DNA of 64,000 bases from positions 2,683 through 66,682 of the forward strand of contig JAZDMI010000021.1 in assembly GCA_043801155.1 (NCBI GenBank), in the 5' to 3' direction. The stretch comes from Candidatus Gottesmanbacteria bacterium (lineage in GTDB: Bacteria; Patescibacteriota; Microgenomatia; JAMCYU01). The notes under the pieces were generated by a model. That model ran no database searches and was not told where the DNA came from. It was given only the letters and a program-made list of their open reading frames with translations. A program made the translations under genes and the position numbers. Below are positions 1 through 64,000 of this stretch, one piece after another. Numbering within the stretch: position 1 is the stretch's first letter; each line of letters opens with the position of its first letter.

Positions 1-10040: not shown

Positions 10041-13000
10041 ATGGATAAAGGACAAAACTTAAATCATATTGCCGATTTTTCTGGTTTAAAGGTTACCCTA
10101 GCCTCACCAGCGATTATTAAATCCTGGTCATATGGTGAAGTTACCAAACCAGAAACAATAAATTATCGGACGCTAAAGCCAGAAAAGGATGGTCTTTTTG
10201 ACGAGAGAATTTTTGGTCCAACTAAAGATTGGGAATGTTATTGTGGAAAATATAAACGGATAAGATACCGGGGCATTATTTGTGATAAGTGTGGAGTTGA
10301 AGTTACCCAATCGAAGGTCAGACGGGAAAGAATGGGTCATATTATTTTAGCTTCTCCGGTTGCCCATGTGTGGTTCTTTAAAGGTGCGCCATCAAAACTA
10401 TCATTATTATTAGATATTACCCCTCGGGCTTTAGAAAATATTATTTACTTTGCCTCTTATTTAGTTTTAGATGTTGACGAAGAAGAAAAGAAAAAAGCGC
10501 TACGGACCTTAATTGAAGCAGAAGAAGAAAAGAAAAAAGCGCTACGGGATAAGCTGACGGAAAAACAAAAAGATCTTGAAAGTCAAAGAGCTAAAGAGGT
10601 TAAAGGAATTAAGGACAAGATTAAAAGTAAGGAACAGCAAGATTTGACTGTCAATGAATTTTTGCTAAAAAGCAAACAGGAAGAAGCGTTAGCCAGTGAA
10701 GAACAGGTTAAAGAGATTGACCAAGTTGGAGAGATTTACCGTACCCTAGCCGAATTAATCAGAAGCCAGAAAAGACTATCCCTTTTATCCGAAGACGAAT
10801 TTTTAAAACTTAAAGAATATAATGCTGCTTCATTTCTTAAGGTAGGAATGGGTGCCGAAGCCCTTCTTGATGTTATTGAAAAGATTGATTTGGATAAACT
10901 AGCGGCTGATTTAAGACAGGAAGTACAAAAATCAACCGGCCAAAGGCATATAAAGGCGACTAAAAGATTAAGAGTAGTTGAAGGTTTGAAAAAAGCCAGC
11001 CTGTCACCGTCATGGATGATTATGACGATATTGCCGGTGCTTCCTCCGGATCTGCGGCCGATGGTCCAGCTGACTGGCGGTCGATTTGCCACATCAGACC
11101 TTAATGATTTATATCGTCGGGTTATTAACCGCAATAATCGATTAAAACACTTAATGGATTTAGGAGCTCCGGAAATTATTTTACGAAATGAGAAAAGGAT
11201 GCTTCAGGAAGCAGTCGATTCTTTAATTGATGCAACCCAAAGACCAACCACACGGCCAGCGATACAGATTTTAAGATCACTTTCCGATATGCTTCGTGGG
11301 AAACAAGGTCGTTTCCGTCAAAACCTTTTAGGTAAACGAGTTGATTATTCCGGAAGATCAGTTATTGTTGTTGGGCCAGAATTATCCTTAACTCAATGCG
11401 GATTACCGAAAGAAATTGCCCTGGAAATGTTTAAACCGTTTGTTTTAAGAGAACTTATTACCAGGGGATTAGCACCAAATGTAAAATCAGCTAAAAATGT
11501 TTTGGAAAGAAGACTTCCGGAGGTTTTTGATATTTTAGAAGAAATTACTAAAGATCATCCGGTTCTTTTGAACCGAGCGCCGACACTTCATAAACTAGGT
11601 ATCCAAGCTTTTTATCCGGTGCTGATTGAAGGATCAGCTATTAGAATTCATCCATGTGTTTGCGCCGGATATAATGCCGATTTTGATGGTGATCAAATGG
11701 CTGTCCATATTCCTCTTTCGACCGCTGCTTGTAATGAAGCCGTGAACCTAATGTTACCGATCCATAATCTTTTGAAACCAGCCGATGGTTCGCCGATTAC
11801 CTTGCCTAATAAAGAAATGGCACTAGGTTGTTATTGGTTAACTACATTAATAGATAACGTTGATGATGAAAACCTAAAGGTATTTGCTAATGAAGCGACA
11901 GCTATTTTTGCTTATCAGTCTCAATCCTTGGATTTACGTCAAGCTTTTAAAATACAAATCAACGATAAGCTAATTAAAACCTCGGTTGGAAGAATTTTGT
12001 TTAATGAGATTCTACCGGATAAGCTTCGCTATATTAATGATCCTGTAAGAGCGGCAACGATTAAATCGTTAATTACTCAAGCTCTACGGATTTATCCATC
12101 AACAGAAGTAGCTAAATTAGTCGATTCTTTGAAGGATCTGGGATTCTGGGCCGCGACTCTTTCCGGGGGTGTATCAGTATCTGTTTTTGATTGCAAAGTT
12201 ATTCCGGAAAAGCAAAAAATGATTAATGAAGCCGAAGTGCGGATTACTGAAGTAGAAAATAATTTTCGTGAAGGTTTGATTACCAGTGAAGAAAAAAAGA
12301 GATTATCTAATGAAATTTGGTTGGAAGTGACAGAAAAAATTGCCGGGGAAACGTGGGTGAGATTATTACCCGATAATCCGGTAAAAATAATTATTGAATC
12401 AGGTGGAGCGAGAGCGTCAAAAGATCAACTTAAACAATTAGCCGCGATGAGGGGTTTAGTCGTTGATCCGTTAGGAAAAATTGTCGAACTGCCGACTAAA
12501 TCGAATTTTCGTGAAGGATTATCCATTTTTGAATATGTTACCAGTACTCGAGGTTCACGTAAGGGTTTAACCGATTCAGCCCTGAAGACGGCCGACGCTG
12601 GTTATTTAACCAGACGATTAGTTGATGTTTCACACGATGCCATTATCAGACTTGATGATTGTCATACCAAGGATGGCATTGAGATTAGTCGAACTGATAA
12701 ACGGCAAGCCTCTTTTGTCAGTCGAATTTTAGGAAGAATTCTGGTTGAAAACGTAACTGATCCAAAAACTAAAAAAATCCTGATAAAAAGCGGTGATGAA
12801 ATAAATGAAGATAATATTGGTTTAATCGAAGAATACAGTATTGCTAAAGTGTCAGTTCGTTCTCCATTAACCTGTCAAGCTAAGTATGGTTTGTGTGTTA
12901 CTTGTTATGGTCGCGATTTTAGTACGCGAAAAATGGTAGAGATTGGTACACCGGGCGGGGTTTTAGCAGCTCAATCAATTGGTGAACCGGGAACACAATT

Positions 13001-13751
13001 AACTATGCGGGTTAAACACACCGGAGGGATTGTCGGACTAGATGTTACTCAAGGATTACCAAGGGTCGAAGAGCTTTTTGAAGCAAGAACTCCTAAAGTT
13101 TTATCACCAATAAGTGAAATAAGCGGAAAAGCCCGAGTCGAGGAAACAGCTGACGGTTATAAGATCGTCGTGCGTAGTCGCGGTAAACCAGTAGAGGAAC
13201 GGGAATACATGGTTCCCCTGACCATTGAACTTCGGGTAAATGATGGTGATGAAGTTCTGGCGGGCGAACAGTTGGCAACAGGATTTTTAGATATTAAGGA
13301 AGTATTACAGGTTCGCGGACTGCGAGGAGCACAAAGGTATCTTATTGATGAAGTCCAGGCGGTTTATGAATCACAAGGTATTCCTATTAATGATAAACAT
13401 TTTGAAGTTATTGTCAGGAAAATGAGCGATAAGGTTAAGATTGAATCAGCCGGCGATACAGTCTTATTGCCTGGGGAACTAGTTGATAAAATTCGTTTTG
13501 AAAATGAAAACGGAAAAATATTGGCTGAAGGTGGAGAACCGGCAACCGCTCAAACAGTAGTTTTGGGAATTACCAGAGCTGCACTATATACAGAATCTTG
13601 GTTGTCGGCGGCCTCATTCCAAGAAACAACTAATGTTTTAACTGATGCGGCCATTTTAGGTAAAGAAGATAAATTGATAGGCCTTAAGGAAAATGTTATA
13701 ATCGGTCGCCTAATTCCAACGAGTCCGGACCGGGCCAAGATCGAAAGTTAA
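10041..13751 (+). CDS. rpoC: DNA-directed RNA polymerase beta' subunit
   Basis: Zn-finger '[20 protein letters not shown]' and '[12 protein letters not shown]' catalytic motif; alternative upstream ATG at 10023. Confidence 0.97.
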
Positions 13752-13757
13752 CAATAT

Positions 13758-14219
13758 ATGCCAACTATTTCACAATTAGTCAGAAAAGGAAGAAAAAAGA
13801 TTGCCGGCAAAGTAAAGGCAACGGCTTTGCGAAAAATTTTTAATCCACGCTTGCGCCGGATAAAAATTGTTTACGGTCCACAAAAGCGGGGAGTTTGTAC
13901 TGTGGTTAAAACCATGACGCCGAAAAAGCCTAATTCAGCCCTGCGTAAAGTTGCTCGGGTAAGGCTTTCTAATAAACAGGAAGTAACGGCCTATATTCCC
14001 GGTATCGGCCATGAACTGGCCGAACATTCGATTGTTTTAGTCAGAGGTGGACGGGTCAAAGACCTTCCCGGAGTAAAATATCATATCATTAGGGGTAAAT
14101 ATGATACCAGCGGAGTAGCTGGCCGAAAACAAGGACGATCCAAATATGGTGCTAAGCTTAAAAGCATGACCGGTCCGGTGGAAAAACCACCACCAGTAGC
14201 AGCCGCACCAACGAGTTAA
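13758..14219 (+). CDS. rpsL: 30S ribosomal protein S12, with a roughly 20-aa C-terminal extension
   Basis: '[14 protein letters not shown]...' S12 N-terminus. Confidence 0.93.
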
Positions 14220-14225
14220 AAATTT

Positions 14226-14699
14226 ATGAGAGCAGGACACATAAAAAAAAGAATTATTGAAGCAGATCCACTTTACAACTCGGTTTTAGTCAACCGGTTT
14301 ATTAACCGGGTGATGAAAGATGGTAAAAAAGGTATTGCTCAACGATTAGTTTATGGAGCATTAGAAGATATTAAAAGCAAAGGTAAAGATCCGATTAAAA
14401 CTTTAGAAGATGCCATTGCGAATATTTCGCCGAGAATGGAAGTCAGGCCGCGACGGGTTGGTGGTGCTTCATATCAGGTTCCGAGTGAAGTTCGCGGAGA
14501 CAGACGAATTTCTTTGGCAATTCGCTGGATGATAAATGCGGCTAACAACCGTTCTAATAAAGAATTCCACACTTTTGATAAAAAATTATCTACCGAAATA
14601 ATTGATGCCAGTCAGGGTTTAGGGGAAGCGATTAGGAAAAGAGATCAAATGCAAAAAATGGCTGACGCCAACAGAGCCTTCGCCCACTTCAGGTGGTAA
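14226..14699 (+). CDS. rpsG: 30S ribosomal protein S7
   Basis: S7 family sequence 'VRPRRVGGASYQVPSEV'. Confidence 0.93.
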   Translation: MRAGHIKKRIIEADPLYNSVLVNRFINRVMKDGKKGIAQRLVYGALEDIKSKGKDPIKTLEDAIANISPRMEVRPRRVGGASYQVPSEVRGDRRISLAIRWMINAANNRSNKEFHTFDKKLSTEIIDASQGLGEAIRKRDQMQKMADANRAFAHFRW

Positions 14700-14883
14700 A
14701 TTAGTCTAATTCATCAAATTGGGATTTATTGTGAAGTATCATATTCTGCAGGTTCAATTAGCGGTCTTTTTCCCTGAGGAGACGGAGAAAAAAATAACGT
14801 CAGTATCATCATGATGACACTAAAAGAAATAATCATTAATGATACAACGATAACTATTTTCTTATTGTTCTCAAAAAATTCGT

Positions 14884-15447
14884 TCATAATTGGAATTCAC
14901 CGGTAACCCAGTCGTATTCGTTTTGCCAATTGCGGCCGGAACAACTCCAGCCTGGACTTTGTGGATGGGGTCGGGCAGTTGTTTCCATTTCTCTTATCCC
15001 TAAAACATAAAAAGTACCTCTAGCTGAAGGGCAACCATAACTGCCGGCAACGTAACGATAATAATTAAGATTATAGCATACTGATGTTCCTCCAAATGGA
15101 TCAGAAGCGTTAATTGAGGGATCGGTGATATTTGTTTTAAGATCACCCGAATCTTGAAGCGTCTTGATAAACGAAATTCCACATCCGGCTACTTCCCAAC
15201 CACCGCAAGGACTAGTACAGGTTGAATTGCCTCCGGAATTAGGCGGCGGGAAATTGCCATTAAGGATGCGATAACTACTTAGTGCTAGTCTTATTTGTGC
15301 TGTAAGTGATAATCTTTGAGCATCACGTGCCTTTTTAATTTTGCTGATCGGATTGATGGCCACCATTAATCCCGTAGATAATATACTTATAACCGCTACG
15401 ACTACTAGTAGTTCTATTAACGTAAATCCATTAGATAACTTGGACAT
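14884..15447 (-). CDS. type IV pilin / pseudopilin with prepilin-type N-terminal cleavage-methylation domain
   Basis: 'NGFTLIELLVVVAVISIL' class III signal; Cys pairs in the C-terminal domain. Confidence 0.8.
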   Translation of the reverse strand: MSKLSNGFTLIELLVVVAVISILSTGLMVAINPISKIKKARDAQRLSLTAQIRLALSSYRILNGNFPPPNSGGNSTCTSPCGGWEVAGCGISFIKTLQDSGDLKTNITDPSINASDPFGGTSVCYNLNYYRYVAGSYGCPSARGTFYVLGIREMETTARPHPQSPGWSCSGRNWQNEYDWVTGEFQL

Positions 15448-15475
15448 ATTTTCAGTATATACTATAATTTTATTA

Positions 15476-16567
15476 ATGAAAAGATTTTTTTATACATCCA
15501 TTTTTATCCTTATCTGTTTCGATATGCTGATTATTTTTTATTTGATAAGTATTCAACCTAAAGAAAATCAAAAGAAAATAGTTCCATTACAGGTCAATCT
15601 AAAAAAATCTTTAGAAGTAGATATTACTAATAAAAGTATTAACGTTAGTGATATCTTTAAATATCAAGATCCTGATTTTTCAGGTTATAATCCCAATGAA
15701 ATTGTGCTTTTAGCTACCGGTGATGTAATTCTAGCCAGAAGTGTCAATAGCTTAATGGTTTCGAAAAATAATTTTCTTTATCCATTTGAGAAGACCGCTA
15801 ATTTTTTAAAAAATTCTGACATAACTTTTATAAATCTGGAATCGCCCCTAATTCCCAATTGTGCAACCACAGTCGAAGGTATGGTTTTTTGTGGTAGTGA
15901 GAATGCCGTTGCAGGATTAGTTTTTAGTGGCGTTGACGTAGTCAGCATTGCTAATAACCATATGGCTGATCAAGGAGAGGATGGGATAAATAATACAACT
16001 AATATCCTGATGAAAAATAATATTGCCGTAACTGGTAACGGCAATCCGGCAATCTTAACGGCCAAAGGAAAAAAATTTGGATTTTTAGGGTACAACGATA
16101 TCAGTGAAAGATATGACTTATTGCCTAAGCCAGACGATATTCTTTTACAAAAAGATATTTATAAATTAAAACAAAAAGTGAACTATGTGATTGTTGCTTT
16201 TCATTGGGGGGTTGAATATACAGCCAGTCCTTCAGCCAGACAAGTCGAATTAGCCCATATGGCCATTGATAACGGTGCTGATTTGGTCATCGGTAATCAT
16301 CCTCACTGGGTGCAGGGAATTGAACAATACGAAGGGAAATTAATAACCTATGCCCATGGTAATTTTGTTTTTGACCAAATGTGGTCGCCAGAAACCAGGG
16401 AAGGCGTAATCGGTAAATATGTTTTTGGTAACAATGGTTTAAAGTCTGTTAATTTTTACCCAATCATTATTGAAAATTATGCTCAGCCAAGATTTGCCCA
16501 AAAAGAAGAAGCCGTCAAGATCTTGGAAAAAATGAAAGCCACATCGCCCATAGTCAAATCTCCCTAA
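15476..16567 (+). CDS. CapA/PGA-biosynthesis family metallophosphatase-like protein
   Basis: 'ANNHMADQGEDG', 'AFHWGVEYT', 'GNHPHWVQG', 'HGNFVFDQ' motifs; start set at ATG 15476 to avoid the antisense overlap with the pilin gene. Confidence 0.7.
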   Translation: MKRFFYTSIFILICFDMLIIFYLISIQPKENQKKIVPLQVNLKKSLEVDITNKSINVSDIFKYQDPDFSGYNPNEIVLLATGDVILARSVNSLMVSKNNFLYPFEKTANFLKNSDITFINLESPLIPNCATTVEGMVFCGSENAVAGLVFSGVDVVSIANNHMADQGEDGINNTTNILMKNNIAVTGNGNPAILTAKGKKFGFLGYNDISERYDLLPKPDDILLQKDIYKLKQKVNYVIVAFHWGVEYTASPSARQVELAHMAIDNGADLVIGNHPHWVQGIEQYEGKLITYAHGNFVFDQMWSPETREGVIGKYVFGNNGLKSVNFYPIIIENYAQPRFAQKEEAVKILEKMKATSPIVKSP

Positions 16568-16586
16568 CTTTGTTACACTTAACTGT

Positions 16587-19028
16587 GTGTATAAAGGACT
16601 TTCAGAAAACGAAACAGCTATTTTAAAAAGTAAATTTGGCGAGAATTCTCTTCCGGCAAAAGAGGCCACCAGTCCGTTAACTATTTTTATCTCTCAATTT
16701 AAAAGCCCACTAATTTATATCCTTTTAATTGTTGCCTTAATTTCTTTTCTATTTGCTCAATACTTTGATAGTCTGTTAATTTTTGCCGTGATATTGATTA
16801 ATGTTCTGATGAGTTTTTTCCAGGAATATAATGCCCAAAAAACCTTAGCCGCTCTTCAACAGGTCCTTAAACCTGAAGTCTTAGTAATAAGAGATGGCCT
16901 AAGAAAGCGTATTGAAGCAAAGTATCTATTACCCGGTGATTTAGTTGTTTTGGGAGCTGGTGATCGGATTCCGGCTGATGGGAAGCTGATTGAAGGGACC
17001 AGTTTCTTGGTTAACGAGGCAATTCTAACAGGAGAAGAAGAAGGAGTTAATAAGACAATCGAGGACAAGAGAAATTTACTTTTTATGGGAACAAGTATTC
17101 TTTTTGGTCAGGGAATTATGGAAGTCATAACGATCGGACAAACTACTCAAGTTGGAAAAATAGGTCAAAGTCTAACCGAGATTAAAGAAGAACCAACACC
17201 TCTTCAGAGACGACTAACACAATTTTCCAAATCTCTGGCTAAAGTTATCCTTGGTTTGTGTTTCTTTATTTTAATTATCGGAGTATTAAGTGGAAAAGAT
17301 TTCTGGATGATGCTTAAAACCTCGATTATATTATCGGTGGCCGCCATTCCCGAAGGATTACCGGTGGCGATTACCGTTATTTTGGTATTAGGCATGAGAA
17401 AAATACTAAAAAAACAGGGATTGGTTAAAAAGTTGCTGTCAATCGAAACTTTAGGTTCAACCTCAGTGATTTGCACTGATAAAACCGGGACACTGACCGA
17501 AGGAAAAATGAAGGTGGTTGAAACCGATTTTGTCGATCAGACCAAAGGAGTTTTAGCTTTAATGTTGGCCAATTATCAAAGGACTAATATCGAAATTGCT
17601 TTTTGGGATCATGCCCAAAGTAAAAAACATTTACTTCCCGCAGAAATTTTAACGTCGTTGACTAAGACATACGAGGAACCTTTTGATAGTGAAAAAAAAT
17701 ATACTCTGGTAATAAATAAAATGGCTGATAAAGAAACAGCCTTTATGGTAGGGGCAGCAGAAATTGTCCTAAATTTTTGCCGGCAAGACTCTTCTTCAAC
17801 AAAAAAAATTATCGCCATGATTGAGGATTGGGCTGACCGCGGATTAAAAGTTGTCGGATTGGCTTTTAAAGAAGACGGTAATTTGAAGGAAAAAAATAAT
17901 TTTTCTTGGCTGGGGCTTGTTGGTATTGAGGATCCCCTCCGGCAGGAAGCAAAAGAAGCGATTATCACAGCCCAAAAGGCCGGAATAAAAATAAAAATCG
18001 TTACCGGCGACTTACGGAAAACGGCTGAAAGAATCGCTAAAAATTTAGATTTACAGTTTTCCCCTGATCAAATTTTAGAAGGCAAGGAATTGGAAACGCT
18101 TACAGATTTAGAAATTAATAAAAGGATTAATAATATCGTTTTGTTTACCCGGGTTACTCCTCATCAAAAGTTAAAGATTGTCGAAATTTTACAGGCACGG
18201 GGTGAAGTGGTGGCGATGACCGGCGATGGGGTTAATGATGCGCCGGCTCTTAAAAAGGCCGATATCGGCGTTGTTGTCGGTACCGGATCGGATGTGGCGA
18301 AAGAAGCCGGAGATCTGATACTTCTGGATAATAATTTTAAAACAATCGTCTCTGCTTGTGAGGAAGGCAGATTGATTATTGCTAATCTGAAAAAAGTTAT
18401 CGGCTATGTTTTATCCAATTCGTTTTCCGAGATTATCTTAATTTTTGGGGCTATTATTACTCAACTACCAACACCATTAACCGTGGTTCAAATTCTTTGG
18501 ATTCATCTTATCTGTGACGGACCGCCGGACATTCTTTTGAGTTTTGAACCAAAAGAAAATGGCTTGATGTTACAAAAACCCAAAGACTTGAAAAACGATA
18601 TTATTCTTAGCCGAACAATGAAAGTGTTGATATTAACCGTCAGTTTGATATCCGGTTTAGGTTCACTGCTTGTTTTCAAATATTTTCTGCAAACCGGAAA
18701 TAATTTAACTATAGCCAGAACGATGATTTTTACCTTTTTATCTTTGGTCAGTCTGGTTTACATTTTTTCCTTTAAAAACCTGCATAAATCAGTTATTAAA
18801 ACTGAGAATTTTTTTGCGAATAAATACCTATTTTTGGGGGTATTGTATGGATTAATCCTAATTTTAGCAGCCGTTTATTTACCCTTTTTTAATCTGATAT
18901 TAGGAACAACTCCTCTTAATATTAAACAATGGTTATTAATCATCAGCCTTAGCTTGGCTATAACCGTAACCATTGAACTATTTAAATTGACCAATATTTT
19001 TCAAGAAAAAATAACCAGGACGGGTTAG
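16587..19028 (+). CDS. P-type cation-transporting ATPase (P2-type, Ca2+/Mg2+-like), GTG start
   Basis: 'ICTDKTGTLT' phosphorylation motif, 'TGDGVNDAPALKKADIGV' hinge, 10 TM helices; TGEE in place of TGES. Confidence 0.9.
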   Translation: MYKGLSENETAILKSKFGENSLPAKEATSPLTIFISQFKSPLIYILLIVALISFLFAQYFDSLLIFAVILINVLMSFFQEYNAQKTLAALQQVLKPEVLVIRDGLRKRIEAKYLLPGDLVVLGAGDRIPADGKLIEGTSFLVNEAILTGEEEGVNKTIEDKRNLLFMGTSILFGQGIMEVITIGQTTQVGKIGQSLTEIKEEPTPLQRRLTQFSKSLAKVILGLCFFILIIGVLSGKDFWMMLKTSIILSVAAIPEGLPVAITVILVLGMRKILKKQGLVKKLLSIETLGSTSVICTDKTGTLTEGKMKVVETDFVDQTKGVLALMLANYQRTNIEIAFWDHAQSKKHLLPAEILTSLTKTYEEPFDSEKKYTLVINKMADKETAFMVGAAEIVLNFCRQDSSSTKKIIAMIEDWADRGLKVVGLAFKEDGNLKEKNNFSWLGLVGIEDPLRQEAKEAIITAQKAGIKIKIVTGDLRKTAERIAKNLDLQFSPDQILEGKELETLTDLEINKRINNIVLFTRVTPHQKLKIVEILQARGEVVAMTGDGVNDAPALKKADIGVVVGTGSDVAKEAGDLILLDNNFKTIVSACEEGRLIIANLKKVIGYVLSNSFSEIILIFGAIITQLPTPLTVVQILWIHLICDGPPDILLSFEPKENGLMLQKPKDLKNDIILSRTMKVLILTVSLISGLGSLLVFKYFLQTGNNLTIARTMIFTFLSLVSLVYIFSFKNLHKSVIKTENFFANKYLFLGVLYGLILILAAVYLPFFNLILGTTPLNIKQWLLIISLSLAITVTIELFKLTNIFQEKITRTG

Positions 19029-19043
19029 TCTAATATTAAAACC

Positions 19044-19072
19044 TTGTATTTGGATATTGGTTTTGTTAAAAT
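19044..19072 (+). promoter_or_regulatory. promoter-like element upstream of fusA
   Basis: TTGTAT, 17 nt, TAAAAT. Confidence 0.4.
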
Positions 19073-19084
19073 CTAACTTAGAGC

Positions 19085-19116
19085 AAAACTGCTTTGCCTT
19101 AGGCAGGCAGTTTTTT
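19085..19116 (+). terminator. intrinsic terminator/attenuator hairpin with U-tract; terminates the ATPase gene and lies 6 nt before the fusA ATG
   Basis: AAAACTGC..(TGCC tta GGCA)..GCAGTTTT followed by a T6 run. Confidence 0.55.
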
Positions 19117-19121
19117 ATATT

Positions 19122-21263
19122 ATGGCACAACAAGCACCAGAACTAATTGTTACTAAAAAAAGAAACGTTCCTTTAAATATGGTTCGTAATATCGGGATTA
19201 TTGCCCATATTGATGCCGGTAAAACGACCACGACCGAACGTTTTCTCTATTATACCGGCAGAACATATAAAATCGGCGATATTGACGAGGGAACGACAGT
19301 TATGGATTGGATGGATCAGGAACGTGAACGGGGTATTACGATTACTTCAGCCGCGACGACTGCATTTTGGCCGCCGATTGAAAAGGCCAGTAAAGAAGAA
19401 AATCAATATAGAATTAATATTATTGATACTCCGGGTCATGTGGATTTTACCGCCGAAGTTGAAAGAAGCCTGCGGGTTTTAGACGGCGGAGTTGTTGTTC
19501 TGGATGCCGAAGAAGGAGTGCAATCCCAATCGGAAACAGTCTGGCACCAAGCCGATAAATATAACGTGCCGCGGATATGTTTTATTAACAAAATGGATAA
19601 AGTCGGCGCTGACTATCAACGGACCGTTAAAATGATTGAAGATAGATTAGGCGTAAAAACTGCGGTTATGAATTTACCGATCGGCCGCGAATCAAGTTTC
19701 AAAGGTGTAGTTGACCTATTAACAAAACAAACTTATATCTGGGGATCGGATGAAATAGGCGCCAGCTTTGATACCAGTGATGAAATTCCCGCTGACCTAA
19801 AAGACGAGGTGGAAACAGCTCGTTATAAGCTGATTGAAAAGATCAGTGAAACTGATGATATTCTTTTAGATAAGTATCTTAACGGCCAGGAACCAACAAT
19901 TGCAGAATTAAAGGGAGCGTTGCGACGGGCAACTATTGCCTATAAATTGGTACCGATTTATTGCGGTTCATCGCTAAGGAATAAAGGTGTGCAACCGCTT
20001 TTGGATGCCGTGGTTGATTATTTACCTTCGCCGGTTGATTTGCCTGAGGTTGTTGGTTTTAATCCGCAGACTGGAGACAAAGAATTACGCAAGGCTGATA
20101 GTAATTCTCCCTTTGCTGCTTTAGCTTTTAAAATTCAAATTGATCCCCATGTAGGTAAACTGACCTATGCGAGAATCTATTCCGGGACCTTAAAAGCCGG
20201 TTCTTATATTCAAAATTCAGCTAAGGACAATCAGGAACGTGCCGGACGATTACTTTTAATGCATGCCGATCATCGGGAAGAAATTGACCAGGCTTTTGCC
20301 GGAGAAATCGTGGCGATTGTTGGTCTCAAAGATACGACTACCGGTGATACGCTCTGCGACGTTGCTAATCCAATAGTTCTTGAAAAAATTACTTTTCCGG
20401 ATCCGGTTATTTCACTAGCGATTGAACCAAAGACTAAAGCCGATCAGGAAAAAATGAGTTATGCTCTGCAAAGATTAGCTGAAGAAGACCCAACTTTTAA
20501 AATTAAATCTAATTTTGAAACCGGTCAAACAACTATTTGGGGAATGGGTGAGCTTCATTTGGAAATATTAGTTGATCGGATGTTTCGAGAATTTAAGGTG
20601 GGGGCCAATGTCGGAGCACCCCAGGTTGCTTACAAAGAAACAATTAAAGGCCAAGCCCAGGCTGAAGGAAAATATATCCGTCAGTCAGGCGGTCGTGGAC
20701 AATACGGACATTGTTATCTGCGGATTGAACCAAAGAATCGCGGCGAAGGTTATGAGTGGGTTAATGCGATTAAAGGCGCAGCGATTCCGAATGAATTTAT
20801 TCCGGCAGTCCAAAAGGGTGTTAAGGAGGCAATGGATAACGGAGTAATTGCCGGATATCCCCTGGTTGATATGAAAGTTACTTTATATGACGGTAGTTAT
20901 CATGAAGTTGATTCTTCCGAAGTAGCCTTTAAGATTGCTGGTTCAATGGCTCTGCAGTCTGCTGTTAAGCAAGCCCAGCCGACGCTGCTTGAGCCGATTA
21001 TGAAAGTTGAGGTGACGACTCCGGAAGAATTTATGGGTGACATTATCGGCGATATCTCGGCCAAGCGGGGACAAATATCAGGATCAGAGACACGCGGTCC
21101 AGTTAGAATTATTACCTGCTTGGTGCCGTTGGCAGAACTGGCCGGATATGCAACTACGTTACGAAGTATGAGTCAGGGGCGGGCAAATTATTATATGGAA
21201 CCGTCTCACTACGAAGAAGTACCAAAGAACATTCAGGAGAAAATAATATCTTCCCAAAGCTAA
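19122..21263 (+). CDS. fusA: elongation factor G
   Basis: '[19 protein letters not shown]', 'DTPGHVDF' G-domain motifs; full length. Confidence 0.96.
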
Positions 21264-21354
21264 AGCTTTGGGTTTTACCTTTAAAGGAAGATATTTAAAA
21301 TGCTTCAATTCATCCGCGCAATGAATTGCACGGTATTCTTGAAGCATTATATAA

Positions 21355-21383
21355 TTGCAAAACAAGCCTAATTGTGGTATAAA
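21355..21383 (+). promoter_or_regulatory. promoter-like element upstream of tuf
   Basis: TTGCAA, 17 nt, TATAAA with an upstream TG (extended -10). Confidence 0.45.
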
Positions 21384-21460
21384 CTAAATACTAATAATAA
21401 ATTTTATATTAAAAAACGCCCGCCTTCGCATCAAGCTTCGGCGAGGTAAGAAAGGAATAT

Positions 21461-22654
21461 ATGGCAGATGAAGCCAAGAAAAAATACGAGAGGAGTAAAC
21501 CTCATCTTAATATCGGAACTATTGGACATGTTGACCACGGTAAAACTACTTTAACCGCGGCCATTACTCAAGTTTTGGCAAAAAAAGGTTTTTCCAAAGC
21601 TTTGAAGTATGATGAAATTGATAACGCTCCGGAGGAAAAAGCCCGGGGATTGACGATTGCTATTTCTCATGTTGAGTATGAAACGGAAAAACGCCACTAT
21701 GCTCATATTGATTGTCCGGGACACGCCGATTATGTTAAAAACATGATTACCGGCGCCGCCCAGATGGATGGAGCCATATTAGTTGTCTCCGCTCCGGATG
21801 GACCGATGCCGCAAACCAGAGAACATGTACTTTTAGCCAGACAAGTTAATATTCCGGCGATGGTGGTATTTTTAAATAAAGTTGATATGGTTTCGGATCC
21901 GGAACTTCTTGATCTGGTCGAAATGGAAATCCGCGAGTTGTTAAAGAAATACAAATTTGACGGAGATAAAGTACCCATCATCCGCGGTTCAGCCCTAAAA
22001 GCCCTTGACGGAGACGCCAAGGCTGAAGAAGCAATCATGGAATTGATGAAAGCAGTTGATGAATATATTCCGACACCAACTCGAGACCTCGATAAACCAT
22101 TCTTAATGCCAATTGAAGACGTATTCTCAATCAAAGGCCGAGGAACGGTTGTTACCGGCCGGGTTGACCGGGGAAAGGTCAAAGTCAACGAGGAGCTAGA
22201 GATTGTTGGTATTAAAGCCACGACCAAAACAGTGGTTACCGGTGTTGAAATGTTTAGAAAAACTCTTGATGAGGGACAAGCCGGAGACAATATCGGAGTT
22301 TTGCTTCGGGGTGTTGAAAAAGACGATGTCGAGCGAGGCCAAGTCTTGGCCAAGCCGGGATCAATTACTCCTCATACAGAATTTGAGGCCGAAGTTTATG
22401 TTTTAACCAAGGATGAGGGAGGCCGTCATACGCCTTTCTTTACCGGTTATCGGCCGCAATTTTATCTCAGGACAACTGATGTTACCGGTGAAGTAACCTT
22501 ACCCAAGGGTGTGGAAATGGTTATGCCCGGTGACAATACCAAGATGATGATTAAACTGATTGTACCGGTAGCAATTGAAGAGGGTTTACGATTTGCTATT
22601 CGTGAAGGTGGTCATACCGTCGGCGCCGGAGCAGTTAGTAAGATTATTGCCTAA
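21461..22654 (+). CDS. tuf: elongation factor Tu
   Basis: '[15 protein letters not shown]', 'DCPGHADY', 'NKVD' motifs. Confidence 0.97.
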
Positions 22655-22703
22655 TTAGATATTGATATTAGGAATTAGGAATTGGTAATTAAGAATTTAT
22701 TTT

Positions 22704-23012
22704 ATGCCAAAAGGCAGAATCCGTGTACGTTTAAAAGCTTATGACAGTCGGGTTTTAGATGCTTGCTGTCAGCAAATCCTTGATACGGCCGTACGGACCG
22801 GCGCTAAGGTCGTGGGTCCGATACCACTGCCAACAGACAAATCCCGTTATTCTGTTCCCAAATCCCCGTTTACCGACAAAGACAGCCGCGAAGATTTCCA
22901 AATAAGAACACATAAAAGATTAATTGATATCCTTGAGCCAACCGATAAAACCATTGATCAACTGGCCCACCTCGATCTACCTGCAGGAGTTGACATTGAA
23001 ATAAAGATGTAG
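22704..23012 (+). CDS. rpsJ: 30S ribosomal protein S10
   Basis: '[15 protein letters not shown]' S10 signature. Confidence 0.93.
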
Positions 23013-23028
23013 ATCCCCACACTAATTT
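23013..23028. repeat. left arm of a 16-bp perfect inverted repeat bracketing the GIY-YIG ORF
   Basis: ATCCCCACACTAATTT at 23013-23028; reverse complement at 23298-23313. Confidence 0.8.
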
Positions 23029-23031
23029 CCT

Positions 23032-23289
23032 ATGTTTTATGTATACATTTTAAAAAGCAAAAAAGATGGAAATTTATACACAGGATCAACCAATGATTTA
23101 AAACGCCGTATTGAAGAACATAATTCAGGTTTAGTTTATTCGACGAAAAACCGAAAGCCATTTAAGTTAATATACTATGAAGCATATAGTGATGAAAGTG
23201 ATGCTAGAAATAGAGAGCACAATTTAAAGTTAAGAGCAAAAGCCCTAGGTCAATTAAAAAGAAGGATAAAGGAAAGTCTATCTAAATAA
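23032..23289 (+). CDS. GIY-YIG nuclease superfamily protein (YhbQ/UPF0213-like)
   Basis: 'FYVYILKSKKDGNLYTGSTNDLKRRIEEHNSG' canonical GIY-YIG N-terminus. Confidence 0.8.
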   Translation: MFYVYILKSKKDGNLYTGSTNDLKRRIEEHNSGLVYSTKNRKPFKLIYYEAYSDESDARNREHNLKLRAKALGQLKRRIKESLSK

Positions 23290-23297
23290 TATAAATA

Positions 23298-23313
23298 TAA
23301 TTAGTGTGGGGAT
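23298..23313. repeat. right arm of the 16-bp inverted repeat
   Basis: AAATTAGTGTGGGGAT. Confidence 0.8.
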
Positions 23314-23315
23314 AA

Positions 23316-23663
23316 ATGTCTGATATACAAAAATTAACCCAGCAAATTCTAAAATTTCGCAATAAAAGGGATTGGAAGCATTTCCATTATCCTAAGGACA
23401 TGGCCATTTCTTTGGCACTGGAGGCGGCCGAGGTTCTGGAACATTTTCAATGGAAAACCCAGGAAGAAGTTGAAGCGTATCTGAAGACGCATAAAACTCA
23501 TATCGCTGACGAACTGGCCGATGTTTTGTGGTGGGTGCTATTAATGAATCATGATTTGAATATTGATGTGATGAGGGCTTTCGATAAAAAATTAAAAATC
23601 AACGAAGAAAAATATCCGGTTGATAAAGCCAAGGGTACACATAAAAAATATACCGAGTTGTAA
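23316..23663 (+). CDS. MazG-like nucleotide pyrophosphohydrolase
   Basis: Two EExxE/D-like helices ('EAAEVLEHFQWK', 'ELADVLWWVLLM'). Confidence 0.6.
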   Translation: MSDIQKLTQQILKFRNKRDWKHFHYPKDMAISLALEAAEVLEHFQWKTQEEVEAYLKTHKTHIADELADVLWWVLLMNHDLNIDVMRAFDKKLKINEEKYPVDKAKGTHKKYTEL

Positions 23664-23761
23664 GATGATATCTTTTATTTCTCAATAAATACTCTGACTT
23701 TAACTTCAATATTTGACCTCGGTGTTAAAATAGTAATTATTAGAATTATTAGGAGGCATAT

Positions 23762-23956
23762 ATGAGATATGAAAATAATTGTATGCATCCTGCCATTGTT
23801 TATATTCCGGATCTTAGGCCAGGGTCATATGATGCTAATGGTTTAATGGTTGGGTCACTGAAACATATTCCAAAAGAAAAAATTCAAAAGACAGATGTTT
23901 CAGCTAAATATAGACGAATAGGGCCTCCGATTCGTATTGTTGCCAAAGGGTATTAA
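23762..23956 (+). CDS. hypothetical small protein
   Basis: SD 'aggaggcatatATG'; no recognisable motif. Confidence 0.35.
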   Translation: MRYENNCMHPAIVYIPDLRPGSYDANGLMVGSLKHIPKEKIQKTDVSAKYRRIGPPIRIVAKGY

Positions 23957-23983
23957 ATTATTAATTTTCAATGTCGGCAACAT

Positions 23984-24358
23984 CTACTCTTTGTTTTTTT
24001 CTAATTCGTCTTTAATTTGCGGAGCGATATTATCCAAGAAAATCTGATCAACAAGTTCTTCGGTTATATGAGCTTCTCTTGGCCCAAAATGCTGCATAAA
24101 AACATGATGTTGCCCTATTTTATCCGGACTTAATTGTATTTGACAATAAGTATTGGGGAAGCTGCGGTGGATAAAATTACAAATGATTGTTCCACTTTTA
24201 AGCATAACTGTTTCCCATACAGAAATTTGATTTGGTTTCAAATCTTTATGTTTTGGAACTGGAATATCCTCTCCGACGAGCAGATAAACATCAGGCCAAT
24301 CTAAAGGATTGTACTCATTAAGAGAAATTGGTTGTCTTTCTTGTTTAGAGTTATTCAT
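23984..24358 (-). CDS. hypothetical protein
   Basis: ORF preceded on its own strand by a copy of the duplicated promoter/start module (24381-24454). Confidence 0.45.
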   Translation of the reverse strand: MNNSKQERQPISLNEYNPLDWPDVYLLVGEDIPVPKHKDLKPNQISVWETVMLKSGTIICNFIHRSFPNTYCQIQLSPDKIGQHHVFMQHFGPREAHITEELVDQIFLDNIAPQIKDELEKNKE

Positions 24359-24380
24359 ATTTAAACTTGTTCTCGAGCTT

Positions 24381-24454
24381 CAGGATTTATTGACATAAGA
24401 AAGATATTCTACACATTCAAGTTATAATATACAAATCCTGACTAATTCCCACAT
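24381..24454 (-). repeat. copy 1 of an approximately 75-nt promoter plus start-codon module (reading on the minus strand: TTGTAT, 17 nt, TAGAAT ... ATGTCAATAAATCCTGAA, then a stop after 11 codons)
   Basis: About 85% identical to 25968-26041. Confidence 0.7.
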
Positions 24455-24550
24455 CGGTATTCTACCGAAACGGCTTTCCATATAAATGTGCCATTTCTGA
24501 GTGAGACACACTATGATAAAATGGGAACAATAACGGAAAGAAATTAACAC

Positions 24551-25057
24551 ATGTCTAAAACAAAAACAAATGAAATTGTTTATGCATTTATAGATAGCCA
24601 GAATCTCAATTTAGGAGTCAGGAGTCAAAATTGGATTTTAGATTTTGACCGTTTTCGTGTTTATTTAAAAGAAAAGTACGGAACAAAGAAAGCATTTTTG
24701 TTTATAGGTTATGTTGAAGGCAATCAAAGCTTATACACATATTTACAAAAATCCGATTATATATGCATATTTAAGCCTACGTTGGAACTTAATAAAAATA
24801 AAAAAGTAAGAATAAAAGGTAATGTTGATGCTGAATTAGTGCTTCATTCGATGATAGAGTATCCCAATTATGATAAGGCTATAGTTGTTTCCGGTGATGG
24901 AGACTTTCATTGTTTGGTGGAGTATTTAAAGGAGAAAAATAAGCTATTGAAAATAATTGTTCCAAATAGAAAATATTCTTCCCTGCTTAGAGAATTTAGT
25001 AACTATATAGTTAATATAGGGTTGATGCGAAGCAAGTTAGAATTGAGAAAGAAATGA
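24551..25057 (+). CDS. NYN-domain (LabA-like, PIN-related) putative RNase
   Basis: 'VYAFIDSQNL...FLFIGY...VVSGDGDFHCLVEYL' NYN signature. Confidence 0.65.
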   Translation: MSKTKTNEIVYAFIDSQNLNLGVRSQNWILDFDRFRVYLKEKYGTKKAFLFIGYVEGNQSLYTYLQKSDYICIFKPTLELNKNKKVRIKGNVDAELVLHSMIEYPNYDKAIVVSGDGDFHCLVEYLKEKNKLLKIIVPNRKYSSLLREFSNYIVNIGLMRSKLELRKK

Positions 25058-25198
25058 AAAGAGAGGCATTCCCTCGGGACGAAACCCTTTGGTAGTCCTC
25101 TCATCGTGATAAAAACATTATACTAAATTTACCTCACTACTGTCAAATACTGTATAGTCTCAGAGGGAAAAAGCATTTTTCTACTTAATGTTTAAAGC

Positions 25199-25570
25199 TT
25201 ATAATTTGGGGAAAATTCCCGAGCTCATCACTTCAATAGCTCTAAGAATAGCTTCCCGGGATTCTTTAGTAGGTTGCACGTCGTCAATAATTGAATCATT
25301 TAGTTTGTATTTTGGCAATAATCTTCTGGCCGCGGCAATAAATTGTGTCTCGAATTCCATTGTCATTTCTCTATTAGGAACACTTTCGAAACCCGGAGAA
25401 TTAAGTATTTCCAGATATGTTTTTGCAGTTCTGACATTACCTTTCAGAGCATCTTGATCTAAAAGAAGCGTAGAACTTCCCCAAGGATCCCTTTCTAATA
25501 ACTTTTGGGCGACGACCCGATCATAAACTTCTGCACGTATATTTTTAAATGTTTCACTGGCATTTGACAT
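25199..25570 (-). CDS. hypothetical small protein, paralogue A of the tandem pair
   Basis: About 40% identity to 25620..25982 ('DPxxxSxLxLDQxAL...YLEILNSxGxExxPxR...RLxPKYxL'); start placed at the ATG (MSNASE) homologous to the MSINPE/MAINPE starts. Confidence 0.5.
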   Translation of the reverse strand: MSNASETFKNIRAEVYDRVVAQKLLERDPWGSSTLLLDQDALKGNVRTAKTYLEILNSPGFESVPNREMTMEFETQFIAAARRLLPKYKLNDSIIDDVQPTKESREAILRAIEVMSSGIFPKL

Positions 25571-25619
25571 AAGAGGCACATTCTACCTTATTTAGGAAAA
25601 AAAGTATTCCCCTTTAAAT

Positions 25620-25982
25620 TTATTTTTGATTATTAGCTATATATAGAAAAACACCTGCCCGGCAAATTTGGTCTGGTTTGATTTTTTCTAAATAATCCGG
25701 CTTAAGTCCGTATTTTGGTATTAATCTCGAAACGGCATCAATTAAAGATGTCTCACGTTTTAAAAAATCTGCCCGATCAGGAAAGTTCTCATAGCCGGAT
25801 GAATTTAAAATTTCGATAATAGCTTTTGATACCATAACGTGTTCGATTAAGGCAAACTGGTCTAGGATAAGAGAACTTCTATTACAAGGATCCGGAACAA
25901 GGACTGATCTCGCCAGGTAAATATCAGTCATGATCTCAGGTGTTAAACCTAGTTGTTCTAGAGTTTCAGGATTTATTGCCAT
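25620..25982 (-). CDS. hypothetical small protein, paralogue B
   Basis: See paralogue A; its start codon lies inside repeat copy 2. Confidence 0.5.
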   Translation of the reverse strand: MAINPETLEQLGLTPEIMTDIYLARSVLVPDPCNRSSLILDQFALIEHVMVSKAIIEILNSSGYENFPDRADFLKRETSLIDAVSRLIPKYGLKPDYLEKIKPDQICRAGVFLYIANNQK

Positions 25983-26041
25983 AAGAGAGATATTCTACAT
26001 ATTTGAGTTATAATATACAAATTCTGCCAAATTCCCATCTC
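25968..26041 (-). repeat. copy 2 of the promoter plus start module (TTGTAT, 17 nt, TAGAAT ... ATGGCAATAAATCCTGAA = MAINPE start of 25620..25982)
   Basis: Aligns base-by-base with 24381-24454. Confidence 0.7.
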
Positions 26042-26151
26042 TAAATTTATCTATGTCTCGGATAATAACTCATTAAAATGTATAGGCCAGCCACGTACAG
26101 TCGCCGAAATCCCGTTAATTAGACCCATATTACGGTTATATTAACGGTATA

Positions 26152-26183
26152 TTGACAAAATATCGTTAATATGTTAACATATT
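26152..26183 (+). promoter_or_regulatory. Fic promoter with overlapping 16-bp perfect palindrome (candidate operator); near-leaderless start
   Basis: TTGACA(26152), 17 nt, TAACAT; palindrome AATATGTTAACATATT 26168-26183 abuts the GTG/ATG start; CGTTAAT half-site repeats at about 26112, 26143, 26164 and 26195. Confidence 0.45.
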
Positions 26184-27056
26184 GTGATGAGATTAACGCG
26201 GTTACAGGTGATTTCTGAACTGTTTGCCCAGTACCAGACAAAAAAAATAAACAAAGAATCTCTTCTTTCTATGGTCGATGATGTGGAAATTGCAGAGAGG
26301 GTCTACAACTCCAATGCCATAGAAAACTCGACACTCACCTTGCCCGAAACGGAAAAAATCCTGCTTCAGCTTGAAGTGAATAGGCATATATCGCTTAGAG
26401 AAGTTTTTGAGGCAAAAAATTTAGCCCAAGTCTACAACTATATTAAAAATACTGCCCCTCAAAAACCACTTTCCCTAGATATGATTTTATTACTTCATAA
26501 AATCCTGCTTACCAATATCCGTGATGAAGTTGCAGGACAGTTTCGTACGGGAAACGAAATGGTGCGGGTAGGAAATCACATCGGCATACCCTCGGAATTT
26601 ATAAGTCAAAGGATTCAAGAAATGCTCGTTCAATATAATTCAGACATGGAAATTTCCTTTATTCATAAAATTGGCCGTTTACATGCGGAGTTTGAAAGTA
26701 TTCACCCTTTTATTGACGGAAATGGCAGGATCGGACGAGTTCTTAATAACTATTTACTTATCCGTGAAGGATTTCCTCCGATTATCGTTAGAAATAAAGA
26801 TAAAGAAACTTATTATGATGCCCTGCGTTCATATGACACTTCGCATAATTTTAAACCAATGATGCGCATAGTTGAGTTAGCTGTTTTAGAATCTTTTCAT
26901 AAACGTCTGGCTTACCTTGAGGGACAGCGGATAATTCCTCTTACTGAATATGCGGCTACTCAAAAAAGATCTTTCCATACTCTTTTAAATTCAAGCCGTC
27001 GTCAAACTATTCCTGCTTTTCGCGAGAAAGGCGTCTGGAAAATCGGAGTAAAATAG
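26184..27056 (+). CDS. Fic/Doc family protein, class II-like with N-terminal inhibitory motif
   Basis: 'HPFIDGNGRIGR' Fic active-site motif; N-terminal 'SNAIEN' fits the (S/T)xxxE(G/N) autoinhibitory motif. Confidence 0.85.
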   Translation: MMRLTRLQVISELFAQYQTKKINKESLLSMVDDVEIAERVYNSNAIENSTLTLPETEKILLQLEVNRHISLREVFEAKNLAQVYNYIKNTAPQKPLSLDMILLLHKILLTNIRDEVAGQFRTGNEMVRVGNHIGIPSEFISQRIQEMLVQYNSDMEISFIHKIGRLHAEFESIHPFIDGNGRIGRVLNNYLLIREGFPPIIVRNKDKETYYDALRSYDTSHNFKPMMRIVELAVLESFHKRLAYLEGQRIIPLTEYAATQKRSFHTLLNSSRRQTIPAFREKGVWKIGVK

Positions 27057-27065
27057 GAGAAAATC

Positions 27066-27104
27066 AAAAAAGTCAAAAGAGAGGAAAGAGGAGAGAGAAA
27101 AATT
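27066..27104 (+). repeat. GA-rich leader repeat, copy 1 (upstream of the GNAT gene)
   Basis: aaaaagtcaaaagagaggaaagaggagagagaaaaattt; near-identical copy at 27584-27623. Confidence 0.6.
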
Positions 27105-27106
27105 TA

Positions 27107-27577
27107 ATGAAAATAAATAAACAAATAAAAATCGAAAAACTTACCGAGAAGAGGTTTAATGAAGCGGTTAATTTGGTTTTGGTCGCCAACCTTGATACGC
27201 GGGAAGAAATTGAACATCACCTAAAACATCTGGATGCCCATTATATTGCCCTTGATAATGATAAAATTGTCGGAGTTATCGGTTGGTATCAGGATAATGT
27301 TCATTATGCCAATGAGGCTATGGGTGATAAATTTCCCGGAGAAGAGGCCTACTGGGTGGGATTTTTTACCACTGATAAAAATTACCGGAGGCAGGGAATT
27401 GGTTTTGCCCTGCTTCAAAAATTGGAGCAGGTAATAAAAGAAAAAGGAGAGGATAAAATTTGGGTATCCTCGGTGCCGGAAACAAAAGACTATTATCAAA
27501 GACAAGGATTTGAATTAGTTTTAATGGGATATATCAACGGCAACCAAAAATGTTTTATGGTTAAAAAACTTCAGTAA
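27107..27577 (+). CDS. GNAT family N-acetyltransferase
   Basis: 'YRRQGIGFALL' acetyl-CoA binding motif A. Confidence 0.7.
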   Translation: MKINKQIKIEKLTEKRFNEAVNLVLVANLDTREEIEHHLKHLDAHYIALDNDKIVGVIGWYQDNVHYANEAMGDKFPGEEAYWVGFFTTDKNYRRQGIGFALLQKLEQVIKEKGEDKIWVSSVPETKDYYQRQGFELVLMGYINGNQKCFMVKKLQ

Positions 27578-27583
27578 AAATTA

Positions 27584-27623
27584 AAAAAGTCAGAAGAGAG
27601 AGGAAAGAAGAGAGAGGAAAATT
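27584..27623 (+). repeat. GA-rich leader repeat, copy 2 (upstream of hsdM)
   Basis: aaaaaagtcagaagagagaggaaagaagagagaggaaaatt. Confidence 0.6.
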
Positions 27624-29099
27624 ATGTTTGAACAATCATTTAAAAATATTGATGATATTCTTCACCGGGATGCCGGATGCGCCACGGAATTAGATTATAT
27701 AGAACAAACTTCATGGATTCTATTCTTGAAATACCTTGATGATTTAGAGGAAACAAAAAGGAAAGAAGCGGTTTTAAAAAATAGACAATATGAATATATT
27801 ATTGCTCCTGAATTTCGCTGGAGCGCTTGGGCGGAACCAAAAACGAAAGATGGCAAATTAGATATGAATAAGGCGTTAACCGGAGACGATCTAAGAGACT
27901 TTGTAAATTTAAAACTTTTTCCATATCTTAAGAAATTTAAAATCGACAATAACGAGAATCAAACAACTATTGAATATAAAATTGGAGAAATTTTCAGTGA
28001 GCTAAAAAACAGGATTGAAAGCGGATACAGACTTCGTGAAATTCTTAACATTGTAGATACGATGCATTTTCGAACCGATAGCGATAAACACGAACTCTCA
28101 CATCTTTATGAAGCTAAAATTAAGAACATGGGAAATGCCGGACGAAACGGCGGAGAATATTACACTCCTCGTCCGCTTATTAAAACGATAGTTAAGGTGG
28201 TAATCCCAAAGATTGGCGATACTATATATGATGGAGCCTGCGGATCTGCCGGATTTCTAGTAGAGTCTTTTGATTATCTTAAACAAAGTAAAGAATTATC
28301 TACCTCAGAATCCGTAAAGCTACAAAATAATACTTTTTACGGTAAGGAAATAAAATCACTTGCATATATTATCGGTGTTATGAATATGATTCTTCATGGT
28401 ATTGAAGCGCCGAATATTCTCCATACAAATACGCTTGCTCAAAACATCAATGATATCGAGGAAAAAGATCGGGTTGACGTAATCCTTACGAATCCGCCAT
28501 TTGGTGCAGGAATAGGTCGGGAAATTCAGCAAAATTTTCCGATAAAAACCGGCGAGACGGCATATCTTTTCCTCCAACACTTTATCAAAATGCTCAAAGC
28601 CGGAGGAAAAGCCGGAGTGGTGATTAAAAATACTTTTCTTTCTAATACTGATAACGCATCCGCTTCGCTTCGTAAACGTCTTCTTGAGAGTTGTAATCTT
28701 CACACCGTGCTTGATTTGCCTGGCGGCGTCTTTACGGGAGCAGGTGTAAAAACCGTGGTATTGTTTTTTGAAAAAGGCTCGCCAACCAAAAAAGTATGGT
28801 TCTATCAGTTAAACCTTGACCGCAATCTAGGCAAAGGTAATCCCTTAAGCGAAGCGGATCTATCAGAATTCGTCGAACTGCAAAAAACCAAAGCAGGTAG
28901 CAAAAATTCTTGGAGCGTAGACATAAAAGATATTAATCAAACAACATTTGATTTATCGGTAAAGAATCCAAACAAAGGGAGAGAAGTAACCCTACGCGAA
29001 CCGAAAGAGATTTTGGAGGGAATGAGGAAGCTAGACAAGGAAAGTGAAAATACATTTAAGATTATTAAAAACATATTAAATACTGGAATAAATGAATAA
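27624..29099 (+). CDS. hsdM: type I restriction-modification system, N6-adenine DNA methyltransferase subunit
   Basis: 'LTNPPFGAG' motif IV, 'YDGACGSAGFL' motif I, HsdM N-terminal domain. Confidence 0.9.
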   Translation: MFEQSFKNIDDILHRDAGCATELDYIEQTSWILFLKYLDDLEETKRKEAVLKNRQYEYIIAPEFRWSAWAEPKTKDGKLDMNKALTGDDLRDFVNLKLFPYLKKFKIDNNENQTTIEYKIGEIFSELKNRIESGYRLREILNIVDTMHFRTDSDKHELSHLYEAKIKNMGNAGRNGGEYYTPRPLIKTIVKVVIPKIGDTIYDGACGSAGFLVESFDYLKQSKELSTSESVKLQNNTFYGKEIKSLAYIIGVMNMILHGIEAPNILHTNTLAQNINDIEEKDRVDVILTNPPFGAGIGREIQQNFPIKTGETAYLFLQHFIKMLKAGGKAGVVIKNTFLSNTDNASASLRKRLLESCNLHTVLDLPGGVFTGAGVKTVVLFFEKGSPTKKVWFYQLNLDRNLGKGNPLSEADLSEFVELQKTKAGSKNSWSVDIKDINQTTFDLSVKNPNKGREVTLREPKEILEGMRKLDKESENTFKIIKNILNTGINE

Positions 29100-29730
29100 T
29101 TTATTAGCCTTGTTAGAGAAATATCAGACCCAAAATATTATCGCCGTCATAGCTTTAATATTGGCTTATTTAGCGTACAGAAAATCGGTTATTGATGAGT
29201 ATAGGAGTTGGTTGGATCTGGCAAAATCTTTCCAACACGAATTGAATTACGCAAAATATTGGATAGGAAATAGTTATGAAAAGATGATGAGTATAGATTG
29301 GTCGAATCCCTCCAGATTTGTTTATCCTCTTACCGCCGAAGCCGCGAAAGCGTTAATTTGGAAAGGACATCCGCCAAAGAGAATATTCCCAGATGATTTT
29401 TTTGATAAATTAGCTATATATAACGAACGTATTCAGGCATTTAACCATTTTTTAATGATTCAAGGAATCAATTATGTAGTGGCGGAAGTTGATAATAAAA
29501 ATGAAAAAATTTCAGAAAAAGCAAAGCATATTAATTATATCATCCATAATGATCTTATAGGTAGCCAGGATAATTATCACTTACACAATCTTTATAATTA
29601 TTTTAGTTGTCAATTGAAAATGATTGAAAAAGCAGATCTTTTGCTGATTCCATGGTATTTTAAATATCCTGAACGAATAGTTCTTGCTACTATTTTTATT
29701 TATATTATAGTTGATTATTTTATTCAGTGA
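29092..29730 (+). CDS. hypothetical membrane-associated protein embedded between hsdM and hsdS
   Basis: Start overlaps the hsdM stop and stop overlaps the hsdS start (translational coupling); N- and C-terminal hydrophobic helices; no known motif. Confidence 0.55.
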   Translation: MNNLLALLEKYQTQNIIAVIALILAYLAYRKSVIDEYRSWLDLAKSFQHELNYAKYWIGNSYEKMMSIDWSNPSRFVYPLTAEAAKALIWKGHPPKRIFPDDFFDKLAIYNERIQAFNHFLMIQGINYVVAEVDNKNEKISEKAKHINYIIHNDLIGSQDNYHLHNLYNYFSCQLKMIEKADLLLIPWYFKYPERIVLATIFIYIIVDYFIQ

Positions 29731-30884
29731 TTATGAAAACCAACTGGCAAACAAAAAAACTCGAAGATGTAGCAAATGTTCATGGTGGTGGTACTCCACC
29801 AACCAGTCACCCAGAATATTTTCAAGGAAATATAAATTGGTATTCTCCAACTGAGATACCTAAATTCGAAGTTACAACGCTCAAAGAAAGTCAGAAAAAA
29901 ATTTCCGATTCTGCAATAAAATTTACTACTATTTCAAGAACAAATTCAGTCCTTTTAACAAGCAGAGCTACAATTGGTACGGTTGGTATTTTGTCAACTG
30001 CTTCCGGATATAGTCAGGGCATAAAAGGAATCGAACCGGGTCCCGAACTAGACTCGTGGTATCTAGCGCATTGGTTGAGATCAAATAAAGATGAGATTAT
30101 TAATAAGGCTTCTGGTACAACCTTTAAGGAAATTAGTACAAGTGAAATAAAAAAGCTAGAAATTCCTATCCCTCCAATTGCTCAGCAAAAGAAAATTGTT
30201 AATTCCATAGAGAATATCTTGGGAAAAATTGAAAAGGCAAAAGAGAATACAGAGAAAAATCTGCAAAACGCCAAAGCTCTTTTTGAATCATATTTACAAA
30301 GTATTTTTGCGAATCCAGGAAAAGATTGGGAAGAGAAAAGATTAGGTGATGTTTGTATGGTCATTGCTGGTCAATCACCGGAAGGAAAATTCTATAACAA
30401 ATCGGGTAGGGGTTTACCTTTCTATCAGGGAAAAAAAGAATTTGAAGAAAGATATCTTGGGAAACCAACAACATGGACAACAGACATTACCAAAGAGGCG
30501 CAAAATGGTGATATTTTAATGTCAGTTCGAGCCCCTGTGGGACCTATTAATTTTGCAACTCAAAAAATTTGCATCGGTCGGGGTCTTACCGCAATTCGAG
30601 CCGGAAAAGATATTGATGAAAACTTTTTATTTTATAATTTACTCTCAAAAGAAAAAGAAATCATTGGTAATGCCGGAGCTGTATTTGCATCAATCAATAA
30701 ATCCGACATTGAGAGTTTAAAATTATTTTTACCATCTCTTCCCGAACAAAAATCTATTGATATAAAACTTGACACAATTTATGCCGAAACAAAAAAACTG
30801 GAAGCAATTTATAAACAAAAATTAGCTGATTTAGAAGAGCTAAAAAAATCGGTTTTGAGAAAAGCATTTAAAGGAGAATTGTAA
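29727..30884 (+). CDS. hsdS: type I R-M specificity subunit
   Basis: Two target-recognition domains separated by conserved coiled-coil repeats ('IAQQKKIV..IE..L', 'LPEQKSI...KL'). Confidence 0.85.
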   Translation: MIMKTNWQTKKLEDVANVHGGGTPPTSHPEYFQGNINWYSPTEIPKFEVTTLKESQKKISDSAIKFTTISRTNSVLLTSRATIGTVGILSTASGYSQGIKGIEPGPELDSWYLAHWLRSNKDEIINKASGTTFKEISTSEIKKLEIPIPPIAQQKKIVNSIENILGKIEKAKENTEKNLQNAKALFESYLQSIFANPGKDWEEKRLGDVCMVIAGQSPEGKFYNKSGRGLPFYQGKKEFEERYLGKPTTWTTDITKEAQNGDILMSVRAPVGPINFATQKICIGRGLTAIRAGKDIDENFLFYNLLSKEKEIIGNAGAVFASINKSDIESLKLFLPSLPEQKSIDIKLDTIYAETKKLEAIYKQKLADLEELKKSVLRKAFKGEL

Positions 30885-30886
30885 TT

Positions 30887-31606
30887 ATGAAATATATAAA
30901 AAAGCTTAATATGGTTTGTTTTAACTTACTGGAACTGAAGACGCTATATAAGACTGACAAAGTAATAAAAATTCTTATAGAAGCAAATAAAACAAGGTGT
31001 AATATCGTTAATTCATCTAAAGAACAATCTAAAAAGATCGTAGATTCAGTCGTGAAAGGAGATTTAAAACAAAAGGAGGAAATTGAAATATTCTCGGCGT
31101 TAAGCTTATGTGCCTTATTTTTCGAGAATGATAGTTTTATAGGTTTCGTTTTGAAGGACGGCTATGATGTAGGAAAAAACCCAATACAAACATTAGAAGG
31201 TTTGAAAAAGGCTGCGAAAGAAGATACTCTTACTGATTTTGCAATTATCACCAAAAGTGGAATGCGAGAATTTCAGCTAAAACAATTTTATAGACAAAAA
31301 CTGGAGACGGAAGACCTTTTTAACTTTATAAAAGAAAAAATTGAACATTATGGTGGTAATTTTGGTACCACTGCTTTGTTATTCTCGGTTAGAGGTGATG
31401 GAATAGGACCTTGTCAAAGCAATATTTCTTTTAAAGAAATTCACGAGAGGCTTTGCAAACTTAATTTAGACAGAAATGGATTAATTTTGATTTGGTATAA
31501 TGATGGCAACAAAAAACAGGTGATAATTGAAGTTTATCCTGATTTATCGGCATGCCAAAAAGAAACAGGTATTCACGATCAAACAAAAAATACCCTATAT
31601 AATTAG
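30887..31606 (+). CDS. hypothetical protein embedded between hsdS and hsdR (same position as PrrC-type genes, but no P-loop)
   Basis: 3-nt spacing from hsdS and 11 nt before hsdR; no Walker A or other recognisable motif. Confidence 0.55.
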   Translation: MKYIKKLNMVCFNLLELKTLYKTDKVIKILIEANKTRCNIVNSSKEQSKKIVDSVVKGDLKQKEEIEIFSALSLCALFFENDSFIGFVLKDGYDVGKNPIQTLEGLKKAAKEDTLTDFAIITKSGMREFQLKQFYRQKLETEDLFNFIKEKIEHYGGNFGTTALLFSVRGDGIGPCQSNISFKEIHERLCKLNLDRNGLILIWYNDGNKKQVIIEVYPDLSACQKETGIHDQTKNTLYN

Positions 31607-31617
31607 ATCTAAAAATT

Positions 31618-33972
31618 ATGAACGAAGCAGAAACACGAGCCGAATATATTGATCCAAAACTGAAAGCTAGCGGTTGGGGAGAAGTTGAGGGATCAAAAGT
31701 ATTACGGGAATATCGTATCACCGAAGGACGGATTTTGGTTGGTGGAATACGTGCTAAACCGGAAATTGCTGATTATATCCTCGTATACAAAAACCAAAAA
31801 CTGGCAATTATTGAAGCAAAGCCGGATGAATCTGCCGTTACAGAGGGTGTCGCTCAAGCAAAAGTCTACGCCCAGAAGATGCAGATTGATTATACCTACT
31901 CAACCAACGGTAAAGAAATTTATCAAATTTCCATGAAATCCGGGAAAGAAGAGATTGTAGATGCGTTTTCGACCCCGGATGAGTTATGGAAAAAAGTGTA
32001 TTCAGATCAAAATGAATGGAAAGAGAAATTTGCTTCAATTCCTCTTGAGGGAGAATTAGGGAAACGATACTACCAGGAATCAGCCATTAATAACGTTATG
32101 AATGCGATTGCTGAAGATAAGAAACGAGTGCTACTTACTATGGCAACAGGAACCGGTAAGACAGCGATTGCATTTCAGACCTCTTGGAAGCTATATCAAA
32201 CGCGTTGGACTTTACAACGTGATGGAAATCGGCGTCCGAGAATTCTTTTTCTTGCCGATAGAAATATTCTTGCGGATCAAGCGTTTAATACCTTCGGTGC
32301 TTTTCCGGAAGATGCATTAGTTCGAATTAATCCTCTTGATATTCGGAGGAAGGGATTAGTTCCGATGAACGGAAGTATCTTTTTCACTATTTTTCAAACA
32401 TTTATGAGCGGACCGCAGGGAACACCTTATTTTGGTGATTATCCTCCTGATTTTTTTGATTTTATTGTCATTGATGAATGTCATCGTGGAGGAGCTAATG
32501 ATGAGGGAAACTGGCGCGGAATTTTAGAGTATTTTTCTCCAGCAGTTCAGCTTGGATTAACGGCCACACCAAAAAGAAGAGATAACGTAGATACATATAG
32601 ATATTTTGGCGATCCGGTATATATTTATTCACTTAAGGAAGGGATTAATGATGGATTTTTGACACCTTTTAAGGTGAAACGTATCCAAACAACCCTTGAT
32701 GAATATGTGTACACATCTGACGACCAAGTAATTGAAGGAGAAGTTGAAGCCGGTAAGGTATATAAAGAGCCTGATTTTAATAAAATCATAGAAATAAAAG
32801 AGCGCGAGGCAAAACGAGTTCAATTGTTGCTTGAGAATATAAACCAGAACGAGAAAACAATTGTTTTTTGTGCAACCCAGGATCATGCCCTAGCGGTACG
32901 GGATCTGGTAAATCAATATAAAAAAAGTAAAGATCCTTTTTACTGCGTCCGGGTAACGGCTAATGACGGAGCGCGTGGCGAGCAATATTTACGAGAATTT
33001 CAGGATAATGAAAAGACGATTCCTACGATATTAACCACTTCACAAAAGCTTTCTACTGGTGTTGATGCCAGAAATATCCGTAATATCGTTCTTATGCGTC
33101 CGGTTAATACCATGATCGAATTTAAACAGATTATTGGGCGTGGAACTCGGTTATTTGACGGAAAAGAATATTTTACAATCATTGATTTTGTTGATGCGTA
33201 TAAACTTTTTTTAGATCCTGAATGGGACGGCGAACCGATAGCGAATATTTGCCCAAAGTGTAACCAGGATCCCTGTATTTGCGAAAAAACTCCGCCGAAA
33301 GTTTGTCCTATTTGCGGGCAAAGACCGTGTATTTGTATTAGAGAACCAAGAATTTGTCCAATATGTGGAAAATTCCCATGTGAATGTGAATCAAAAAAGA
33401 AAATAAAAATAAAACTGCGCGATGGCAAAGAGCGAGAGATTCAACATATGATTTCTACTTCTTTTTGGGGGGCAGATGGTAAACCGATGTCGTCGGAGGA
33501 GTTTATTCAAAGCCTTTATGGAGTATTGCCGGATCTGTTTAAAAACGAAGAGGAACTTCGGAATATATGGTCAAATCCTGTGACAAGGAAACGATTTTTG
33601 GAACGGCTTTTTGATATTGGCATTGATTTAGAACAGATAGAAAATATTACCAAGATTGTTAATGCTGAACAATGTGATTTTTATGATGTGCTCTTGTATC
33701 TTGCATTTAGCAATCCACTCATTACACGTAAACAGCGGGCTGAGAAGAATAAAAATCATATTTTTGAAAATTTGTCTGATAAAGAAGGAGAATTTCTCAA
33801 CTTCGTACTGAAAAAATATGAAGAAACCGGATTTGAAGAACTTGACGAGGAGAAATTACCAATACTTCTGAATCTAAAATACCACGCTATTGCAGACGCA
33901 GAAGAAGCACTAGGAAATGTAGAAAATATTAGAGCAACATTCTTAGGATTTCAGGAAGATCTCTATAGCTAG
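31618..33972 (+). CDS. hsdR: type I R-M restriction subunit, short form with a Cys-rich triple repeat insertion
   Basis: 'MNEAETRAEYIDPKL' HsdR N-terminus, PD-(D/E)xK 'D...IIEAK', helicase motifs 'TGTGKT', 'VIDECHRG', 'IIGRGTR'; 'CPKCNQDPCIC / CPICGQRPCIC / CPICGKFPCEC' at about 33250-33390. Confidence 0.88.
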   Translation: MNEAETRAEYIDPKLKASGWGEVEGSKVLREYRITEGRILVGGIRAKPEIADYILVYKNQKLAIIEAKPDESAVTEGVAQAKVYAQKMQIDYTYSTNGKEIYQISMKSGKEEIVDAFSTPDELWKKVYSDQNEWKEKFASIPLEGELGKRYYQESAINNVMNAIAEDKKRVLLTMATGTGKTAIAFQTSWKLYQTRWTLQRDGNRRPRILFLADRNILADQAFNTFGAFPEDALVRINPLDIRRKGLVPMNGSIFFTIFQTFMSGPQGTPYFGDYPPDFFDFIVIDECHRGGANDEGNWRGILEYFSPAVQLGLTATPKRRDNVDTYRYFGDPVYIYSLKEGINDGFLTPFKVKRIQTTLDEYVYTSDDQVIEGEVEAGKVYKEPDFNKIIEIKEREAKRVQLLLENINQNEKTIVFCATQDHALAVRDLVNQYKKSKDPFYCVRVTANDGARGEQYLREFQDNEKTIPTILTTSQKLSTGVDARNIRNIVLMRPVNTMIEFKQIIGRGTRLFDGKEYFTIIDFVDAYKLFLDPEWDGEPIANICPKCNQDPCICEKTPPKVCPICGQRPCICIREPRICPICGKFPCECESKKKIKIKLRDGKEREIQHMISTSFWGADGKPMSSEEFIQSLYGVLPDLFKNEEELRNIWSNPVTRKRFLERLFDIGIDLEQIENITKIVNAEQCDFYDVLLYLAFSNPLITRKQRAEKNKNHIFENLSDKEGEFLNFVLKKYEETGFEELDEEKLPILLNLKYHAIADAEEALGNVENIRATFLGFQEDLYS

Positions 33973-34085
33973 TTTTTTGCATTTTCTGTCCTTCCTAATT
34001 CAATCAATTTTTATTATGGCTTTTAATTAGAATTAGTGTTATAATAATAGTGGTTTAAGCGGTCTGCGTTTGGCAGACGACTATT

Positions 34086-34110
34086 GCAGCCTATCAGGGC
34101 TGCTTTTTTT
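34086..34110 (+). terminator. rho-independent terminator-like hairpin after hsdR
   Basis: GCAGCC tatcag GGCTGC followed by T7; preceded by a second hairpin, GTCTGC..GCAGAC. Confidence 0.6.
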
Positions 34111-34130
34111 ATGGAAGGAGGTGAAAAAAG

Positions 34131-34430
34131 ATGCAAATTGATAAAGATAAATCAACTTATGTTCTTCCGTATCAGGTAATAATTCTTGATGCGACTGATG
34201 CTTATTACTATGCAGATATAATGGATAATATGAAACTCTTTGATGAGACAGATTCATTATCTTTAGCAGAGAAATTGGCCGATGCTCTATTTATTGTATA
34301 TAACTATAAATGGAACAGTCTGGAAGAAATGAATAAGGTTGACGGAGGATATGATATAAGAGTTTATGATCAAAAATATTCTTGTGTCTATGCAGCTCAT
34401 AAGAAATATCTGAATAAATGGATAATCTAA
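34131..34430 (+). CDS. hypothetical protein
   Basis: SD GGAGGTG 8 nt upstream; no motif. Confidence 0.4.
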   Translation: MQIDKDKSTYVLPYQVIILDATDAYYYADIMDNMKLFDETDSLSLAEKLADALFIVYNYKWNSLEEMNKVDGGYDIRVYDQKYSCVYAAHKKYLNKWII

Positions 34431-34458
34431 CTGGTAAATAAAAGGATAAAATAAAAAT

Positions 34459-34902
34459 ATGAAAAAAAGTTACAGCGCCGGAGGATTGGTGGTTAATAAA
34501 TATGGTCAGATATTGGTTGTCAACCAATACGGAAACTCATGGTCATTACCTAAAGGGCATATTGAACCCGGAGAAGATATTTTGACTACGGCAAAAAGAG
34601 AAATCACCGAAGAATCCGGGATAACTGATCTAAAGTTAATAAAAGAGTTAGGGTCTTACGAAAGGCCGAGACTCGGATTAGACCCAAGAAATAATGACAT
34701 CTCGAAAGTAAAAAATATAACTCTTTTTCTATTTGTAACAGATCAACTCGAGACAAAACCTCAAGATTTAGACAATCCCGAGGCTATTTGGCTTAAACCA
34801 AGAAAAGCAGTTGGACGTCTGACGAGCAAGAAAGACAAGGAGTTTCTTCAAAAAAGTCTACGTTTGATAGATCTTAAAAAATTAATTAGCTTCACACCTT
34901 AA
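34459..34902 (+). CDS. NUDIX hydrolase
   Basis: Nudix box 'GHIEPGEDILTTAKREITEESGI'. Confidence 0.85.
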   Translation: MKKSYSAGGLVVNKYGQILVVNQYGNSWSLPKGHIEPGEDILTTAKREITEESGITDLKLIKELGSYERPRLGLDPRNNDISKVKNITLFLFVTDQLETKPQDLDNPEAIWLKPRKAVGRLTSKKDKEFLQKSLRLIDLKKLISFTP

Positions 34903-34930
34903 AGGTGGACTAGGTTCACACCTTCTTCCT

Positions 34931-34959
34931 TTTGCCTTTTTGGGACGGCTGATTTAAAT
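34931..34959 (+). promoter_or_regulatory. conserved promoter-like element, family member (TTGCCT, 17 nt, TAAATC)
   Basis: Part of the recurring TTGC[A/C]T, 17 nt, TAnAnT family; first of a tandem pair upstream of 35006. Confidence 0.4.
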
Positions 34960-34965
34960 CACATT

Positions 34966-34994
34966 TTTGCATTTTCGTTTCTTCTGACCTAAAC
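34966..34994 (+). promoter_or_regulatory. conserved promoter-like element (TTGCAT, 17 nt, TAAACT)
   Basis: Second of the tandem pair; 11 nt before the ATG at 35006. Confidence 0.45.
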
Positions 34995-35005
34995 TTCAAG
35001 TAGAT

Positions 35006-35242
35006 ATGAATAGTCACGTAAGGTTTATAAAGGCAATTAATATCTGCCTTAAATATGACGAAATAAACACCCATTTACTTCAAAGAAAATTAATGATCGG
35101 TTATTCTACCGCACATATAATTTTCAAGAAACTAAAGGAATTAAAAGTTATAACCGGAGAAAAATATATCTATAATCCCTTTGGAAAAGTTAAAGTTGGA
35201 ACAGTTGACAAAAAGACTGCCAGGTTTTATTTAGTCAACTAA
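35006..35242 (+). CDS. small winged-helix DNA-binding protein resembling the FtsK gamma domain
   Basis: 'THLLQRKLMIGYSTAHIIFKKLKELKVITGE' resembles the FtsK-gamma 'SLLQRRLRIGYNRAARLIDQME..G.I'. Confidence 0.5.
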   Translation: MNSHVRFIKAINICLKYDEINTHLLQRKLMIGYSTAHIIFKKLKELKVITGEKYIYNPFGKVKVGTVDKKTARFYLVN

Positions 35243-35261
35243 TAAATTTTGTAAATTTCTT

Positions 35262-35290
35262 TGCCTTTTTGAGTATGATGATCTAAACTG
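35262..35290 (+). promoter_or_regulatory. conserved promoter-like element (TTGCCT, 17 nt, TAAACT)
   Basis: Family member; ends 8 nt before the GTG at 35299. Confidence 0.35.
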
Positions 35291-35298
35291 GGATTAGA

Positions 35299-35814
35299 GT
35301 GGATATTGATATTAGTGGTCTTTTCAGAAAATCTTTCATTGACTCCTTACCCACCTTATTTTATTTATTAATTCCAATAATAATAATTTCAGGTCTGGTT
35401 ATTGCCATAAAAATTGGTTATTATTTTTACCGCCAGCATATCTATAATAAGGCCGGGTTGGATAAAATTGATAAAATGCCCGGTTACGTTTTTGAAGAAT
35501 ACCTTACAAATCTGTTTGCCCGGTTAGGTTACAGAGTAAATCATATTGGTAAGTTTGGAGATTTTGGGGGAGATTTAATTATCGAAAAAGATGGAATGAA
35601 AACATTAGTTCAGGCGAAAAGATCAAGTGATAGAATAAGAGAGAAAGCAATTCAGGAAGCCGTAACTGCAAAAGAGTACTACCATTGTGATAAAGCTATG
35701 GTAGTTACTAATAATTATTTTTATAAACATGCGTGGACGTTGGGCAAGGGAACAAATATAGACTTATGGGCAAGAAATAAATTGGCTGAAGTTATCTCTC
35801 AGAATATAAATTAA
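35299..35814 (+). CDS. membrane-anchored Mrr-cat (restriction endonuclease-like) domain protein, GTG start
   Basis: N-terminal TM helix; 'YVFEEYLTNLFARLGYRV...GDFGGDLIIEKDGMKTLVQAKR' matches the Mrr_cat D...(E/D)xK core. Confidence 0.6.
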   Translation: MDIDISGLFRKSFIDSLPTLFYLLIPIIIISGLVIAIKIGYYFYRQHIYNKAGLDKIDKMPGYVFEEYLTNLFARLGYRVNHIGKFGDFGGDLIIEKDGMKTLVQAKRSSDRIREKAIQEAVTAKEYYHCDKAMVVTNNYFYKHAWTLGKGTNIDLWARNKLAEVISQNIN

Positions 35815-35819
35815 TTCTT

Positions 35820-35848
35820 TTGCCTTTTTGGGTCTGCTGATTTAAACT
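35820..35848 (+). promoter_or_regulatory. conserved promoter-like element (TTGCCT, 17 nt, TAAACT)
   Basis: Upstream of 35868; SD AGGA present. Confidence 0.45.
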
Positions 35849-35867
35849 AATATTATAGGAATATTCA

Positions 35868-36584
35868 ATGATTAAAATTAATACCACATTTATTAATACT
35901 TCTTCTGATAATTCTTCAAAAGGTTCTCCGGGGAATATACAATTTAACTTTAAATCATCATATTCTTTTAACAACAAATTATTATTTCATTTAGATTTTA
36001 AAGATCCTTCTCTCTATTTGCTATTATTTACAAATTTATCAACTATTTATTTTGCCTATATAGAACACTGGAATCTTTTAACAGTGATGTGGATATACTG
36101 GTTCCAGAGTATAATCATTGGTTTATTCACGTTTGTTAGACTAATAAACTTGCGAAATTATAATTCTCGGGCAATCTCTTTTATTATTAGTTATGGAATA
36201 TTTCATATGGGATTTCTGGTTTTTCTATTGTTAGGATTTTTAGGCAATGCTACTAGGGGAATAGTCTCTGAATTTGGTTTTGTTTTGATGTCCGCCTTTT
36301 TATTTTTCGTCAACCACTTATTTTCTTATTTTTATAATAAAGATCGTGATCAGGAAGGATTTATTTTTCACAAAGATGTAGATAGAATAATCTCGATTTC
36401 ATATATGCGTATAATACCCATGCATATAATAATTATTCTCGGGCAAATTATAACTTCAATTTTTTTATCGGAGGCAAGATACACTCTTTTTCTCTTTTTA
36501 TTTTTAAAGACTTATGCTGATTTATATTCCCATACACTTAAGCATACATCTGCTGCTTCGCCAATAGATGTAAAGAATTCTTAA
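35868..36584 (+). CDS. polytopic membrane protein, hypothetical
   Basis: At least 5 hydrophobic helices; no motif. Confidence 0.5.
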   Translation: MIKINTTFINTSSDNSSKGSPGNIQFNFKSSYSFNNKLLFHLDFKDPSLYLLLFTNLSTIYFAYIEHWNLLTVMWIYWFQSIIIGLFTFVRLINLRNYNSRAISFIISYGIFHMGFLVFLLLGFLGNATRGIVSEFGFVLMSAFLFFVNHLFSYFYNKDRDQEGFIFHKDVDRIISISYMRIIPMHIIIILGQIITSIFLSEARYTLFLFLFLKTYADLYSHTLKHTSAASPIDVKNS

Positions 36585-36596
36585 ATTTTATAATTT

Positions 36597-36625
36597 TTGC
36601 ATTTTCTGCCATTTTGATCTAGACT
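36597..36625 (+). promoter_or_regulatory. conserved promoter-like element (TTGCAT, 17 nt, TAGACT)
   Basis: Upstream of 36647. Confidence 0.45.
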
Positions 36626-36646
36626 TCGTAAACAAGAGGACCATAT

Positions 36647-37519
36647 ATGACTTTTAATCCAAATGCTGTTTTCATTTCTCCTTCATCCATCTCTGATTTT
36701 AAAACATGTCCACAAACTTATTATTATCGGAATGTCTATAGAAATCCGAAGACTGGATTAAAAATACAAATAATTAATCCAAAACTAGCGCTTGGTGCAA
36801 CAGTGCATGATATATTAGCTCAATTCCTACACACCCAGGGAATAGAAAAAACTAAAGATCAATTACTCAATATCCTTCAGAGATATTGGGGACAGATTAC
36901 TGGTGAAAAAGGAGGATTTAAAACAGAAGAGGAAGAAAAACAATACAAAGAAAGGGCATCAAAAATGTTGGATATTTTTTGGGGAAATAACCATTTTAGG
37001 GAGGTACAACCGGTAAAACTACCCGATTTCCCAAAGGTATATTTTGATGACGATTTAATTCTCACTGGAAAACTTGACTGGATTGAGCTAGAGACAGAAA
37101 ATAAATATCACATCATTGACTTTAAAACTGGAGAAAACGAAGAACGAAGCGATTCTATGCAATTACCTATTTATGCCGTTCTTGCTTCAAATATTTTAAA
37201 AACCTCTGAAATAAAAGCAAGCTATTGGTATCTTGATAGAGATGCCGACTTGAAAAAATTCGATCTGCCCGATTTAAAAGAAACAACAGAAAAACTTAAA
37301 AAAATTGGTTATGTAATTAAAAATAGTCGGTTAACAAATTCTTTTAAATGCAGTTCGGGATACGAGTCGTGTTGGTCTTGTAAAGATTTGCTATCCATTA
37401 GCAATGGAAAGGGTAAACTTGTTTCTGTTGATTACAATCGTAAACAAGAAGTTTATATAATTCCTCCAACAGAAGATAAGCCTATATTAGAAAAACCTAT
37501 TGATGACATTCCTTTCTAA
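36647..37519 (+). CDS. PD-(D/E)XK nuclease, Cas4/AddB-like with predicted Fe-S cluster cysteines
   Basis: N-terminal 'SPSSISDFKTCPQTYYY' (first Cys), 'DWIELETENKYHIIDFKTG' D...E.K catalytic core, C-terminal 'CSSGYESCWSC' Cys triad. Confidence 0.6.
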   Translation: MTFNPNAVFISPSSISDFKTCPQTYYYRNVYRNPKTGLKIQIINPKLALGATVHDILAQFLHTQGIEKTKDQLLNILQRYWGQITGEKGGFKTEEEEKQYKERASKMLDIFWGNNHFREVQPVKLPDFPKVYFDDDLILTGKLDWIELETENKYHIIDFKTGENEERSDSMQLPIYAVLASNILKTSEIKASYWYLDRDADLKKFDLPDLKETTEKLKKIGYVIKNSRLTNSFKCSSGYESCWSCKDLLSISNGKGKLVSVDYNRKQEVYIIPPTEDKPILEKPIDDIPF

Positions 37520-37547
37520 AGAATATGTTTATATCTTCTTCTTCTTT

Positions 37548-37576
37548 TTGCATTTTCTGACTTTCTGATTTAGACT
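37548..37576 (+). promoter_or_regulatory. conserved promoter-like element (TTGCAT, 17 nt, TAGACT)
   Basis: Upstream of 37613. Confidence 0.45.
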
Positions 37577-37612
37577 ATGGGTAACTATAGAAATTTAAAT
37601 TGGTGAGTAAAA

Positions 37613-37828
37613 ATGATAAAAATAAAAATTGCTGATTGGGAGAAAAAGAAATATCCGCTCGAAGATCCTAAAGATATTGAGGTTTTAGGGAAAATTCATG
37701 AATTGGAAAATCTTCCGCTTTCTTCCGAAGACAAGAAGTTGGTTAATTTTATCCGCACCCAACTTGAGGAAGATTGGCAAACTCCCTGTCTTAATTTCCT
37801 CGAAGATATCTTAAAGAAATATAGATAG
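37613..37828 (+). CDS. hypothetical small protein
   Basis: ORF with its own upstream promoter-like element; no motif. Confidence 0.4.
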   Translation: MIKIKIADWEKKKYPLEDPKDIEVLGKIHELENLPLSSEDKKLVNFIRTQLEEDWQTPCLNFLEDILKKYR

Positions 37829-37871
37829 AACCTAAAATTGCCTTTTTGGGTTTACTTTTTGAAACTGTTGA

Positions 37872-38795
37872 TTATTCAAACAAGCAGGCGACACCTAGAC
37901 AGTCTTTGCCGGTATAAACAGCCAAAACTTTGCCGGCCTCGCAGTAGTCAATGGCTTTTGGGCTTAGATTATATCTAGCGGCTAATAAATCAGTCATTTC
38001 CTGGGCTCTTCCCTCATTGTTGGTATGAGTAACCAGGGCTCTTTTGAGAACTTTTCCTTTTGCCTTTTCTTTTTCGATTAGTTCAATTATCTTTTCCGGA
38101 ATGCCTTTTTTACCTCGAGATAGAAGTTTAGGAATCAGCTTTGCTTCTTGTAGGTCAACAATAGGATACACTTTAAAAGCCATAGCCAAAGCTGCGACCG
38201 CTGTTCGTACGCCTTCCAGTCCTTCTTTAGAAATTCGCCTGCCCGCACTTTTTAGAAAATAAGCGGCATCGGACACGGCAATAAAAAGTTTAATATTTTG
38301 TGCCTTTAGCTCAAGTTTTCTGGATATTTCCTCAAAAGGTATATCTTGTTTTAAAAGCTCAATTGCTTCAGGAATGAGAATGCCTGCTCCGACAGAAACC
38401 GATTGGGTGTCCAAAACTTGAATTTTCATGTCGGGGTACTTACGTTTTATCGCTTCAGTCGCAGCGGTAGCACTATTAACCCCACAAGTTAAACGTACAT
38501 CCGAGAGGATAGTAAAGATTTCATTAATGCCAAAATGAGTAGCCAAACTTTCATAAGCCTTTTCGAACTGACCAAGATTAGCACCTGACGTATTAAATAA
38601 TTCCGCTGATTTTCCAAGACGATCATAAAAATCTGGTGTTTTAATTATAAAATCGGGTAATGGTTTTTCTTCGATAGTAATCCAGCTAGGAAGAGAAATA
38701 ACTCGTATCCCTGACTCGTTGCGAAAGTCAGCAGCCCGATGAGGGTCTAAAGAAGTAGTACTATCAGTTATCAGGGCTCGTTCCGGAGTAGCCAT
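37872..38795 (-). CDS. DegV family (EDD-fold fatty-acid-binding) protein
   Basis: 'RALITDSTTSL' N-terminus and overall DegV architecture. Confidence 0.7.
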   Translation of the reverse strand: MATPERALITDSTTSLDPHRAADFRNESGIRVISLPSWITIEEKPLPDFIIKTPDFYDRLGKSAELFNTSGANLGQFEKAYESLATHFGINEIFTILSDVRLTCGVNSATAATEAIKRKYPDMKIQVLDTQSVSVGAGILIPEAIELLKQDIPFEEISRKLELKAQNIKLFIAVSDAAYFLKSAGRRISKEGLEGVRTAVAALAMAFKVYPIVDLQEAKLIPKLLSRGKKGIPEKIIELIEKEKAKGKVLKRALVTHTNNEGRAQEMTDLLAARYNLSPKAIDYCEAGKVLAVYTGKDCLGVACLFE

Positions 38796-38971
38796 ACTTT
38801 TTTCGGGTAAAAGGTTGGGATCACTGTAACAGAATTGGTTTCGCCAGTCAAATCCTTCTAAGAATTTTTACCCCGTACTAGTCGGTACGGGACTTCTTAA
38901 AATTGCCTTTTTGGGTCTTCGATAATAATCAAAATTTGTTGATTTGACGGGACAATATATAATAATAAGGT

Positions 38972-39277
38972 ATGAGAACACGGGCAGAAATTGAAAATAG
39001 GCCATCTTCCGGATCTAAATTAATAATTTGGAACAATGGACAGGGAAATTATTATGACTTTTTTAATTGTGGTGGAGAAAAAATACCAATAGAGGAGACT
39101 CTTGGGGGAGAACTATGTTTGCTTTGCGGGGTTGTTAGAGAACAACTAAAAAAGAATAACATCACCGGTTGTTTTACAATTTTTTCGTCCGACCTTCTTC
39201 CTGGTTCCAAAATTCAAGCAGCCACTAAAAAAGATTCAAAAGTAGCAGGAGTTCCCCTGATTCTTAAAATCTCCTAA
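38972..39277 (+). CDS. hypothetical protein
   Basis: Preceded by the hairpin CCCGTAC..GTACGGG plus a promoter-like element at 38903. Confidence 0.4.
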   Translation: MRTRAEIENRPSSGSKLIIWNNGQGNYYDFFNCGGEKIPIEETLGGELCLLCGVVREQLKKNNITGCFTIFSSDLLPGSKIQAATKKDSKVAGVPLILKIS

Positions 39278-39378
39278 GATTTAACTTTTTTTACATTAAG
39301 ATTAAGACGGGTGGAATTTTGAACGTGGTAGGTTCATATCTTAGGATTTTTGCATTTTATTTTTTCTAGTTTCTATTA

Positions 39379-41463
39379 CTAGTAAATTTTTGACCGGTAA
39401 TCAACAATCATTATTTCCAACTTACCCTCATCTCTCATTTTAAGTAAGACCCTTCCGCCGGAATGAATATGAGGTAGGGGAACTCTTAAACGATAAACCC
39501 CATCTGAATCCTCGATTTTAACAAGATGAGGATCTAAAATTTGCTGGCGTTTATTAAAATTAATAATAGCTTGTTGAACAAAACCTCTTTCTTCTGTAGA
39601 AAATCCTTTCATTAAAAGTTCCAGTTCTTCAGACGTCGGTTCGATGATCGTTAGTTTTCCGGTTAAAGCCTGTTCTTCTTCGGTGACTGGTTTTTCTTCA
39701 CCATCTTTTTTAATAGTTTCCCTTGTTTCTTCAACTCTTATCTGCCTTCTTAATTCATAGGTAACATCATGAAAATGCACTTTTGGCAGCGATGACTTGA
39801 GTGGTTCTTGATTACCGTCCTTAAGAGTGTTTTTTAATTTTTGATGTTCCAGATAATCCGCTAAGTGCGTTAAGGTTTTCAGTACAATTTCCTGGCAACC
39901 TTGTTTGTAGATATGGTTATTGGATTCATTGATCGAATCAAGAACCATCCAGTCAAAAGTCTCTTTTGTCGCATCGATGCTTAAGAGAAGAAAAATTTCC
40001 TCATCTTCTTCACTTGTTTTATCTATAAACTCAAATGCCATACCAAATTTACGGGGATGATAAGGATCTGCTATGAGAGAAGCAGCGTCAGGTTTTTTTA
40101 AAAATTGTAAATTATTTGGTAATTGATCAGCATCTAAACTAAATTTTCTTTCCTTGTTAGTCTTAGTAATTCTGTCTATCTGTCTCTTGACCTCTTGCCA
40201 ATTAAAATCATTATCTGTTTCGGATATTTCTTCATTCGCTAAAATGTCTTTTAATTCTTCACCGCTAAGGACTATTTGTGCCAGTCTCATTTTTTTCCGG
40301 TAGTTTTCGATATTTTCAACTAGCTTCTTATAAAAAGGAATACTCGTTTCCTTTTTAACCAAATTTGTAGCTGCACGGTAGAATCCAATCGTTTGTATGG
40401 CAGAATTAAAGCCAAGGAGTAAAAATAAATATCGGCGATGATAAGTATTTTCGTCCTGGAGGTATTTCTCAAAAAGATTGATAAGTTCCATATCAGGTTG
40501 GCCATCTTTAGGAAAAAGACGCCTAAAGACTTCTTTTCTTAGCAGGGACAATTTATCTACCAGCTCTACTGCTTTTTCTACAATTTCAGTTGCTGGCTGA
40601 CTATTGGACCTAACTGCTTCTTGAATGTCTGTTTTAGAGATATCTGCCTTGAGGAATTGTGCTACTCTAACGCTAAATTGTGCAAAATCTCCCTCAATTG
40701 CCAAAGGATAATATTTAAGTAAAGGATTCCGGCTGATTTGTTCAGCAATAATATGTTCAGGTAGTTCTTCAAACGGTTCAATAGCTGATGACTCTACAAA
40801 TAAACGGACAAAAGGTACTAAGGATTCACGATCTTTATTAGAAAAGTTCATAAATTCAATTAATGAAGCTCCTTGAATAGAAAAATTAGTATGAGTTGAA
40901 TATTGATAATCGGAAAGAGTAAAGAAGTCTTCAGCCCCTTGATAAAAATTTCTCGTCTGGGCGAATCGTTTTAGTGAATTAATCTTTCCATGGCAATATA
41001 AAGAGAGCCCGAAATCCAATGCAAACTTGATACCTCTTATTTTACAATTTTTCCAGGATAATTCGGTGTCCTCGTTTAAAGACGAAGCTGGTTCGCCATC
41101 GGGAACTTTTTCCAGAAAACCATAGGCATTTTGCATATCATCTTGGATTTGTATTAGCTTTTTACTCCAGTCTTCAGTTGTTTCCCATCCGAAAGGGTTA
41201 ACTGTATCAGTTAAAGACTTAATATTATTTCCAAATTCATTTTTTTGCTTCATGGCTCGTATCAAATATTCTAGATAAGTAGGAACTTTCTTTTTCATAT
41301 CGTCTGTAAATACCTGATCCATATTTTTAAATAAATCTGATTCTAAAAGTGATTCAACGGTAGGCAAGTTAGTAGAATCCTGGTCTTCCGCCTTATCCAG
41401 GAGGTAGCCTTTAAGTGCGTTATCTGGGCCTTCAATATAATCTATTTCAAACTTAGCTGACAT
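39379..41463 (-). CDS. large (694 aa) hypothetical protein with C-terminal RelE/ParE-like toxin-fold domain
   Basis: C-terminus 'GVYRLRVPLPHIHSGGRVLLKMRDEGKLEIMIVDYRSKIY' aligns to the RelE core 'CYKIKLRSSGYRLVYQVIDEKVVVFVISVGKRERSEVY'; about 600 N-terminal residues without a known motif. Confidence 0.5.
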   Translation of the reverse strand: MSAKFEIDYIEGPDNALKGYLLDKAEDQDSTNLPTVESLLESDLFKNMDQVFTDDMKKKVPTYLEYLIRAMKQKNEFGNNIKSLTDTVNPFGWETTEDWSKKLIQIQDDMQNAYGFLEKVPDGEPASSLNEDTELSWKNCKIRGIKFALDFGLSLYCHGKINSLKRFAQTRNFYQGAEDFFTLSDYQYSTHTNFSIQGASLIEFMNFSNKDRESLVPFVRLFVESSAIEPFEELPEHIIAEQISRNPLLKYYPLAIEGDFAQFSVRVAQFLKADISKTDIQEAVRSNSQPATEIVEKAVELVDKLSLLRKEVFRRLFPKDGQPDMELINLFEKYLQDENTYHRRYLFLLLGFNSAIQTIGFYRAATNLVKKETSIPFYKKLVENIENYRKKMRLAQIVLSGEELKDILANEEISETDNDFNWQEVKRQIDRITKTNKERKFSLDADQLPNNLQFLKKPDAASLIADPYHPRKFGMAFEFIDKTSEEDEEIFLLLSIDATKETFDWMVLDSINESNNHIYKQGCQEIVLKTLTHLADYLEHQKLKNTLKDGNQEPLKSSLPKVHFHDVTYELRRQIRVEETRETIKKDGEEKPVTEEEQALTGKLTIIEPTSEELELLMKGFSTEERGFVQQAIINFNKRQQILDPHLVKIEDSDGVYRLRVPLPHIHSGGRVLLKMRDEGKLEIMIVDYRSKIY

Positions 41464-41576
41464 TTTTTTATTTTATCATATTTATTTCGTTTTCCTTTAT
41501 AGTAAAGAATAAACCTATACTTTTGCATTTTCTTTTCTTCAATATTTCCAATAATAATGATAAAATAAACAACAAT

Positions 41577-41843
41577 ATGGTGCGGATAGAAAGTAAGTGT
41601 CTGCCCGACGGGAAAATGTTGAATATTCAATATCAGACGTCAGAAGGGCTTACAAATTTTTTTAACATCCTTTTATGTGCTGCCAGTAGAATTCCCAAAG
41701 GGAGTCCAATATATCCTCAAGCACAAATAGTTTTACAACAAATACAAGCTTTTTCTGAAGGTTCGGATGAGCCGTTTGATGGAATTGCCATAGCCAAGGT
41801 TTTAAAATCTGCTAAGTCAATTAGACCCCCAAAACAAAATTAA
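41577..41843 (+). CDS. hypothetical small protein
   Basis: Internal ATG 41577 chosen over the track start 41523, which lies inside the promoter-like element. Confidence 0.35.
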   Translation: MVRIESKCLPDGKMLNIQYQTSEGLTNFFNILLCAASRIPKGSPIYPQAQIVLQQIQAFSEGSDEPFDGIAIAKVLKSAKSIRPPKQN

Positions 41844-41858
41844 GAATTTGACAAATCC

Positions 41859-41887
41859 TTGCCTTTTTCATATAAAATAGGTAAAAT
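41859..41887 (+). promoter_or_regulatory. conserved promoter-like element (TTGCCT, 17 nt, TAAAAT)
   Basis: Followed by a strong SD AAAGGAGG and the ATG at 41910. Confidence 0.45.
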
Positions 41888-41909
41888 CCAGGTAAATAAA
41901 GGAGGCTAT

Positions 41910-42107
41910 ATGTGTCAAAAGCAGGAAGCAGATGAAGAATCAGGTGATGGAATGATGTTTGGCGGAATGATAATAGGAAGACTGGATCAAGATACGTCTT
42001 GGTCAAAATACGCCATGGAGAATTTAGAACCTGAGCAAAAAGAACGACTTATTGAATCAGTTAGAATTCAGAAGGTTCGTCCAAAGGTTAATCCCCAAGT
42101 CAAATAA
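41910..42107 (+). CDS. hypothetical small acidic/Gly-Met-rich protein
   Basis: AGGAGG SD 5 nt upstream of ATG 41910. Confidence 0.45.
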   Translation: MCQKQEADEESGDGMMFGGMIIGRLDQDTSWSKYAMENLEPEQKERLIESVRIQKVRPKVNPQVK

Positions 42108-42138
42108 GAACCTCGTTATTTTTTGCATTTTTACTCAT

Positions 42139-42417
42139 ATGATTGAAAATCTGGGGCAGGCTATTTCTCAAGCACAGGCAGATGGATTTATAACCGAAGA
42201 ATACGGTAGGCTTATCTTAGATACAGCTAAGCTAGAATATCGTGAATGCCGGAATTGCCCTCTCCCTAATTTGTGGCGTGAGTTTTTAGAAGATCAAGGA
42301 CCATACCCGGTTTTAACCCTTGACCTTTTGTTAAAAAATATTGCTGAAAGACGAATATATTTTAGAGAGAAAGGTTGGCTTCCGCCCGATGAACCATCAC
42401 TAATTAATATTAAATAG
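42139..42417 (+). CDS. hypothetical protein
   Basis: ATG 42139 lies downstream of the promoter-like element at 42123; the track ORF 42052 overlaps the previous gene. Confidence 0.35.
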   Translation: MIENLGQAISQAQADGFITEEYGRLILDTAKLEYRECRNCPLPNLWREFLEDQGPYPVLTLDLLLKNIAERRIYFREKGWLPPDEPSLINIK

Positions 42418-42454
42418 CCATTTAACTTTTGCCTTTTTCTGATAAAATAAATAG

Positions 42455-43198
42455 ATGAATAATTCTAAAAAAATTAAGGATATTGTAAAAAATTCTTACG
42501 CAGAAATTGCTAAAGCCTCTGATAGTTGTGGGTGCAGTTGTGGTTGTAGTTCTAACCAGACTGTTCAACGCCAAACACAACAAATAGGTTATTCCCCGGA
42601 AGAAATTAATCAAGCGCCTTCCGGTTCTAATCTTGGGCTTGGATGTGGCAACCCGGTGGCAATTGCTTCATTAAAAGAAGGGGAAATAGTTTTGGATTTA
42701 GGTTCCGGCGCAGGATTTGATGCTTTTTTAGCAGCGCAAAAGGTTGGGACAACGGGTAAAGTCATTGGTGTTGATATGACTGAGGAAATGCTTGTCAAAG
42801 CACGAGCTAACGCTATAAAAGGTGGTTTTACCAACGTTGAGTTCAGAGAAGGAGATATTGAAAATTTGCCCTTAGATGACAACTCGGTTGATGTTGTTAT
42901 TTCTAATTGCGTTATCAACCTTAGCCCGGATAAAGAAAAAGTATTTAAGGGAATTTATCGGGTACTTAAACCAGGTGGAAGACTCATGGTATCTGATACT
43001 GTACTTTCAAAACCATTACCGGATGAACTGCGGGAAAATGAAGAATTATTAACCGGATGTGTAAGTGGAGCTATCCTTAAAAAGGATTACCTGTCATTAC
43101 TCCAAAAAACAGGCTTTTCCAATATAAAAATACAAAAAGAAAGACCGGGGTTTCTTGCAGACTACAGTATAAGTATTACCTACTCAGCAGTCAAATAA
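42455..43198 (+). CDS. SAM-dependent methyltransferase, ArsM-like (arsenite methyltransferase family)
   Basis: '[11 protein letters not shown]' SAM motif I, '[11 protein letters not shown]' motif, N-terminal Cys cluster 'CGCSCGCS'. Confidence 0.65.
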
Positions 43199-43270
43199 CC
43201 CTGTACTAGTCGATTCGGGACTTTGCATTTTTTCAGGTTTTAGTTTAATCTGAAAATAGGACTTAAATTT

Positions 43271-43606
43271 ATGACCGAAATAATATATAAAACAAAATTT
43301 TTTTGTAACCTTTGCAAAAAAGATATTCCCCTGGAATTATATGGTAATAAAAACACTGAATTTACACGTGATCAGGAGCCGGAAATAATTACTCCAGGGA
43401 AGCATTACCACTGGGTTGATTTTCACCGTGTTTGTGCAATTTGCGGTCAACCAATCAAAGCGCAGGATTTAACCGTGGCGATGAATGACGGGATGATCAA
43501 AATTAATGAAAATTATACTGATGAATATAATATGATTGAACAAGGAAATAAATTCGGTGTTTTTCTCATTGTCCACAAAGAATGCGTCAAAAATATTAAG
43601 TTTTAA
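43271..43606 (+). CDS. hypothetical Cys-containing protein
   Basis: CNLC...CAIC...C pattern. Confidence 0.4.
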   Translation: MTEIIYKTKFFCNLCKKDIPLELYGNKNTEFTRDQEPEIITPGKHYHWVDFHRVCAICGQPIKAQDLTVAMNDGMIKINENYTDEYNMIEQGNKFGVFLIVHKECVKNIKF

Positions 43607-43686
43607 TAAAATGTTGGCATAACTTCATATCCTTCCTTTTTATCTTTTTGTTTCTTCCAATATTAGTTTTTTGCCGATGAGTTATA

Positions 43687-44274
43687 ATGAATTCAATGAA
43701 TATTACCGCGAAATTTATTAAAGGTATTATTGGGACTGATGATATTTTATATGACGGGAAATTTCAGGTTTGCTTCATGGGCCGTTCCAATGTTGGCAAA
43801 TCAACCCTGATTAACACTCTCACCCAAATTAAAGATCTTGCCCGTTCAAGTTCCGATCCCGGGAAAACCATCCGCATGGATTTTTTTCTCATCAATGATA
43901 AATACTATTTTGTTGATTTTCCCGGCTATGGTTATGCCAAGCGTTCACAGGAAAAAAGGGAAAAGCTGGCCAAAATGATCCTTTGGTATCTTATGTATTC
44001 GCAAGTCAAAAAGAGACTGGTGATCCTGATAATTGATGCTCAAGTGGGGATGACTCCTTATGATCTAGACATGTTAAAAACCCTGCATGAAGAAAAAGTT
44101 GATTATTTTATCGTTGCCAACAAGATCGATAAACTAAAAATGAATGAAAAGGCAAAACAACTGGCAAAAATAAAAAGTGATTGTGGAAATTCAAATGTTA
44201 TTCCTTTTTCTTCAAAAGATAAAAGAGAGAGAGTAAACCTTCTTTCGCAAATTTCCTCCCACCCTAGCTACTAA
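43687..44274 (+). CDS. engB: ribosome biogenesis GTP-binding protein YihA/YsxC (EngB)
   Basis: 'FMGRSNVGKSTLINTL' G1 motif, 'DFPGYG' G3 motif. Confidence 0.85.
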   Translation: MNSMNITAKFIKGIIGTDDILYDGKFQVCFMGRSNVGKSTLINTLTQIKDLARSSSDPGKTIRMDFFLINDKYYFVDFPGYGYAKRSQEKREKLAKMILWYLMYSQVKKRLVILIIDAQVGMTPYDLDMLKTLHEEKVDYFIVANKIDKLKMNEKAKQLAKIKSDCGNSNVIPFSSKDKRERVNLLSQISSHPSY

Positions 44275-44582
44275 TGGGAATAATCAAGGGCTACCTTTTC
44301 GCTGATCTTAATTCCTTTTTCCTTTATTGTTCCCGGGGGTAATTCAAGAACGTCTTTGTATTGGGGAGGCCAAAAGAAAAGGCGGCTAGCTGGAAGGGAA
44401 TGAATCATCTTTACTACTTGTTTATTACTATCCAGAATTAGTACATCAATCGGAGATTTCATTCCAAAAGTATGGATACCGAAGCGGGTCGTAAAATAAA
44501 TTGGATAAATGTTTTTTTGTCCGATTAGTCCGACCGATTTTTCTATAAAGCTATGTAATGCCTTGACTTTAAGAAGAATCAT
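44271..44582 (-). CDS. DUF192 (COG1430) family protein
   Basis: 'GLIG...FGIHTFGM..PIDVLILD' pattern typical of DUF192. Confidence 0.5.
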   Translation of the reverse strand: MILLKVKALHSFIEKSVGLIGQKNIYPIYFTTRFGIHTFGMKSPIDVLILDSNKQVVKMIHSLPASRLFFWPPQYKDVLELPPGTIKEKGIKISEKVALDYSH

Positions 44583-45520
44583 GAGGTTAACAACTCTTTT
44601 AATTTTTTTATACTTTTATCATCAAGGATAGAAATCGGCAGAACCTGGCCGAATTTTTGTAACATCTTTCGTTTTTCTTTTAACTCTTCTTTGGCGACTA
44701 AATCAGATTTGGTTAATAAAATTATTTCCGATTTTTGGATTAAAAGGGGATTGAATTTTTGCAGTTCCTGACGGACGGTTTGGTAATCATTTAAAACATT
44801 TTTTGATTCTACCGATACACAATGCAGAATTAAGTTTACCTTTTCAATATGTTTAAGAAAACTTATTCCTAAACCTTTTCCTAAAGAAGCACCTTCAATA
44901 AGACCGGGGATATCGGCAATAATTTTTTTAGCCATGACTCCCAGATTGGGTTCGATCGTCGTAAATGGGTAGTCGGCGACTTTAACATTGGCGCAGGTGA
45001 GTTCATTTAAAAGGCTGCTTTTGCCGGCGTTTGGCAGACCGATTAAGCCATAGTCAGCGATTAATTTTAAGACTATTTTAAGATTTTTTTGTTGTCCGGG
45101 TTCTCCGGCTTCGGCTTTTAAAGGAGTGGTATTAGTCGGTGAAGTCAGATCATGAGTGCCTTGGCCGCCCTTTCCACCTTTACAGATTAAAACCTTCTGT
45201 TCGATATTGCTTAATTCAATGGCTTCGTTAGTTTCCTGATCAGTAATAATACTTCCCTGAGGCAAGGCAATGGTAATATCTTTTCCGTTTCTACCTGTTT
45301 TATTAAATTTTCCGCCATTTTGTCCGTCTTCGGCTCTTCTGGTTTTTTTGCCCATAAATTGATTAAGAGATGTCAAATCAGAAGTGACTGTCAGATAAAT
45401 ATTCCCGCCTTTTCCGCCGTTGCCGCCGTCAGGACCGGTTCTTTCTCCGGGGTAAAATGAGACTTTACCCGCGCCGCCACTGCCGGCCGTAAAAATTACT
45501 TCGACTTCATCAACAAACAT
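44579..45520 (-). CDS. obg: GTPase Obg, short form lacking the C-terminal extension
   Basis: Gly-rich Obg fold 'AGSGGAGKVSF...GNGGKGGNIYL' and G-domain 'GLIGLPNAGKSSLL'. Confidence 0.9.
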   Translation of the reverse strand: MFVDEVEVIFTAGSGGAGKVSFYPGERTGPDGGNGGKGGNIYLTVTSDLTSLNQFMGKKTRRAEDGQNGGKFNKTGRNGKDITIALPQGSIITDQETNEAIELSNIEQKVLICKGGKGGQGTHDLTSPTNTTPLKAEAGEPGQQKNLKIVLKLIADYGLIGLPNAGKSSLLNELTCANVKVADYPFTTIEPNLGVMAKKIIADIPGLIEGASLGKGLGISFLKHIEKVNLILHCVSVESKNVLNDYQTVRQELQKFNPLLIQKSEIILLTKSDLVAKEELKEKRKMLQKFGQVLPISILDDKSIKKLKELLTS

Positions 45521-45841
45521 AAAATCATTATATCATCTAGACAAATTTTTGCTTTATTTAACCATTAATGATATAATACAATCTAACTTGGTAGATTGAA
45601 TTTATCAATCTGCTTAAATTAAAGGTTATTTTAAGTTAATAAGATATATAAATCCTCACTTACTACGTATTTAATGATTTTTATGTCTTCGCAATTTATA
45701 ATGCGTAATTATAAAGACGGGAATAAATAAAAGATATTCCAAATTCTATTTATTTTAGCAATATCTTTTCTCCGCTATTTAAAACAAATCTTTTTTTATT
45801 TAGGCAGCTTCATTATTTTAATCCAGCCAATTTTTAAATCT

Positions 45842-47029
45842 ATGTATAGACAGTTTAATCAAAGAAACCGGGGAAGGAATAATTTTAACCGCGTTAGTAG
45901 CGGTCGTTCCCGTTTTGGGAAAAAAATTGTTTCTTTTGACCCCACAAATTTCATTAATACTGTCCCTGTGGAAAATAAAATCGAGGAATTTACCGTTACC
46001 CATACTTTTGCTGATTTTAAAATCAGGGAGGAAATAAAAGTCAATATTGACCAAAGGGGATATAAAATTCCTACTCCCATTCAGGACAAAGCAATTCCGG
46101 TAATTCTTGAGGGCCGGGATTTAATCGGTATTGCCAATACCGGCACCGGCAAAACCGCCGCTTTTTTAATCCCGCTTATCAATAAAATATTAAATGACCG
46201 CAGTCAGAGAGTTTTAATAATCACTCCGACCCGCGAGCTGGCCGCCCAAATAAGGGACGAGTTGTTCGCTTTTGCCAGAGGTTTGAACGTTTTTGGCGCT
46301 CTTTGCATTGGCGGGGCCAATATAAATAGGCAAATAAACGATATCAGAAGAAATCCCCAGTTTGTCATCGGTACTCCGGGAAGAATTCAGGATCTTATTA
46401 ATTCCCGGAATCTAAATCTGTCTAATTTTAATTCGGTGGTGCTTGATGAGGCAGACCGGATGGTCGATATCGGTTTTCTACCAAATATCAGGTATATTAT
46501 TGGTTTTCTTCCTAAAAATCGTCAGTCACTTTTTTTCTCGGCCACCATTGACGGAAAAGTCAAAGAAGTACTCAATAATTTTGTGCAAAATCCGGTTACT
46601 GTTTCGGTTAAAACCGGCGAAACCACCCAAAATATTAAACAAGATATTATTAAAATAGGCAATTCCACCAAAATTGACGAGCTCCATAATCTACTTATAC
46701 AAGATGAGTATGAGAAGGTCCTTATTTTTGCCAGGACAAAACGAGGGGTGCAAAAACTTTATGAAGAACTGCTGGAGCGTGGTTTTAAGGTCGACGCCAT
46801 TCATGGTAATAAGAGACAGGGCCAAAGGATAAAAGCTTTGGAGAAATTTAAAACCAGCTCAATTCAAATTCTTATTGCGACTGATCTTGCCTCAAGGGGT
46901 TTGGACATACCCGATGTTACACATGTTATCAACTACGACTTACCGGAATGTTTAGATGCCTATATTCACCGAATCGGTAGAACCGGAAGGATGGATAAAA
47001 AAGGTATTGCCTTAACTTTTGTTTCTTAA
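45842..47029 (+). CDS. DEAD-box ATP-dependent RNA helicase with RG-rich N-terminus
   Basis: 'ANTGTGKTAAF', 'DEADRM', 'SAT', 'HRIGRTGR' motifs. Confidence 0.9.
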   Translation: MYRQFNQRNRGRNNFNRVSSGRSRFGKKIVSFDPTNFINTVPVENKIEEFTVTHTFADFKIREEIKVNIDQRGYKIPTPIQDKAIPVILEGRDLIGIANTGTGKTAAFLIPLINKILNDRSQRVLIITPTRELAAQIRDELFAFARGLNVFGALCIGGANINRQINDIRRNPQFVIGTPGRIQDLINSRNLNLSNFNSVVLDEADRMVDIGFLPNIRYIIGFLPKNRQSLFFSATIDGKVKEVLNNFVQNPVTVSVKTGETTQNIKQDIIKIGNSTKIDELHNLLIQDEYEKVLIFARTKRGVQKLYEELLERGFKVDAIHGNKRQGQRIKALEKFKTSSIQILIATDLASRGLDIPDVTHVINYDLPECLDAYIHRIGRTGRMDKKGIALTFVS

Positions 47030-47278
47030 GCTTCTTCTCAGCTTTCTTTATTATGATTAATTAAAACCGCAACCCGCAATACGCCTAAATTAAACTGTAA
47101 TTATCTACCCTGATACATTTATATATGATATATTAATATATCATATAGATCTGGAACAACCGCGTACGTTAGACTATATCTGGCAAGATTCGGCAGGATA
47201 TGGTAGTATCTGCTAGTCTATGACTAATCCCGTCGGTTACCGAATTACTACAAAACCAGATAACCTTCCTGCTGAAAA

Positions 47279-48886
47279 TTGATGCCAAAAGAATTAGATA
47301 AGAAATCCCTAATTAAAGTTAAATTTGTTACTATCGAAGACTCAATCGTCAGCATTGGTTTTCGGCGGGTTGCCGCGGTAGCCAGAAAATTAAACCCTGA
47401 TACCGAAATCTATTTTATAACTCCGGGAAATGTGTATTCACTGCTGACTTATCTTTTTCCACTGCGAAAAACCAGTATTACCGACAAAGATTGTCAAAGA
47501 ATTGCCCGAGAACTAGCCAAGGCTGATCTTCTTTGTTTTTCCTCAATGACACCGTCATATCCTTATGTTGAAAAAATTACCCATCTGGTAAAAAAAATTA
47601 ATCCAAAAATATTTATTCTCTGCGGAGGAACCCATTGTATTCTTTATCCCGAGGAAGCGATTTGTCATGTAGATGCTATCTGTACTTGGGAAGGCGAGAA
47701 ATCTTTTAGAGAATTTTATCAAGCTTTTGCACATAACAAATCTTATCTGCGGACAAAAAATATGTGGTTTAACGTCAACGGTAAAATAATTAAAAATCCA
47801 TACCGGCCTCTTAATAGTTCCCGGGAATTAGATAATTTTCCTCATTTATTTAATGATTATGATTGCCAAATTTATGATTTTAAACCGGCGAAGTTTCGCC
47901 GATTCACCCAAAATGATTTCTTCAAATATAATGGGCTGGCTTATAAAATAATTTGGACAATCGGTTGTCCATTTTCCTGTTTTTACTGCGCTAATGATAA
48001 GTTTATCAGTATCGATAAAAATTATCGCTTAATAAGACATTCTTCAGTTGAATTTATTATTAAAGAAATCGAGGAAGCCATAAAAATATTTCCTTTTATC
48101 TCAACGATAGTTTTTTATGATGATAGTTTTATGGCTGTTGATCAAGATTCCTTAATAGCTTTTGCTAAAGAATATAAAAAAAGAATTAATCTGCCGTTTG
48201 TGGTTTTCGGCATGCATCCGAATACGATTACCCGGGAAAAAATTGCCATATTAGCCGAAGCCGGGATGAACCGGACGAGAATGGGGATCCAAAGCGGCAG
48301 CGAAAAAATACTCTCTTTTTATCGCCGGCCGACGTCTCTTAGTAATATAATCAAATCAGCTAAAATTTTAGCCAGGGCAGCGAAAAAATACAAAATGATT
48401 CCTCCTTCATATGATATTATTTCTGACAATCCAATGGCGACGAGAAAAGACATTGTTAATTCACTTAAATTGATCTACCGTTTAGAGCGGCCCTATACCC
48501 TTAATGTTTTTGCCTTGCGGATTATTCGCAATACCCCGCTTTATAATTATTTTCACCAGCATCTTTCGTTGGATATTGAGGCTTTATCGGCTTATCAACT
48601 GGAATTAAAAAAGACCATTGATAATATCCTTTTATACATATTGGCAATTTTTAAGCCGCCAAAACTGATTTTTAATTGGTTTTTAAAATATGTTAAAGGT
48701 TATCATGAAAAGCAAACTTCTTACCCGGTTATTTACTGGATGATTAAATCGATATATCTTTTCTCTCGCGGTTTATCACACTTGAAACACCTGGATTTTT
48801 CCAATATCGGTGGTTCCGAAGGCTATTATCTCTGGAAATTAGGTTTAATTAGATCCAAGTTTCGGACTCAAGCAAAACTAGGGTAA
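47279..48886 (+). CDS. B12-binding domain radical SAM protein
   Basis: 'CPFSCFYC' CxxxCxxC cluster with an N-terminal cobalamin-binding-like domain. Confidence 0.7.
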   Translation: MMPKELDKKSLIKVKFVTIEDSIVSIGFRRVAAVARKLNPDTEIYFITPGNVYSLLTYLFPLRKTSITDKDCQRIARELAKADLLCFSSMTPSYPYVEKITHLVKKINPKIFILCGGTHCILYPEEAICHVDAICTWEGEKSFREFYQAFAHNKSYLRTKNMWFNVNGKIIKNPYRPLNSSRELDNFPHLFNDYDCQIYDFKPAKFRRFTQNDFFKYNGLAYKIIWTIGCPFSCFYCANDKFISIDKNYRLIRHSSVEFIIKEIEEAIKIFPFISTIVFYDDSFMAVDQDSLIAFAKEYKKRINLPFVVFGMHPNTITREKIAILAEAGMNRTRMGIQSGSEKILSFYRRPTSLSNIIKSAKILARAAKKYKMIPPSYDIISDNPMATRKDIVNSLKLIYRLERPYTLNVFALRIIRNTPLYNYFHQHLSLDIEALSAYQLELKKTIDNILLYILAIFKPPKLIFNWFLKYVKGYHEKQTSYPVIYWMIKSIYLFSRGLSHLKHLDFSNIGGSEGYYLWKLGLIRSKFRTQAKLG

Positions 48887-48919
48887 TATAACATTTTTTG
48901 ATAAAATACTTATATAATT

Positions 48920-50308
48920 ATGTTTAGAATATTTCTTTTTATCCTTGGATCAATTTTTGCCATTACTGTTTTTACCCTTATCCAAAAGTCAGCTTTTGAA
49001 CCAATTATTCCTAAAGAAATTATGAATAGAGTTAACAGTAATCAGTCAAAAACCATTGTCTTTGGGGTGGGAGTTATGATCCAGCAAGGAAAATTATTAT
49101 GTAATCCAGCTCAAGAATATGGATCACATTTTAATTGGTTAACCCTTTCTTGGCAAAGAATTCAGCCACGACAGGATAAATGGTCTTGGACTCAATTTGA
49201 CAGTTGGGTTGATGGATACCGCAATTGTGGTCAGGAAGTAGCGGTGCATATTTTATCTGATGCTTCCTGGGCAGTTGGTCAATTACCGGAAAATATCCGG
49301 GCGATGCCGCCGAAAGACTTAAATCAATATTATACTTTTGTTTACGAAGTAGCCAAACATTATCAAGGCAAAATTAGCCGTTATGCCATCGAAAATGAAG
49401 CCCATGCCCCGGAAAATTGGGGAGGAACGGCTGAACAATACATTGCCGAGCTGCAAACTGCATATAAAGCTATTCATGCGGCTGATCCCAATGCTATCGT
49501 TACCGATGCCGGTATGTCCCATATGGGGTTGGGTTATCTAACGGCAAACTGGTTAATCTCACAAGGGAAAAGCCAACAGGCTCTGAATTTTGCTAACTCA
49601 TATGCGGCTCATCTTTATCGGGGTAATAAACCACCGTATTTGAATAGTGTTGATGAGGTAAAACAGCTTTTAAGCACCCCTGGTGTACAAAAAACAATTA
49701 GCTGGTATAACTTGATCTTAGAAAACCATCAGTATTATGACCACTTACAAATTCATAATGGTGCCCCCTGGCAGGATTTACAGCTAGTATTAGATTATGT
49801 ACATACTAACCTTCAAGCTCAGGGTGATGACAAACCTTTAGAATTATGGGAAACATGGTATAGCTGGACGGGTGCTCCCGGTAATGGTTTTAATGAGACA
49901 GAACAAGCAAAAGAAATTATAAGGTTTATGGTTACTGCTTTTTCAGGCCAAACGATAGTCTATAATTATTGGTTATTTACTGATTATGCAATTGGCGAAG
50001 GCCATCCGGGATTGGTGGATAACCAAGGAAATCCGCGGCCAGCAGCTATTGCTTATAAAATAGCGTCAGAGAAACTAAATGGTTCTTCTTTTGTGTCCAG
50101 ACTAGATTTGGGGGGGAATATAAATGCTTACAAATTTATTAACCAAACCAAGGAAGTCTTTGTCGTTTGGTCTACCAATTCTTCCCCGGTAAATGTAAGA
50201 CTACCTATAAGTCAAGTAAAAATTACTGATATTCAAGGAAACGTAACCACCGCAGATAATAACCAGATTTTGATTAGTGATTCTCCTATATTTGTTGAAC
50301 GAAGATAA
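48920..50308 (+). CDS. secreted glycoside hydrolase-like protein (clan GH-A-like)
   Basis: Signal/TM N-terminus; 'YAIENEAHAPENWGG' NE(P) acid/base-like motif. Confidence 0.4.
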   Translation: MFRIFLFILGSIFAITVFTLIQKSAFEPIIPKEIMNRVNSNQSKTIVFGVGVMIQQGKLLCNPAQEYGSHFNWLTLSWQRIQPRQDKWSWTQFDSWVDGYRNCGQEVAVHILSDASWAVGQLPENIRAMPPKDLNQYYTFVYEVAKHYQGKISRYAIENEAHAPENWGGTAEQYIAELQTAYKAIHAADPNAIVTDAGMSHMGLGYLTANWLISQGKSQQALNFANSYAAHLYRGNKPPYLNSVDEVKQLLSTPGVQKTISWYNLILENHQYYDHLQIHNGAPWQDLQLVLDYVHTNLQAQGDDKPLELWETWYSWTGAPGNGFNETEQAKEIIRFMVTAFSGQTIVYNYWLFTDYAIGEGHPGLVDNQGNPRPAAIAYKIASEKLNGSSFVSRLDLGGNINAYKFINQTKEVFVVWSTNSSPVNVRLPISQVKITDIQGNVTTADNNQILISDSPIFVERR

Positions 50309-50344
50309 AAACGCTGCTTAAGATATTTTTAATTTATAAAATAG

Positions 50345-50878
50345 TTACGAGGTTGGTTCGGGGGGTAAAAATTCCTCACCACTGGAATCTGAAGATGTAA
50401 CATATTCTCCCGGTTTAAGCCATTGGATATAAGTACAACCGGTAGCAACTCTTTTAGCGCTATCCCAACCGGCCGTCTCACACTTTTTCATTTTCTTGCC
50501 GTTAGCAGTAGTATAAAGAACTAATTTTTGCCCGCACTTTGGGCAATCCTCATCAAGTTTCTCGGTGGTACCATTTATCCACTCAATATAGTCGCAACCC
50601 TCGGCTTTTCTAGTTTCCTTATTCCAAACATTAGTTGAGCATTTTTTCATTTTCTTGCCAAACCGGGTAACTACCAAAAGAAGTGGAGAACCGCACTTCG
50701 GACATTTTTCCTCAAGAGTTTGCGGTTCTACCGCCAGCCACTTAACAAAAGTACACCCTTCATTTTGATGGGTTTCCTTATTCCAGCTGCCCTTTGAGCA
50801 ACGCTGAAGTTTTCTGCCGGTTGGTGTTTCAATAATATCGGTTAATTTGGCTCCGCATTTCGGGCATACATCATCCAT
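50345..50878 (-). CDS. triple zinc-ribbon protein resembling topoisomerase-I/YrdD-type C4 ribbons
   Basis: Three tandem units of about 55 aa, 'CPKCG..L......G.K...C.......KET....GC.Y(I/V)W'. Confidence 0.45.
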   Translation of the reverse strand: MDDVCPKCGAKLTDIIETPTGRKLQRCSKGSWNKETHQNEGCTFVKWLAVEPQTLEEKCPKCGSPLLLVVTRFGKKMKKCSTNVWNKETRKAEGCDYIEWINGTTEKLDEDCPKCGQKLVLYTTANGKKMKKCETAGWDSAKRVATGCTYIQWLKPGEYVTSSDSSGEEFLPPEPTS

Positions 50879-50973
50879 ATAGAAAATAGTATATCAGAAA
50901 AATTAAAAATAATCTTGAGCTATTTTGGAAAATTTTGCTTTTTATATTAAAACTTTACTATAATAAAGTTAAT

Positions 50974-51390
50974 ATGGTCGAAGGTGACAGAGATGTCCTT
51001 TCGAAAATAAAGACCAGAGTTAAACATATTGGTCAGGCTTTTTTACCTGATAAAGAGGAATTCATACCCTTATCTGATATTAATGCCGATACCGTATGCA
51101 AGACAATCCGGAAGTGTCTAGGCACGCCAATTCAAAAAAGGTTTATCGGAAATGCTTGGGCAAATCCTTTCTCGGTGGTTGATGTCCTTGTCCATATGGG
51201 TTATTTAGATCCCTGGGTGGAGTCTGATTATTTAGAGAAGTTTCCCGAAGAATATCGGGCAACCCGTAAAGCTCTGAATGACCTGGTTGCGAATAAGATA
51301 TTAAAGCCTGTACAATTAGAAGATAAAGATAGTCATCGCGAGGATTTATATTATCAAGTAGTAAATAGTCAAGATCTGCAAAATAATTAA
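50974..51390 (+). CDS. hypothetical protein
   Basis: ORF; internal ATG 50974 preferred. Confidence 0.35.
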   Translation: MVEGDRDVLSKIKTRVKHIGQAFLPDKEEFIPLSDINADTVCKTIRKCLGTPIQKRFIGNAWANPFSVVDVLVHMGYLDPWVESDYLEKFPEEYRATRKALNDLVANKILKPVQLEDKDSHREDLYYQVVNSQDLQNN

Positions 51391-51404
51391 TCTATTAAAA
51401 ATTT

Positions 51405-52292
51405 ATGGATCAAGAAAACCAGACAACTATTAATTCTCAACCAGTACCAGTCGCCCCCCAACAAAAAACTAATTTATGGATGATTGTTTCGCTAGTTTTG
51501 ATTACCGCCATACTTGTTGGCGGAGGCGTATTTTTTTTGATGAACTCAACTAAAAAAGAACCAACCGGTTCTTTAAGCCAGGCTGAACCAAAAGCAACAT
51601 CCCTGCCAATTGTTTCTACTCAACCTACATTAACGCCGGTTGCGATTCCCAGTCTAATATCAATTGATAATACCTGGAATAAATATACCAATTCTGTCTT
51701 GGGTTTTTCTCATAAGGTTTTAAAAAATATGATTGAACCATACGGTCTTTGCCCCTTTAGCGATACTAATGGTGATCATTCATATCGGCCAAAACCAAGT
51801 AGCGTCCCGGTTAAGATTTTTGAAGAAGGAATAAATGTTTATATCGCCAGCGAATATTTTTATAAATTGACAGGAGAAACCAATGAAAATGGCAGGTCAT
51901 TTTTTTCTGGTTGCGATAAAATCACCAACTCGGTTAGTCTGATTAAAGATATGAAAAACTATTTTTCACCGGCCTGGAGAATCGTGGTTAAAAATATAGC
52001 CAATGATAGTGAGTTAGATCAATTTCTGAAAGACAGGTATGGTGTAGGTTGCAGCTTGGGCGAAAAAAAACCGGCTAAACAAAATGGGGTTTTTGATATT
52101 CATATCAAAGGAGATGGATTAGATTTAGGGGAAACCAAATGCCCGATAAATTATATAACTGTCGTTAAATACTATCCGGAAAAGCAAAAAGTGGCTGCTT
52201 GGGATATTGGTCAAAGTTGCAGTTTTACCACTGACTTAAATTATCAAAACTGTCTTGATCAGGAAATGACTGATAGTTTTACCTTCGAATAA
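51405..52292 (+). CDS. hypothetical secreted/membrane-anchored Cys-containing protein
   Basis: TM helix at about residues 25-45, Pro/Thr-rich linker. Confidence 0.4.
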   Translation: MDQENQTTINSQPVPVAPQQKTNLWMIVSLVLITAILVGGGVFFLMNSTKKEPTGSLSQAEPKATSLPIVSTQPTLTPVAIPSLISIDNTWNKYTNSVLGFSHKVLKNMIEPYGLCPFSDTNGDHSYRPKPSSVPVKIFEEGINVYIASEYFYKLTGETNENGRSFFSGCDKITNSVSLIKDMKNYFSPAWRIVVKNIANDSELDQFLKDRYGVGCSLGEKKPAKQNGVFDIHIKGDGLDLGETKCPINYITVVKYYPEKQKVAAWDIGQSCSFTTDLNYQNCLDQEMTDSFTFE

Positions 52293-52318
52293 GGTATTTT
52301 TAAAGTAAAATCTTTAGA

Positions 52319-52696
52319 TTAATCTTCAAATTCTTCAGATTCTGGAGATTCTGAAAAGTGAAGTATCTGATTACATACCCTGACAAAATTAAGTTGCTCG
52401 TTTAGTTCTTCTTTATCATAACCATTACCAATACCGGTATGAATTTTGTGGATAAGATTCCATACCGAGGATTTTTGATAACCTCGTTGCAATAATTCAA
52501 GGTCATCTGATTTTGCTGTTCTACATAATACCCTAGATAGTGCATGCTCTACAGCTGTACTCGTATCAGGAATAACCCGCGAGCCTATAGCTTTTTGTTC
52601 TTTGGTAATAAATCGTTGAACAAATCCTTCGGCTTTTTCCCTTGAAAAATACGGGGTTCGATAATCAATTCCAAACTCTGCGCCCTTATTATTCAT
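52319..52696 (-). CDS. hypothetical protein
   Basis: ORF, no motif. Confidence 0.35.
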   Translation of the reverse strand: MNNKGAEFGIDYRTPYFSREKAEGFVQRFITKEQKAIGSRVIPDTSTAVEHALSRVLCRTAKSDDLELLQRGYQKSSVWNLIHKIHTGIGNGYDKEELNEQLNFVRVCNQILHFSESPESEEFED

Positions 52697-52731
52697 ATAA
52701 ATATATATCCTATAATATTATGGTTAGATTG

Positions 52732-53760
52732 TCAAGAGGCGCTGATTTGCTCCTTAATGAAGTTACGTAGTTCCTGCCAGTCGTCGGATTTGGGAACAAG
52801 GATAAACTGGCCTTGGGAATTTTTCCCGGACTTTAAAATATTGGCATCTGACGGAACTATTTGGCTGATCTTATATTCACTTGGGTTAACAATTAAAGAA
52901 ATAATTGTCTTGGTAGTAGCTAAGTCCAAATCGGTTTTAACGAATTTAACTAAACTGTTAAAAATCTTATCCACGTTTTTTAGGGCATTTAATGTTAACA
53001 ACTTATCTTTAATACCGATTAAAATTGTTTGTTGTCTGGCTCCCCGGCCAAAATCCGAGCCATCCTGAGCCGAATGACGCGAGCGGGCATATTTTAAAGC
53101 CATAATTCCGTCAATATGCGTTTTACCGGTATCAAAGTGAAGATGTTCGTAGCGGCAGGTAAATTGTTTTTCCAATTCAAATCCGCTTAGGGTGGCCGAA
53201 AGATTAGCGACTTCTTCCGGTGATTTTCCACAGGTTTCCAGTTCCTTGCCGGCCACCGGATAAAAATAATCGTCAAACGTCTTGGCAATATTTATATCAA
53301 TTCCGCCCAGAGAGTCAATCAGGCGGATAAAGTTTGGGAAATCAACAACTATAGCTTGCCCGATTGATAATCCGGTAATTGAGCCAACCGTTTCTTTGGC
53401 TAACGCAAATCCGCCCTTAGAGTAGGCTTCATTAATTTTCATATTATTGACATACATATCGCGGGGAATAAAAATAAGCGCGGCTTTTTTATTAATAGTA
53501 TTTATATGAACAATCATCTCAGAATCAGCTAAGATACCACCTTCATGTCCGGCTCCGCCCTGACCTAAAAGCAAGATATTATATTCTCCTTGATTTGCAG
53601 GTTTGGGGGTTATATTAGAAACTGAATTAATGGTGGTAGTTTGCTCAAGCGGGCTGATTATCTTATTGGTTTTTCTTGAGAGTAAAAAGTATGTCAAAAC
53701 ACTAATAACTATTAGTACTAGGACTATTATCGGAATGATAATTAAAACTGGTTTCTTCAT
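52732..53760 (-). CDS. LytR-CpsA-Psr (LCP) family cell-envelope phosphotransferase
   Basis: N-terminal TM; 'ILLLGQGG...DSEMIVHINT...LIFIPRDMYV' LCP core. Confidence 0.8.
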   Translation of the reverse strand: MKKPVLIIIPIIVLVLIVISVLTYFLLSRKTNKIISPLEQTTTINSVSNITPKPANQGEYNILLLGQGGAGHEGGILADSEMIVHINTINKKAALIFIPRDMYVNNMKINEAYSKGGFALAKETVGSITGLSIGQAIVVDFPNFIRLIDSLGGIDINIAKTFDDYFYPVAGKELETCGKSPEEVANLSATLSGFELEKQFTCRYEHLHFDTGKTHIDGIMALKYARSRHSAQDGSDFGRGARQQTILIGIKDKLLTLNALKNVDKIFNSLVKFVKTDLDLATTKTIISLIVNPSEYKISQIVPSDANILKSGKNSQGQFILVPKSDDWQELRNFIKEQISAS

Positions 53761-53837
53761 TTTAATATTATCGCATTATTATGATAAACTGCCAAGTGAA
53801 TAAATTATTGACTTAATATACATAAATCATTAAGATA

Positions 53838-54440
53838 TTGCTGATGAAAAAATATTCAATTTTTATAATTCTCGTTATTTTATTATTTGCTATAATACTA
53901 ATTAAGATGCAAAATTCAAATAATCAAAATAACCAACCTCCCATAGTAACACCAACCTCCGCACCGGAAAGCCTAAGCCCGACGAGTTCTGCGTCAGTCT
54001 CAGCATCTGCGGTGACAACTACGGAAACTCAAGCATTAATTAAAACCTCAAAAGGCGATATCAATCTAAGTTTATATCCGGACGCAGCGCCAAAAACAGT
54101 AGCCAATTTTATTAATAAAGCCAACAGCGGTGACTATAAAAATCTAACTTTCCACCGGGTTGAAGATTGGGTTATCCAGGGAGGCGATCCTTTAGGAAAT
54201 GGTACCGGCGGCGGAGAAATTGCTACCGAAATTAGTAATAAACCATTTGTCATTGGTTCTTTGGGAGTTGCCCGAGGGCAAGATATCAAAATCTCCAACG
54301 ACAGCCAGTTTTTTATTACCAAAACCGAGGCTTCGTGGCTAAACGGCCAATATACCAACTTCGGGCTGGTGATATCAGGAATGGAAGTAGTTAATCAAAT
54401 TCAAGTCGGCGACAAAATTTTAGACATTATTATTAAATAA
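53838..54440 (+). CDS. cyclophilin-type peptidyl-prolyl cis-trans isomerase, secreted/membrane-anchored
   Basis: 'FHRVEDWVIQGGDPLGNGTGG' cyclophilin signature. Confidence 0.85.
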   Translation: MLMKKYSIFIILVILLFAIILIKMQNSNNQNNQPPIVTPTSAPESLSPTSSASVSASAVTTTETQALIKTSKGDINLSLYPDAAPKTVANFINKANSGDYKNLTFHRVEDWVIQGGDPLGNGTGGGEIATEISNKPFVIGSLGVARGQDIKISNDSQFFITKTEASWLNGQYTNFGLVISGMEVVNQIQVGDKILDIIIK

Positions 54441-54482
54441 GAAAAATCTTTTTTCTTACCTCATTGTAGTATAATCTAGTGC

Positions 54483-54923
54483 ATGCCACCCGAACAAGAA
54501 AAAATCCTCTATCATGGTACTACTTATGGCCGTATTAAAAGGGCTGATGCTTTATATGGTTATATTAGACCGCAAGAACCAGGCATGTCAGGAAATATGA
54601 CGGATGATTATAAGACGGCAGCAGTCTTTGCTCGTCTTGCCTCTTGTACGGAGAATGGTGATATGCCGATTATACTACATATAAAACTATCAAACTCAGA
54701 AATTGTCGAACTTGGGAAAATGACACATACCAACAAAAATACTTTTGGATTAACTAAAGCGATATCTGCAGAGTTAATTCCTGAAGATTTTTTTAGCAAG
54801 ACACCTTTTTTAAAAAAACCAATTGCTTTACAGGATGAAGCTGATGGGTATGTAACCTTTTATATTATTGATAGATCAAAAATTATTAATTCCACCATAG
54901 TCCATGATGAGAATATTACTTAG
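54483..54923 (+). CDS. hypothetical protein
   Basis: ORF, no motif. Confidence 0.35.
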   Translation: MPPEQEKILYHGTTYGRIKRADALYGYIRPQEPGMSGNMTDDYKTAAVFARLASCTENGDMPIILHIKLSNSEIVELGKMTHTNKNTFGLTKAISAELIPEDFFSKTPFLKKPIALQDEADGYVTFYIIDRSKIINSTIVHDENIT

Positions 54924-55881
54924 ATTACTGCTTATACTTATAATTCTTATTGCCCTTGTCGGTGGTGTCTCCTTTTATTTTTTATCTCCAGTTGAAAATA
55001 TTAATAAACCAGTCATTTTTACTTTACAAAAAGACGATAATAAACTTGATGCGGCAATAAAACTTAAAGAACAAAAATTAATAAGAAATGTGGCGGTATT
55101 TTCTTTTCTGCTGACGTATTTTGCGGCTGATAAAAAAATACTGCCGGGTGGATATAGGTTAAATTCCAATATGAATGCTTGGCAGGTTATGGAAAAGATT
55201 ACCAAAAAACCTGATTTAGTCTGGGTGGTTATCCGGGAGGGTTTACGCAAAGAACAAGTGGCGATTGTTTTAGCCAAAGCCCTAGGTTGGACAGATAAAC
55301 AAAGAAGTTTATGGCTTGACAACTATACCAGTTCTAATCCTGAATATATTGAAGGTGTTTATTTCCCCGATACCTACCTTATTCCGGTTGATGAAAACGG
55401 CGCTGATATTGTTCGGAGGTTTATCAATAATTTTAATGCCAAAATGGCACCGCTTTTTCCTGAATTTGCTAAAAAGGACATTCTCTGGACTACCGGTATC
55501 AAAATTGCCTCATTAATCCAGCGTGAAGCCGGGGGATCGGCTGATATGCCGATTATTGCCGGAGTGATTTGGAATCGGCTTAATAAGGGAATGAAGCTGG
55601 AAATTGATGCTACGATGCAGTATACCCGGGGTGAACAAAACGATAACTGGTGGGGACCAATAGATCTGGAAGAGAAATTAACGGATTCGCCATATAACAC
55701 TTATCTATACAAAGGTTTACCACCGACGCCGATTTGTAATCCTGGTTTGGAGGCTATTAAAGCAGCCTTAAATCCGGCGGAAACCGACTGTATATTTTAT
55801 TTGCATGATGCTCAAAAACAGATTCATTGTGCCAAAACCTACGAAGAACACAAGAGAAATATCATAGAGTTTCTTAATTAA
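54904..55881 (+). CDS. mltG: MltG/YceG family endolytic transglycosylase, second paralogue
   Basis: 'ASLIQREAGG', 'YNTYLYKGLPPTPICNPG'; same architecture as 5173..6141. Confidence 0.75.
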   Translation: MMRILLRLLLILIILIALVGGVSFYFLSPVENINKPVIFTLQKDDNKLDAAIKLKEQKLIRNVAVFSFLLTYFAADKKILPGGYRLNSNMNAWQVMEKITKKPDLVWVVIREGLRKEQVAIVLAKALGWTDKQRSLWLDNYTSSNPEYIEGVYFPDTYLIPVDENGADIVRRFINNFNAKMAPLFPEFAKKDILWTTGIKIASLIQREAGGSADMPIIAGVIWNRLNKGMKLEIDATMQYTRGEQNDNWWGPIDLEEKLTDSPYNTYLYKGLPPTPICNPGLEAIKAALNPAETDCIFYLHDAQKQIHCAKTYEEHKRNIIEFLN

Positions 55882-57306
55882 ATGACTTCGTCATATATGG
55901 TAAAATGGGTGTTTGTGAAAAGAGCTATTTTACTCAACCTTTTCCTTTTTGTTTTTGTTTTAAAGCCTGTCTTTGCTTTGGAAAACAATAAATTTGGAAT
56001 TCATATTATTCAGCCGGAAGATCTCCCCCGGGCGGCGGAGCTGGTTAACAGCAATAGCGGTGATTGGGGGTATGTAACAATTGTGATTGCGGATAATGAT
56101 AGGAATAAAGATAAATGGCAAAGTTTTTTTGATGACTGCCGGCAAAAGCATTTAATCCCGCTGGTCAGAATTGCGACACATCTGGAAAATGATATTTGGA
56201 GTAAACCTGAAGAAAATCAGATTAGTGAGTGGGCAAAGTTTCTTGATAGTCTTAATTGGCCGGTTAAAACCCAATATATCAGCATTTATAATGAACCGAA
56301 TCATAACAAAGAATGGGGAGGAAAGTCAGATCCGGTCGAATACGCGAAAATTTTGGATAAAGCGTTAACCATCTTTAAACAAAAAAACAGCAATTTTTAT
56401 ATTCTGAATGCCGGTTTTGATCAAGCTGCCGGTAATTCCCCGACGACTATTGACGAAGAATGGTATATTGCGCAAATGGAAAAAGAAGTCCCGGGTATTT
56501 TTAGCCGTTTAGATGGTTGGGTATCCCATTCTTATCCTAATCATGGTTTTATTGGAAAACCATGGGAGACTGGTCGGGCATCGGTTGCCGGTTACCAATG
56601 GGAACTGTCAATTCTAAAATCTCAGTTTGGCGTGACAAAAAACCTACCAATTTTTATTACCGAGACGGGTTGGCCGCATAGATTAGACAATAGGGTAAAG
56701 GGCATAGGGTATAGTTACTACGATGAAAAGTTAACGGCCGAGTATATAAAACAGGCGTTTGAAAATGTTTGGCTAGCTGATGATCAGGTCATAGCGGTAA
56801 CCCCTTTTATTTTAAATTATCCGGCGTATCCTTTCGAAAACTTTTCCTGGTTGGATAGTAGCGGGCAACCACTTTCTCAATACCAAGAGATTAAATCAAT
56901 TAAAAAAAATATTGGTCAACCGGAACAAAAACAAAGCTTTGCATTAATTAAGTCGCCTTTTCCTCCAATAGTTACCACGAACTTGGTTTTTAACGGCAAA
57001 GTGATATTAAAAAATACCGGTCAGTCAATATGGGGAGAAAAACCATTTATATTAAAGGCCTTTGCTCCCGGTTTAAAGTTATCTGATTTAATCTTGCCTT
57101 CCGGCCAGTTAGTTAAACCCGGGCAAAGAGCGGAACTGGATTTTACTTTGGAGACAGTTAATGTCGGCGGAGATTATGTTGCCGGCTGGCAAGGACTGAC
57201 ACCCTATGAAATTAAAGTTTTTGGTATTTGGGGGTTGACAGCATCGCCAAATACACCCTTAAATAACATCCTCGAAAATATTTTTGGTTTCTGGTTTAAT
57301 CTTTAA
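55882..57306 (+). CDS. secreted glycoside hydrolase-like protein (clan GH-A-like), paralogous in architecture to 48920..50308
   Basis: 'ISIYNEPNHNKEWGG' and 'FITETGWP' (candidate acid/base and nucleophile Glu). Confidence 0.45.
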   Translation: MTSSYMVKWVFVKRAILLNLFLFVFVLKPVFALENNKFGIHIIQPEDLPRAAELVNSNSGDWGYVTIVIADNDRNKDKWQSFFDDCRQKHLIPLVRIATHLENDIWSKPEENQISEWAKFLDSLNWPVKTQYISIYNEPNHNKEWGGKSDPVEYAKILDKALTIFKQKNSNFYILNAGFDQAAGNSPTTIDEEWYIAQMEKEVPGIFSRLDGWVSHSYPNHGFIGKPWETGRASVAGYQWELSILKSQFGVTKNLPIFITETGWPHRLDNRVKGIGYSYYDEKLTAEYIKQAFENVWLADDQVIAVTPFILNYPAYPFENFSWLDSSGQPLSQYQEIKSIKKNIGQPEQKQSFALIKSPFPPIVTTNLVFNGKVILKNTGQSIWGEKPFILKAFAPGLKLSDLILPSGQLVKPGQRAELDFTLETVNVGGDYVAGWQGLTPYEIKVFGIWGLTASPNTPLNNILENIFGFWFNL

Positions 57307-57312
57307 TACTAT

Positions 57313-57341
57313 TTGCATTTTTTGGGCTCTTGAATTATAAT
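57313..57341 (+). promoter_or_regulatory. promoter of the rplC-led ribosomal operon (TTGCAT, 17 nt, TATAAT)
   Basis: Perfect -10 hexamer; same TTTGCATTTTT -35 context as the 34-43 kb element family. Confidence 0.55.
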
Positions 57342-57362
57342 AAGTGAACTTTGATATGGAGG

Positions 57363-57452
57363 TGATTTCACCGACAAAAAGTTAGAATAGCGGACTGGCA
57401 CAACGTATTTAGTCTAGGTGCAGTCGGCACCTTTTTTTGTGCCTGAAATCAC
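57363..57452 (+). promoter_or_regulatory. structured leader with attenuator-like alternative hairpins upstream of rplC
   Basis: GTGATTTCA(57363)..TGAAATCAC(57444) long-range stem; GGTGC agtcg GCACC followed by T7, alternatively GGCAC ttttttt GTGCC. Confidence 0.45.
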
Positions 57453-57466
57453 TTAAACTAAAAAAT

Positions 57467-57904
57467 ATGACAATTGTATTTAAGGGTAAAAAAATTAGTC
57501 AGGGTGAAAAGTTTACCGATGAAGGCTGGCGGATTCCCGTCACCAGCATTCAACTGGATAAAGATACCAATTTGACCGAAGGTCTTCAGGTTGGCGACAA
57601 GGTTAAAGTAAGCGGTACTTCCCGGGGTAAAGGCTTTGCGGGTGTTGTTAAGCGGTGGAAATTTGCCGGGGGGCCGAAAACCCACGGTCAATCAGATCGG
57701 GAGCGTGCTCCTGGTTCAATTGGACAAACAACCACACCGGGCCGGGTATATAAAGGTAAACGAATGGCTGGCCGAATGGGTGGAGATAAAGTAACAATTT
57801 CCGGTTTGAAAGTTGTTGAAATTAAATCAGAAGAAAAAATATTAATTGTTAAAGGTTTAATTCCGGGTCCGATCAAAGGTTTAGTTAAAATAAGTAAACC
57901 ATAA
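57467..57904 (+). CDS. rplC: 50S ribosomal protein L3, short form (about 145 aa)
   Basis: 'GKGFAGVVKRWKFAGGPKTHGQSDRERAPGSIG' L3 core; start at ATG 57467 (the track start lies within the U-tract). Confidence 0.85.
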   Translation: MTIVFKGKKISQGEKFTDEGWRIPVTSIQLDKDTNLTEGLQVGDKVKVSGTSRGKGFAGVVKRWKFAGGPKTHGQSDRERAPGSIGQTTTPGRVYKGKRMAGRMGGDKVTISGLKVVEIKSEEKILIVKGLIPGPIKGLVKISKP

Positions 57905-57911
57905 AAAATTT

Positions 57912-58589
57912 ATGCCAAAAACTAAAAAAACCATAGTTAAAGAGACGGATGAAGTAAAAAATGCTTTAACAGCCGATATATTTGATATGGATGGTAAAGT
58001 CGTGGGGAAGATAGAATTATCCAAGGATATTTTTGACACCAAGATTAACCAAACACTTCTTGCTCAATCAGTCAGAGTCTATTTGGCCAATCAACGTCAG
58101 GGCAGTGCATCAACTAAAACCCGCGGAGAGGTTGCCGGGTCAACTAAAAAAGTCTATCGGCAAAAAGGAACCGGACGGGCGCGTCATGGGTCAATTAAAG
58201 CTCCGATTTATGTTGGTGGTGGCATTGTTTTTGGACCCAAGCCGAGAGATTTTAGCCTTAAAATGCCCTCAGCCATGAAAAAAAAAGCCCTCTTTTCCGC
58301 CTTAACCGCTAAATATAAAAATAACGATATCCAAATAATTGAAGATCTAGAAAAACCAAATTATAAAACCAAAGAAATTATTAAAATGTTTCAGGCCTTA
58401 AACTCGGAAAATAAAAATAACCTCAACATTAAGACGCTTATAATTTCTACATTAAAGAATAACCTTAATCGGGCTTGCCGGAATATTGCCAATTTAACGC
58501 TGATGCCGGTGGAACTGATTAATCCTTATCAGGTTTTATCACATCAAAAAATTATCTTTACCAAAAAGGCAATTGCTAATTTACATTAA
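57912..58589 (+). CDS. rplD: 50S ribosomal protein L4
   Basis: 'KGTGRARHGS' L4 motif. Confidence 0.9.
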   Translation: MPKTKKTIVKETDEVKNALTADIFDMDGKVVGKIELSKDIFDTKINQTLLAQSVRVYLANQRQGSASTKTRGEVAGSTKKVYRQKGTGRARHGSIKAPIYVGGGIVFGPKPRDFSLKMPSAMKKKALFSALTAKYKNNDIQIIEDLEKPNYKTKEIIKMFQALNSENKNNLNIKTLIISTLKNNLNRACRNIANLTLMPVELINPYQVLSHQKIIFTKKAIANLH

Positions 58590-58594
58590 TAATT

Positions 58595-64000: not shown

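What the first reader, a model, noticed from the sequence alone, without database searches (positions are those of the whole stretch)
23013..23313. GIY-YIG nuclease gene precisely bracketed by 16-bp perfect inverted repeats, inserted directly after rpsJ
ATCCCCACACTAATTT at 23013-23028 and its exact reverse complement at 23298-23313 enclose only the 85-aa GIY-YIG ORF (23032..23289). This is a cassette-like, possibly mobile or hairpin-regulated unit. It sits at the position where rplC normally follows rpsJ, and could be the leading edge of the 34-kb insertion.
Basis: seen in the sequence. Interest (0 to 1): 0.55.

Follow-up and report, generated by a model that had tools for sequence, protein, structure and literature searches.

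The report
GIY-YIG nuclease gene inside its palindrome
A tiny nuclease gene wedged directly after the ribosomal gene rpsJ is bracketed by matching inverted repeats, and these prove to be a conserved, selected hallmark of a widespread ~300-bp cassette in ultra-small (CPR) bacteria, closest to the Ssn nuclease and hairpin-repeat systems described in 2025.

Summary
The perfect inverted repeat is 15 bp (23013-23027 / 23299-23313), not 16. It brackets only the 85-aa GIY-YIG ORF. It starts at the base after the rpsJ stop codon and ends 2 nt before the next gene's ATG.

Taken alone, such a repeat arises by chance in about 15% of windows this size. It is not chance here. In 79 loci with homologous genes from many CPR phyla, 61 of 87 intact copies carry the same kind of arms. 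The arms share a sharp outer end and a conserved core (ACCCCCACACC ... GGTGTGGGGGT). The inner bases vary between loci but stay complementary. Arms diverge about three times more slowly than third codon positions, and arm type tracks protein clade.

Cassettes sit in unrelated contexts, often squeezed between genes or directly 5' of tRNA genes. None of 80 related rpsJ loci has one.

The closest known system is Ssn/NTS, a single-domain GIY-YIG ssDNA nuclease flanked by its hairpin target repeats. Here the gene lies inside one split palindrome, the motif does not match the published Ssn motif, and the repeat is not dispersed.

My reading is a cassette carrying its own cognate palindrome. The proposed "34-kb insertion" is not one element.

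The parts
22704..23012 (+). rpsJ (ribosomal protein S10), the upstream neighbour. Its stop codon TAG (23010-23012) abuts the left arm. It is context, not part of the cassette.
   Evidence: Pfam Ribosomal_S10 E=2.1e-34; sequence
23013..23027 (+). Left arm, ATCCCCACACTAATT. Its outer end holds the family core (A/T)(T/C)CCCCACAC.
   Evidence: Exact reverse complement of 23299-23313. It aligns with the left arms of 50 homologous loci.
23028..23031 (+). 4-nt spacer (TCCT) between the left arm and the ATG. There is no Shine-Dalgarno-like sequence and no room for a promoter, so the ORF must be transcribed by read-through from tuf-rpsJ.
   Evidence: Sequence. No promoter-like site lies between rpsJ and the ORF.
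23032..23289 (+). 85-aa single-domain GIY-YIG nuclease ORF. It is intact and keeps every residue that is invariant in the family (Y5, Y16, G18, R26, H30, E50, E62, N64, K66).
   Evidence: Pfam PF01541 E=1.5e-18; family alignment; AlphaFold model pLDDT 92.9 with a GIY-YIG fold
23290..23298 (+). 9-nt AT-rich spacer (TATAAATAT) between the stop codon and the right arm. In many relatives the right arm overlaps the stop codon instead.
23299..23313 (+). Right arm, AATTAGTGTGGGGAT. It ends in the G-run that marks the outer boundary of the family.
23316..23663 (+). MazG-like ORF (115 aa), the downstream neighbour. Its ATG lies 2 nt after the right arm. It is context, not part of the cassette, and it is not found next to other cassettes.
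   Evidence: Pfam MazG-like PF12643 E=4.2e-19; no MazG relative in any other fetched locus

Best explanation
Positions 23013-23313 are one copy of a compact, horizontally spread cassette, about 300 bp from C-run to G-run. It consists of a single-domain GIY-YIG nuclease gene carried between the two halves of its own palindrome.

Shown:
- The arms are part of the unit.
- The arms are kept complementary by selection.
- The arms have a sequence-conserved outer core.
- Arm type co-diverges with the protein.
- The unit has landed in many unrelated intergenic positions. These are typically squeezed between two co-directional genes or directly 5' of a tRNA gene.
- In this window the unit lies at the rpsJ / MazG-like junction and has no promoter of its own.

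Inferred, by analogy with Ssn/NTS and with RAYT/REP: when the DNA is single-stranded (replication, repair or uptake), the arms pair into a stem with the gene as the loop. This structure, or the short solo hairpins that keep the same ends, would be the site the encoded nuclease binds and cuts. That would underlie the unit's spread or persistence. The same stem in read-through mRNA may in addition hold down nuclease translation.
For: 1. Family-wide arms. Of 90 homologous gene copies, 45 have a perfect flank repeat of at least 12 bp, against 2.7% for permuted flank pairs. Of 87 intact copies, 61 have an arm score of at least 12.
2. Covariation on 51 arm pairs. 80.2% of cells are paired against 60.0% in shuffles. 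The covariation score is 0.512 against 0.167 (0 of 500 shuffles reach it) and at most 0.16 when partners are slid. Columns 5-24 pair and columns 2-3 mostly do not (column 4 only partly), so the outer edge is sharp. Columns 6-14 are conserved in sequence, and columns 15-24 vary with compensation.
3. Selection on the arms. In 9 pairs of related cassettes, arm divergence is 0.11 against 0.35 at third codon positions and 0.10 at first and second positions. L035 and L042 carry matched double changes in both arms.
4. Arm-motif class tracks protein clade. The nearest protein neighbour has the same class in 47 of 54 cases; permutations give a mean of 19.6 and a maximum of 31.
5. Independent contexts:
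   - The closest relatives (81-82% aa) have arms ATCCCCACACTTAATCAAATT or ACCCCCACACTTAATTAAATT and entirely different neighbours.
   - Others lie between an ABC permease and its ATPase, or between a PIN gene and FtsK.
   - About 25 of 79 loci have a co-oriented tRNA gene starting 5-40 nt downstream.
   - None of 80 related rpsJ loci has a cassette.
6. Short solo hairpins with the same ends exist. The one in L041 equals the full element minus the gene and keeps the asymmetry between the two arms.
7. Published precedent. Ssn nucleases are single-domain GIY-YIG proteins that cut ssDNA next to hairpin repeats flanking their own gene (PMC11893778). The Azospirillum and Shinella homologues of the window protein (about 42% identity over residues 2-67; 44.8 and 37.3 bits) are each flanked by four canonical Ssn motifs.
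8. The protein is intact and strongly conserved: 73% mean column identity across phyla, with catalytic residues invariant.
9. Both the DNA and the RNA minimum-energy folds of 23003-23323 close with the arm stem.
Against: 1. No biochemical link between this protein and these arms has been shown. Co-divergence could be plain co-inheritance.
2. The core motif is not dispersed. Outside gene neighbourhoods its density is 3.1 per 100 kb, against 2.8 per 100 kb in unrelated CPR loci, and the rest of this window has none. This is unlike NTS or REP expansions.
3. There is no sign of recent movement. Two proteins found on 24 contigs each always sit in the same context, and related species share occupied sites.
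4. No general target-site duplication is visible.
5. GIY-YIG enzymes hydrolyse DNA and cannot rejoin it, so any movement would need host repair.
6. By sequence the CPR clade is as close to the housekeeping UPF0213 group as to Ssn-like proteins. CPR-profile scores are 63.6 and 59.0 bits for UPF0213 against 60.3 and 58.2 bits for Ssn-like proteins.
7. The published Ssn motif pattern is absent here.
Confidence: 0.55

Rival explanations
1. RNA-level device. The arms matter only in the transcript. In read-through mRNA from the host operon they form a long-range stem that loops out the nuclease ORF. This could mask its start region, as in the fold-back inhibition known for IS10 (my own knowledge). 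It could mark a processing site. It could also bring the upstream stop codon next to the downstream start codon, so that host genes stay translationally coupled across the insert.
For: - The cassette has no promoter of its own, and its left arm starts at the base after the rpsJ stop.
- The RNA fold closes with the arm stem, z = -3.1, and 0 of 100 shuffles fold as well.
- In many loci the arms cover the ATG and the stop codon.
- In 14 of 53 loci an upstream ORF stops 0-7 nt before the left arm.
- In 12 of 53 loci a downstream ORF starts 0-5 nt after the right arm, and about 9 more have a tRNA 5' end there.
- Downstream tRNA genes are almost always co-oriented.
Against: - There is no excess of G:T over A:C mismatches on the sense strand (28 against 25), which an RNA-only stem would be expected to show.
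- The outer core is conserved in sequence, not merely in pairing.
- Solo hairpins without any ORF keep the same ends.
- No Rfam family matches the region.
- This reading is compatible with the main explanation rather than exclusive of it.
Confidence: 0.2
2. Homing into a pre-existing palindrome. The gene is a free-standing homing endonuclease gene that inserts into the loop of a short palindromic host or MITE-like element. On this view the arms are the two halves of the target, not the ends of a transposon.
For: - Solo hairpins with identical ends and short loops occur near cassettes in L004, L005, L041, L061, L063 and L069.
- The L041 solo hairpin equals left arm plus right arm with the gene removed.
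- There is no target-site duplication.
- Arm class tracks protein clade, as expected if the nuclease recognises the palindrome.
Against: - Unoccupied palindromes are rare: about 14 in 598 kb of loci and none in this window.
- Arms of 15-25 bp are short for recombination-dependent homing.
- The palindrome is conserved across phyla together with the gene, which fits cargo better than host target.
- Known GIY-YIG homing enzymes carry extra DNA-binding domains that this protein lacks (PMC11893778).
Confidence: 0.15
3. Integron-type cassette, or the leading edge of one 34-kb mobile island inserted between rpsJ and rplC.
For: - The cassette lies exactly at the break in the usual rpsJ-rplC order.
- A defence-gene block follows it.
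Against: - The 34 kb contains housekeeping genes (Obg, an EngB-like GTPase, a DEAD-box helicase, YceG, LytR).
- No matching arm or repeat lies at the far end.
- No integrase is present and the arms show no attC-like asymmetry.
- The rpsG-fusA junction in this genome is broken as well.
- rplC keeps its own promoter-like leader and hairpin at 57.3-57.46 kb.
Confidence: 0.03
4. Chance repeat or assembly artefact.
For: A spaced repeat of at least 15 bp arises somewhere in 15% of simulated 64-kb windows.
Against: - The same architecture, with the same core sequence, occurs in dozens of independent assemblies.
- Covariation and slow arm divergence point to selection.
Confidence: 0.01

Closest known systems
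Ssn nucleases with NTS/SRM hairpin repeats (Chenal et al. 2025, Nat Commun 16:2388; PMC11893778)
   Same: - Both are single-domain GIY-YIG proteins of about 85-97 aa.
- In both, the gene is bracketed on both sides by inverted-repeat DNA specific to its clade.
- Both are inserted inside host operons. The Azospirillum copy sits between sufB and sufC.
- The window protein is significantly similar to SRM-flanked members: 44.8 bits and about 42% identity over residues 2-67.
   Different: - Here each flank is only half of a palindrome, so the gene lies inside one split hairpin. In Ssn the gene lies between complete hairpins.
- The core is ACCCCCACACC, and the published SRM pattern is absent.
- The repeat is not amplified in the genome.
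- The C-terminus is a basic helix (LKLRAxALxQLKxRI) rather than the W-rich KKWxRxWK...NPxW tail.
- Membership of the Ssn clade (CDD cd10448) could not be settled.
- ssDNA cleavage is untested.
RAYT/REP: the REP-associated tyrosine transposase gene flanked by inverted REP sequences (discussed in PMC11893778; otherwise my own knowledge)
   Same: A single nuclease-type gene is flanked by inverted copies of a short palindromic motif that also occurs without the gene.
   Different: The enzyme here is GIY-YIG, not an HUH/Y1 transposase. There is no genome-wide REP-like expansion.
IS200/IS605 single-strand 'peel and paste' elements (my own knowledge; cited)
   Same: Both are small, lack target-site duplication, rely on DNA secondary structure at their ends, and show a marked insertion-site preference.
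   Different: IS200/IS605 ends are separate subterminal hairpins, not one long-range stem. Their transposase forms covalent intermediates, whereas GIY-YIG enzymes only hydrolyse DNA.
Free-standing and intron-encoded GIY-YIG homing endonucleases (I-TevI, phage Seg proteins)
   Same: They share the catalytic fold (I-TevI catalytic domain 1ln0 is found by fold search), a selfish intergenic lifestyle, and secondary structure that hides the start region (my own knowledge for phage T4).
   Different: Homing enzymes carry long DNA-binding extensions, whereas this protein is the bare catalytic domain plus one helix. It falls far below the NCBIfam group I intron endonuclease cut-off (22.7 against 56 bits) and is almost absent from viral contigs.
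UPF0213 / YazA / YhbQ mini GIY-YIG proteins (PDB 1zg2, 1ywl)
   Same: They match in size and fold and give the best solved-structure hits. The CPR profile scores them as high as Ssn-like proteins.
   Different: yazA is a syntenic housekeeping-type gene that overlaps its neighbours trmNF and rsmI in both Bacillus and Listeria, leaving no flanking intergenic DNA that could carry arms.

Membership tests
Ssn family (CDD cd10448; PMC11893778) | Single-domain GIY-YIG protein of roughly 90-100 aa with no accessory DNA-binding domain | tested here: met
   85 aa; one Pfam GIY-YIG domain covers residues 1-70. The model is beta-beta-alpha-beta plus one long C-terminal helix, pLDDT 92.9.
Ssn family (CDD cd10448; PMC11893778) | Falls in the Ssn clade. 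The paper's criterion is BLASTP E<1e-10 with at least 75% coverage against N. meningitidis SsnA (CAX49033.1), or a top CDD hit to cd10448. | tested here: inconclusive
   Neither the SsnA sequence nor CDD was available to me. As a proxy I compared scores against SRM-flanked homologues and against UPF0213 proteins.
- Window protein against SRM-flanked homologues: 44.8 bits (Azospirillum) and 37.3 bits (Shinella).
- Window protein against UPF0213: 40.0-40.3 bits (BH0048) and 39.7 bits (YazA).
- CPR profile: 60.3 and 58.2 bits against 63.6 and 59.0 bits.
The clade is equidistant from the two groups.
Ssn family (CDD cd10448; PMC11893778) | Gene flanked on both sides by Ssn-related motifs matching HGTCWYN(0-2)YYVSBRHN(0-5)WNVSBRGN(0-2)RNCYNB, each a self-contained hairpin | tested here: not met
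   The window has 0 matches, and 598 kb of CPR loci have 2. The same regular expression finds 4 motifs around each of the Azospirillum and Shinella genes. The flanks here are half-palindromes that pair only with each other.
Ssn family (CDD cd10448; PMC11893778) | Site-specific cleavage of ssDNA only, next to the cognate hairpin | not testable with these tools
   Requires purified protein and oligonucleotide substrates.
Ssn family (CDD cd10448; PMC11893778) | Cognate motif present in many copies around the genome (species-dependent in the paper) | tested here: not met
   The core 8-mer occurs only in the two arms in 64 kb. Its density away from the genes is 3.1 per 100 kb, against 2.8 per 100 kb in control CPR loci. 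Whole genomes were not available.
Terminal-inverted-repeat insertion sequence | Terminal inverted repeats, a recognised transposase, target-site duplication, and multiple identical copies | tested here: not met
   Inverted repeats are present. However, the only gene is a hydrolytic nuclease, and there is no general flanking direct repeat. Identical proteins always sit in one context.
Free-standing GIY-YIG homing endonuclease | GIY-YIG catalytic domain joined to a DNA-binding region, with presence/absence polymorphism at a defined target | tested here: inconclusive
   There is no DNA-binding extension. The NCBIfam grpIintron_endo score is 22.7 bits against a cut-off of 56. No closely related empty site could be recovered, because exact look-ups of the window proteins found nothing. 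Solo hairpins that look like empty sites do exist elsewhere.
UPF0213 (YazA/YhbQ) | Conserved syntenic housekeeping-type gene without flanking repeats | tested here: not met
   The window gene has arms and lies at a non-conserved position. yazA overlaps trmNF and rsmI in two genera.
Integron gene cassette | A single imperfect attC site at the 3' end, in an array next to an integron integrase | tested here: not met
   The two arms are symmetric, one at each end. No integrase was found among the annotated ORFs between 13.8 and 58.6 kb.

The most novel reading that the evidence does not exclude
The cassette is a previously unrecognised minimal mobile element: a bare GIY-YIG nuclease gene carried in the loop of its own DNA hairpin. 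It would spread through single-stranded intermediates, insert precisely at gene junctions and at the 5' ends of tRNA genes, and use its arms a second time in RNA, so that the host genes on either side stay expressed as if nothing had been inserted.
Probability: 0.2. Interest if true: 0.8.

Novelty: new variant of a known kind. Interest (0 to 1): 0.55.

Why it matters
- It widens the Ssn picture. The 2025 finding of a bare GIY-YIG domain paired with DNA hairpin repeats around its own gene would extend to the CPR/Patescibacteria, with a different motif and a different layout: one split palindrome that encloses the gene.
- It offers new tools. If the nuclease really reads its arms, the family provides many natural enzyme-site pairs for single-stranded-DNA cutting.
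- It offers a model system. A 300-bp unit would be very small for something that persists and spreads in streamlined genomes.
- It helps annotation. The many "GIY-YIG nuclease family protein" genes scattered through CPR genomes have recognisable boundaries, and they often sit exactly at operon junctions and in front of tRNA genes.

Tried and rejected
- Exact-sequence look-ups of the window's GIY-YIG, MazG-like and S10 proteins found no contig. No near-identical strain, and so no true empty site, could be examined.
- The Ssn paper has no supplementary text held. N. meningitidis SsnA could therefore not be compared directly, and SRM-flanked plasmid homologues served as proxies.
- The published SRM pattern does not match the CPR arms.
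- Rfam has no match in 22600-23800.
- NCBIfam gives only a sub-threshold group I intron endonuclease hit.
- Viral contigs hold no close relative and only one distant relative.
- The sense-strand wobble test, meant to separate RNA from DNA constraint, was uninformative (28 G:T against 25 A:C).
- A link between the cassette and the MazG-like neighbour was rejected, because no other locus has one.
- The other spaced repeats in the window (16624/17072 and 18129/18592) are AT-rich and lie inside a P-type ATPase gene, so they are chance.
- The arms are not intrinsic terminators. No T-run follows the right arm, and the terminator scan finds nothing there.
- Recent transposition was sought with two proteins seen on many contigs and was not found.
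- Literature searches found no earlier description of this CPR architecture.

Full report
**What is at the site**

The window reads: rpsJ (22704-23012, S10, Pfam E=2.1e-34), then ATCCCCACACTAATT (23013-27), TCCT, and an 85-aa ORF (23032-23289, GIY-YIG PF01541, E=1.5e-18). After the ORF come TATAAATAT, AATTAGTGTGGGGAT (23299-313), AA, and the ATG of a 115-aa MazG-like ORF at 23316.

The two 15-mers are exact reverse complements. With mismatches the complementarity runs to 31 nt at 77%.

No promoter-like or terminator-like site separates rpsJ from the ORF. No tRNA gene lies in the window, and Rfam finds nothing in the region. The protein is identical to a GenBank entry from a Candidatus Gottesmanbacteria MAG, on a 272,544-bp contig.

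**Is it more than chance?**

Taken alone, only weakly. A spaced perfect repeat of at least 15 bp turns up in 15% of simulated windows. Against that:
- This ORF ranks first of 148 ORFs for flank-to-flank complementarity.
- The core 8-mer occurs nowhere else in the 64 kb.

The decisive evidence comes from relatives.

**The arms are a family feature**

A scan of one genome per GTDB species returned 79 loci with homologous genes of about 85 aa. Most come from Patescibacteria/CPR lineages and a few are labelled otherwise.
- Of 90 gene copies, 45 have a perfect repeat of at least 12 bp between their flanks, against 2.7% when flanks are paired at random.
- Of 87 intact copies, 61 have an arm score of at least 12.

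Printed side by side, the arms start at a sharp outer edge, usually (T/C)ACCCCCACACC on the left and GGTGTGGGGGT(G/A) on the right. They run inward for 15-29 nt and often cover the ATG and the stop codon.

I aligned 51 arm pairs in register and counted pairs.
- 80.2% of cells are standard pairs, against 60.0% in shuffles.
- The covariation score is 0.512 against 0.167 (0 of 500 shuffles reach it). It is at most 0.16 when partners are slid by 1-3 columns.
- Columns 2-3 mostly fail to pair, and column 4 pairs only partly.
- Columns 6-14 are nearly constant in sequence.
- Columns 15-24 vary freely but with compensation.

This alignment was built from the detected repeats and so leans towards the structure. 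The slid controls and the next test do not share that bias.

In nine pairs of related cassettes (81-96% protein identity), the arms differ at 0.11 per site. Third codon positions differ at 0.35, and first and second positions at 0.10. L035 and L042 carry the same two changes in both arms. The pairing is therefore under selection.

Arm-motif classes follow the protein tree. The classes are CCCCACAC, CCCCTCAC, CCCCGCACC, CCCCACC and CCCGTTAG-like. The nearest protein neighbour shares the class in 47 of 54 cases, where permutations give at most 31.

**Evidence that the unit moves or has moved**

The closest relatives of the window protein (81-82% identity) carry arms ATCCCCACACTTAATCAAATT (21 nt, perfect) or ACCCCCACACTTAATTAAATT. 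They sit between entirely different genes. Similarity to the window begins and ends exactly at the arms.

Other copies lie in further contexts:
- between an ABC permease and its ATPase, or between a PIN toxin gene and ftsK;
- in about 25 of 79 loci, 5-40 nt upstream of a co-oriented tRNA gene, involving many different tRNA species.

The fit between neighbouring genes is tight.
- In 14 of 53 loci an upstream ORF stops 0-7 nt before the left arm.
- In 12 of 53 loci a downstream ORF starts 0-5 nt after the right arm's G-run.
- The span from C-run to G-run is 275-345 bp in all but one locus.

Short solo hairpins and MITE-like pieces of 30-80 nt with the same ends occur near some cassettes. The one in L041 equals the local element with the gene removed, down to the small asymmetry between its arms.

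The protein itself is remarkably uniform across phyla, at 73% mean column identity. That fits horizontal spread under purifying selection. A published survey also lists GIY-YIG domain proteins among genes that Patescibacteria donate to other bacteria (PMC12455944).

Against ongoing mobility:
- Two proteins seen on 24 contigs each always have the same neighbours.
- Sister species share occupied sites.
- The family is essentially absent from viral contigs.
- There is no general target-site duplication.

**The rpsJ junction**

I fetched the 80 metagenome loci with the most similar S10 proteins (62-86% identity) and examined them.
- In 51 loci, rplC follows rpsJ as the next gene.
- In nine more, rplC lies within about 2 kb.
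- None has a GIY-YIG relative.

In the nearest relatives the rpsJ-rplC spacer is 100-140 nt, with a promoter-like box and a hairpin followed by a T-run just before rplC. The window keeps a comparable leader at 57.3-57.46 kb, in front of its rplC. rplC is thus a separate transcription unit, and the junction is a permissive place for rearrangement.

The intervening 34 kb holds two kinds of genes:
- a defence-type block: MazG-like, NYN, Fic, GNAT, type I R-M, NUDIX, Mrr, PD-(D/E)XK;
- ordinary housekeeping genes: Obg, an EngB-like GTPase, a DEAD-box helicase, YceG, LytR, cyclophilin.

The rpsG-fusA junction is interrupted as well. I therefore reject the idea of a single 34-kb insertion led by the cassette. 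All that can be said is that the cassette occupies the breakpoint.

**Comparison with what is known**

Chenal et al. 2025 (PMC11893778) described Ssn. These are single-domain GIY-YIG proteins of about 94 aa (CDD cd10448). They bind a hairpin repeat (NTS, or more generally SRM) and cut single-stranded DNA beside it. Their genes are typically flanked by those repeats: 42% have repeats on both sides, giving an NTS-ssnA-NTS layout that the authors liken to insertion sequences and to RAYT/REP.

I tested the link in four ways.

1. Homology. A translated search of plasmids found homologues in Azospirillum lipoferum and Shinella (E=2e-8 and 3e-6). Each proved to be flanked by four canonical SRMs, for example CGTCATCCCCGCGAAGGCGGGGATCCAG. 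The window protein scores 44.8 and 37.3 bits against them, with about 42% identity over residues 2-67.

2. Clade membership. The CPR profile scores the housekeeping UPF0213 proteins just as high. YazA scores 63.6 and BH0048 59.0 bits, against 60.3 and 58.2 bits for the SRM-flanked proteins. Membership of the Ssn clade is therefore undecided. UPF0213 genes behave differently in the genome: yazA overlaps trmNF and rsmI in both Bacillus and Listeria, which leaves no flanking intergenic DNA for arms.

3. Motif. The published SRM pattern is absent from the window and at chance level in the CPR loci. Each CPR flank is only half of a palindrome.

4. Dispersal. The CPR core is not amplified. It occurs at 3.1 per 100 kb away from the genes, against 2.8 per 100 kb in control loci.

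The predicted structure is a confident GIY-YIG fold with one 30-residue basic C-terminal helix. Its nearest solved folds are UPF0213 BH0048, the structure-selective nuclease Slx1, the UvrC N-terminal domain, and the I-TevI catalytic domain. The W-rich C-terminal tail of the SRM-flanked proteins is missing.

Overall, the cassette works like Ssn/NTS on the available evidence. It is not shown to be a member, and it fails the motif criterion.

**Mechanism**

Shown: the arms belong to the unit, they pair, they are selected, they have a sequence-specific core, and they co-diverge with the protein.

Inferred: the paired arms are the nuclease's cognate site. They would pair in single-stranded DNA with the gene as the loop, or exist as a solo hairpin. 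Both DNA and RNA folds of 23003-23323 close with this stem.

The main rival is an RNA-only role: masking the nuclease start, processing, or keeping flanking host genes coupled. The tight stop/arm and arm/start junctions and the lack of a promoter support it. The conserved core sequence, the ORF-less solo hairpins and the absence of a sense-strand wobble bias (28 against 25) do not favour it as the sole role. The two readings can both be true.

**Verdict**

It is one instance of a widespread, selected "gene inside its own palindrome" cassette, and I found no earlier description of this layout for CPR bacteria. I rate it a new variant of a known kind (Ssn-like), of moderate interest.

Noticed in passing
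L067 3930-4335; also L075, L079, L062, L043 (upstream flank and downstream tRNA): In the more distant tRNA-adjacent copies, the ORF lies between a partial copy of a tRNA and a complete copy of the same tRNA (Trp or Cys).
- In L067, L075 and L079 the partial copy is the 5' half, running up to the anticodon loop, and the ORF starts right after it. In L062 and L043 only a shorter 5' segment is duplicated.
- The ORF's last codons overlap the 5' end of the complete tRNA.
- The partial copy carries inserted perfect palindromes such as CCCCGTCGCTCGCGAGCGACGGGG, and these covary between loci.
- In the CCCCTCAC class (L035, L042, L053, L036, L047), a 7-15-nt direct repeat flanks the element. It consists of tRNA nt 1-10, in some loci together with the end of the right arm.
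The mechanism is unexplained.
   Followed up: partly
window 57467-57904: Ribosomal protein L3 is only 145 aa. Residues 36-144 align with residues 106-214 of the 217-aa L3 of the closest relative (L080). About 70 residues of the N-terminal region are therefore missing.
   Followed up: partly
window 14884-19028: The rpsL-rpsG / fusA-tuf-rpsJ cluster is also interrupted between rpsG and fusA. The inserted genes are a pilin-like gene (minus strand), a PGA_cap gene and a P-type ATPase. Gene order in the ribosomal-protein cluster is thus broken at more than one point in this genome.
   Followed up: no
window 23316-37519: A run of defence- or toxin-type genes lies directly downstream of the cassette: MazG-like, NYN, two unknown ORFs, Fic, GNAT, type I R-M (HsdM, S, R with two unknown ORFs), NUDIX, Mrr, DUF6498 and PD-(D/E)XK.
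   Followed up: partly
L165 1379-1890 (Azospirillum lipoferum plasmid AZO_p3): An Ssn-type GIY-YIG gene with two canonical SRMs on each side is inserted between sufB and sufC. It occupies an operon-internal position, like many of the CPR cassettes.
   Followed up: partly
L182 470-1020 (Planktothrix agardhii plasmid p1): A 94-aa Ssn-like gene lies between an MmeI-type R-M gene and DISARM drmA. The motif TGTCATTCTGAG occurs once upstream and three times in tandem downstream.
   Followed up: no
L175 2413 onward, compared with L170: In one population variant, synteny breaks inside the 3' part of the cassette. The right arm and ftsK are replaced by a PIN/Phd pair and a UvrD-like helicase gene. Like the window copy, this cassette sits at a rearrangement boundary.
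   Followed up: partly
window 57307-57466; L080-L089 downstream of rpsJ: In related genomes the rpsJ-rplC spacer holds a promoter-like box and a GC hairpin followed by a T-run just before rplC. The window keeps a comparable leader (GGTGCAGTCGGCACC followed by T7) in front of its relocated rplC.
   Followed up: no
window 50345-50878 (minus strand): The flanks of a zinc-ribbon ORF share a 12-bp inverted repeat, the second longest ORF-flank repeat in the window. It was not examined further.
   Followed up: no

Follow-up and report, generated by a model that had tools for sequence, protein, structure and literature searches.

The ribosomal protein genes rpsJ and rplC lie on the + strand, 34,454 nt apart, in the window, as we call the whole 64,000-nt stretch of Candidatus Gottesmanbacteria DNA analysed here, and about 45 open reading frames of at least 75 aa fit between them. 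We consider it very probable that this split is ancient and fixed across one clade rather than a recent island; nested inside the old split is a variable, defence-rich left segment. The separation of about 34 kb, first reported in an earlier note made from the sequence, is borne out by the ORF listing and Pfam (rpsJ end at 23012 versus rplC start at 57467), and the GIY-YIG, NYN, Fic, type I restriction-modification (R-M), Mrr_cat, Cas4-like, EngB, Obg and DEAD genes named there were all confirmed by Pfam (Table 1).

Table 1. Features of the rpsJ-rplC gap and its flanks, in window coordinates
Feature	Position	Strand	Evidence
fusA	19122-21263		ORF listing, Pfam
tuf-rpsJ, left anchor	21461..23012	+	ORFs; S10 identity to relatives
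tuf	21461-22654		ORF listing
rpsJ	22704-23012	+	ORF listing
GIY-YIG cassette	23013..23313	+	ORF 23032-23289, Pfam PF01541, inverted repeat, sequence
MazG-like pyrophosphohydrolase gene	23316..23663	+	Pfam PF12643; clade-wide left anchor of gap
Semi-conserved small genes: u23984(-), u25199(-), u25620(-), NYN, Fic, GNAT	23984..27577		Pfam/PADLOC, repeats
NYN	24551-25057		Pfam
Fic (SoFic/PDC-S04-like)	26184-27056		Pfam/PADLOC
Type I R-M operon, hsdM-orf-hsdS-orf-hsdR	27624..33972	+	Pfam
hsdM	27624-29099		Pfam N6_Mtase/HsdM_N
hsdS	29727-30884		Pfam Methylase_S
hsdR	31618-33972		Pfam ResIII/EcoEI_R_C
Single-gene cassette row	34131..38931	+	Pfam, repeat families D1/D2/D4/D6, motif search, ORFs, composition
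Mrr_cat	35299-35814		Pfam
PD-(D/E)XK/Cas4-like	36647-37519		Pfam
DegV(-), u38972, u694(-), small ORFs, ArsM-type methyltransferase, u43271, EngB/YsxC	37872..44274		Pfam/NCBIfam
EngB	43687-44274		Pfam
Conserved core block	44271..57306		Orthologues in JBFOMW010000021.1 gap; composition
Obg	44579-45520	-	Pfam
DEAD helicase	45842-47029		Pfam
rplC promoter TTGCAT-N17-TATAAT (predicted)	57313..57341	+	Repeat/regex search, alignment A1
rplC leader	57343..57466	+	Fold, alignments A1-A3, covariance models R1/R2, pair counts, 25-locus hairpin table
rplC cluster, right flank	57467..63777	+	ORFs, Pfam L3, synteny with all loci

At 100%, the window matches a 272,544-bp contig of an NCBI Gottesmanbacteria MAG. 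The left flank reads rpoB, rpoC, rpsL, rpsG, (pilin-like gene, PGA_cap, P-type ATPase), fusA, tuf, rpsJ (ORFs and Pfam), with 49 nt between tuf and rpsJ, the final ribosomal gene of the rpsL...tuf-rpsJ unit. Gottesmanbacteria-like genomes share the frame of the gap, with tuf-rpsJ-MazG-like at its left edge and LytR...u474-leader-rplC at its right edge. The left junction is found in L162-L169, where the MazG-like orthologue (74%-78% identical) adjoins rpsJ, one extra gene (SPW) standing between the two in L170 and L171; the right junction, u474-leader-rplC, is found in L161, L167-L169, L176 and L177. The S10 proteins of relatives with a matching left context are 93%, 92%, 91% and 88% identical to that of the window. 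Both junctions lie on a single 602-kb contig, JBFOMW010000021.1, 31,173 nt apart, and another locus, L174, spans the stretch between them. The split clade is monophyletic, with members ~89% identical to each other (EF-G+EF-Tu+S10), and its three sublineages form a near-trichotomy, with gaps of 4.6 kb in one (L168), 31.2 kb in the sister of the window and 34.5 kb in the window. The canonical outgroups (L172, L011, L018, L003), ~79% identical to the split clade, carry rpsJ next to rplC; in L172 and L173 (S10 86%), the two genes are 134 nt apart. The lineage-specific permanent split proposed in the earlier note is, then, right for the frame, given that five other lineages of the clade have rpsJ|MazG-like at the left junction, u474|rplC at the right one, or both, and the outgroups are canonical.

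Relatives show synteny with the right 13 kb, from Obg to u474. This block consists of DUF192(-), Obg(-), DEAD, rSAM/B12, GH10-like, three Zn-ribbon genes(-), u50935, u51405, u52319(-), LytR(-), cyclophilin, u54483, a YceG/MltG paralogue and u474; the rSAM/B12 and GH10-like genes are found in the window only. The corresponding gap of JBFOMW010000021.1 contains orthologues of ZnTop (84% identical), DEAD (83%), Obg (81%), PPIase (74%), YceG (73%), u474 (68%), LytR (63%) and u51405 (55%). We propose that a small number of genes settled permanently between rpsJ and rplC on the stem lineage of a single Gottesmanbacteria clade: a MazG-like gene beside rpsJ, and LytR and u474 beside rplC. Co-localization would then no longer have been selected, and in two of the three sublineages the gap may have widened to 31-34 kb by two routes: relocation of core genes (Obg, DEAD, cyclophilin and MltG, joined in the window by EngB and DegV), and turnover of defence and accessory genes at a hotspot just to the right of MazG-like/DUF8173/GNAT, where the window carries type I R-M, Mrr, NYN, Fic, PD-(D/E)XK and others.

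Alternatively, the ancestor of the clade could have already possessed a gap of ~30 kb, produced in a single rearrangement (for instance, the transposition of part of the chromosome), with the 4.6-kb form of L167-L169 resulting from reduction. This scenario, which we regard as rather unlikely, would fit the presence of DEAD-Obg inside the gap in two of the three sublineages, and the unrelated surroundings of DEAD in the small-gap lineage, where it lies ~50 kb from the gap. The near-trichotomy is compatible both with small-gap-first growth and with large-gap-first reduction in L167/L168, and does not separate them. However, insertions at this junction elsewhere in Microgenomates amount to 1-3 genes, the largest spacer outside the split clade being 2.6 kb among the 128 related loci holding both genes, and Obg, DEAD and ZnTop are arranged differently in the window and in its sister, suggesting piecemeal changes. 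A small insertion first is also what is expected under the model in which 67% of ribosomal operon cluster changes were traced to gene insertions, followed by relaxed selection for co-localization (Brandis, 2021; PMC8046335).

The earlier note counted rpsJ|rplC among the most conserved operon junctions, which fails in Microgenomates: although the two genes are adjacent in most of them, more than 400 nt are inserted in 29 of the 128 loci, and rplC can have its promoter and leader even beside rpsJ. Opened junctions are rpsG|fusA (16/49), fusA|tuf (21/59) and rpsJ|rplC (29/128), with the remaining ones almost never affected. In this group, rpsJ|rplC probably marks the boundary between operons, and this would account for the recurrent insertions: rpsJ would be the last gene of a str-type unit, rpsL-rpsG-...-fusA-tuf-rpsJ, and the rplC...rpsH cluster would be driven by its own predicted promoter and an attenuator-like leader. 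With this module directly upstream of rplC, an insertion above it would leave the control of rplC coupled.

A separate promoter and structured leader for rplC, as claimed earlier, are supported by the alignments, covariance models and 25-locus table, which predict a conserved module. The promoter sequence is invariant across the split clade (alignment A1), occurs once in the window and is related to the TTGCMT-N17-TA(A/G)ACT motif of the cassette row; a similar site precedes the leader in L127, L085, L019, L070, L076, L112, L115, L093 and L108. The leader (fold z = -2.84) has a 5' Shine-Dalgarno (SD)-like AUGGAGGUGA motif at 57356-57365, followed by a long hairpin and a terminator-like hairpin GGUGCAGUCGGCACC with U7 at ~57417-57438, from which 28 nt lead to the AUG of rplC, a gene without an SD of its own. 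Promoter, AUGGAGGUGA motif, covarying GC hairpin and U-tract were detected directly 5' of rplC in 25 Microgenomates loci (of ~140), including those where rpsJ adjoins rplC, for example, L127 (rpsJ stop at 9560, promoter at 9576, leader at 9605-9730). Comparison of the leader with Rfam families yielded no match.

It is less likely, though deserving of consideration, that the hairpin and U-tract are the terminator of the upstream unit, with AUGGAGGUGA being fortuitous or translational and no regulatory leader present. Indeed, in L001 and L155 the rpsJ stop and the start of the motif are separated by 20-24 nt (24 nt in L001, leaving no space for a separate promoter), and the antiterminator duplex-energy signal is weak at any single locus. 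Conversely, a conserved -35/-10 lies upstream of the motif in the split clade, L127, L085, L108, L112 and L115, so that the predicted terminator falls inside the rplC transcript; the geometry is constant, with 67-87 nt between the motif and the U-tract at every one of the 25 loci except L067 (125 nt), the stems covary, and the covariance model matches only at rplC.

The left part of the gap differs in content. The GIY-YIG cassette immediately following the rpsJ stop codon is the youngest visible insertion: flanked by the two arms of a perfect 15-bp inverted repeat (ATCCCCACACTAATT/AATTAGTGTGGGGAT), it is specific to the window and takes up the whole rpsJ-MazG spacer, which in relatives measures just 3-59 nt. 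Among the semi-conserved small genes, u23984, u25199 and u25620 have repeated 5' regions (the 85-nt direct repeat D3, and D7); u23984 has a homologue in L170 (57%), and u25199 (41%) and GNAT (82%) have homologues at the equivalent place in L164. The type I R-M operon is window-specific; downstream of GNAT or DUF8173, relatives carry different R-M or defence genes. Defence genes of this segment are different in every relative: MTase+MutH, SduA_C, SIR2 and GmrSD in L162/L174, EcoRI-MTase+GmrSD/HNH in L164, and PvuII-like R-M, LexA and E2/E1 in L170. The cassette row comprises u34131, Nudix, FtsK-gamma-like wHTH, Mrr_cat, DUF6498, PD-(D/E)XK and a 71-aa ORF (37613-37828). The repeated promoter elements previously ascribed to this array are real: from the FtsK-gamma-like gene onwards, repeat and regex searches recovered eight copies of the 29-32-nt TTGCMT-N17-TA(A/G)ACT motif (34932-38931), located 10-22 nt upstream of the FtsK-gamma-like, Mrr, DUF6498 and PD-(D/E)XK starts. 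Generic sigma-70 and terminator scans of 22.6-38 kb were no richer than shuffled sequence. The genes at 37872-44274 gave no tblastn match in L161-L176 and are absent from the gap of every relative.

A single, recent, horizontally acquired genomic or defence island of ~34 kb, inserted into an intact rpsJ-rplC operon, would be in keeping with the defence-type genes, the adjacency of rpsJ and rplC in most Microgenomates, and the GC content of 0.30-0.35 and atypical tetranucleotides at 23-37.8 kb. The GC content is lowest in the cassette row (0.30-0.32), and, in tetranucleotide composition, 23-37.8 kb lies at a distance of 0.268 from the flanks, compared with 0.179 for the flanks themselves; 37872-44274 is still somewhat atypical (0.23-0.27). 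Nevertheless, such an event is highly improbable: a split with identical anchors is already present in relatives with 88%-93% identical S10, the syntenic right 13 kb has a native composition (0.17-0.21 at 44-57 kb), and neither integrase, tRNA and phage genes (Pfam and further scans) nor flanking direct or att-like repeats (repeat search) were found. Of the island suggested in the earlier note, what stands is a left 14-21 kb (~23.7-37.5 kb, perhaps to ~44 kb) that is variable, defence-rich and atypical in composition; the island reading fails for the 34 kb as a whole. Because integrase, tRNA and att-like repeats are lacking, the cargo would have been swapped through homologous recombination in the conserved flanks, and not by a site-specific element. 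An assembly chimera joining unrelated ...tuf-rpsJ and rplC... contigs via accessory DNA is likewise highly improbable, despite the metagenomic origin of the genome, a window-specific middle (23.7-44.3 kb) known from one assembly and exact-protein look-ups in which the contig did not come up, against which stand both junction types in separate assemblies that come from several projects (NCBI: JBFOMW/JBFOMX/JBFOMZ/JBFOMY, JAMCYU, JAMCSI, VMEQ; Logan: SRR25508698, SRR25508693, SRR8863432), the relative covering the entire gap on its 602-kb contig, and shared orthologues spread along the gap (MazG-like, u23984, u25199, GNAT, Obg, DEAD, ZnTop, u51405, LytR, PPIase, YceG and u474).

In cyanobacteria, plastids and archaea, rps10 is linked to the str operon, apart from the rplC cluster. 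The split described here is similar in that tuf is immediately followed by rpsJ, and the large ribosomal-protein cluster has rplC as its first gene and an upstream control region to itself, but both parts remain on the same strand, 4.6-34 kb apart, and the split arose within one CPR clade, the closest relatives of which have the canonical order. In Escherichia coli, the S10 leader upstream of rpsJ contains a transcription attenuator that is the target of L4 and NusA (PMC3616713). The predicted rplC leader is likewise promoter-proximal, and the hairpin and U-tract at its end lie a short way upstream of the first cistron of the L4-encoding operon; however, it precedes rplC instead of rpsJ, has a 5' SD-like AUGGAGGUGA motif, and has no match in sequence or structure. 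An L4 leader candidate before rplC has been described in Archaeoglobi (Eckert and Weinberg, 2020; PMC7247131), whereas no Rfam family is related in sequence to the present leader. The cassette row resembles integron arrays in its short single-gene units, each after a similar 29-32-nt element, but lacks intI, attI and attC, and its repeats lie upstream of each ORF and resemble -35/-10 promoters. As in the events analysed by Brandis (PMC8046335), selection would have relaxed after a small boundary insertion and the two sides would have moved further apart, with inserted genes that are often native and not foreign; those events occurred between operons (rpoBC|str, str|S10), whereas rpsJ|rplC lies inside the S10 operon of E. 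coli, and the gap described here also houses a defence hotspot. Like the core defence hotspots of Pseudomonas aeruginosa (PMC10250203), an example flanked by core genes, this hotspot combines conserved core flanks, a different defence system in each relative and atypical composition; unlike them, it is devoid of integrase or other mobile-element markers and resides in a genome of ~1 Mb, within the ribosomal-protein supercluster, 0.3-4 kb from rpsJ.

The ~34 kb of accessory genes that the earlier note had placed inside the S10 operon is real and correctly located: the ORFs put rpsJ and rplC 34,454 nt apart, with ~45 ORFs in between. In the E. coli-type arrangement, rpsJ is the first cistron and rplC follows immediately, which is not the case in the window. 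Its upstream end carries genes for a sortase, a fused ribose-1,5-bisphosphate-isomerase/RuBisCO, an AMP-phosphorylase-like protein and a YceG paralogue, followed by rpoB, rpoC, rpsL and rpsG, three non-ribosomal genes (pilin-like on the minus strand, PGA_cap and P-type ATPase), fusA, tuf, rpsJ, the interval, and rplC through rpsH. The rpsJ gene lies directly 3' of tuf in the same orientation, at a distance of 49 nt, and is likewise str-linked in 86 of 89 related loci. An L4-responsive leader of the E. coli type was not found upstream of rpsJ, no Rfam family reached the gathering threshold anywhere in the window (GC ~37%), and no tRNA genes were found in its 64 kb. Pfam, PADLOC and NCBIfam searches recovered every gene type that had been named in the interval and added MazG-like, GNAT, Nudix, DUF6498, DegV and ArsM-type methyltransferase genes, as well as those for a B12/radical-SAM enzyme, LytR, cyclophilin and a second YceG/MltG. 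Coordinates are collected in the table.

Features of the window and their positions
Feature	Position (nt)	Remark
Isomerase/RuBisCO fusion and AMP-phosphorylase-like gene	1428-4957	fusion is one 757-aa ORF
YceG/MltG, first copy	5173-6141	full-length Pfam match
rpsG-fusA separation	14884-19028
tuf end	22654
rpsJ	22704-23012
GIY-YIG cassette	23013-23313	bounded by a 15-bp inverted repeat
MazG-like gene	23316-23663	plus strand
85-nt direct repeat	24367-24451; 25953-26037	88% identical
Third copy of the repeat	25564-25586	23 nt
30-nt direct repeat	27075-27104; 27594-27623	purine-rich, 90% identical
Type I R-M operon	27624-33972	lineage-variable cargo
ORF at hsdM/hsdS	29092-29730	embedded in R-M operon
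ORF at hsdS/hsdR	30887-31606	embedded in R-M operon
Single-gene units	34131-38931	lineage-variable cargo
TTGCMT-N17-TA(A/G)ACT motifs	from 34932 on
DegV, u694, ArsM, EngB	37.9-44.3 kb	not found in the gap of any relative
Right conserved part	44.3-57.3 kb	common to sister lineage
Three-zinc-ribbon protein (ZnTop)	50345-50878	minus strand, 177 aa
YceG/MltG, second copy	54904-55881	full-length Pfam match
Predicted rplC promoter	57313-57341
Leader motif with short ORF	57356-57385
rplC (uL3)	57467-57904	ATG start

An IF-2B-family domain of the ribose-1,5-bisphosphate isomerase type is fused to the RuBisCO large subunit, and the AMP-phosphorylase-like gene 3' of the fusion overlaps it by 13 nt; the three are the nucleoside-salvage set of CPR bacteria and archaea, present here as a gene fusion. 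The second YceG/MltG copy belongs to the conserved block before rplC, and YceG of the sister lineage is 73% identical to this copy and 36% to the first. The uL3 protein is just 145 aa long, with the Pfam match limited to its C-terminal half; short versions are common to the clade described below (141-145 aa) and to L001, L002 and L004, while uL3 of L172 has 217 aa. An internal deletion in uL3 has been reported for some CPR (PMC9297842).

Scanning of species-representative genomes and metagenome contigs with L3 yielded 160 loci, mostly from Microgenomates, then from Chloroflexota; none came from a genus-level relative of the window (best L3 identity 63-75%), and they provide an outgroup picture only. 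The window proteins were mapped onto all 160, of which 128 carry both rpsJ and rplC. The spacer between the two genes is at most 400 nt in 99 loci, 401-1000 nt in 11 and above 1 kb in 18, with a maximum of 2.6 kb; in six more loci, rpsJ is missing from a stretch of at least 2.5 kb preceding rplC. The inserted genes are unrelated between loci and encode hypothetical secreted proteins, an AAA ATPase, an EamA-like membrane protein, TlyA/FtsJ-like methyltransferases and a metalloprotease-like protein. The survey thus indicates that rpsJ-rplC adjacency is ancestral, yet the junction is leaky. Only three junctions of the supercluster are opened frequently, namely rpsG/fusA (spacer >500 nt in 16/49 loci), fusA/tuf (21/59) and rpsJ/rplC (>400 nt in 29/128), whereas rpsL/rpsG, tuf/rpsJ and the genes from rplC through rplP nearly always stay together. 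Roizmanbacteria, with a relocated rpsS, form the exception: in loci of this type (L017, L021, L023, L054 and L063), rpsS is absent between rplB and rplV and is found ~3.5 kb downstream of rplP. The second permissive junction of the same supercluster, rpsG/fusA, is also separated in L162 (2138-6338), L164 (3997-6420) and L170 (2214-6507). Besides the window, the complete trio of minus-strand pilin-like, PGA_cap and P-type ATPase genes occurs only in L162; L164 and L167 have the ATPase alone, and L170 has DUF3160+Memo/PGA_cap.

Exact-sequence look-ups for S10 of the window and for P0001 found no match. Close relatives were reached by homologue searches with u474 (the last protein before the rplC leader), S10 and DEAD, combined with genomic context. 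The sister lineage (L162, L174 and L161, all on the 602-kb contig JBFOMW010000021.1; S10 93% and tuf 96% identical to the window) has a rpsJ-rplC gap of 31,173 nt, which reads rpsJ-MazG-like-DUF8173-small ORFs-MTase-MutH-SduA_C-SIR2-GmrSD-MTase on the left and ZnTop-DEAD-Obg-...-u51405-LytR-190-PPIase-YceG-PDDEXK-205-u474-rplC on the right. The left side was retrieved from L164, L165 and L166 (S10 92%; rpsJ-MazG-like-DUF8173-...-GNAT-EcoRI-type MTase-GmrSD/HNH-...-DEAD-Obg, with GNAT 82% identical to that of the window) and from L170 and L171 (S10 88%; rpsJ-SPW-MazG-like-DUF8173-...-u23984 homologue-MTase-PvuII-like-MTase-LexA-E2-E1), and the right side from Microgenomates bacterium LiPW_16 (L176; u474 64%; YceG-PDDEXK-...-u474-rplC). 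The gap is 4.6 kb in L167, L168 and L169 (S10 91%), which contain rpsJ-MazG-like-LytR(-)-two or three ORFs-u474-rplC; in L172 and L173 (S10 86%), rpsJ adjoins rplC with a 134-nt spacer. A neighbour-joining tree of EF-G, EF-Tu and S10 unites the split genomes in one clade with three sublineages, which in these proteins are ~89% identical among themselves and ~79% to canonical Gottesmanbacteria. A more distant Microgenomates locus (L178, 7191-11428; S10 67%) has the order tuf-rpsJ-sigma70-u474, then non-ribosomal genes; with the u474 family on the rpsJ side there, its link to this junction may predate the split clade.

The earlier note had weighed an inserted island against a permanent, lineage-specific split, naming in advance a split found with conserved content in all related genomes as an outcome that would speak against the former. 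The split is clade-wide, so that the ancestral rearrangement stands and the strain-specific island does not. The recurrence of the same junctions in assemblies from several projects argues against an assembly chimera as the source of the split, and a single inversion is ruled out by both halves lying on the same strand. Nor does one inversion account for the different order of Obg, DEAD and ZnTop in the window and in the sister lineage.

The interval is itself composite. Its tetranucleotide distance to the flanks is 0.268 at 23-37.8 kb, 0.23-0.27 at 38-44 kb and 0.17-0.21 at 44-57 kb, compared with 0.179 for the flanks themselves, and the GC content of the atypical segment is 0.30-0.35 versus 0.37-0.43 in the flanks. 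Orthologue mapping onto relatives gives the same division. The right part shares Obg, DEAD, ZnTop, u51405, LytR, cyclophilin, YceG and u474 with the sister lineage and includes a radical-SAM/GH10-like pair inserted in the window only; the MazG-like gene is the conserved anchor on the left, followed by semi-conserved small genes (u23984, the u25199/u25620 paralogues and GNAT), each found in one relative or another, and then by the variable cargo. EngB is a core gene present in the gap of the window alone, which implies that core genes have also moved in. ZnTop, a stand-alone protein, consists of three zinc ribbons of the topoisomerase-I type; its counterpart in the sister lineage, likewise inside the gap, is 84% conserved. 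Three small minus-strand genes with no match in Pfam, PADLOC or PHROGs have the 85-nt repeat or its 23-nt copy as their 5' regions; the paralogues u25199 and u25620 have a homologue in L164. The 30-nt repeat occurs immediately before the start of GNAT and again before that of hsdM, thus bracketing GNAT, and L164 carries a different R-M system 3' of the orthologous GNAT.

The GIY-YIG gene fills the spacer between rpsJ and the MazG-like gene exactly, and its inverted repeat is perfect. In relatives, this spacer measures only 3-59 nt, and that of L164 resembles the left arm of the inverted repeat; the cassette is the most recent visible insertion in the interval. A small GIY-YIG gene in L175 (1724-2122) is similarly bracketed (13 nt at 85%), the repeats at both loci ending 0-2 nt from the start of the next gene; such genes, together with their inverted repeats, may represent a mobile cassette. 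In L104, a GIY-YIG homologue is found just upstream of rplC.

Between the conserved flanks, after MazG-like/DUF8173/GNAT and before DEAD/Obg, the cargo varies among the window, L162/L174, L164 and L170, and its base composition is atypical, as in core-flanked defence hotspots. It is enriched in defence genes: type I R-M, Mrr, NYN, Fic (SoFic/PDC-S04) and a Cas4-like nuclease in the window, and R-M, SduA_C, SIR2, GmrSD and E2/E1 in relatives. HsdM (PF02384/PF12161), HsdS (PF01420 x2) and HsdR (PF04851/PF08463) are encoded together and, judging from their domains, would constitute a type I R-M system. Two ORFs embedded in this operon, whose ends overlap or abut the hsd genes, have no family match, and HsdR contains a Cys-rich stretch of CPxC repeats before its EcoEI_R_C domain. 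The interval does not have the makings of an integrative mobile element, be it an island, ICE or prophage: it has no Pfam match to integrase, transposase, phage or conjugation genes, and no flanking direct repeats were found. A prophage is rejected specifically, since a PHROGs search with ten unknown window proteins and a viral-contig scan with u694 revealed no match and no viral relative, respectively. The repeated promoter elements described in the earlier note correspond to TTGCMT-N17-TA(A/G)ACT motifs, located 10-22 nt upstream of the start codons of four single-gene units; a generic promoter/terminator scan of 22.6-38 kb showed no enrichment over shuffles. An integron cassette array is dismissed, there being no integrase and the repeats being promoter-like, on the 5' side of ORFs, rather than attC sites.

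The 160 nt upstream of rplC are the best-conserved non-coding DNA of the comparison. They contain a predicted promoter, TTGCAT-N17-TATAAT, invariant in the clade and also present in relatives, followed ~15 nt downstream by AUGGAGGUGA, a long hairpin and then GGUGCAGUCGGCACC with U6-7. The fold is more stable than that of shuffles (z = -2.84), and a search of the leader against Rfam with E-values of up to 10 yielded nothing meaningful. Covariance models, the first based on the clade and the next on seven sequences, match only directly upstream of rplC, other Microgenomates included, both at loci with an insertion (L112, L115 and L076) and where rpsJ is adjacent or the spacer does not exceed ~400 nt (L127, L085, L019, L070 and L102). 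In L108, which is also matched, rpsJ ends just upstream of the promoter; in L127, the rpsJ stop is at 9560, the promoter at 9576 and the leader at 9605-9730. In the seven-sequence alignment, which was fitted to the model and therefore favours structure, 89.7% of cells pair, six pairs are changed on both sides and 0/500 shuffles reach the observed score.

Pattern searching and folding identified the same geometry in 25 loci: the motif is followed after 67-87 nt (125 nt in L067) by a GC hairpin and U5-8, and 3-30 nt further on by the rplC AUG, which mostly lacks an SD. The terminator stems covary, with sequences differing by lineage (GGUGC/GCACC, GGCGC/GCGCC, GCGACU/AGUCGC, GUGCC/GGCAC, GCCCCG/CGGGGC and GGUAGCC/GGCUACC). 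As in ribosomal-protein leaders, the predicted structured element of the 5' UTR is conserved across lineages, and a hairpin with its U5-8 tract, located between the predicted promoter and the rplC start, conforms to an attenuator layout. The 5' motif can pair with the terminator through either CACCUUU or GCCUCC, the latter in the 5' arm and loop. Duplex energies average -9.2 kcal/mol versus -6.1 for shuffles, a signal that is weak for each locus alone and hints that the two might form a competing structure. The AUG of the motif opens an ORF of 6-9 codons (MEV...) in 22 of the 25 leaders (18 codons in L067; L161 and L167 not tabulated). Conservation of this ORF, seen at the nucleotide level, is confined to its first three codons, which coincide with a perfect anti-SD complement. 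A split ribosome-binding site, with the hairpin bringing the 5' SD near the rplC AUG, was rejected, as ~35 nt would still lie between them in the window. The putative module would comprise the promoter, AUGGAGGUGA at the transcript 5' end (anti-SD complement or mini-ORF of 6-9 codons), the hairpin, the intrinsic terminator and an SD-less rplC start. A bolder and rather doubtful proposal is that it represents an undescribed Microgenomates autoregulatory attenuator, sensing L4 or, through the SD-like motif that can pair with the terminator, free 30S, and that its existence would have rendered rplC transcriptionally autonomous and thereby opened the junction to defence islands and core genes relocated from elsewhere.

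Taken together, these observations are best read as an ancient, clade-wide split at an operon boundary, enlarged later by relocated core genes and an integrase-less defence hotspot. In these organisms, rplC appears to be transcriptionally autonomous, which would make rpsJ/rplC an operon boundary, in keeping with rpsJ being str-linked. What has been regarded as a nearly invariant junction is probably an operon boundary in a large CPR group, and it belongs to the three permissive sites of the supercluster. This bears on binning and phylogenomics, both of which take the ribosomal block to be contiguous, and on the reading of 'islands' in MAGs. The anchor-flanked hotspot (rpsJ-MazG-like ... DEAD/Obg/LytR-u474-rplC) is a place to mine defence systems in genomes of ~1 Mb. 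The leader is a testable new candidate for a phylum-level group in which we know of no ribosomal-protein regulators.

The E. coli S10 leader, which has a narrow distribution, is located before rpsJ (PMC3616713), whereas the leader candidate of the window precedes rplC; the only proposed candidate for an L4 leader ahead of rplC is that of Archaeoglobi (PMC7247131). The operon-boundary reading agrees with the model of Brandis, in which selection for co-localisation relaxes once a boundary has received a small insertion, the separation growing thereafter (PMC8046335). In kind, the arrangement is already known, combining an operon-cluster break with a core-flanked defence hotspot; the new instances are the particular site, the gradation in gap size from 4.6 through 31 to 34 kb, and the candidate leader.

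What the first reader, a model, noticed from the sequence alone, without database searches (positions are those of the whole stretch)
27624..33972. Type I R-M operon with two translationally coupled unknown genes embedded between hsdM/hsdS and hsdS/hsdR
hsdM, a 212-aa membrane-associated ORF, hsdS, a 239-aa ORF and hsdR are arranged with overlapping or abutting start and stop codons (29092/29099, 29727/29730, 30884/30887). Type I loci are known to host embedded defence modules at exactly these positions; PrrC/RloC-type anticodon nucleases between hsdS and hsdR are one example. Both inserted proteins here lack any P-loop or nuclease motif I can recognise, so they are candidates for a novel R-M-associated accessory function such as abortive infection or anti-restriction sensing.
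Basis: partly seen in the sequence, partly recalled or inferred. Interest (0 to 1): 0.55.

Follow-up and report, generated by a model that had tools for sequence, protein, structure and literature searches.

The report
Accessory genes embedded in restriction operon
An intact type I restriction-modification operon of a candidate-phyla-radiation bacterium carries two conserved, unclassified passenger genes in its two inter-gene slots: a membrane-anchored helical-bundle protein found almost only next to restriction systems, and a probable small nuclease. This adds two new candidate families to the already known habit of defence genes nesting inside restriction operons.

Summary
Five co-directional ORFs (27624-33972) overlap or sit at most 11 nt apart. 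HsdM, HsdS and HsdR form a complete EcoAI/FtnUII-family (type IB) system.

Both inserts are real genes under purifying selection. Neither matches Pfam, NCBIfam, PHROGs, PADLOC v2 or PDB sequences, and neither is a fragment of an Hsd subunit.

- **orfB (212 aa).** It is TM helix, four-helix bundle, TM helix, with the bundle predicted to face the cytoplasm. The family is rare. In 28 of 36 informative loci it lies beside R-M or methyltransferase genes of every type (I, ISP, IIG-like, II, III). It stays 47-63% identical where the flanking HsdM is only 26-30% identical, so it behaves as a mobile, R-M-linked cassette.
- **orfD (239 aa).** It belongs to a family of about 185 clusters with invariant E67 and D117 and a (Q/E)130-x-K132 triad. 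The spacing matches the Mrr-type D-x12-QxK(R)Y nuclease motif. Support is at motif level only. It occurs both embedded and free-standing in variable islands.

Related operons swap cassettes exactly at the two slots, so the two genes are independent of each other.

Embedding of defence genes in type I operons is already known (PrrC, TgvAB, Ronin, Payne et al. 2024). These are new candidate members, and their function is untested.

The parts
27624..29099 (+). hsdM, type I methyltransferase subunit (491 aa). NPPF motif is present.
   Evidence: PF02384 at 1.5e-65 and PF12161 HsdM_N. PADLOC MTase_I at 1.4e-158.
29092..29730 (+). orfB (212 aa; GenBank MFH0863994.1, 'hypothetical protein'). Architecture: TM helix, four-helix bundle, TM helix. 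Member of a rare R-M-linked family.
29727..30884 (+). hsdS, specificity subunit with two target-recognition domains (385 aa).
   Evidence: PF01420, two stretches, 1.5e-44. PADLOC Specificity_I at 4.3e-90.
30887..31606 (+). orfD (239 aa; MFH0863996.1, 'hypothetical protein'). Candidate PD-(D/E)xK / Mrr-like nuclease-fold protein.
   Evidence: 185 representative clusters. Invariant E67, D117 and P218, with Q/E130 and K132. No Pfam or PADLOC hit for any of 73 members. dN/dS 0.21 against L009. The motif aligns with the Mrr_cat D..QxKRY motif at hhalign P=0.022, which is not significant.
31618..33972 (+). hsdR, EcoAI/FtnUII-family (type IB) restriction subunit (784 aa). It has its own D..EAK nuclease motif, an SF2 helicase and an EcoEI_R_C domain.
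   Evidence: NF046051 at 809.6 bits, full length. PF04851, PF08463 and PF13588.
26184..27056 (+). Fic-domain gene upstream. Possibly the first gene of the same transcription unit.
   Evidence: PF02661 at 1.5e-19. PADLOC PDC-S04 at 3.7e-36 and SoFic. The best promoter-like site in the region lies at 26152-26180.
27107..27577 (+). GNAT acetyltransferase gene between Fic and hsdM.
   Evidence: PF00583 at 4.5e-14. The same 30-nt purine-rich leader precedes this gene (27075-27104) and hsdM (27594-27623) (family D8).
34086..34110 (+). Terminator-like hairpin followed by a T-run, 114 nt after the hsdR stop codon.
   Evidence: 7-bp stem with 5 G-C pairs, then TTTTTTT. This is a consensus match only.

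Best explanation
**Shown.** The locus is a complete, apparently functional type IB (EcoAI-family) restriction-modification operon. Its two inter-gene junctions, hsdM|hsdS and hsdS|hsdR, act as cassette slots, and each is occupied by an independent, horizontally mobile accessory gene.

**Inferred for orfB.** It is a membrane protein with an N-out/C-out topology and a cytoplasm-facing four-helix bundle carrying a conserved polar patch (N111-E112-R113, N118, Q124, N148, H152). It is co-expressed with R-M enzymes of many types. I think it most likely acts as an R-M-linked second-line defence module working at the membrane. That would mean abortive-infection-type membrane damage or interference with incoming DNA, operating when or where restriction fails. 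It would not be a stoichiometric subunit of the R-M enzyme.

**Inferred for orfD.** It is most likely a small Mg-dependent PD-(D/E)xK endonuclease of the Mrr type (E...D-x12-QxK). It would act as a self-contained nuclease defence, either type IV-like restriction or an Abi nuclease, that complements the type I enzyme. This is what the GmrSD-like TgvAB system does inside the Vibrio cholerae type I operon.

**Status of each step.** The gene structure, conservation, cassette behaviour and R-M linkage are shown. Both biochemical activities and any defence phenotype are inferred.
For: **The R-M system is intact.**

**Cassette behaviour.**
- Window and L004 are collinear through hsdM, orfB and the hsdS start (27619-29761, 73% nt identity). 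Homology breaks exactly at the hsdS stop (30885) and resumes at the hsdR start (31616). L004 has an 87-aa two-TM ORF in that slot.
- Window and L009 are collinear through the hsdS end, orfD and hsdR (30729-33195, 78%). In L009 the hsdM-hsdS slot holds a 173-aa ORF, DUF2130 and an OLD nuclease instead of orfB.

**orfB linkage to R-M.** Of 36 informative distinct loci:
- about 20 lie inside type I operons, in the orders M-B-S-R, M-B-x-S-R or M-S-B-R;
- 8 lie beside other R-M or methyltransferase genes: type ISP, IIG-like, Mod+Res, MvaI/BcnI, and N4/N6 or C5 methyltransferases;
- 4 lie beside reverse transcriptase, OLD or SLOG genes;
- 4 show no R-M gene nearby.

**orfB mobility.** It is 47-63% identical to the window copy where the adjacent HsdM is only 26-30% identical.

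**orfB structure.** AF2 pLDDT is 83.7, with a continuous TM1-to-alpha1 helix and a terminal TM2. K+R counts are 0.8 | 2.6 | 2.5 | 0 across N-tail | after TM1 | before TM2 | C-tail, which places the bundle in the cytoplasm. Twelve columns are invariant across 29 members.

**orfD.**
- E67 and D117 are invariant; Q/E130 and K132 are nearly so (72 of 73 for K132).
- These residues fall on a predicted alpha-beta-beta-beta-alpha-beta core.
- The spacing and the 'QxK(R/Q)-Y' tail match Mrr_cat proteins.
- dN/dS is 0.21.
- Free-standing homologues lie in variable or defence-like islands: M78+PIN, caspase/SocA/Fic, and ParB-MTase/LexA/serine recombinase.

**Precedents.** Payne et al. 2024, TgvAB and Ronin.
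Against: - There is no functional data of any kind.
- Four orfB loci show no R-M gene nearby, and two lie next to reverse transcriptases. Linkage to R-M is therefore strong but not absolute.
- Part of the context survey rests on my own ORF calling and iterated HMMs. Many contigs are short.
- Only two orfB sources carry names (Gottesmanbacteria, Paceibacterota), so the taxonomic spread is uncertain.
Confidence: 0.5

Rival explanations
1. orfB is a Ronin/PrrC-type guard effector. It would be a latent membrane toxin held inactive by the HsdM-HsdS (or other R-M) complex. Phage anti-restriction proteins such as Ocr or ArdA would release it when they block the R-M enzyme, killing the infected cell.
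For: - Tight operon linkage and start/stop overlaps with hsdM and hsdS.
- orfB lies directly adjacent to hsdS in most type I loci.
- The R-M-adjacent fraction (about 78%) resembles the almost exclusively embedded PrrC. It does not resemble systems that are embedded only occasionally.
- RonA is a precedent: a membrane effector linked to hsdS and hsdM, toxic alone and neutralised by HsdMS.
- Related operons also carry a small two-TM ORF in the other slot.
Against: - orfB accompanies R-M enzymes with unrelated architectures: MvaI/BcnI, type III, type ISP and C5 methyltransferases. It also moves between HsdM families that are only 26-30% identical. A specific inhibitory protein-protein contact is hard to reconcile with this.
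- Some copies have no R-M gene nearby.
- There is no homology to RonA (61 aa, one TM helix), and hsdR is present here.
Confidence: 0.22
2. orfB is a membrane tether or scaffold. It would position R-M enzymes at the cytoplasmic membrane, where foreign DNA enters, and would improve restriction without any killing activity.
For: - The two terminal TM anchors and cytoplasm-facing bundle leave a conserved polar surface available for binding.
- The association covers nuclease/methylase systems of all R-M types.
- From my own knowledge, not checked here: type I enzymes such as EcoKI have been reported to associate with the membrane.
Against: - The partner-diversity objection applies as for the guard model.
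- Copies occur beside reverse transcriptase and OLD genes, and some are free-standing.
- Nothing indicates a DNA- or protein-binding motif.
Confidence: 0.1
3. One or both inserts are non-defence cargo. They would be genes of unrelated or selfish function that persist because the R-M junctions tolerate insertions.
For: - More than half of the genes embedded in type I R-M, BREX, DISARM and Hma systems have no assigned function.
- Neither family matches any defence library.
- Most orfD homologues are not embedded in R-M operons.
Against: - There is strong purifying selection.
- orfB is repeatedly and independently placed in R-M operons of different types.
- Neighbours of the free-standing orfD copies are typical of defence or mobile islands.
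- No transposase or integrase lies in or next to the cassettes in the window.
Confidence: 0.15
4. The two ORFs are split or decayed fragments of HsdS, HsdM or HsdR domains.
For: None found. The only resemblance is that orfD, like the HsdR N-terminus, carries a PD-(D/E)xK-type motif.
Against: - HsdM, HsdS and HsdR are each full length against their models.
- hhalign of the orfB and orfD profiles against HsdM, HsdS and HsdR alignments gives probabilities of 0.1-0.3%.
- hhalign of the orfD profile against two separate alignments of HsdR N-terminal regions (EcoAI-type, first 150 residues; the other HsdR family, first 260 residues) gives probabilities of 0.2% and 0.7%.
- Both families exist as full-length genes away from any hsd gene.
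Confidence: 0.01

Closest known systems
PrrC anticodon nuclease embedded in the EcoprrI type IC operon (and RloC relatives)
   Same: A single accessory gene sits in the hsdS-hsdR slot of a type I operon, as orfD does. PrrC is almost exclusively found embedded (Payne et al.), as orfB is. It provides the paradigm of a second-line defence riding in an R-M operon.
   Different: PrrC has an ABC-type ATPase (P-loop) domain plus an anticodon-nuclease domain. orfD has no Walker A motif and no PADLOC PrrC hit. orfB is a membrane helical bundle. There is no sequence relationship to either.
Ronin (RonA + HsdS + HsdM; Silas et al., bioRxiv 10.1101/2023.04.06.535777)
   Same: A membrane protein tightly linked to hsdS and hsdM, proposed as a membrane-disrupting suicide effector. 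This is the nearest functional analogue for orfB, and for the 87-aa two-TM ORF in L003-5.
   Different: RonA is 61 aa with one TM helix, is found only with HsdMS lacking HsdR, and is enterobacterial. orfB is 212 aa with two TM helices and a folded bundle. It sits in a complete R-M operon and also accompanies non-type-I R-M systems. No homology is detectable.
TgvAB, the GmrSD-like type IV system embedded in the Vibrio cholerae VPI-2 type I operon (PMC11411939)
   Same: A nuclease-type defence nested between hsd genes and acting independently of HsdR. It is the model for how orfD could complement the type I enzyme.
   Different: TgvAB is a two-protein DUF262/DUF1524-type system of much larger proteins. 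orfD is a single 239-aa protein with an Mrr-like motif. Its activity and target are unknown.
Phage-defence candidates (PDC/HEC) from 'guilt-by-embedding' (Payne et al. 2024; PADLOC-DB v2)
   Same: The same genomic logic applies: uncharacterised genes nested in type I R-M operons. The upstream Fic gene here does match PDC-S04.
   Different: Neither the orfB family nor the orfD family matches any of the 5027 PADLOC models. Both families come mainly from uncultivated (CPR and metagenomic) lineages that RefSeq-based surveys under-sample.
Mrr_cat (PF04471) / PD-(D/E)xK restriction-endonuclease fold
   Same: The family-wide E...D-x12-(Q/E)xK-(R/Q)-Y pattern in orfD has the same spacing and the same Q variant as Mrr_cat proteins. 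The predicted alpha-beta-beta-beta-alpha-beta order also agrees.
   Different: There is no significant profile or fold match. The flanking N- and C-terminal regions, including an invariant YN..N...YP segment, have no counterpart.
Four-helix-bundle sensor domains of chemoreceptors and histidine kinases (4HB_MCP type)

Membership tests
Type I R-M, EcoAI/FtnUII family (type IB) | HsdR matches the family model above the curated cutoff over its full length | tested here: met
   NF046051 scores 809.6 bits against a cutoff of 550, covering residues 1-784 against model positions 1-768. EcoEI_R_C, ResIII and HSDR_N_2 domains are present.
Type I R-M, EcoAI/FtnUII family (type IB) | Separate HsdM (N6-adenine methyltransferase) and HsdS with two target-recognition domains, in the same operon | tested here: met
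   PF02384 and PF12161 in HsdM. PF01420 appears twice in HsdS.
Type I R-M, EcoAI/FtnUII family (type IB) | ATP-dependent restriction and sequence-specific methylation activity | not testable with these tools
   Only motif integrity can be seen: NPPF in HsdM, DECH and D..EAK in HsdR.
PrrC/RloC anticodon nucleases | N-terminal ABC-ATPase domain with a Walker A motif | tested here: not met
   Neither orfB nor orfD contains GxxxxGK[ST] (sequences). There is no AAA or ABC Pfam hit and no PADLOC PrrC hit.
PrrC/RloC anticodon nucleases | Position between hsdS and hsdR of a type I operon | tested here: met
   orfD occupies exactly this slot, as does its 84%-identical homologue in L009.
Ronin (RonA) | Small (about 61 aa) single-TM protein homologous to RonA | tested here: not met
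   orfB is 212 aa with two TM helices and a folded bundle. I judge that no common ancestry with a 61-aa peptide can be claimed.
Ronin (RonA) | Linked to hsdS and hsdM in a locus lacking hsdR | tested here: not met
   hsdR is present and intact in the window and in most orfB loci.
Ronin (RonA) | Toxic when expressed alone, neutralised by HsdMS, triggered by Ocr or ArdA | not testable with these tools
   Requires expression experiments.
PD-(D/E)xK nucleases (Mrr_cat-like) | Conserved acidic residue in helix 1, Asp at the start of strand 2, and (D/E/Q)xK in strand 3 | tested here: met
   E67 in 73 of 73 members, D117 in 73 of 73, position 130 as Q in 64 and E in 9, K132 in 72 of 73. D-x12-QxK has the same spacing as the window's own Mrr_cat protein and eight plasmid Mrr_cat proteins.
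PD-(D/E)xK nucleases (Mrr_cat-like) | Restriction-endonuclease alpha-beta-beta-beta-alpha-beta fold | tested here: inconclusive
PD-(D/E)xK nucleases (Mrr_cat-like) | Significant sequence or profile match to a family of the clan | tested here: not met
   No Pfam hit for any of 73 members. hhalign against a 9-sequence Mrr_cat alignment gives probability 2.2% and P=0.022. No PDB profile hit to a nuclease.
PADLOC phage-defence candidates (PDC/HEC, guilt-by-embedding) | Match to a PADLOC-DB model | tested here: not met
   Zero hits for the window proteins. Zero of 29 orfB members hit any model. Six single-member hits at E 0.0017-0.009 were seen among 73 orfD members and read as noise.
PADLOC phage-defence candidates (PDC/HEC, guilt-by-embedding) | Gene nested on the same strand inside a complete type I R-M operon, not mobilome-related | tested here: met
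   The same embedding recurs in related loci.
SLATT two-TM effector domains | Match to SLATT Pfam models, with an adjacent TM hairpin followed by a helical domain | tested here: not met
   No SLATT hit at E of 0.1 or below. The TM helices lie at opposite termini. One orfB locus has a SLOG gene nearby (L038).
4HB_MCP sensor domain | Extracytoplasmic four-helix bundle between two TM helices, coupled to a cytoplasmic output domain | tested here: not met

The most novel reading that the evidence does not exclude
orfB defines a pan-R-M accessory. It would be a membrane-anchored helical-bundle protein functionally wired to restriction systems of any type. It could be a suicide effector or checkpoint that fires when restriction is blocked or fails. 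Alternatively it could couple restriction to the site of DNA entry. This may be especially relevant in CPR bacteria, whose tiny genomes still retain it. That would be a general 'R-M backup at the membrane' principle, distinct from the HsdMS-specific Ronin and the tRNA-cleaving PrrC.
Probability: 0.2. Interest if true: 0.7.

Novelty: new member of a known kind. Interest (0 to 1): 0.45.

Why it matters
If either gene proves to be a defence function, it adds new families to the set of systems nested inside R-M operons. Both families are absent from Pfam, NCBIfam, PHROGs and PADLOC.

orfB would be the more informative of the two. Its near-exclusive linkage to R-M systems of every type, together with its membrane location, points to a layer of R-M biology that is barely explored: backup killing, or spatial coupling to DNA entry. 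Ronin is the only precedent.

The three related operons (window, L003-5, L009) also give a clean natural example of cassette exchange at both hsd junctions. That is useful for anyone mining 'slots' for new defence genes in uncultivated lineages such as the CPR.

Tried and rejected
**Library and structure searches that found nothing useful**
- Pfam, NCBIfam, PHROGs and PADLOC scans of both proteins, and of 73 and 29 family members: nothing.
- Profile searches of PDB sequences with A3, A5 and A4: no meaningful hit. The best was ASFV I73R at E 0.019 over 40 residues, disregarded.
- Foldseek of the orfB model against BFVD: nothing at E of 0.001 or below.
- The afdb50 library was not available.

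**Hypotheses tested and rejected**
- Split Hsd fragments: rejected. hhalign probabilities against full-length HsdM, HsdS and HsdR alignments are 0.1-0.3%, and 0.2% and 0.7% for orfD against the two HsdR N-terminal alignments.
- orfB as HEPN: the window clade has R113-x5-H119, but H119 is Q, A, E or F in other clades. Rejected.
- orfB as SLATT or a 4HB_MCP member: rejected (see the membership tests).
- orfB and orfD as a two-gene system: rejected, because they co-occur only in the window.
- Internal promoters: the local promoter-like element found downstream of hsdR is absent from 26184-33972.

**Inconclusive or limited searches**
- hhalign of orfD against single PD-(D/E)xK proteins and a 9-sequence Mrr_cat alignment: the motifs align, but the result is not significant.
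- Genome-contig scans for orfD: the first found none and the second found one locus. The alignments A3 and A5 were too diverse for the pattern tool.
- Viral-contig scans for both families: none found. Phage origin is therefore unsupported, but the searches used narrow patterns.

Full report
**1. Observation**

- hsdM 27624-29099
- a 212-aa ORF, here called orfB, 29092-29730
- hsdS 29727-30884
- a 239-aa ORF, here called orfD, 30887-31606
- hsdR 31618-33972

All five are on the + strand. The junction sequences are:
- ATGAATAA, an 8-nt overlap
- GTGA, a 4-nt overlap, with an alternative ATG two codons further on
- TAAttATG, a 2-nt spacer preceded by GGAG
- an 11-nt spacer before hsdR

HsdM (PF02384, 1.5e-65), HsdS (two PF01420 stretches) and HsdR are full length. 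HsdR scores 809.6 bits against a cutoff of 550 for NCBIfam NF046051, the EcoAI/FtnUII family (type IB), and carries ResIII, EcoEI_R_C and its own D..EAK nuclease motif. The source is a Candidatus Gottesmanbacteria (CPR) MAG contig of 272 kb, in which both inserts are annotated 'hypothetical protein'.

**2. The inserts are real genes and are not Hsd fragments**

Neither protein hits Pfam, NCBIfam, PHROGs or PADLOC v2. Both have full-length homologues elsewhere:
- orfB has 30 clusters from protein searches and 36 metagenome loci.
- orfD has 185 representative clusters at E of 0.001 or below.

dN/dS is 0.21 for orfD (window versus L009) and about 0.1 for orfB (window versus L004, with dS saturated). 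Profile-profile comparison of either family with full-length HsdM, HsdS and HsdR alignments gives probabilities of 0.1-0.3%. Comparison of orfD with two separate HsdR N-terminal alignments gives 0.2% and 0.7%.

**3. Two independent cassette slots**

Two metagenomic operons share this type IB backbone, with HsdM about 80% and HsdR 75-82% identical. DNA alignment shows the following.
- Window and L004 are collinear from hsdM through orfB into the hsdS start (27619-29761). Homology is lost exactly at the hsdS stop (30885) and regained at the hsdR start (31616). In that slot L004 has an 87-aa ORF with two hydrophobic helices.
- Window and L009 are collinear from the hsdS end through orfD into hsdR (30729-33195, 78%). 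In L009 the hsdM-hsdS slot holds a 173-aa coiled-coil ORF, DUF2130 and an OLD-family nuclease instead of orfB.

So each junction is a swap site, and orfB and orfD assort independently. They co-occur only in the window.

**4. orfB**

*Structure.* AF2 with a 14-sequence alignment gives a confident model (pLDDT 83.7, pTM 0.75). A long helix (residues 13-59) begins as a hydrophobic TM segment (about 16-30) and continues as bundle helix 1. Three more bundle helices follow (103-130, 138-156, 164-185), and then a C-terminal hydrophobic helix (193-211) that ends the protein. Across the family, K+R counts flanking the TM segments are 0.8 | 2.6 | 2.5 | 0. By the positive-inside rule this predicts N-out/C-out with the bundle in the cytoplasm.

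*Conservation.* Twelve columns are invariant in 29 members: Y29, W57, Y62, G92, N111, E112, R113, F117, N118, Q124, N148 and H152. This gives a conserved polar patch on helices 2-3.

*Context.* I classified 36 informative, distinct loci using precomputed Pfam tables, my own ORF calling with iterated Hsd profiles, and Pfam checks.
- About 20 are inside type I operons, either M-B-S-R or M-B-x-S-R (the 205-220-aa clade) or M-S-B-R (a roughly 250-aa clade with an insertion).
- 8 lie beside other R-M genes. These are a type ISP enzyme (L047), an HSDR_N_2-N6_Mtase fusion plus S (L001), N6_N4 Mod plus a Res helicase (L053), MvaI/BcnI endonucleases (L027, L043), an N6_N4 methyltransferase (L036) and C5 methyltransferases (L029, L049).
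- 4 lie beside reverse transcriptases (L024, L041), an OLD nuclease (L032) or a SLOG gene (L038).
- 4 show no R-M gene nearby. One of these is a truncated remnant between thrS and infC (L055).

*Mobility.* orfB remains 47-63% identical to the window copy in loci where HsdM is only 26-30% identical. It has therefore moved between unrelated R-M families.

*Inference.* orfB is a mobile membrane protein whose selective value is tied to R-M systems in general, but not to one particular partner protein.

**5. orfD**

In a 73-member alignment, E67, D117 and P218 are invariant. K132 is present in 72 of 73 members. Position 130 is Q in 64 members and E in 9. F87, F129, Y155, N205 and N208 are nearly invariant.

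The spacing D-x12-Q-x-K-(R/Q)-Y is the same as in the window's own Mrr_cat protein (35299-35814: GDLIIEKDGMKTLVQAKR) and in eight plasmid Mrr_cat proteins. hhalign aligns exactly these residues, but only at P=0.022 and probability 2%. I therefore treat 'Mrr-like PD-(D/E)xK nuclease' as the most likely reading, supported at motif level only.

*Contexts.*
- L009 has it in the same hsdS-hsdR slot.
- L010/L011 have it free-standing next to an M78 peptidase and a PIN/DUF4411 pair.
- L012 and a 37-kb contig have it near a caspase-like protease, a SocA/Panacea antitoxin and a Fic gene.
- L054 has it between ParB-methyltransferase, LexA-like and SEC-C genes and a large serine recombinase.

No copy of either family was found in viral contigs.

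**6. Surroundings**

The hsd operon sits in a lower-GC stretch (30-36%) with defence-island character.
- Upstream lie a NYN-domain gene, two paralogous unknown ORFs, a Fic gene that matches PADLOC PDC-S04/SoFic, and a GNAT gene.
- Downstream lie NUDIX, an FtsK-gamma-like wHTH gene, a TM-Mrr_cat gene, DUF6498 and a PDDEXK_1/Cas4-like gene.

The strongest promoter-like site lies just upstream of Fic (26152-26180). The only convincing terminator-like hairpin lies 114 nt after hsdR (34086-34103). The same 30-nt purine-rich leader precedes both GNAT and hsdM. The transcription unit may therefore be Fic-GNAT-hsdM-orfB-hsdS-orfD-hsdR. This rests on consensus matches only.

**7. Comparison with what is known**

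Nesting of other defence genes in type I operons is established.
- PrrC is almost exclusively embedded in type I R-M. Payne et al. generalised 'guilt-by-embedding', identifying 145 candidates that are now in PADLOC.
- TgvAB is a GmrSD-like type IV system inside the V. cholerae type I operon and acts independently of HsdR.
- Ronin pairs a 61-aa membrane effector, RonA, with HsdMS. The effector is released by anti-restriction proteins.

orfB works most like Ronin's effector in concept: a membrane protein riding with hsdM and hsdS. It fails every membership feature of Ronin. Its association with all R-M types also argues against a partner-specific caging mechanism. orfD resembles TgvAB and PrrC in placement and Mrr in motif, but it is not a demonstrable member of any of these families.

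**8. Verdict**

The concept is known. Both families are unclassified in every library available here, which makes them new members of a known kind. No function was tested.

My committed mechanisms are as follows.
- orfD is a small Mrr-type endonuclease acting as an autonomous nuclease defence (about 0.5).
- orfB is a membrane-acting second-line module that benefits from co-expression and co-transfer with R-M (about 0.4-0.5). The rivals are a Ronin-like caged toxin (about 0.2) and a membrane tether (about 0.1).

Interest is moderate at 0.45. The pan-R-M linkage of a membrane protein is the part most worth an experiment.

Noticed in passing
window 34931-37574 (+), partial copy at 33974-33994: Six copies of a roughly 30-nt promoter-like element, TTTGC[AC]TTTT-N9-TGAYYTA[AG]A (a TTGCAT-17-TAGACT arrangement). 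One sits before each small gene downstream of hsdR: FtsK-gamma-like, TM-Mrr_cat, DUF6498, PDDEXK_1 and a 71-aa ORF. Seven matches were found in the window against 0.05 expected. None lies inside the Fic-to-hsdR block. The arrangement looks like an array of individually promoted cassettes.
   Followed up: partly
window 27075-27104 and 27594-27623: A 30-nt purine-rich leader (AAAAGAGAGGAAAGAGGAGAGAGAAAAATT) is duplicated at 90% identity immediately before the GNAT and hsdM start codons (family D8). This suggests a shared translation-initiation region and co-transcription of Fic, GNAT and hsdM.
   Followed up: no
window 24367-24451 and 25953-26037; ORFs 25199-25579(-) and 25620-25982(-): An 85-nt repeat (88% identity) marks duplicated divergent promoter regions upstream of the NYN gene and the Fic gene. 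The adjoining minus-strand ORFs of 126 and 120 aa are paralogues (38% identity, E 5e-21) and have no Pfam hit.
   Followed up: partly
window 33253-33387 (HsdR residues 546-590): HsdR carries a Cys-rich insert of three tandem CPxCxxxPCxC units between the helicase and EcoEI_R_C domains. It is absent from the related HsdR proteins of L003 and L006. It may be a zinc-binding module.
   Followed up: partly
window 26184-27056: The Fic-domain gene just upstream of the operon matches PADLOC phage-defence candidate PDC-S04 (3.7e-36) and SoFic (2.1e-29). A GNAT gene follows it. Together they could be a further defence or toxin module in the same transcription unit.
   Followed up: no
L003:2802-3065 (also in L004 and L005): In the orthologous operon, the hsdS-hsdR slot that holds orfD in the window holds an 87-aa ORF with two hydrophobic helices. 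It is a RonA-sized membrane peptide inside a complete type I operon.
   Followed up: no
L013:8624-9082: In another type I family, orfB is followed by a 152-aa ORF with a textbook PD..(E)xK motif (YPDIIV...LLVIEIK) before hsdS. Pfam does not recognise it.
   Followed up: no
L006:6904-7886 (also L007 and L018): A convergent M78-peptidase gene and a 129-aa gene, an ImmA/IrrE-like pair, are inserted between hsdM and orfB. The downstream hsdS appears split into 105-aa and 262-aa ORFs.
   Followed up: no
L049:8217-9797 (-) and L054:8233-8838: L049 encodes a fusion of a LexA DNA-binding domain, an S24 peptidase and a C5 cytosine methyltransferase in one 526-aa protein, next to an orfB homologue. A separate LexA-like gene lies near the orfD homologue in L054.
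   Followed up: no

Follow-up and report, generated by a model that had tools for sequence, protein, structure and literature searches.

A family of short intergenic elements, all in one orientation, occupies almost every gene junction of a ~10-kb stretch of small genes in the window (the 64-kb stretch of DNA analysed here, from an uncultured member of the Gottesmanbacteria in the CPR). We lean towards reading it as a clade-specific family of homologous promoter modules whose copies also provide short homology for the insertion and deletion of gene blocks, a chromosomal analogue of the promoter-early stem-loops (PeSLs) of phages and of 'mobile promoters'. Each module would span ~30–45 nt: an AT-rich edge on the upstream side, then TTGCMT as a -35-like box that runs into a T-tract, then 17 nt of spacer and finally a -10 box of the form TA(A/G)ACT or TAAAAT, with a stem-loop preceding a few of them. 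Almost all gene junctions of the hyperplastic island, which would have expanded between rpsJ and rplC, have such a module, and intact copies would supply each small gene with its own sigma-70-type start. Promoter-plus-gene blocks would be inserted, deleted and duplicated at the short homology of the modules, and the partial copies, whether -35 halves, doublets or orphans that face a reversed gene, would be leftovers of such events.

The genomes of CPR bacteria are tiny, the ways in which these bacteria acquire genes are poorly understood, and to our knowledge almost none of their promoters have been defined experimentally. If the modules are active promoters, they would provide, for a Microgenomates lineage, a concrete class of promoters that can be tested, usable in reporters and in the reading of metatranscriptomes. 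If they also mediate the insertion and deletion of blocks, the 'mobile regulatory cassette' strategy of T4-type phages would operate in a cellular chromosome. The rpsJ / rplC operon is among the most conserved in bacteria, and block indels, if true, would explain how an island rich in ORFans and defence genes grew inside it with its newcomers still expressed.

A co-directional family of intergenic elements in a hyperplastic gene array

The small-gene array (33973–43686, + strand) lies between hsdR (31618–33972) and engB (43687–44274) and contains 15 genes, 13 on the + strand and two on the - strand. In order, these are a 99-aa ORF, a NUDIX gene, a gene for a 78-aa FtsK-gamma-like wHTH protein, an Mrr-like nuclease, DUF6498, a PD-(D/E)XK nuclease, a 71-aa ORF, degV (- strand), a 101-aa ORF, a 694-aa ORFan (- strand), three ORFs of 65–92 aa, a SAM methyltransferase and a 111-aa ORF. 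All ten array proteins tested were singletons at 90% identity, a homologue search with the 694-aa protein found none, and the databases contained no strain-level variants. The island sits between rpsJ and rplC, within a conserved flanking backbone (rpsJ, MazG-like and GNAT on one side; DEAD, obg, YceG and rplC on the other), and the wider context is chromosomal, with rpoBC, tuf and ribosomal-protein genes. As for phage genes, none of the ten array proteins scanned had a PHROG match, and viral contigs yielded no multi-copy matches.

Fifteen copies of the element lie within 33977–43251 and one more precedes rplC; all 16 are intergenic and on the + strand, and each of the 16 positions given in the original prediction proved right to within 1 nt. 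The copies are thus concentrated in the 9.7-kb array (15/16), with 1/16 in the other 54 kb of the window. Their most sharply conserved part, TTGCMTTTT, has 16 matches in the 5,207 intergenic nt of the window (~5.2 kb; 16 on the + strand, none on the - strand) versus six in 58.8 kb of coding sequence. In the whole window, 22 occurrences compare with 5.0 expected, a number reached in 0/100 shuffles. Likewise, a T-tract follows TTGCMT in 16/18 intergenic versus 6/76 coding occurrences. Because the motif is so much more frequent in intergenic than in coding DNA, an artefact of base composition, which the original prediction had named as a possible refutation, is excluded, and the element family is real and intergenic.

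When 8-mers were counted without a prior motif, the element's words topped the intergenic list, and a repeat finder independently recovered the family as 30–46-nt units at 67–93% identity. Examples are 34929 / 35817 (copies 34932 and 35820; 93% over 30 nt) and 36594 / 37545 (copies 36597 and 37548; 88% over 32 nt), and the longest intragenomic unit measures 46 nt at 78%. Outside TTGCMTTTT the copies diverge, to the same 67–93% identity, and copy-to-copy similarity runs on through the spacer. The best explanation of these alignments is that the copies are homologous, probably duplicated from one another rather than convergent on a consensus. The elements have no terminal inverted repeats and occur in one orientation only, which sets them apart from MITE / REP-type repeats.

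Half of the copies resemble sigma-70-type promoters

A TAnnnT hexamer stands at a spacer of exactly 17 nt in 8/16 window copies, and in 11/27 when those of the relatives are included, where the background is 0.023 per position; at every other spacer the count is three or fewer. The strict pattern TTGCMT-N17-TANANT has seven sites in the window (six in the array, plus 57313) versus 0.57 expected. The remaining 8/16 copies carry the -35-like half only. The original description of the elements as intergenic, co-directional and promoter-like was borne out by the 16 + strand copies and the TAnnnT peak at 17 nt. Its 'constant 17-nt spacing' applies to half of the copies, and of the full bipartite motif attributed to every copy, the TTGCMT half is what all 16 share.

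Among the copies with TAnnnT at 17 nt, type A is represented by TTGCAT-N17-TAAACT at 34967–34995 (ATG of the 78-aa gene at 35006, predicted near-leaderless), by TTGCAT-N17-TAGACT at 36597–36625 (followed by the Shine-Dalgarno sequence aagagg and an ATG at 36647) and at 37548–37576 (ATG at 37613), and by TTGCAT(43223)-N17-TAATCT, which follows a degraded stem-loop in the unit at 43198–43251 (ATG at 43271). Type B comprises TTGCCT-N17-TAAACT at 35261–35289 (GTG of the Mrr-like gene at 35299) and at 35820–35848 (ATG of the DUF6498 gene at 35868), and TTGCCT-N17-TAAAAT at 41859–41887 (ATG at 41910). Copy 41859 is overlapped by a canonical promoter, TTGACA(41848)-N17-TATAAA. A promoter of the same family, TTGCATTTTTTGGG-N-TATAAT at 57313–57341, stands ahead of rplC and the ribosomal-protein cluster; its TTGCATTTT and TATAAT are conserved in one of the relatives described below (L013).

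In these eight complete copies, the predicted start falls 3–30 nt ahead of the start codon (~90 nt for rplC) and, in copies followed by a Shine-Dalgarno sequence, 5' of that sequence; two of the eight are near-leaderless. The spacing thus agrees with the 17 ± 1 nt of sigma-70-type promoters in 8/16 window copies, with TTGCMT rather than TTGACA as the -35. Given the TAnnnT at 17 nt and a predicted start just 5' of the ribosome-binding site or start codon, the eight complete copies look like sigma-70-type promoters, at which transcription would initiate. About half of the junctions have a complete -35/-10 pair of their own.

The incomplete copies are members of tandem doublets, point at the 3' end of a reversed gene or leave too little room before the next ATG. 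The first (TTTTGCATTTTC, type A, 33977–34005) starts 4 nt past the hsdR stop codon and has no TAnnnT at 17 nt, and a separate extended -10, TGTTATAAT, lies downstream of it at 34036–34044. At 34932–34960, the type B copy TTTGCCTTTTTGGG opens a tandem doublet and shows TAAATC at 17 nt. Two 'orphans' face reversed genes: a type B copy at 37833–37866 (copy 37838; GAAACT at 17 nt) faces the 3' end of degV, and a type A copy at 39350–39378, lacking a -10, faces that of the 694-aa gene. This gene is bracketed by copy 39350 and by a type A copy at 41523–41551, which has no TAnnnT at 17 nt and lies upstream of the gene at 41577. Another type B copy (38898–38931; copy 38903), upstream of the gene at 38972, has an imperfect -10, TAATCA, at 17 nt. 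The two reversed genes have different predicted promoters, and there is no minus-strand copy of the element.

With just 16 nt between its start and the ATG at 42139 (frame checked), the type A copy at 42123–42151 cannot be the -35 box of that gene. At 42429–42457, a type B copy starts 26 nt before the ATG at 42455 and has TGATAAAAT at spacer 8, an arrangement that fits a predicted extended -10 with a leaderless start and not a -35 role. A -10-like box at spacer 6–8 occurs in five copies (41859 and 42429 in the window; 9970, ~9300 and 9660 in L013). Together with the proximity of copies 42123 and 42429 to their ATGs, this means that the conserved half may not serve the binding of sigma region 4. 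TTGCMTTTT could instead be a regulon signal, bound by a clade-specific transcription factor or alternative sigma, with the -10 as a separate entity; the small winged-helix protein encoded at 35006–35242 is a possible candidate regulator. We consider this distinctly unlikely. The several registers between the conserved half and the -10-like boxes (17 nt and, in five copies, 6–8 nt), the confinement of the motif to one narrow clade and the presence of an FtsK-gamma-like wHTH gene in the array are consistent with it, but the motif lacks symmetry and shows neither a dyad nor tandem half-sites, it also heads a ribosomal-protein operon (an odd member for an island regulon), and no candidate regulator is common to the window and the loci of the two relatives.

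Housekeeping promoters in the window are TTGACA-like, with TTGACA-N17-TATAAG for rpoB and TTGCAA-N17-TATAAA for tuf; apart from the rplC and DEAD promoters, housekeeping -35 boxes are TTGACA, TTGACT or TTGCAA, without the T-tract. Among 80 more distant Microgenomates loci, with 555 upstream regions in all, TATAAT was the top hexamer and TTGCMTTT occurred in only two of the regions, with three intergenic matches in ~87 kb. TTGCAT, proposed in the original prediction as the -35 consensus of the lineage's sigma70, does not have that standing.

These promoters also bear on whether the elements are ordinary promoters and nothing else. The clade's primary sigma might favour TTGCMT with a T-tract, each small gene of a poorly operonised region might have its own promoter, and selection for a strong consensus might account for their similarity, with no part in gene gain or loss. 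The TAnnnT peak at 17 nt, the orientation of every copy along the gene majority and the conserved rplC and DEAD promoters, which have TTGCAT or TTGCYT with TATAAT, agree with this reading. We nevertheless regard it as unlikely: the other housekeeping promoters lack the motif, the copies resemble one another even in the spacer, where a consensus would impose no constraint, and the two reversed genes use different promoters with no minus-strand copy. Moreover, a -10 at 17 nt is missing from eight copies, two point at gene 3' ends, two are too near an ATG, and both the indel breakpoints and the flanking repeats fall at elements.

Stem-loops precede few of the copies

A stem-loop module, AAGGTG...CACCTT (34885–34931, + strand; folding z = -1.8), is joined to element 34932, and a stable stem-loop, CCCGTAC / GTACGGG (38872–38891, + strand; z = -2.9), lies directly upstream of element 38903. 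A degraded copy of the latter at 43198–43223 belongs to repeat-finder family D14; the repeat finder returned the pair as 38870 / 43198 (88% over 26 nt), in agreement with the longer shared flanks noted earlier at 38872 and 43200. An upstream stem-loop thus accompanies only 3/16 copies (34932 and 38903 significantly, 43223 in degraded form), and the folding test found no significant hairpin in the other 13/16. The terminator half of a true PeSL is therefore mostly missing.

The stop codon of a + strand gene lies 4–29 nt before the start of the copy in twelve cases and 72 nt before it in one more, and both orphans (37838 and 39350) follow + strand genes. Such positions, and the stem-loops in front of three copies, would also be expected if the elements were 3'-end signals, that is, T-rich terminators or RNA-processing sites of the upstream gene. 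We judge this highly improbable: most copies (13/16) have no significant hairpin, terminator-like sites in the array are fewer than by chance (3 observed versus 7.4), none of the window's 10 minus-strand genes is followed by a copy, and a 17-nt relation to a -10 box would be meaningless for a terminator.

Element copies coincide with breakpoints between related genomes

We compared the window with two relatives, L012 and L013; the Obg proteins of the compared genomes are only 75–81% identical. The element was found only in this MAG and these two relatives, in small-gene arrays whose content is non-homologous between genomes, and it is absent from four other loci with 75–76% Obg identity. L012 has a small-gene array of its own with seven same-strand copies. 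No array gene of the window has a homologue in the L012 or L013 loci, so that gene content varies while the elements persist, a comparison that the original prediction had proposed as a check. At the DEAD-box helicase gene (DEAD), an upstream -35 TTGCYT at N17 is present in 3/3 genomes.

L012 and L013 are colinear except for a 3,286-bp block of six genes in L012, which lies exactly between two element copies; the same copies are 2 nt apart in L013. This 'empty' state is a tandem doublet, unlike the single hybrid copy expected from simple homologous excision. Within the window, a 19-nt perfect direct repeat, TAAAATTGCCTTTTTGGGT (37833–37851 = 38898–38916), stands on either side of the reversed degV block; its members belong to copies 37838 (left) and 38903 (right), reciprocal best matches among the 16 copies. 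Furthermore, a ~62-nt composite of stem-loop plus element (34885 onward) recurs in L013 at ~90% identity, and the genes upstream of it are unrelated in the two genomes. With every copy a direct repeat, the short homology among them would also allow blocks to be inserted, deleted and duplicated. Three observations (one indel between genomes, one repeat flanking a block and one composite that has moved) lead us to infer recombination at the elements as the cause of such indels. These comparisons suggest that the modules may both drive small genes and mark sites of gene-block gain and loss.

Recombinases of the tyrosine or serine type, transposases and integrases were all missing from the ~65 ORFs of the window that were scanned with Pfam, and the annotations of the L012 and L013 loci list none either. 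The junctions show no attC-like folding, imperfect palindromes or consistent inverted repeats. A true integron was rejected, with no intI in the ~65 ORFs, no attC-type repeats and complete -35/-10 pairs at about half of the junctions. From the earlier label 'integron-cassette-like' we retain a cassette-like array in which elements persist over varying genes; the likeness to integrons ends at the missing integrase, the missing attC-like folding and genes with predicted promoters of their own. A related alternative is that the elements are attC-like sites of an unseen recombinase, in a true integron-like array whose promoter resemblance is secondary. Strictly direct copies even beside reversed genes, the L012 block exactly between two copies, the perfect 19-nt repeat around the degV block and tandem doublets that could be empty sites all speak for it. 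It is very unlikely all the same, with no recombinase in the scanned ORFs or listed in the relatives' loci, no palindromes or attC-like folding, copies at 67–93% identity with no sharp crossover core beyond TTGCMTTTT, and array genes that have their own predicted promoters.

Comparison with known mobile and cassette systems

PeSLs of T4-type phages are composite promoter/terminator motifs at ORFan-rich hyperplastic junctions, where they mediate indels (Arbiol et al. 2010, PMC2839356; Comeau et al. 2014, PMC4122927); their promoter activity, terminator activity and mini-circles have been demonstrated (PMC2839356, PMC4122927). Like PeSLs, the elements are short conserved intergenic modules that run from the upstream stop codon, with an AT-rich edge and, in 8/16 copies, a sigma-70-type -35/-10; they recur at the junctions of a hyperplastic region rich in ORFans and, within these 64 kb, are almost missing from the core. 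In both systems modules mark the limits of indels between relatives, here in few events (the 3,286-bp L012 block and the degV repeat). Unlike PeSLs, the elements reside in a cellular CPR chromosome without phage genes, have TTGCMT plus a T-tract instead of the E. coli consensus as their -35, carry a stem-loop in only 3/16 copies and are promoters by prediction. By this analogy, the best reading of their function is as a probable chromosomal counterpart of the PeSL 'mobile regulatory cassettes'.

A bolder proposal, possible although we hold it to be doubtful, is an integrase-independent cellular gene-cassette system. In one Gottesmanbacteria clade, a ~30-nt promoter module doubling as recombination substrate would capture, express and shuffle foreign and ORFan genes and would have built the defence- and ORFan-rich island inside a split S10 ribosomal operon, as an equivalent of PeSL mini-circle shuffling and an analogue of integrons without intI or attC. 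Integron arrays and the element array both consist of small, unrelated, same-orientation genes, often ORFan or defence genes, with a repeated junction element that persists while gene content varies. In contrast to integrons, the element array has no intI, attC-type imperfect palindrome or single Pc; every gene would have a promoter of its own, and the junction element itself is the predicted promoter.

Phage morons and defence-island hotspots are similar in that autonomous promoter-gene units lie between conserved genes, with conserved backbone flanks; however, morons share no common promoter sequence and usually end in a terminator, which most units here lack. Finally, putative mobile promoters (PMPs) are sequences of 50–100 nt at ≥80% identity (Matus-Garcia et al. 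2012, PMC3488235). PMPs and the elements alike are homologous sequences upstream of non-homologous genes, within and between genomes, but PMPs are scattered and not arrayed at every junction of one island. Most element units are shorter and more divergent (30–46 nt at 67–93%), and the only one whose length and identity fall within the PMP range is the ~62-nt composite shared by the window and L013 at ~90% identity.

Genomic setting of the small-gene array

The window (GC content ~37%) is from a metagenome-assembled genome of Candidatus Gottesmanbacteria (Microgenomates, CPR), and its Obg protein matches an NCBI entry on a 272-kb contig at 100% identity. It carries rpoB, rpoC, rpsL, rpsG, fusA, tuf and rpsJ (22704–23012) in this order, and 34 kb of miscellaneous genes then separate rpsJ from rplC (57437) and the ribosomal-protein cluster on the far side. 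This stretch begins with GIY-YIG, MazG-like, NYN, Fic and GNAT genes and a type I R-M system (27624–33972), continues with the array of small genes that holds the element family (33973–43686), and ends with engB, DUF192, obg, a DEAD-box helicase gene (DEAD), a radical-SAM gene and others. This arrangement splits the S10 operon, leaving rpsJ beside tuf and rplC 34 kb off behind a variable island. The same split is found in the related locus L013 (4473–20904) around an island of 16 kb, and the two islands have a common backbone of MazG-like, GNAT, DEAD, obg and YceG genes. Among 80 more distant loci anchored on DEAD, rpsJ lay nearby in none and rplC in one only (L085).

The ten array proteins tested were singletons at 90% identity among ~15 billion sequences. 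A 694-aa ORF annotated as hypothetical (39379–41463, minus strand) matched nothing in Pfam, PADLOC or PHROG, and a search of 5.8 billion clustered proteins gave no homologue. The divergent region between this gene and gene 41577 contains a 23-nt AT-rich inverted repeat, 87% complementary (41464–41486 and 41550–41572), either side of element 41523. Further along, the start codon of gene 42139 lies at the centre of a 24-nt near-palindrome (ATTTTTACTCATATGATTGAAAAT, 42127–42150) that also overlaps element 42123.

A repeated intergenic family with a promoter-like core

The core TTGCMTTTT, by whose start coordinate each element copy is named, matched 22 times in the window versus 5.0 expected. With gene coordinates applied, 16 of these matches fell between genes (5,207 nt; + strand 16, − strand 0) and six in 58.8 kb of coding DNA, and a T-tract followed the TTGCMT hexamer at 16 of 18 intergenic but 6 of 76 coding sites. 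A blind 8-mer count of intergenic DNA ranked TTTGCATT, TTGCATTT, TGCATTTT, TGCCTTTT and related words top, and a repeat finder independently returned the same family as 30–46-nt units with 67–93% identity. The intergenic versus coding counts, the chance expectation and the blind ranking rule out a composition artefact. The core of the original prediction, a repeated intergenic family, is thus solid, with each element coordinate correct to within 1 nt. Its bipartite motif with a constant 17-nt spacer proved less general than claimed: TTGCMT-N17-TANANT occurs at 7 sites, while TAnnnT does stand at spacer 17 in 8 of the 16 copies. Across 27 copies from three genomes, TAnnnT (background frequency 0.023 per position) showed a sharp peak at spacer 17 (11 copies), with ≤3 copies at any other spacer. 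Some copies have a −10 at spacer 6–8, which keeps alive the alternative that the element is a regulator or alternative-sigma site.

There are two main element types, A (TTTTGCATTTTC) and B (TTTGCCTTTTTGGG), and a third (TTGCCTTTTTGTTTCTTCTC) found mostly in relatives. At the eight complete copies (34967, 35261, 35820, 36597, 37548, 41859, 43223 and 57313), the predicted start lies 3–30 nt 5′ of the start codon, before the Shine-Dalgarno sequence where present; the rplC copy (57313) has a leader of ~90 nt. The other copies are placed differently. Copies 33977 and 34932 each lie upstream of another promoter, 34932 forming a tandem doublet with 34967; 38903 and 41523 stand ahead of + strand genes with a poor −10; 37838 and 39350 point at the 3′ ends of two reversed genes. 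Copies 42123 and 42429 cannot act as the −35 for the next gene, because its ATG is only 16 and 26 nt away, respectively.

Significant stem-loops were found in front of copies 34932 and 38903 only (2/16), copy 43223 being preceded by a degraded version of the 38872 hairpin, and the sequences on either side of the copies show no consistent inverted repeats. An attC- or MITE-like structure was rejected on these folding and inverted-repeat checks. The scarcity of hairpins, together with terminator-like sites below chance, also led us to reject intrinsic terminators, and the wider proposal that the elements are 3′-end signals is contradicted by the absent hairpins and the 17-nt geometry. The sigma-54 −12 box (TTGCW) was considered as a candidate identity and rejected by eye, there being no GG element 10–11 nt upstream in the copies.

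Distribution and gene content in relatives

The suggestion that TTGCAT represents the −35 consensus of sigma70 in this lineage is contradicted by housekeeping promoters in the window, 80 metagenome loci and four further loci. In the window, rpoB has TTGACA-N17-TATAAG, tuf TTGCAA-N17-TATAAA and the reversed degV gene, on the minus strand, TTGACT-N17-TACAGT; other intergenic regions have TTGACA or TTGACT. The 80 loci (0.87 Mb, 53–75% identity) came from a search of metagenomes with the neighbouring DEAD-box helicase as anchor, and in them the motif gave 3 intergenic matches in ~87 kb. Their 555 upstream regions contained TTGCMTTT in two cases, the commonest hexamer being TATAAT (151/555). The family was not found in the four further loci, which have Obg identities of 75–76% and different synteny. 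A search of GTDB representative genomes, which include neither the source genome nor its two relatives, returned 11 unrelated chance singletons of the long form.

Those two relatives, L012 (GCA_040960625.1, Obg 81%) and L013 (GCA_040961635.1, Obg 75%), carry the family. Both have DEAD, obg and YceG in common with the window, and L013 also rpsJ, MazG-like, GNAT and rplC; homologues of the 15 array genes numbered zero in the two loci. L012 carries an array of its own upstream of DEAD, six small genes with seven same-strand element copies, two of which are TTGCAT-N17-TAAACT and identical to window copy 36597 at 26 of 32 nt. The test proposed with the original prediction, that gene content should vary while the elements persist, was therefore positive for the window versus L012 and L013. 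No strain-level variants were found, L014, L015 and L129 being identical to L013. The family is a real, clade-restricted set of promoter-like repeats in a cassette-like array.

Elements at breakpoints

L013 and L012 are colinear over two genes (87% nucleotide identity), one for a small membrane protein and one for a 76-aa protein of which no further relatives were found, and again from the DEAD promoter on. Between these stretches L012 has 3,286 bp with six genes, the left junction lying at the end of TAATAAAATTGCCTTTTTGTTTC and the right at the start of TTTTGCCTTTTTGACCTTTAAGTGATATAAT; the L013 counterpart is two element copies 2 nt apart. At obg, the two agree in the sequence next to the gene and part beyond it, L013 having an element and unrelated small genes, L012 a canonical TTGACA promoter and another gene. 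The reversed degV block of the window has TAAAATTGCCTTTTTGGGT on both sides (37833–37851 and 38898–38916, 19/19 identical), and of the 16 copies the two that flank it are each other's best match. A stem-loop and element composite of ~62 nt (34885–34945) recurs in L013 with ~90% identity, downstream of an unrelated gene, and the closest relative of a copy tends to be its neighbour.

Most economically, the elements are read as copies of a single promoter module that travels with incoming genes or is recruited to them. Intact copies would allow independent transcription of the genes; as direct repeats, the copies would offer homology for insertion, loss and duplication of blocks, and such gain and loss could leave behind −35-only remnants, doublets and orphans. 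We infer both transcription initiation and recombination, the latter from a small number of events between genomes that are fairly distant from one another. The family also includes the rplC promoter, in keeping with the requirement for a new one after the island split rpsJ from rplC. Were the elements plain promoters without a role in plasticity, the spacer similarity, the partial copies and the breakpoints would be left unexplained. Dedicated recombination sites would here be without a recombinase and without any site structure: a Pfam scan of ~65 window ORFs found no integrase, transposase or recombinase, and none is listed in the annotated L012 and L013 loci.

The cassette-like arrangement of the array stands, but the likeness to an integron goes no further, as the array fails the defining tests. 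A phage origin is opposed by the lack of PHROG matches for the ten array proteins scanned and by the IMG/VR viral contigs, where the long form of the element gave single chance matches only; defence-system membership was likewise rejected, PADLOC having returned only generic Mrr, Cas4-like and NUDIX matches. The elements match what has been published on the promoter-early stem-loops (PeSL) of T4-type phages (PMC2839356; PMC4122927) in where they lie, how they are composed and their link with indels, whereas here the host is a cellular chromosome, the −35 sequence is another and the stem-loop is mostly absent. The family is best filed with known mobile-promoter or PeSL-type architecture, as a variant.

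Leaders and other repeats in the window

Between rplC and its promoter lies a conserved leader (57342–57436) that contains GGAGGTGATTTCACC together with a terminator-like hairpin (GGTGCagtcGGCACC, then T7). L013 has this leader in nearly identical form, and it may act as a ribosomal-protein attenuator. Rfam matched no known RNA family in the window, this leader included. At 34036–34110, an extended −10 (TGTTATAAT) precedes two hairpins (fold z-score −3.4), the second a textbook intrinsic terminator (GCAGCCtatcagGGCTGC plus T7) that stops ~20 nt short of the gene 34131 ATG; the structure is a candidate attenuator or small RNA. DEAD has a long conserved 5′ UTR (window 45560–45841; L012 12136–12330; L013 12083–12300), for example TATGTATCTTCGCAATTTGTAATGCGTAAT, and many of the 80 distant loci have its words GTATCTTT and TTAAGCAG in front of genes as well; the UTR may be a conserved regulatory leader.

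A second repeated intergenic family, unrelated to the elements, has two members of ~75 nt (24379–24455 and 25965–26060, ~90% identical) that include GAGTTATAATAT and occupy two divergent intergenic regions adjoining small minus-strand genes. The GNAT gene and hsdM are each preceded by a purine-rich intergenic stretch of the form AAAAAGTCA(A/G)AAGAGAGGAAAGA(A/G)GAGAGAG (27057–27106 and 27578–27623), and the two stretches are similar. Near the start of the window, one 757-aa ORF (1428–3701) combines an IF-2B-like domain of the ribose-1,5-bisphosphate isomerase type with a RuBisCO large chain, and is followed by an AMP-phosphorylase-like gene (3689–4957); judged by their domains, the two look like a nucleotide-salvage RuBisCO pathway with two steps in one ORF.

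Follow-up and report, generated by a model that had tools for sequence, protein, structure and literature searches.

What does a RelE-like domain do at the end of a protein of almost 700 residues? RelE/ParE toxins are textbook two-gene addiction and defense modules, and RelE, aRelE, HigB, YafQ, and YoeB are standalone mRNA interferases of ~85–100 residues encoded beside an antitoxin, whereas the domain considered here forms the C terminus of a ~650–700-residue protein. The gene lies in a 64,000-nucleotide stretch of Candidatus Gottesmanbacteria DNA, the whole of which we refer to as the window. It is a complete open reading frame for 694 aa on the minus strand (39379..41463), with an ATG start, a stop codon at 39379–39381, and a C-terminal end that reads …VDYRSKIY. 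Its product is identical to the NCBI entry 'hypothetical protein V1858_02890', which comes from a 272-kb contig of a Candidatus Gottesmanbacteria MAG. The chain divides into an N-terminal body (residues 1–573; 39745..41463, minus strand), a polar and poorly conserved linker (residues ~574–602; 39658..39744, minus strand), and a C-terminal domain of predicted RelE/ParE (BECR) fold (residues 603–694; 39382..39657, minus strand).

A family with a constant two-part architecture

The protein is no one-off fusion. Our exhaustive phmmer search with the query, made against 1.84 billion cluster representatives, brought out a conserved family of the Candidate Phyla Radiation (CPR, ultra-small bacteria) that the preliminary description of this locus had missed, with 60 proteins at E<1e-3 (the query and one probable low-complexity hit are among them) and 11 at E<1e-10. 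Nearly all of the relatives are 640–700 aa long, share 20–28% identity with the query, and are colinear with it, and for many of them the alignment runs to the last residue. Where members are named, they belong to Microgenomates, Daviesbacteria, or the 'Patescibacteria group'. The sole outlier, P0026 (locus L011), is a divergent member of 683 aa that lacks the otherwise conserved R690 and was found in a MAG with the label Weeksellaceae (Bacteroidota); either the binning is wrong or the family occurs, rarely, outside the CPR. Viral contigs (IMG/VR) contained no family members, a scan of genome contigs yielded one locus only, and a homolog search returned only the query when run with the query sequence or the full-length profile, and nothing when run with the profile of the C-terminal domain; a BFVD fold search was uninformative. 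The query belongs to an unannotated family of ~650–700-aa cytoplasmic proteins that is restricted to the CPR (Microgenomates/Patescibacteria).

Conservation along the chain was evaluated in an alignment of 54 full-length sequences (A1), and the C-terminal domain was analyzed separately in an alignment of 51 sequences (A2). In A1, conservation climbs from the N terminus to the C terminus; residues 1–140 are weakly conserved and often missing in members, residues ~150–573 are conserved across the family, and the last 90 residues form the best conserved block. The two-part architecture is constant, not modular. The N-terminal body (~570 residues) is acidic (family median pI 5.8), and in two places, about residues 391–420 and 481–510, acidic patches are conserved. 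Its conserved positions, namely P253, Y362-R363, F377-Y378, P458, P470, D497, D504-W505, L531, and Y569..R572, are chiefly prolines, aromatic residues, and a few charged residues, among which no catalytic, nucleotide-binding, transmembrane, or signal motif could be recognized. The linker that follows varies from 21 to 37 residues across the family (median 32) and is poorly conserved in sequence, with 69% of its residues being D, E, K, R, S, T, Q, N, G, or P.

The full 694-aa query showed no significant match to Pfam (the best, HMD at E=0.076, being noise), nor to NCBIfam, PADLOC, PHROGs, or PDB sequences, and the N-terminal body has no detectable homolog in any of these collections. Likewise, the family members gave no consistent match in Pfam, NCBIfam, or PADLOC, and the whole-family profile found nothing among PDB sequences. 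The N-terminal region had been called uncharacterized at the outset, and these searches agree. A full-length single-sequence AF2 model reached a pLDDT of 34 and is unusable.

The C-terminal domain and its predicted RelE-type fold

With the 51 sequences of A2 as input, AlphaFold2 modelled residues 603–694 at a pLDDT of 93.0 and a pTM of 0.83, with all five models at 91.5 or above. The modelled topology is β-α-α-β-β-β-β followed by a short helix, with a short helical hairpin of 7 and 16 residues; an N-terminal strand, a two-helix hairpin, and an antiparallel sheet of three to four strands are the elements of the compact α/β fold of the RelE/ParE (BECR) superfamily, which the model reproduces. 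Fold matches of the domain model comprised T. thermophilus RelE (score 9.8), M. tuberculosis RelE1 (8.5), E. coli HigB (8.4), M. jannaschii RelE3 (8.4), YafQ (7.8), P. horikoshii aRelE (7.5), YoeB (7.3), PrpT (7.3), ParE1 (7.2), and the CARF-RelE fusion Cami1 (6.2), with the RelE, HigB, YafQ, and YoeB structures all ahead of every ParE. The model and its RelE matches bear out the earlier assignment of the last ~90 residues to this fold, as against a different one.

Homology to RelE/ParE rests on this predicted structure, since no sequence method gave a significant result. BLASTP of the query against E. coli RelE returned E=4.1, on another segment of the protein. The preliminary description had aligned the domain with the RelE core position by position; a Smith-Waterman comparison with E. 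coli RelE recovered the same register with a score of 30, which was reached by 442 of 2000 shuffles, so that the pairwise statistics do not support the alignment. The isolated C terminus of the query matched no Pfam model of the RelE/ParE clan even at E≤10, and no RelE/ParE chain was retrieved from PDB sequences with the query, its C terminus, the C-terminal profile, or the full-length profile. The best PDB match of the A2 profile (E=0.11), the dsRBD-like N-terminal domain of the mitochondrial ribosomal protein uS5, was taken as noise. Across the family, ParE_toxin (PF05016) was the Pfam family most often matched by isolated domains, with 3 of 51 isolated domains and 2 of 54 full-length members at a best E of 0.0025, which is below the cut-off; Gp49 and ParE_like had one match each, and none of the curated models of the clan (PF05016, HigB, YoeB, Gp49, and others) matched at its gathering threshold. 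Using reference sequences of the RelE superfamily that had been checked against PDB chains, hhalign gave its best single-reference result for A2 with P. horikoshii aRelE (E=0.0067), in the expected register; the alignment with E. coli RelE followed the same register and was non-significant, and a crude six-sequence alignment of the superfamily was uninformative (probability 0.14%). The RelE/ParE signature is much closer to the family consensus, …FN..G.G.F..L….G…Y.LR…G.RVLL.E….F.I.DI.YRKDIYR, than to the query itself; the sequence of a compact member, given as an example, is GNYRLRIGDFRVILRKNNGEYEIVLIGNRQHIY. On the predicted structure, the C-terminal domain is very probably a genuine RelE-type fold of the RelE/ParE (BECR) superfamily.

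We then mapped the RelE active-site set (K52, K54, R61, R81, and Y87 in E. coli RelE) onto the 51 domains by hhalign, whose alignments are in register, though not statistically significant. R671 is present in all 51 sequences and aligns with R61 of E. coli RelE and R65 of aRelE. R690, present in 47 of them, aligns with R83 and R85, respectively, and position 694, which is aromatic in 50 (Tyr in 36, Phe in 13, and Trp in 1), aligns with Y87 and Y89. An Arg and a Tyr at the very C terminus had been proposed as catalytic positions, and both are indeed in register with RelE R83 and Y87 and conserved family-wide. Position 660 (R660 in the query), which is Arg or Lys in 40 of the 51, corresponds to K54 in the register of the preliminary description. 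Positions 658 and 688, which correspond to K52 and R81, vary across the 51 domains. Two further positions stand out, namely N637, a family-specific invariant (51/51) at the end of helix 2, and Y657, which is aromatic in 50 of 51.

The C-terminal domain is basic in 46 of the 51 members (median pI 9.66), as expected of a RelE that binds RNA or the ribosome. Against this family median, the domain of the query is near neutral (pI 7.0), and, unusually, eight residues (PLPHIHSG) are inserted between two of its strands, so that this member could be attenuated or else differently regulated. The closest relative of the query domain is P0048, a 95-aa protein that is 38% identical to it and has a PLP..GG insertion in common with it. 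P0048 was considered as a free-standing toxin gene and rejected, as it sits directly downstream of an IS630-type transposase gene (the two genes occupy 2–640 and 745–1032 of locus L022), and a stop codon precedes its Met by 28 codons. P0048 is probably what remains of a family gene truncated by the IS.

Gene neighborhoods and the search for a partner

To describe the setting of the family, we used nine homolog neighborhoods from gene look-ups together with metagenome loci, and compared every ORF of at least 35–40 aa within 2.5–3 kb of the gene by all-against-all BLAST across 17 loci. No small partner ORF is shared beside the family gene in these 17 loci, where only local synteny was found, and no conserved antitoxin gene of the type II toxin-antitoxin kind adjoins it; the absence of a cognate antitoxin, stated for the query alone in the preliminary description, therefore extends to the sampled family. 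Nor did Pfam recognize an antitoxin domain (HTH/XRE, RHH, Phd/YefM, ParD, or MqsA) in the query or the 54 members, though a region that resembles an antitoxin in a novel way may be present. The gene usually stands alone behind its own upstream gap, and its neighbors are mostly housekeeping genes, namely rpmG (twice), rpmB, pheST, def-fmt, sodA, and a dsbA-like gene (three times), with dnaA-dnaN directly downstream of it in L004 and L005. Residual local synteny involving rpmG, the dsbA-like gene, and others is retained between distant members.

Toxin-antitoxin pairs lie just upstream of two homologs. In L002, a 78-aa ORF and a PIN-domain gene (a VapBC-like pair; 7155–7786) are immediately upstream on the same strand, and in L004 (7278–11499) and L005 (2531–6752), which represent one lineage, the family gene has a BrnT/CopG pair on one side and dnaA-dnaN on the other; this is the replication-origin region, and rnpA, yidC, and jag are also close by. 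The pairs in L002 and L004 are unrelated to each other, so that their upstream position is probably incidental. The homolog neighborhoods examined contain no cas genes, PADLOC gave no convincing match for any family member, and the family as a whole is not tied to defense islands.

In the window, the query gene lies beyond DegV and adjoins EngB and Obg. A defense-type cluster occupies about 26–37.5 kb (26184–37519), 2–13 kb from the query gene. It contains a Fic/DOC gene (26184–27056), a type I restriction-modification system made up of HsdM (27624–29099), HsdS (29727–30884), and HsdR (31618–33972) with unannotated ORFs inside it (29092–29730 and 30887–31606), an Mrr-type nuclease (Mrr_cat) with an N-terminal TM segment (35299–35814), a DUF6498 membrane protein (35868–36584), and a PD-(D/E)XK/Cas4-like nuclease (36647–37519). 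Elsewhere in the window, positions 42455–43198 encode a SAM-dependent methyltransferase with a Cys-rich N terminus (CGCSCGCSS), which we take to resemble an arsenite methyltransferase (ArsM). Two small ORFs close to the query gene, 38972..39277 and about 41523..41843, had been put forward as possible neutralizing partners; like the other small ORFs that flank the gene in the window, both lie on the opposite strand, match no family, and have no counterpart beside the homologs, and they were discarded as antitoxin candidates.

A proposed cis-restrained RelE domain and rival readings

Multidomain proteins with a RelE/ParE fold are already known as a kind. In Cami1 (PDB 8phb), a CARF-RelE fusion, such a domain serves a type III CRISPR ancillary effector, whereas the present family has no CRISPR context and no CARF match in the query or the members, and has an N-terminal body some three times the size, with no relation in sequence. 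Gerdes 2025 described multidomain BECR-fold toxins, such as PtuZ and ToxM, as well as antitoxin-toxin pairs fused into single genes, and left many multidomain proteins with no identifiable antitoxin unanalyzed (PMC11980606). Like those proteins, ours embed a RelE/ParE-fold domain in a larger chain; unlike them, they have no detected transmembrane domain or antitoxin domain (HTH, RHH, YefM, or ParD), the PIN-like domain and ptuXY operon of PtuZ were not detected, and the Pfam models from which that study started do not detect the family. Relative to the RelE-superfamily mRNA interferases, the family differs in lacking a partner gene, in a similarity that falls under every curated threshold, and in its variable K52 and R81 equivalents. 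What appears to be undescribed so far is the N-terminal body, the invisibility to curated models, the restriction to the CPR, and the housekeeping-type setting.

We tentatively favor, at a probability of about 0.45, a single-chain, ribosome-directed RNase of the RelE type whose N-terminal body would restrain it in cis. The chain joins a large, acidic body through a polar linker of ~32 residues to a basic RelE-type domain; on this reading, the C-terminal domain would act like RelE, HigB, or YoeB, reaching the ribosomal A site to cut mRNA there or at least to clamp it, and the N-terminal body may hold it in check as an antitoxin, a sensor, or both, until some signal makes it release the tethered RelE domain. 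The restraint in cis is proposed because a separate antitoxin is absent. Precedents for multidomain RelE-fold proteins, or ones under cis or allosteric control, would support this by analogy (Cami1; PMC11980606), and the putative sensor-coupled RNase suggested in the preliminary description is viable. Against it, an appendage of ~600 residues could make the A site hard to reach, neither the K52 nor the R81 equivalent is conserved, and position 694 is Phe in 13 of the 51 domains. On our best reading, the family is neither a classical toxin-antitoxin module nor a polymorphic toxin, a mobile addiction module, or a conserved defense-island gene.

The same residues bear on a somewhat unlikely alternative, in which the RelE-fold domain is catalytically inert and docks a lineage-specific housekeeping protein onto RNA, the ribosome, or another protein, while the real activity, or a scaffold function, resides in the N-terminal body. 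A single-gene, vertical, housekeeping-type setting beside rpmG, rpmB, pheST, dnaA-dnaN, or def-fmt would suit such a protein, as would the unconserved K52 and R81 equivalents, the alternation of Tyr and Phe at position 694, and the non-basic domain of the query, and a non-toxic protein is the simplest explanation for the absence of an antitoxin. However, the invariant R671, the near-invariant R690, and the aromatic residue 694 fall exactly on RelE active-site positions, and the N-terminal body likewise has no conserved motif of a catalytic type. Catalytic residues, moreover, differ widely between active RelE-superfamily RNases. That the domain is ParE-like and poisons DNA gyrase, instead of acting on the ribosome, is very improbable, given that RelE, HigB, YafQ, and YoeB structures outrank every ParE, that the helical hairpin is short, and that the Arg...Arg...Tyr positions of the RelE type are conserved; as for the matches to PF05016, this family itself mixes RelE-like mRNases with ParE (PMC11980606).

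The two remaining rivals concern the setting of the gene. An abortive-infection effector against phages, in which the N-terminal body would sense infection and unleash the RelE RNase, as in Cami1, PtuZ, or defense proteins with a fused toxin and antitoxin, is quite unlikely. It draws on the Fic, type I restriction-modification, Mrr, and PD-(D/E)XK cluster in the window, on the toxin-antitoxin pairs directly upstream of two homologs, and on documented multidomain RelE-fold defense proteins (PMC11980606; Cami1), but patchy defense islands do not resemble the mostly housekeeping neighbors and residual synteny across the 17 loci, no member has a convincing PADLOC match, and the architecture is constant where modularity would be expected. 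The defense-rich framing of the preliminary description is unsupported for the same reasons, the family being found in housekeeping neighborhoods and not on viral contigs. Its other suggestion, a polymorphic-toxin-like protein, here read as a polymorphic or secreted toxin whose C terminus would be a RelE-like warhead, is effectively refuted by the conservation pattern. BECR-fold domains do occur at the C termini of large CdiA-type toxins, and the CdiA-CT of Klebsiella pneumoniae 342 (PDB 6cp9) was a weak fold match of our domain; nonetheless, conservation in our protein peaks in the C-terminal domain, which is not the variable part, no signal, transmembrane segment, or known secretion or trafficking domain was found, and no conserved same-strand immunity gene lies downstream.

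The vertical, housekeeping-type setting of the family suggests a lineage-specific translation regulator, for stress or dormancy shut-off, or for mRNA or ribosome quality control. A stronger form of this proposal is unlikely as it stands, namely a chromosomally fixed, lineage-specific translation factor of Microgenomates, in which a toxin-derived RelE domain would be permanently tethered to a large new regulatory body and would serve to cleave mRNA or arrest ribosomes in a programmed, self-limited way. Were it true, the RelE fold would here belong to core physiology and not to a selfish or defense element, the N-terminal body would be a novel fold or sensor, and the protein could control dormancy or host dependence in ultra-small symbionts.

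In summary, a conserved RelE lineage goes wholly unseen by the curated profile libraries, and its N-terminal body offers a large new protein domain for characterization. Throughout the family, the predicted RelE fold is hard-wired to an uncharacterized body of ~570 residues and inherited with housekeeping genes in CPR bacteria. If the favored reading of a cis-restrained, ribosome-directed RNase is true, the family would provide a natural example of cis-controlled RelE activity and a hint at how translation may be regulated in genome-reduced symbionts.
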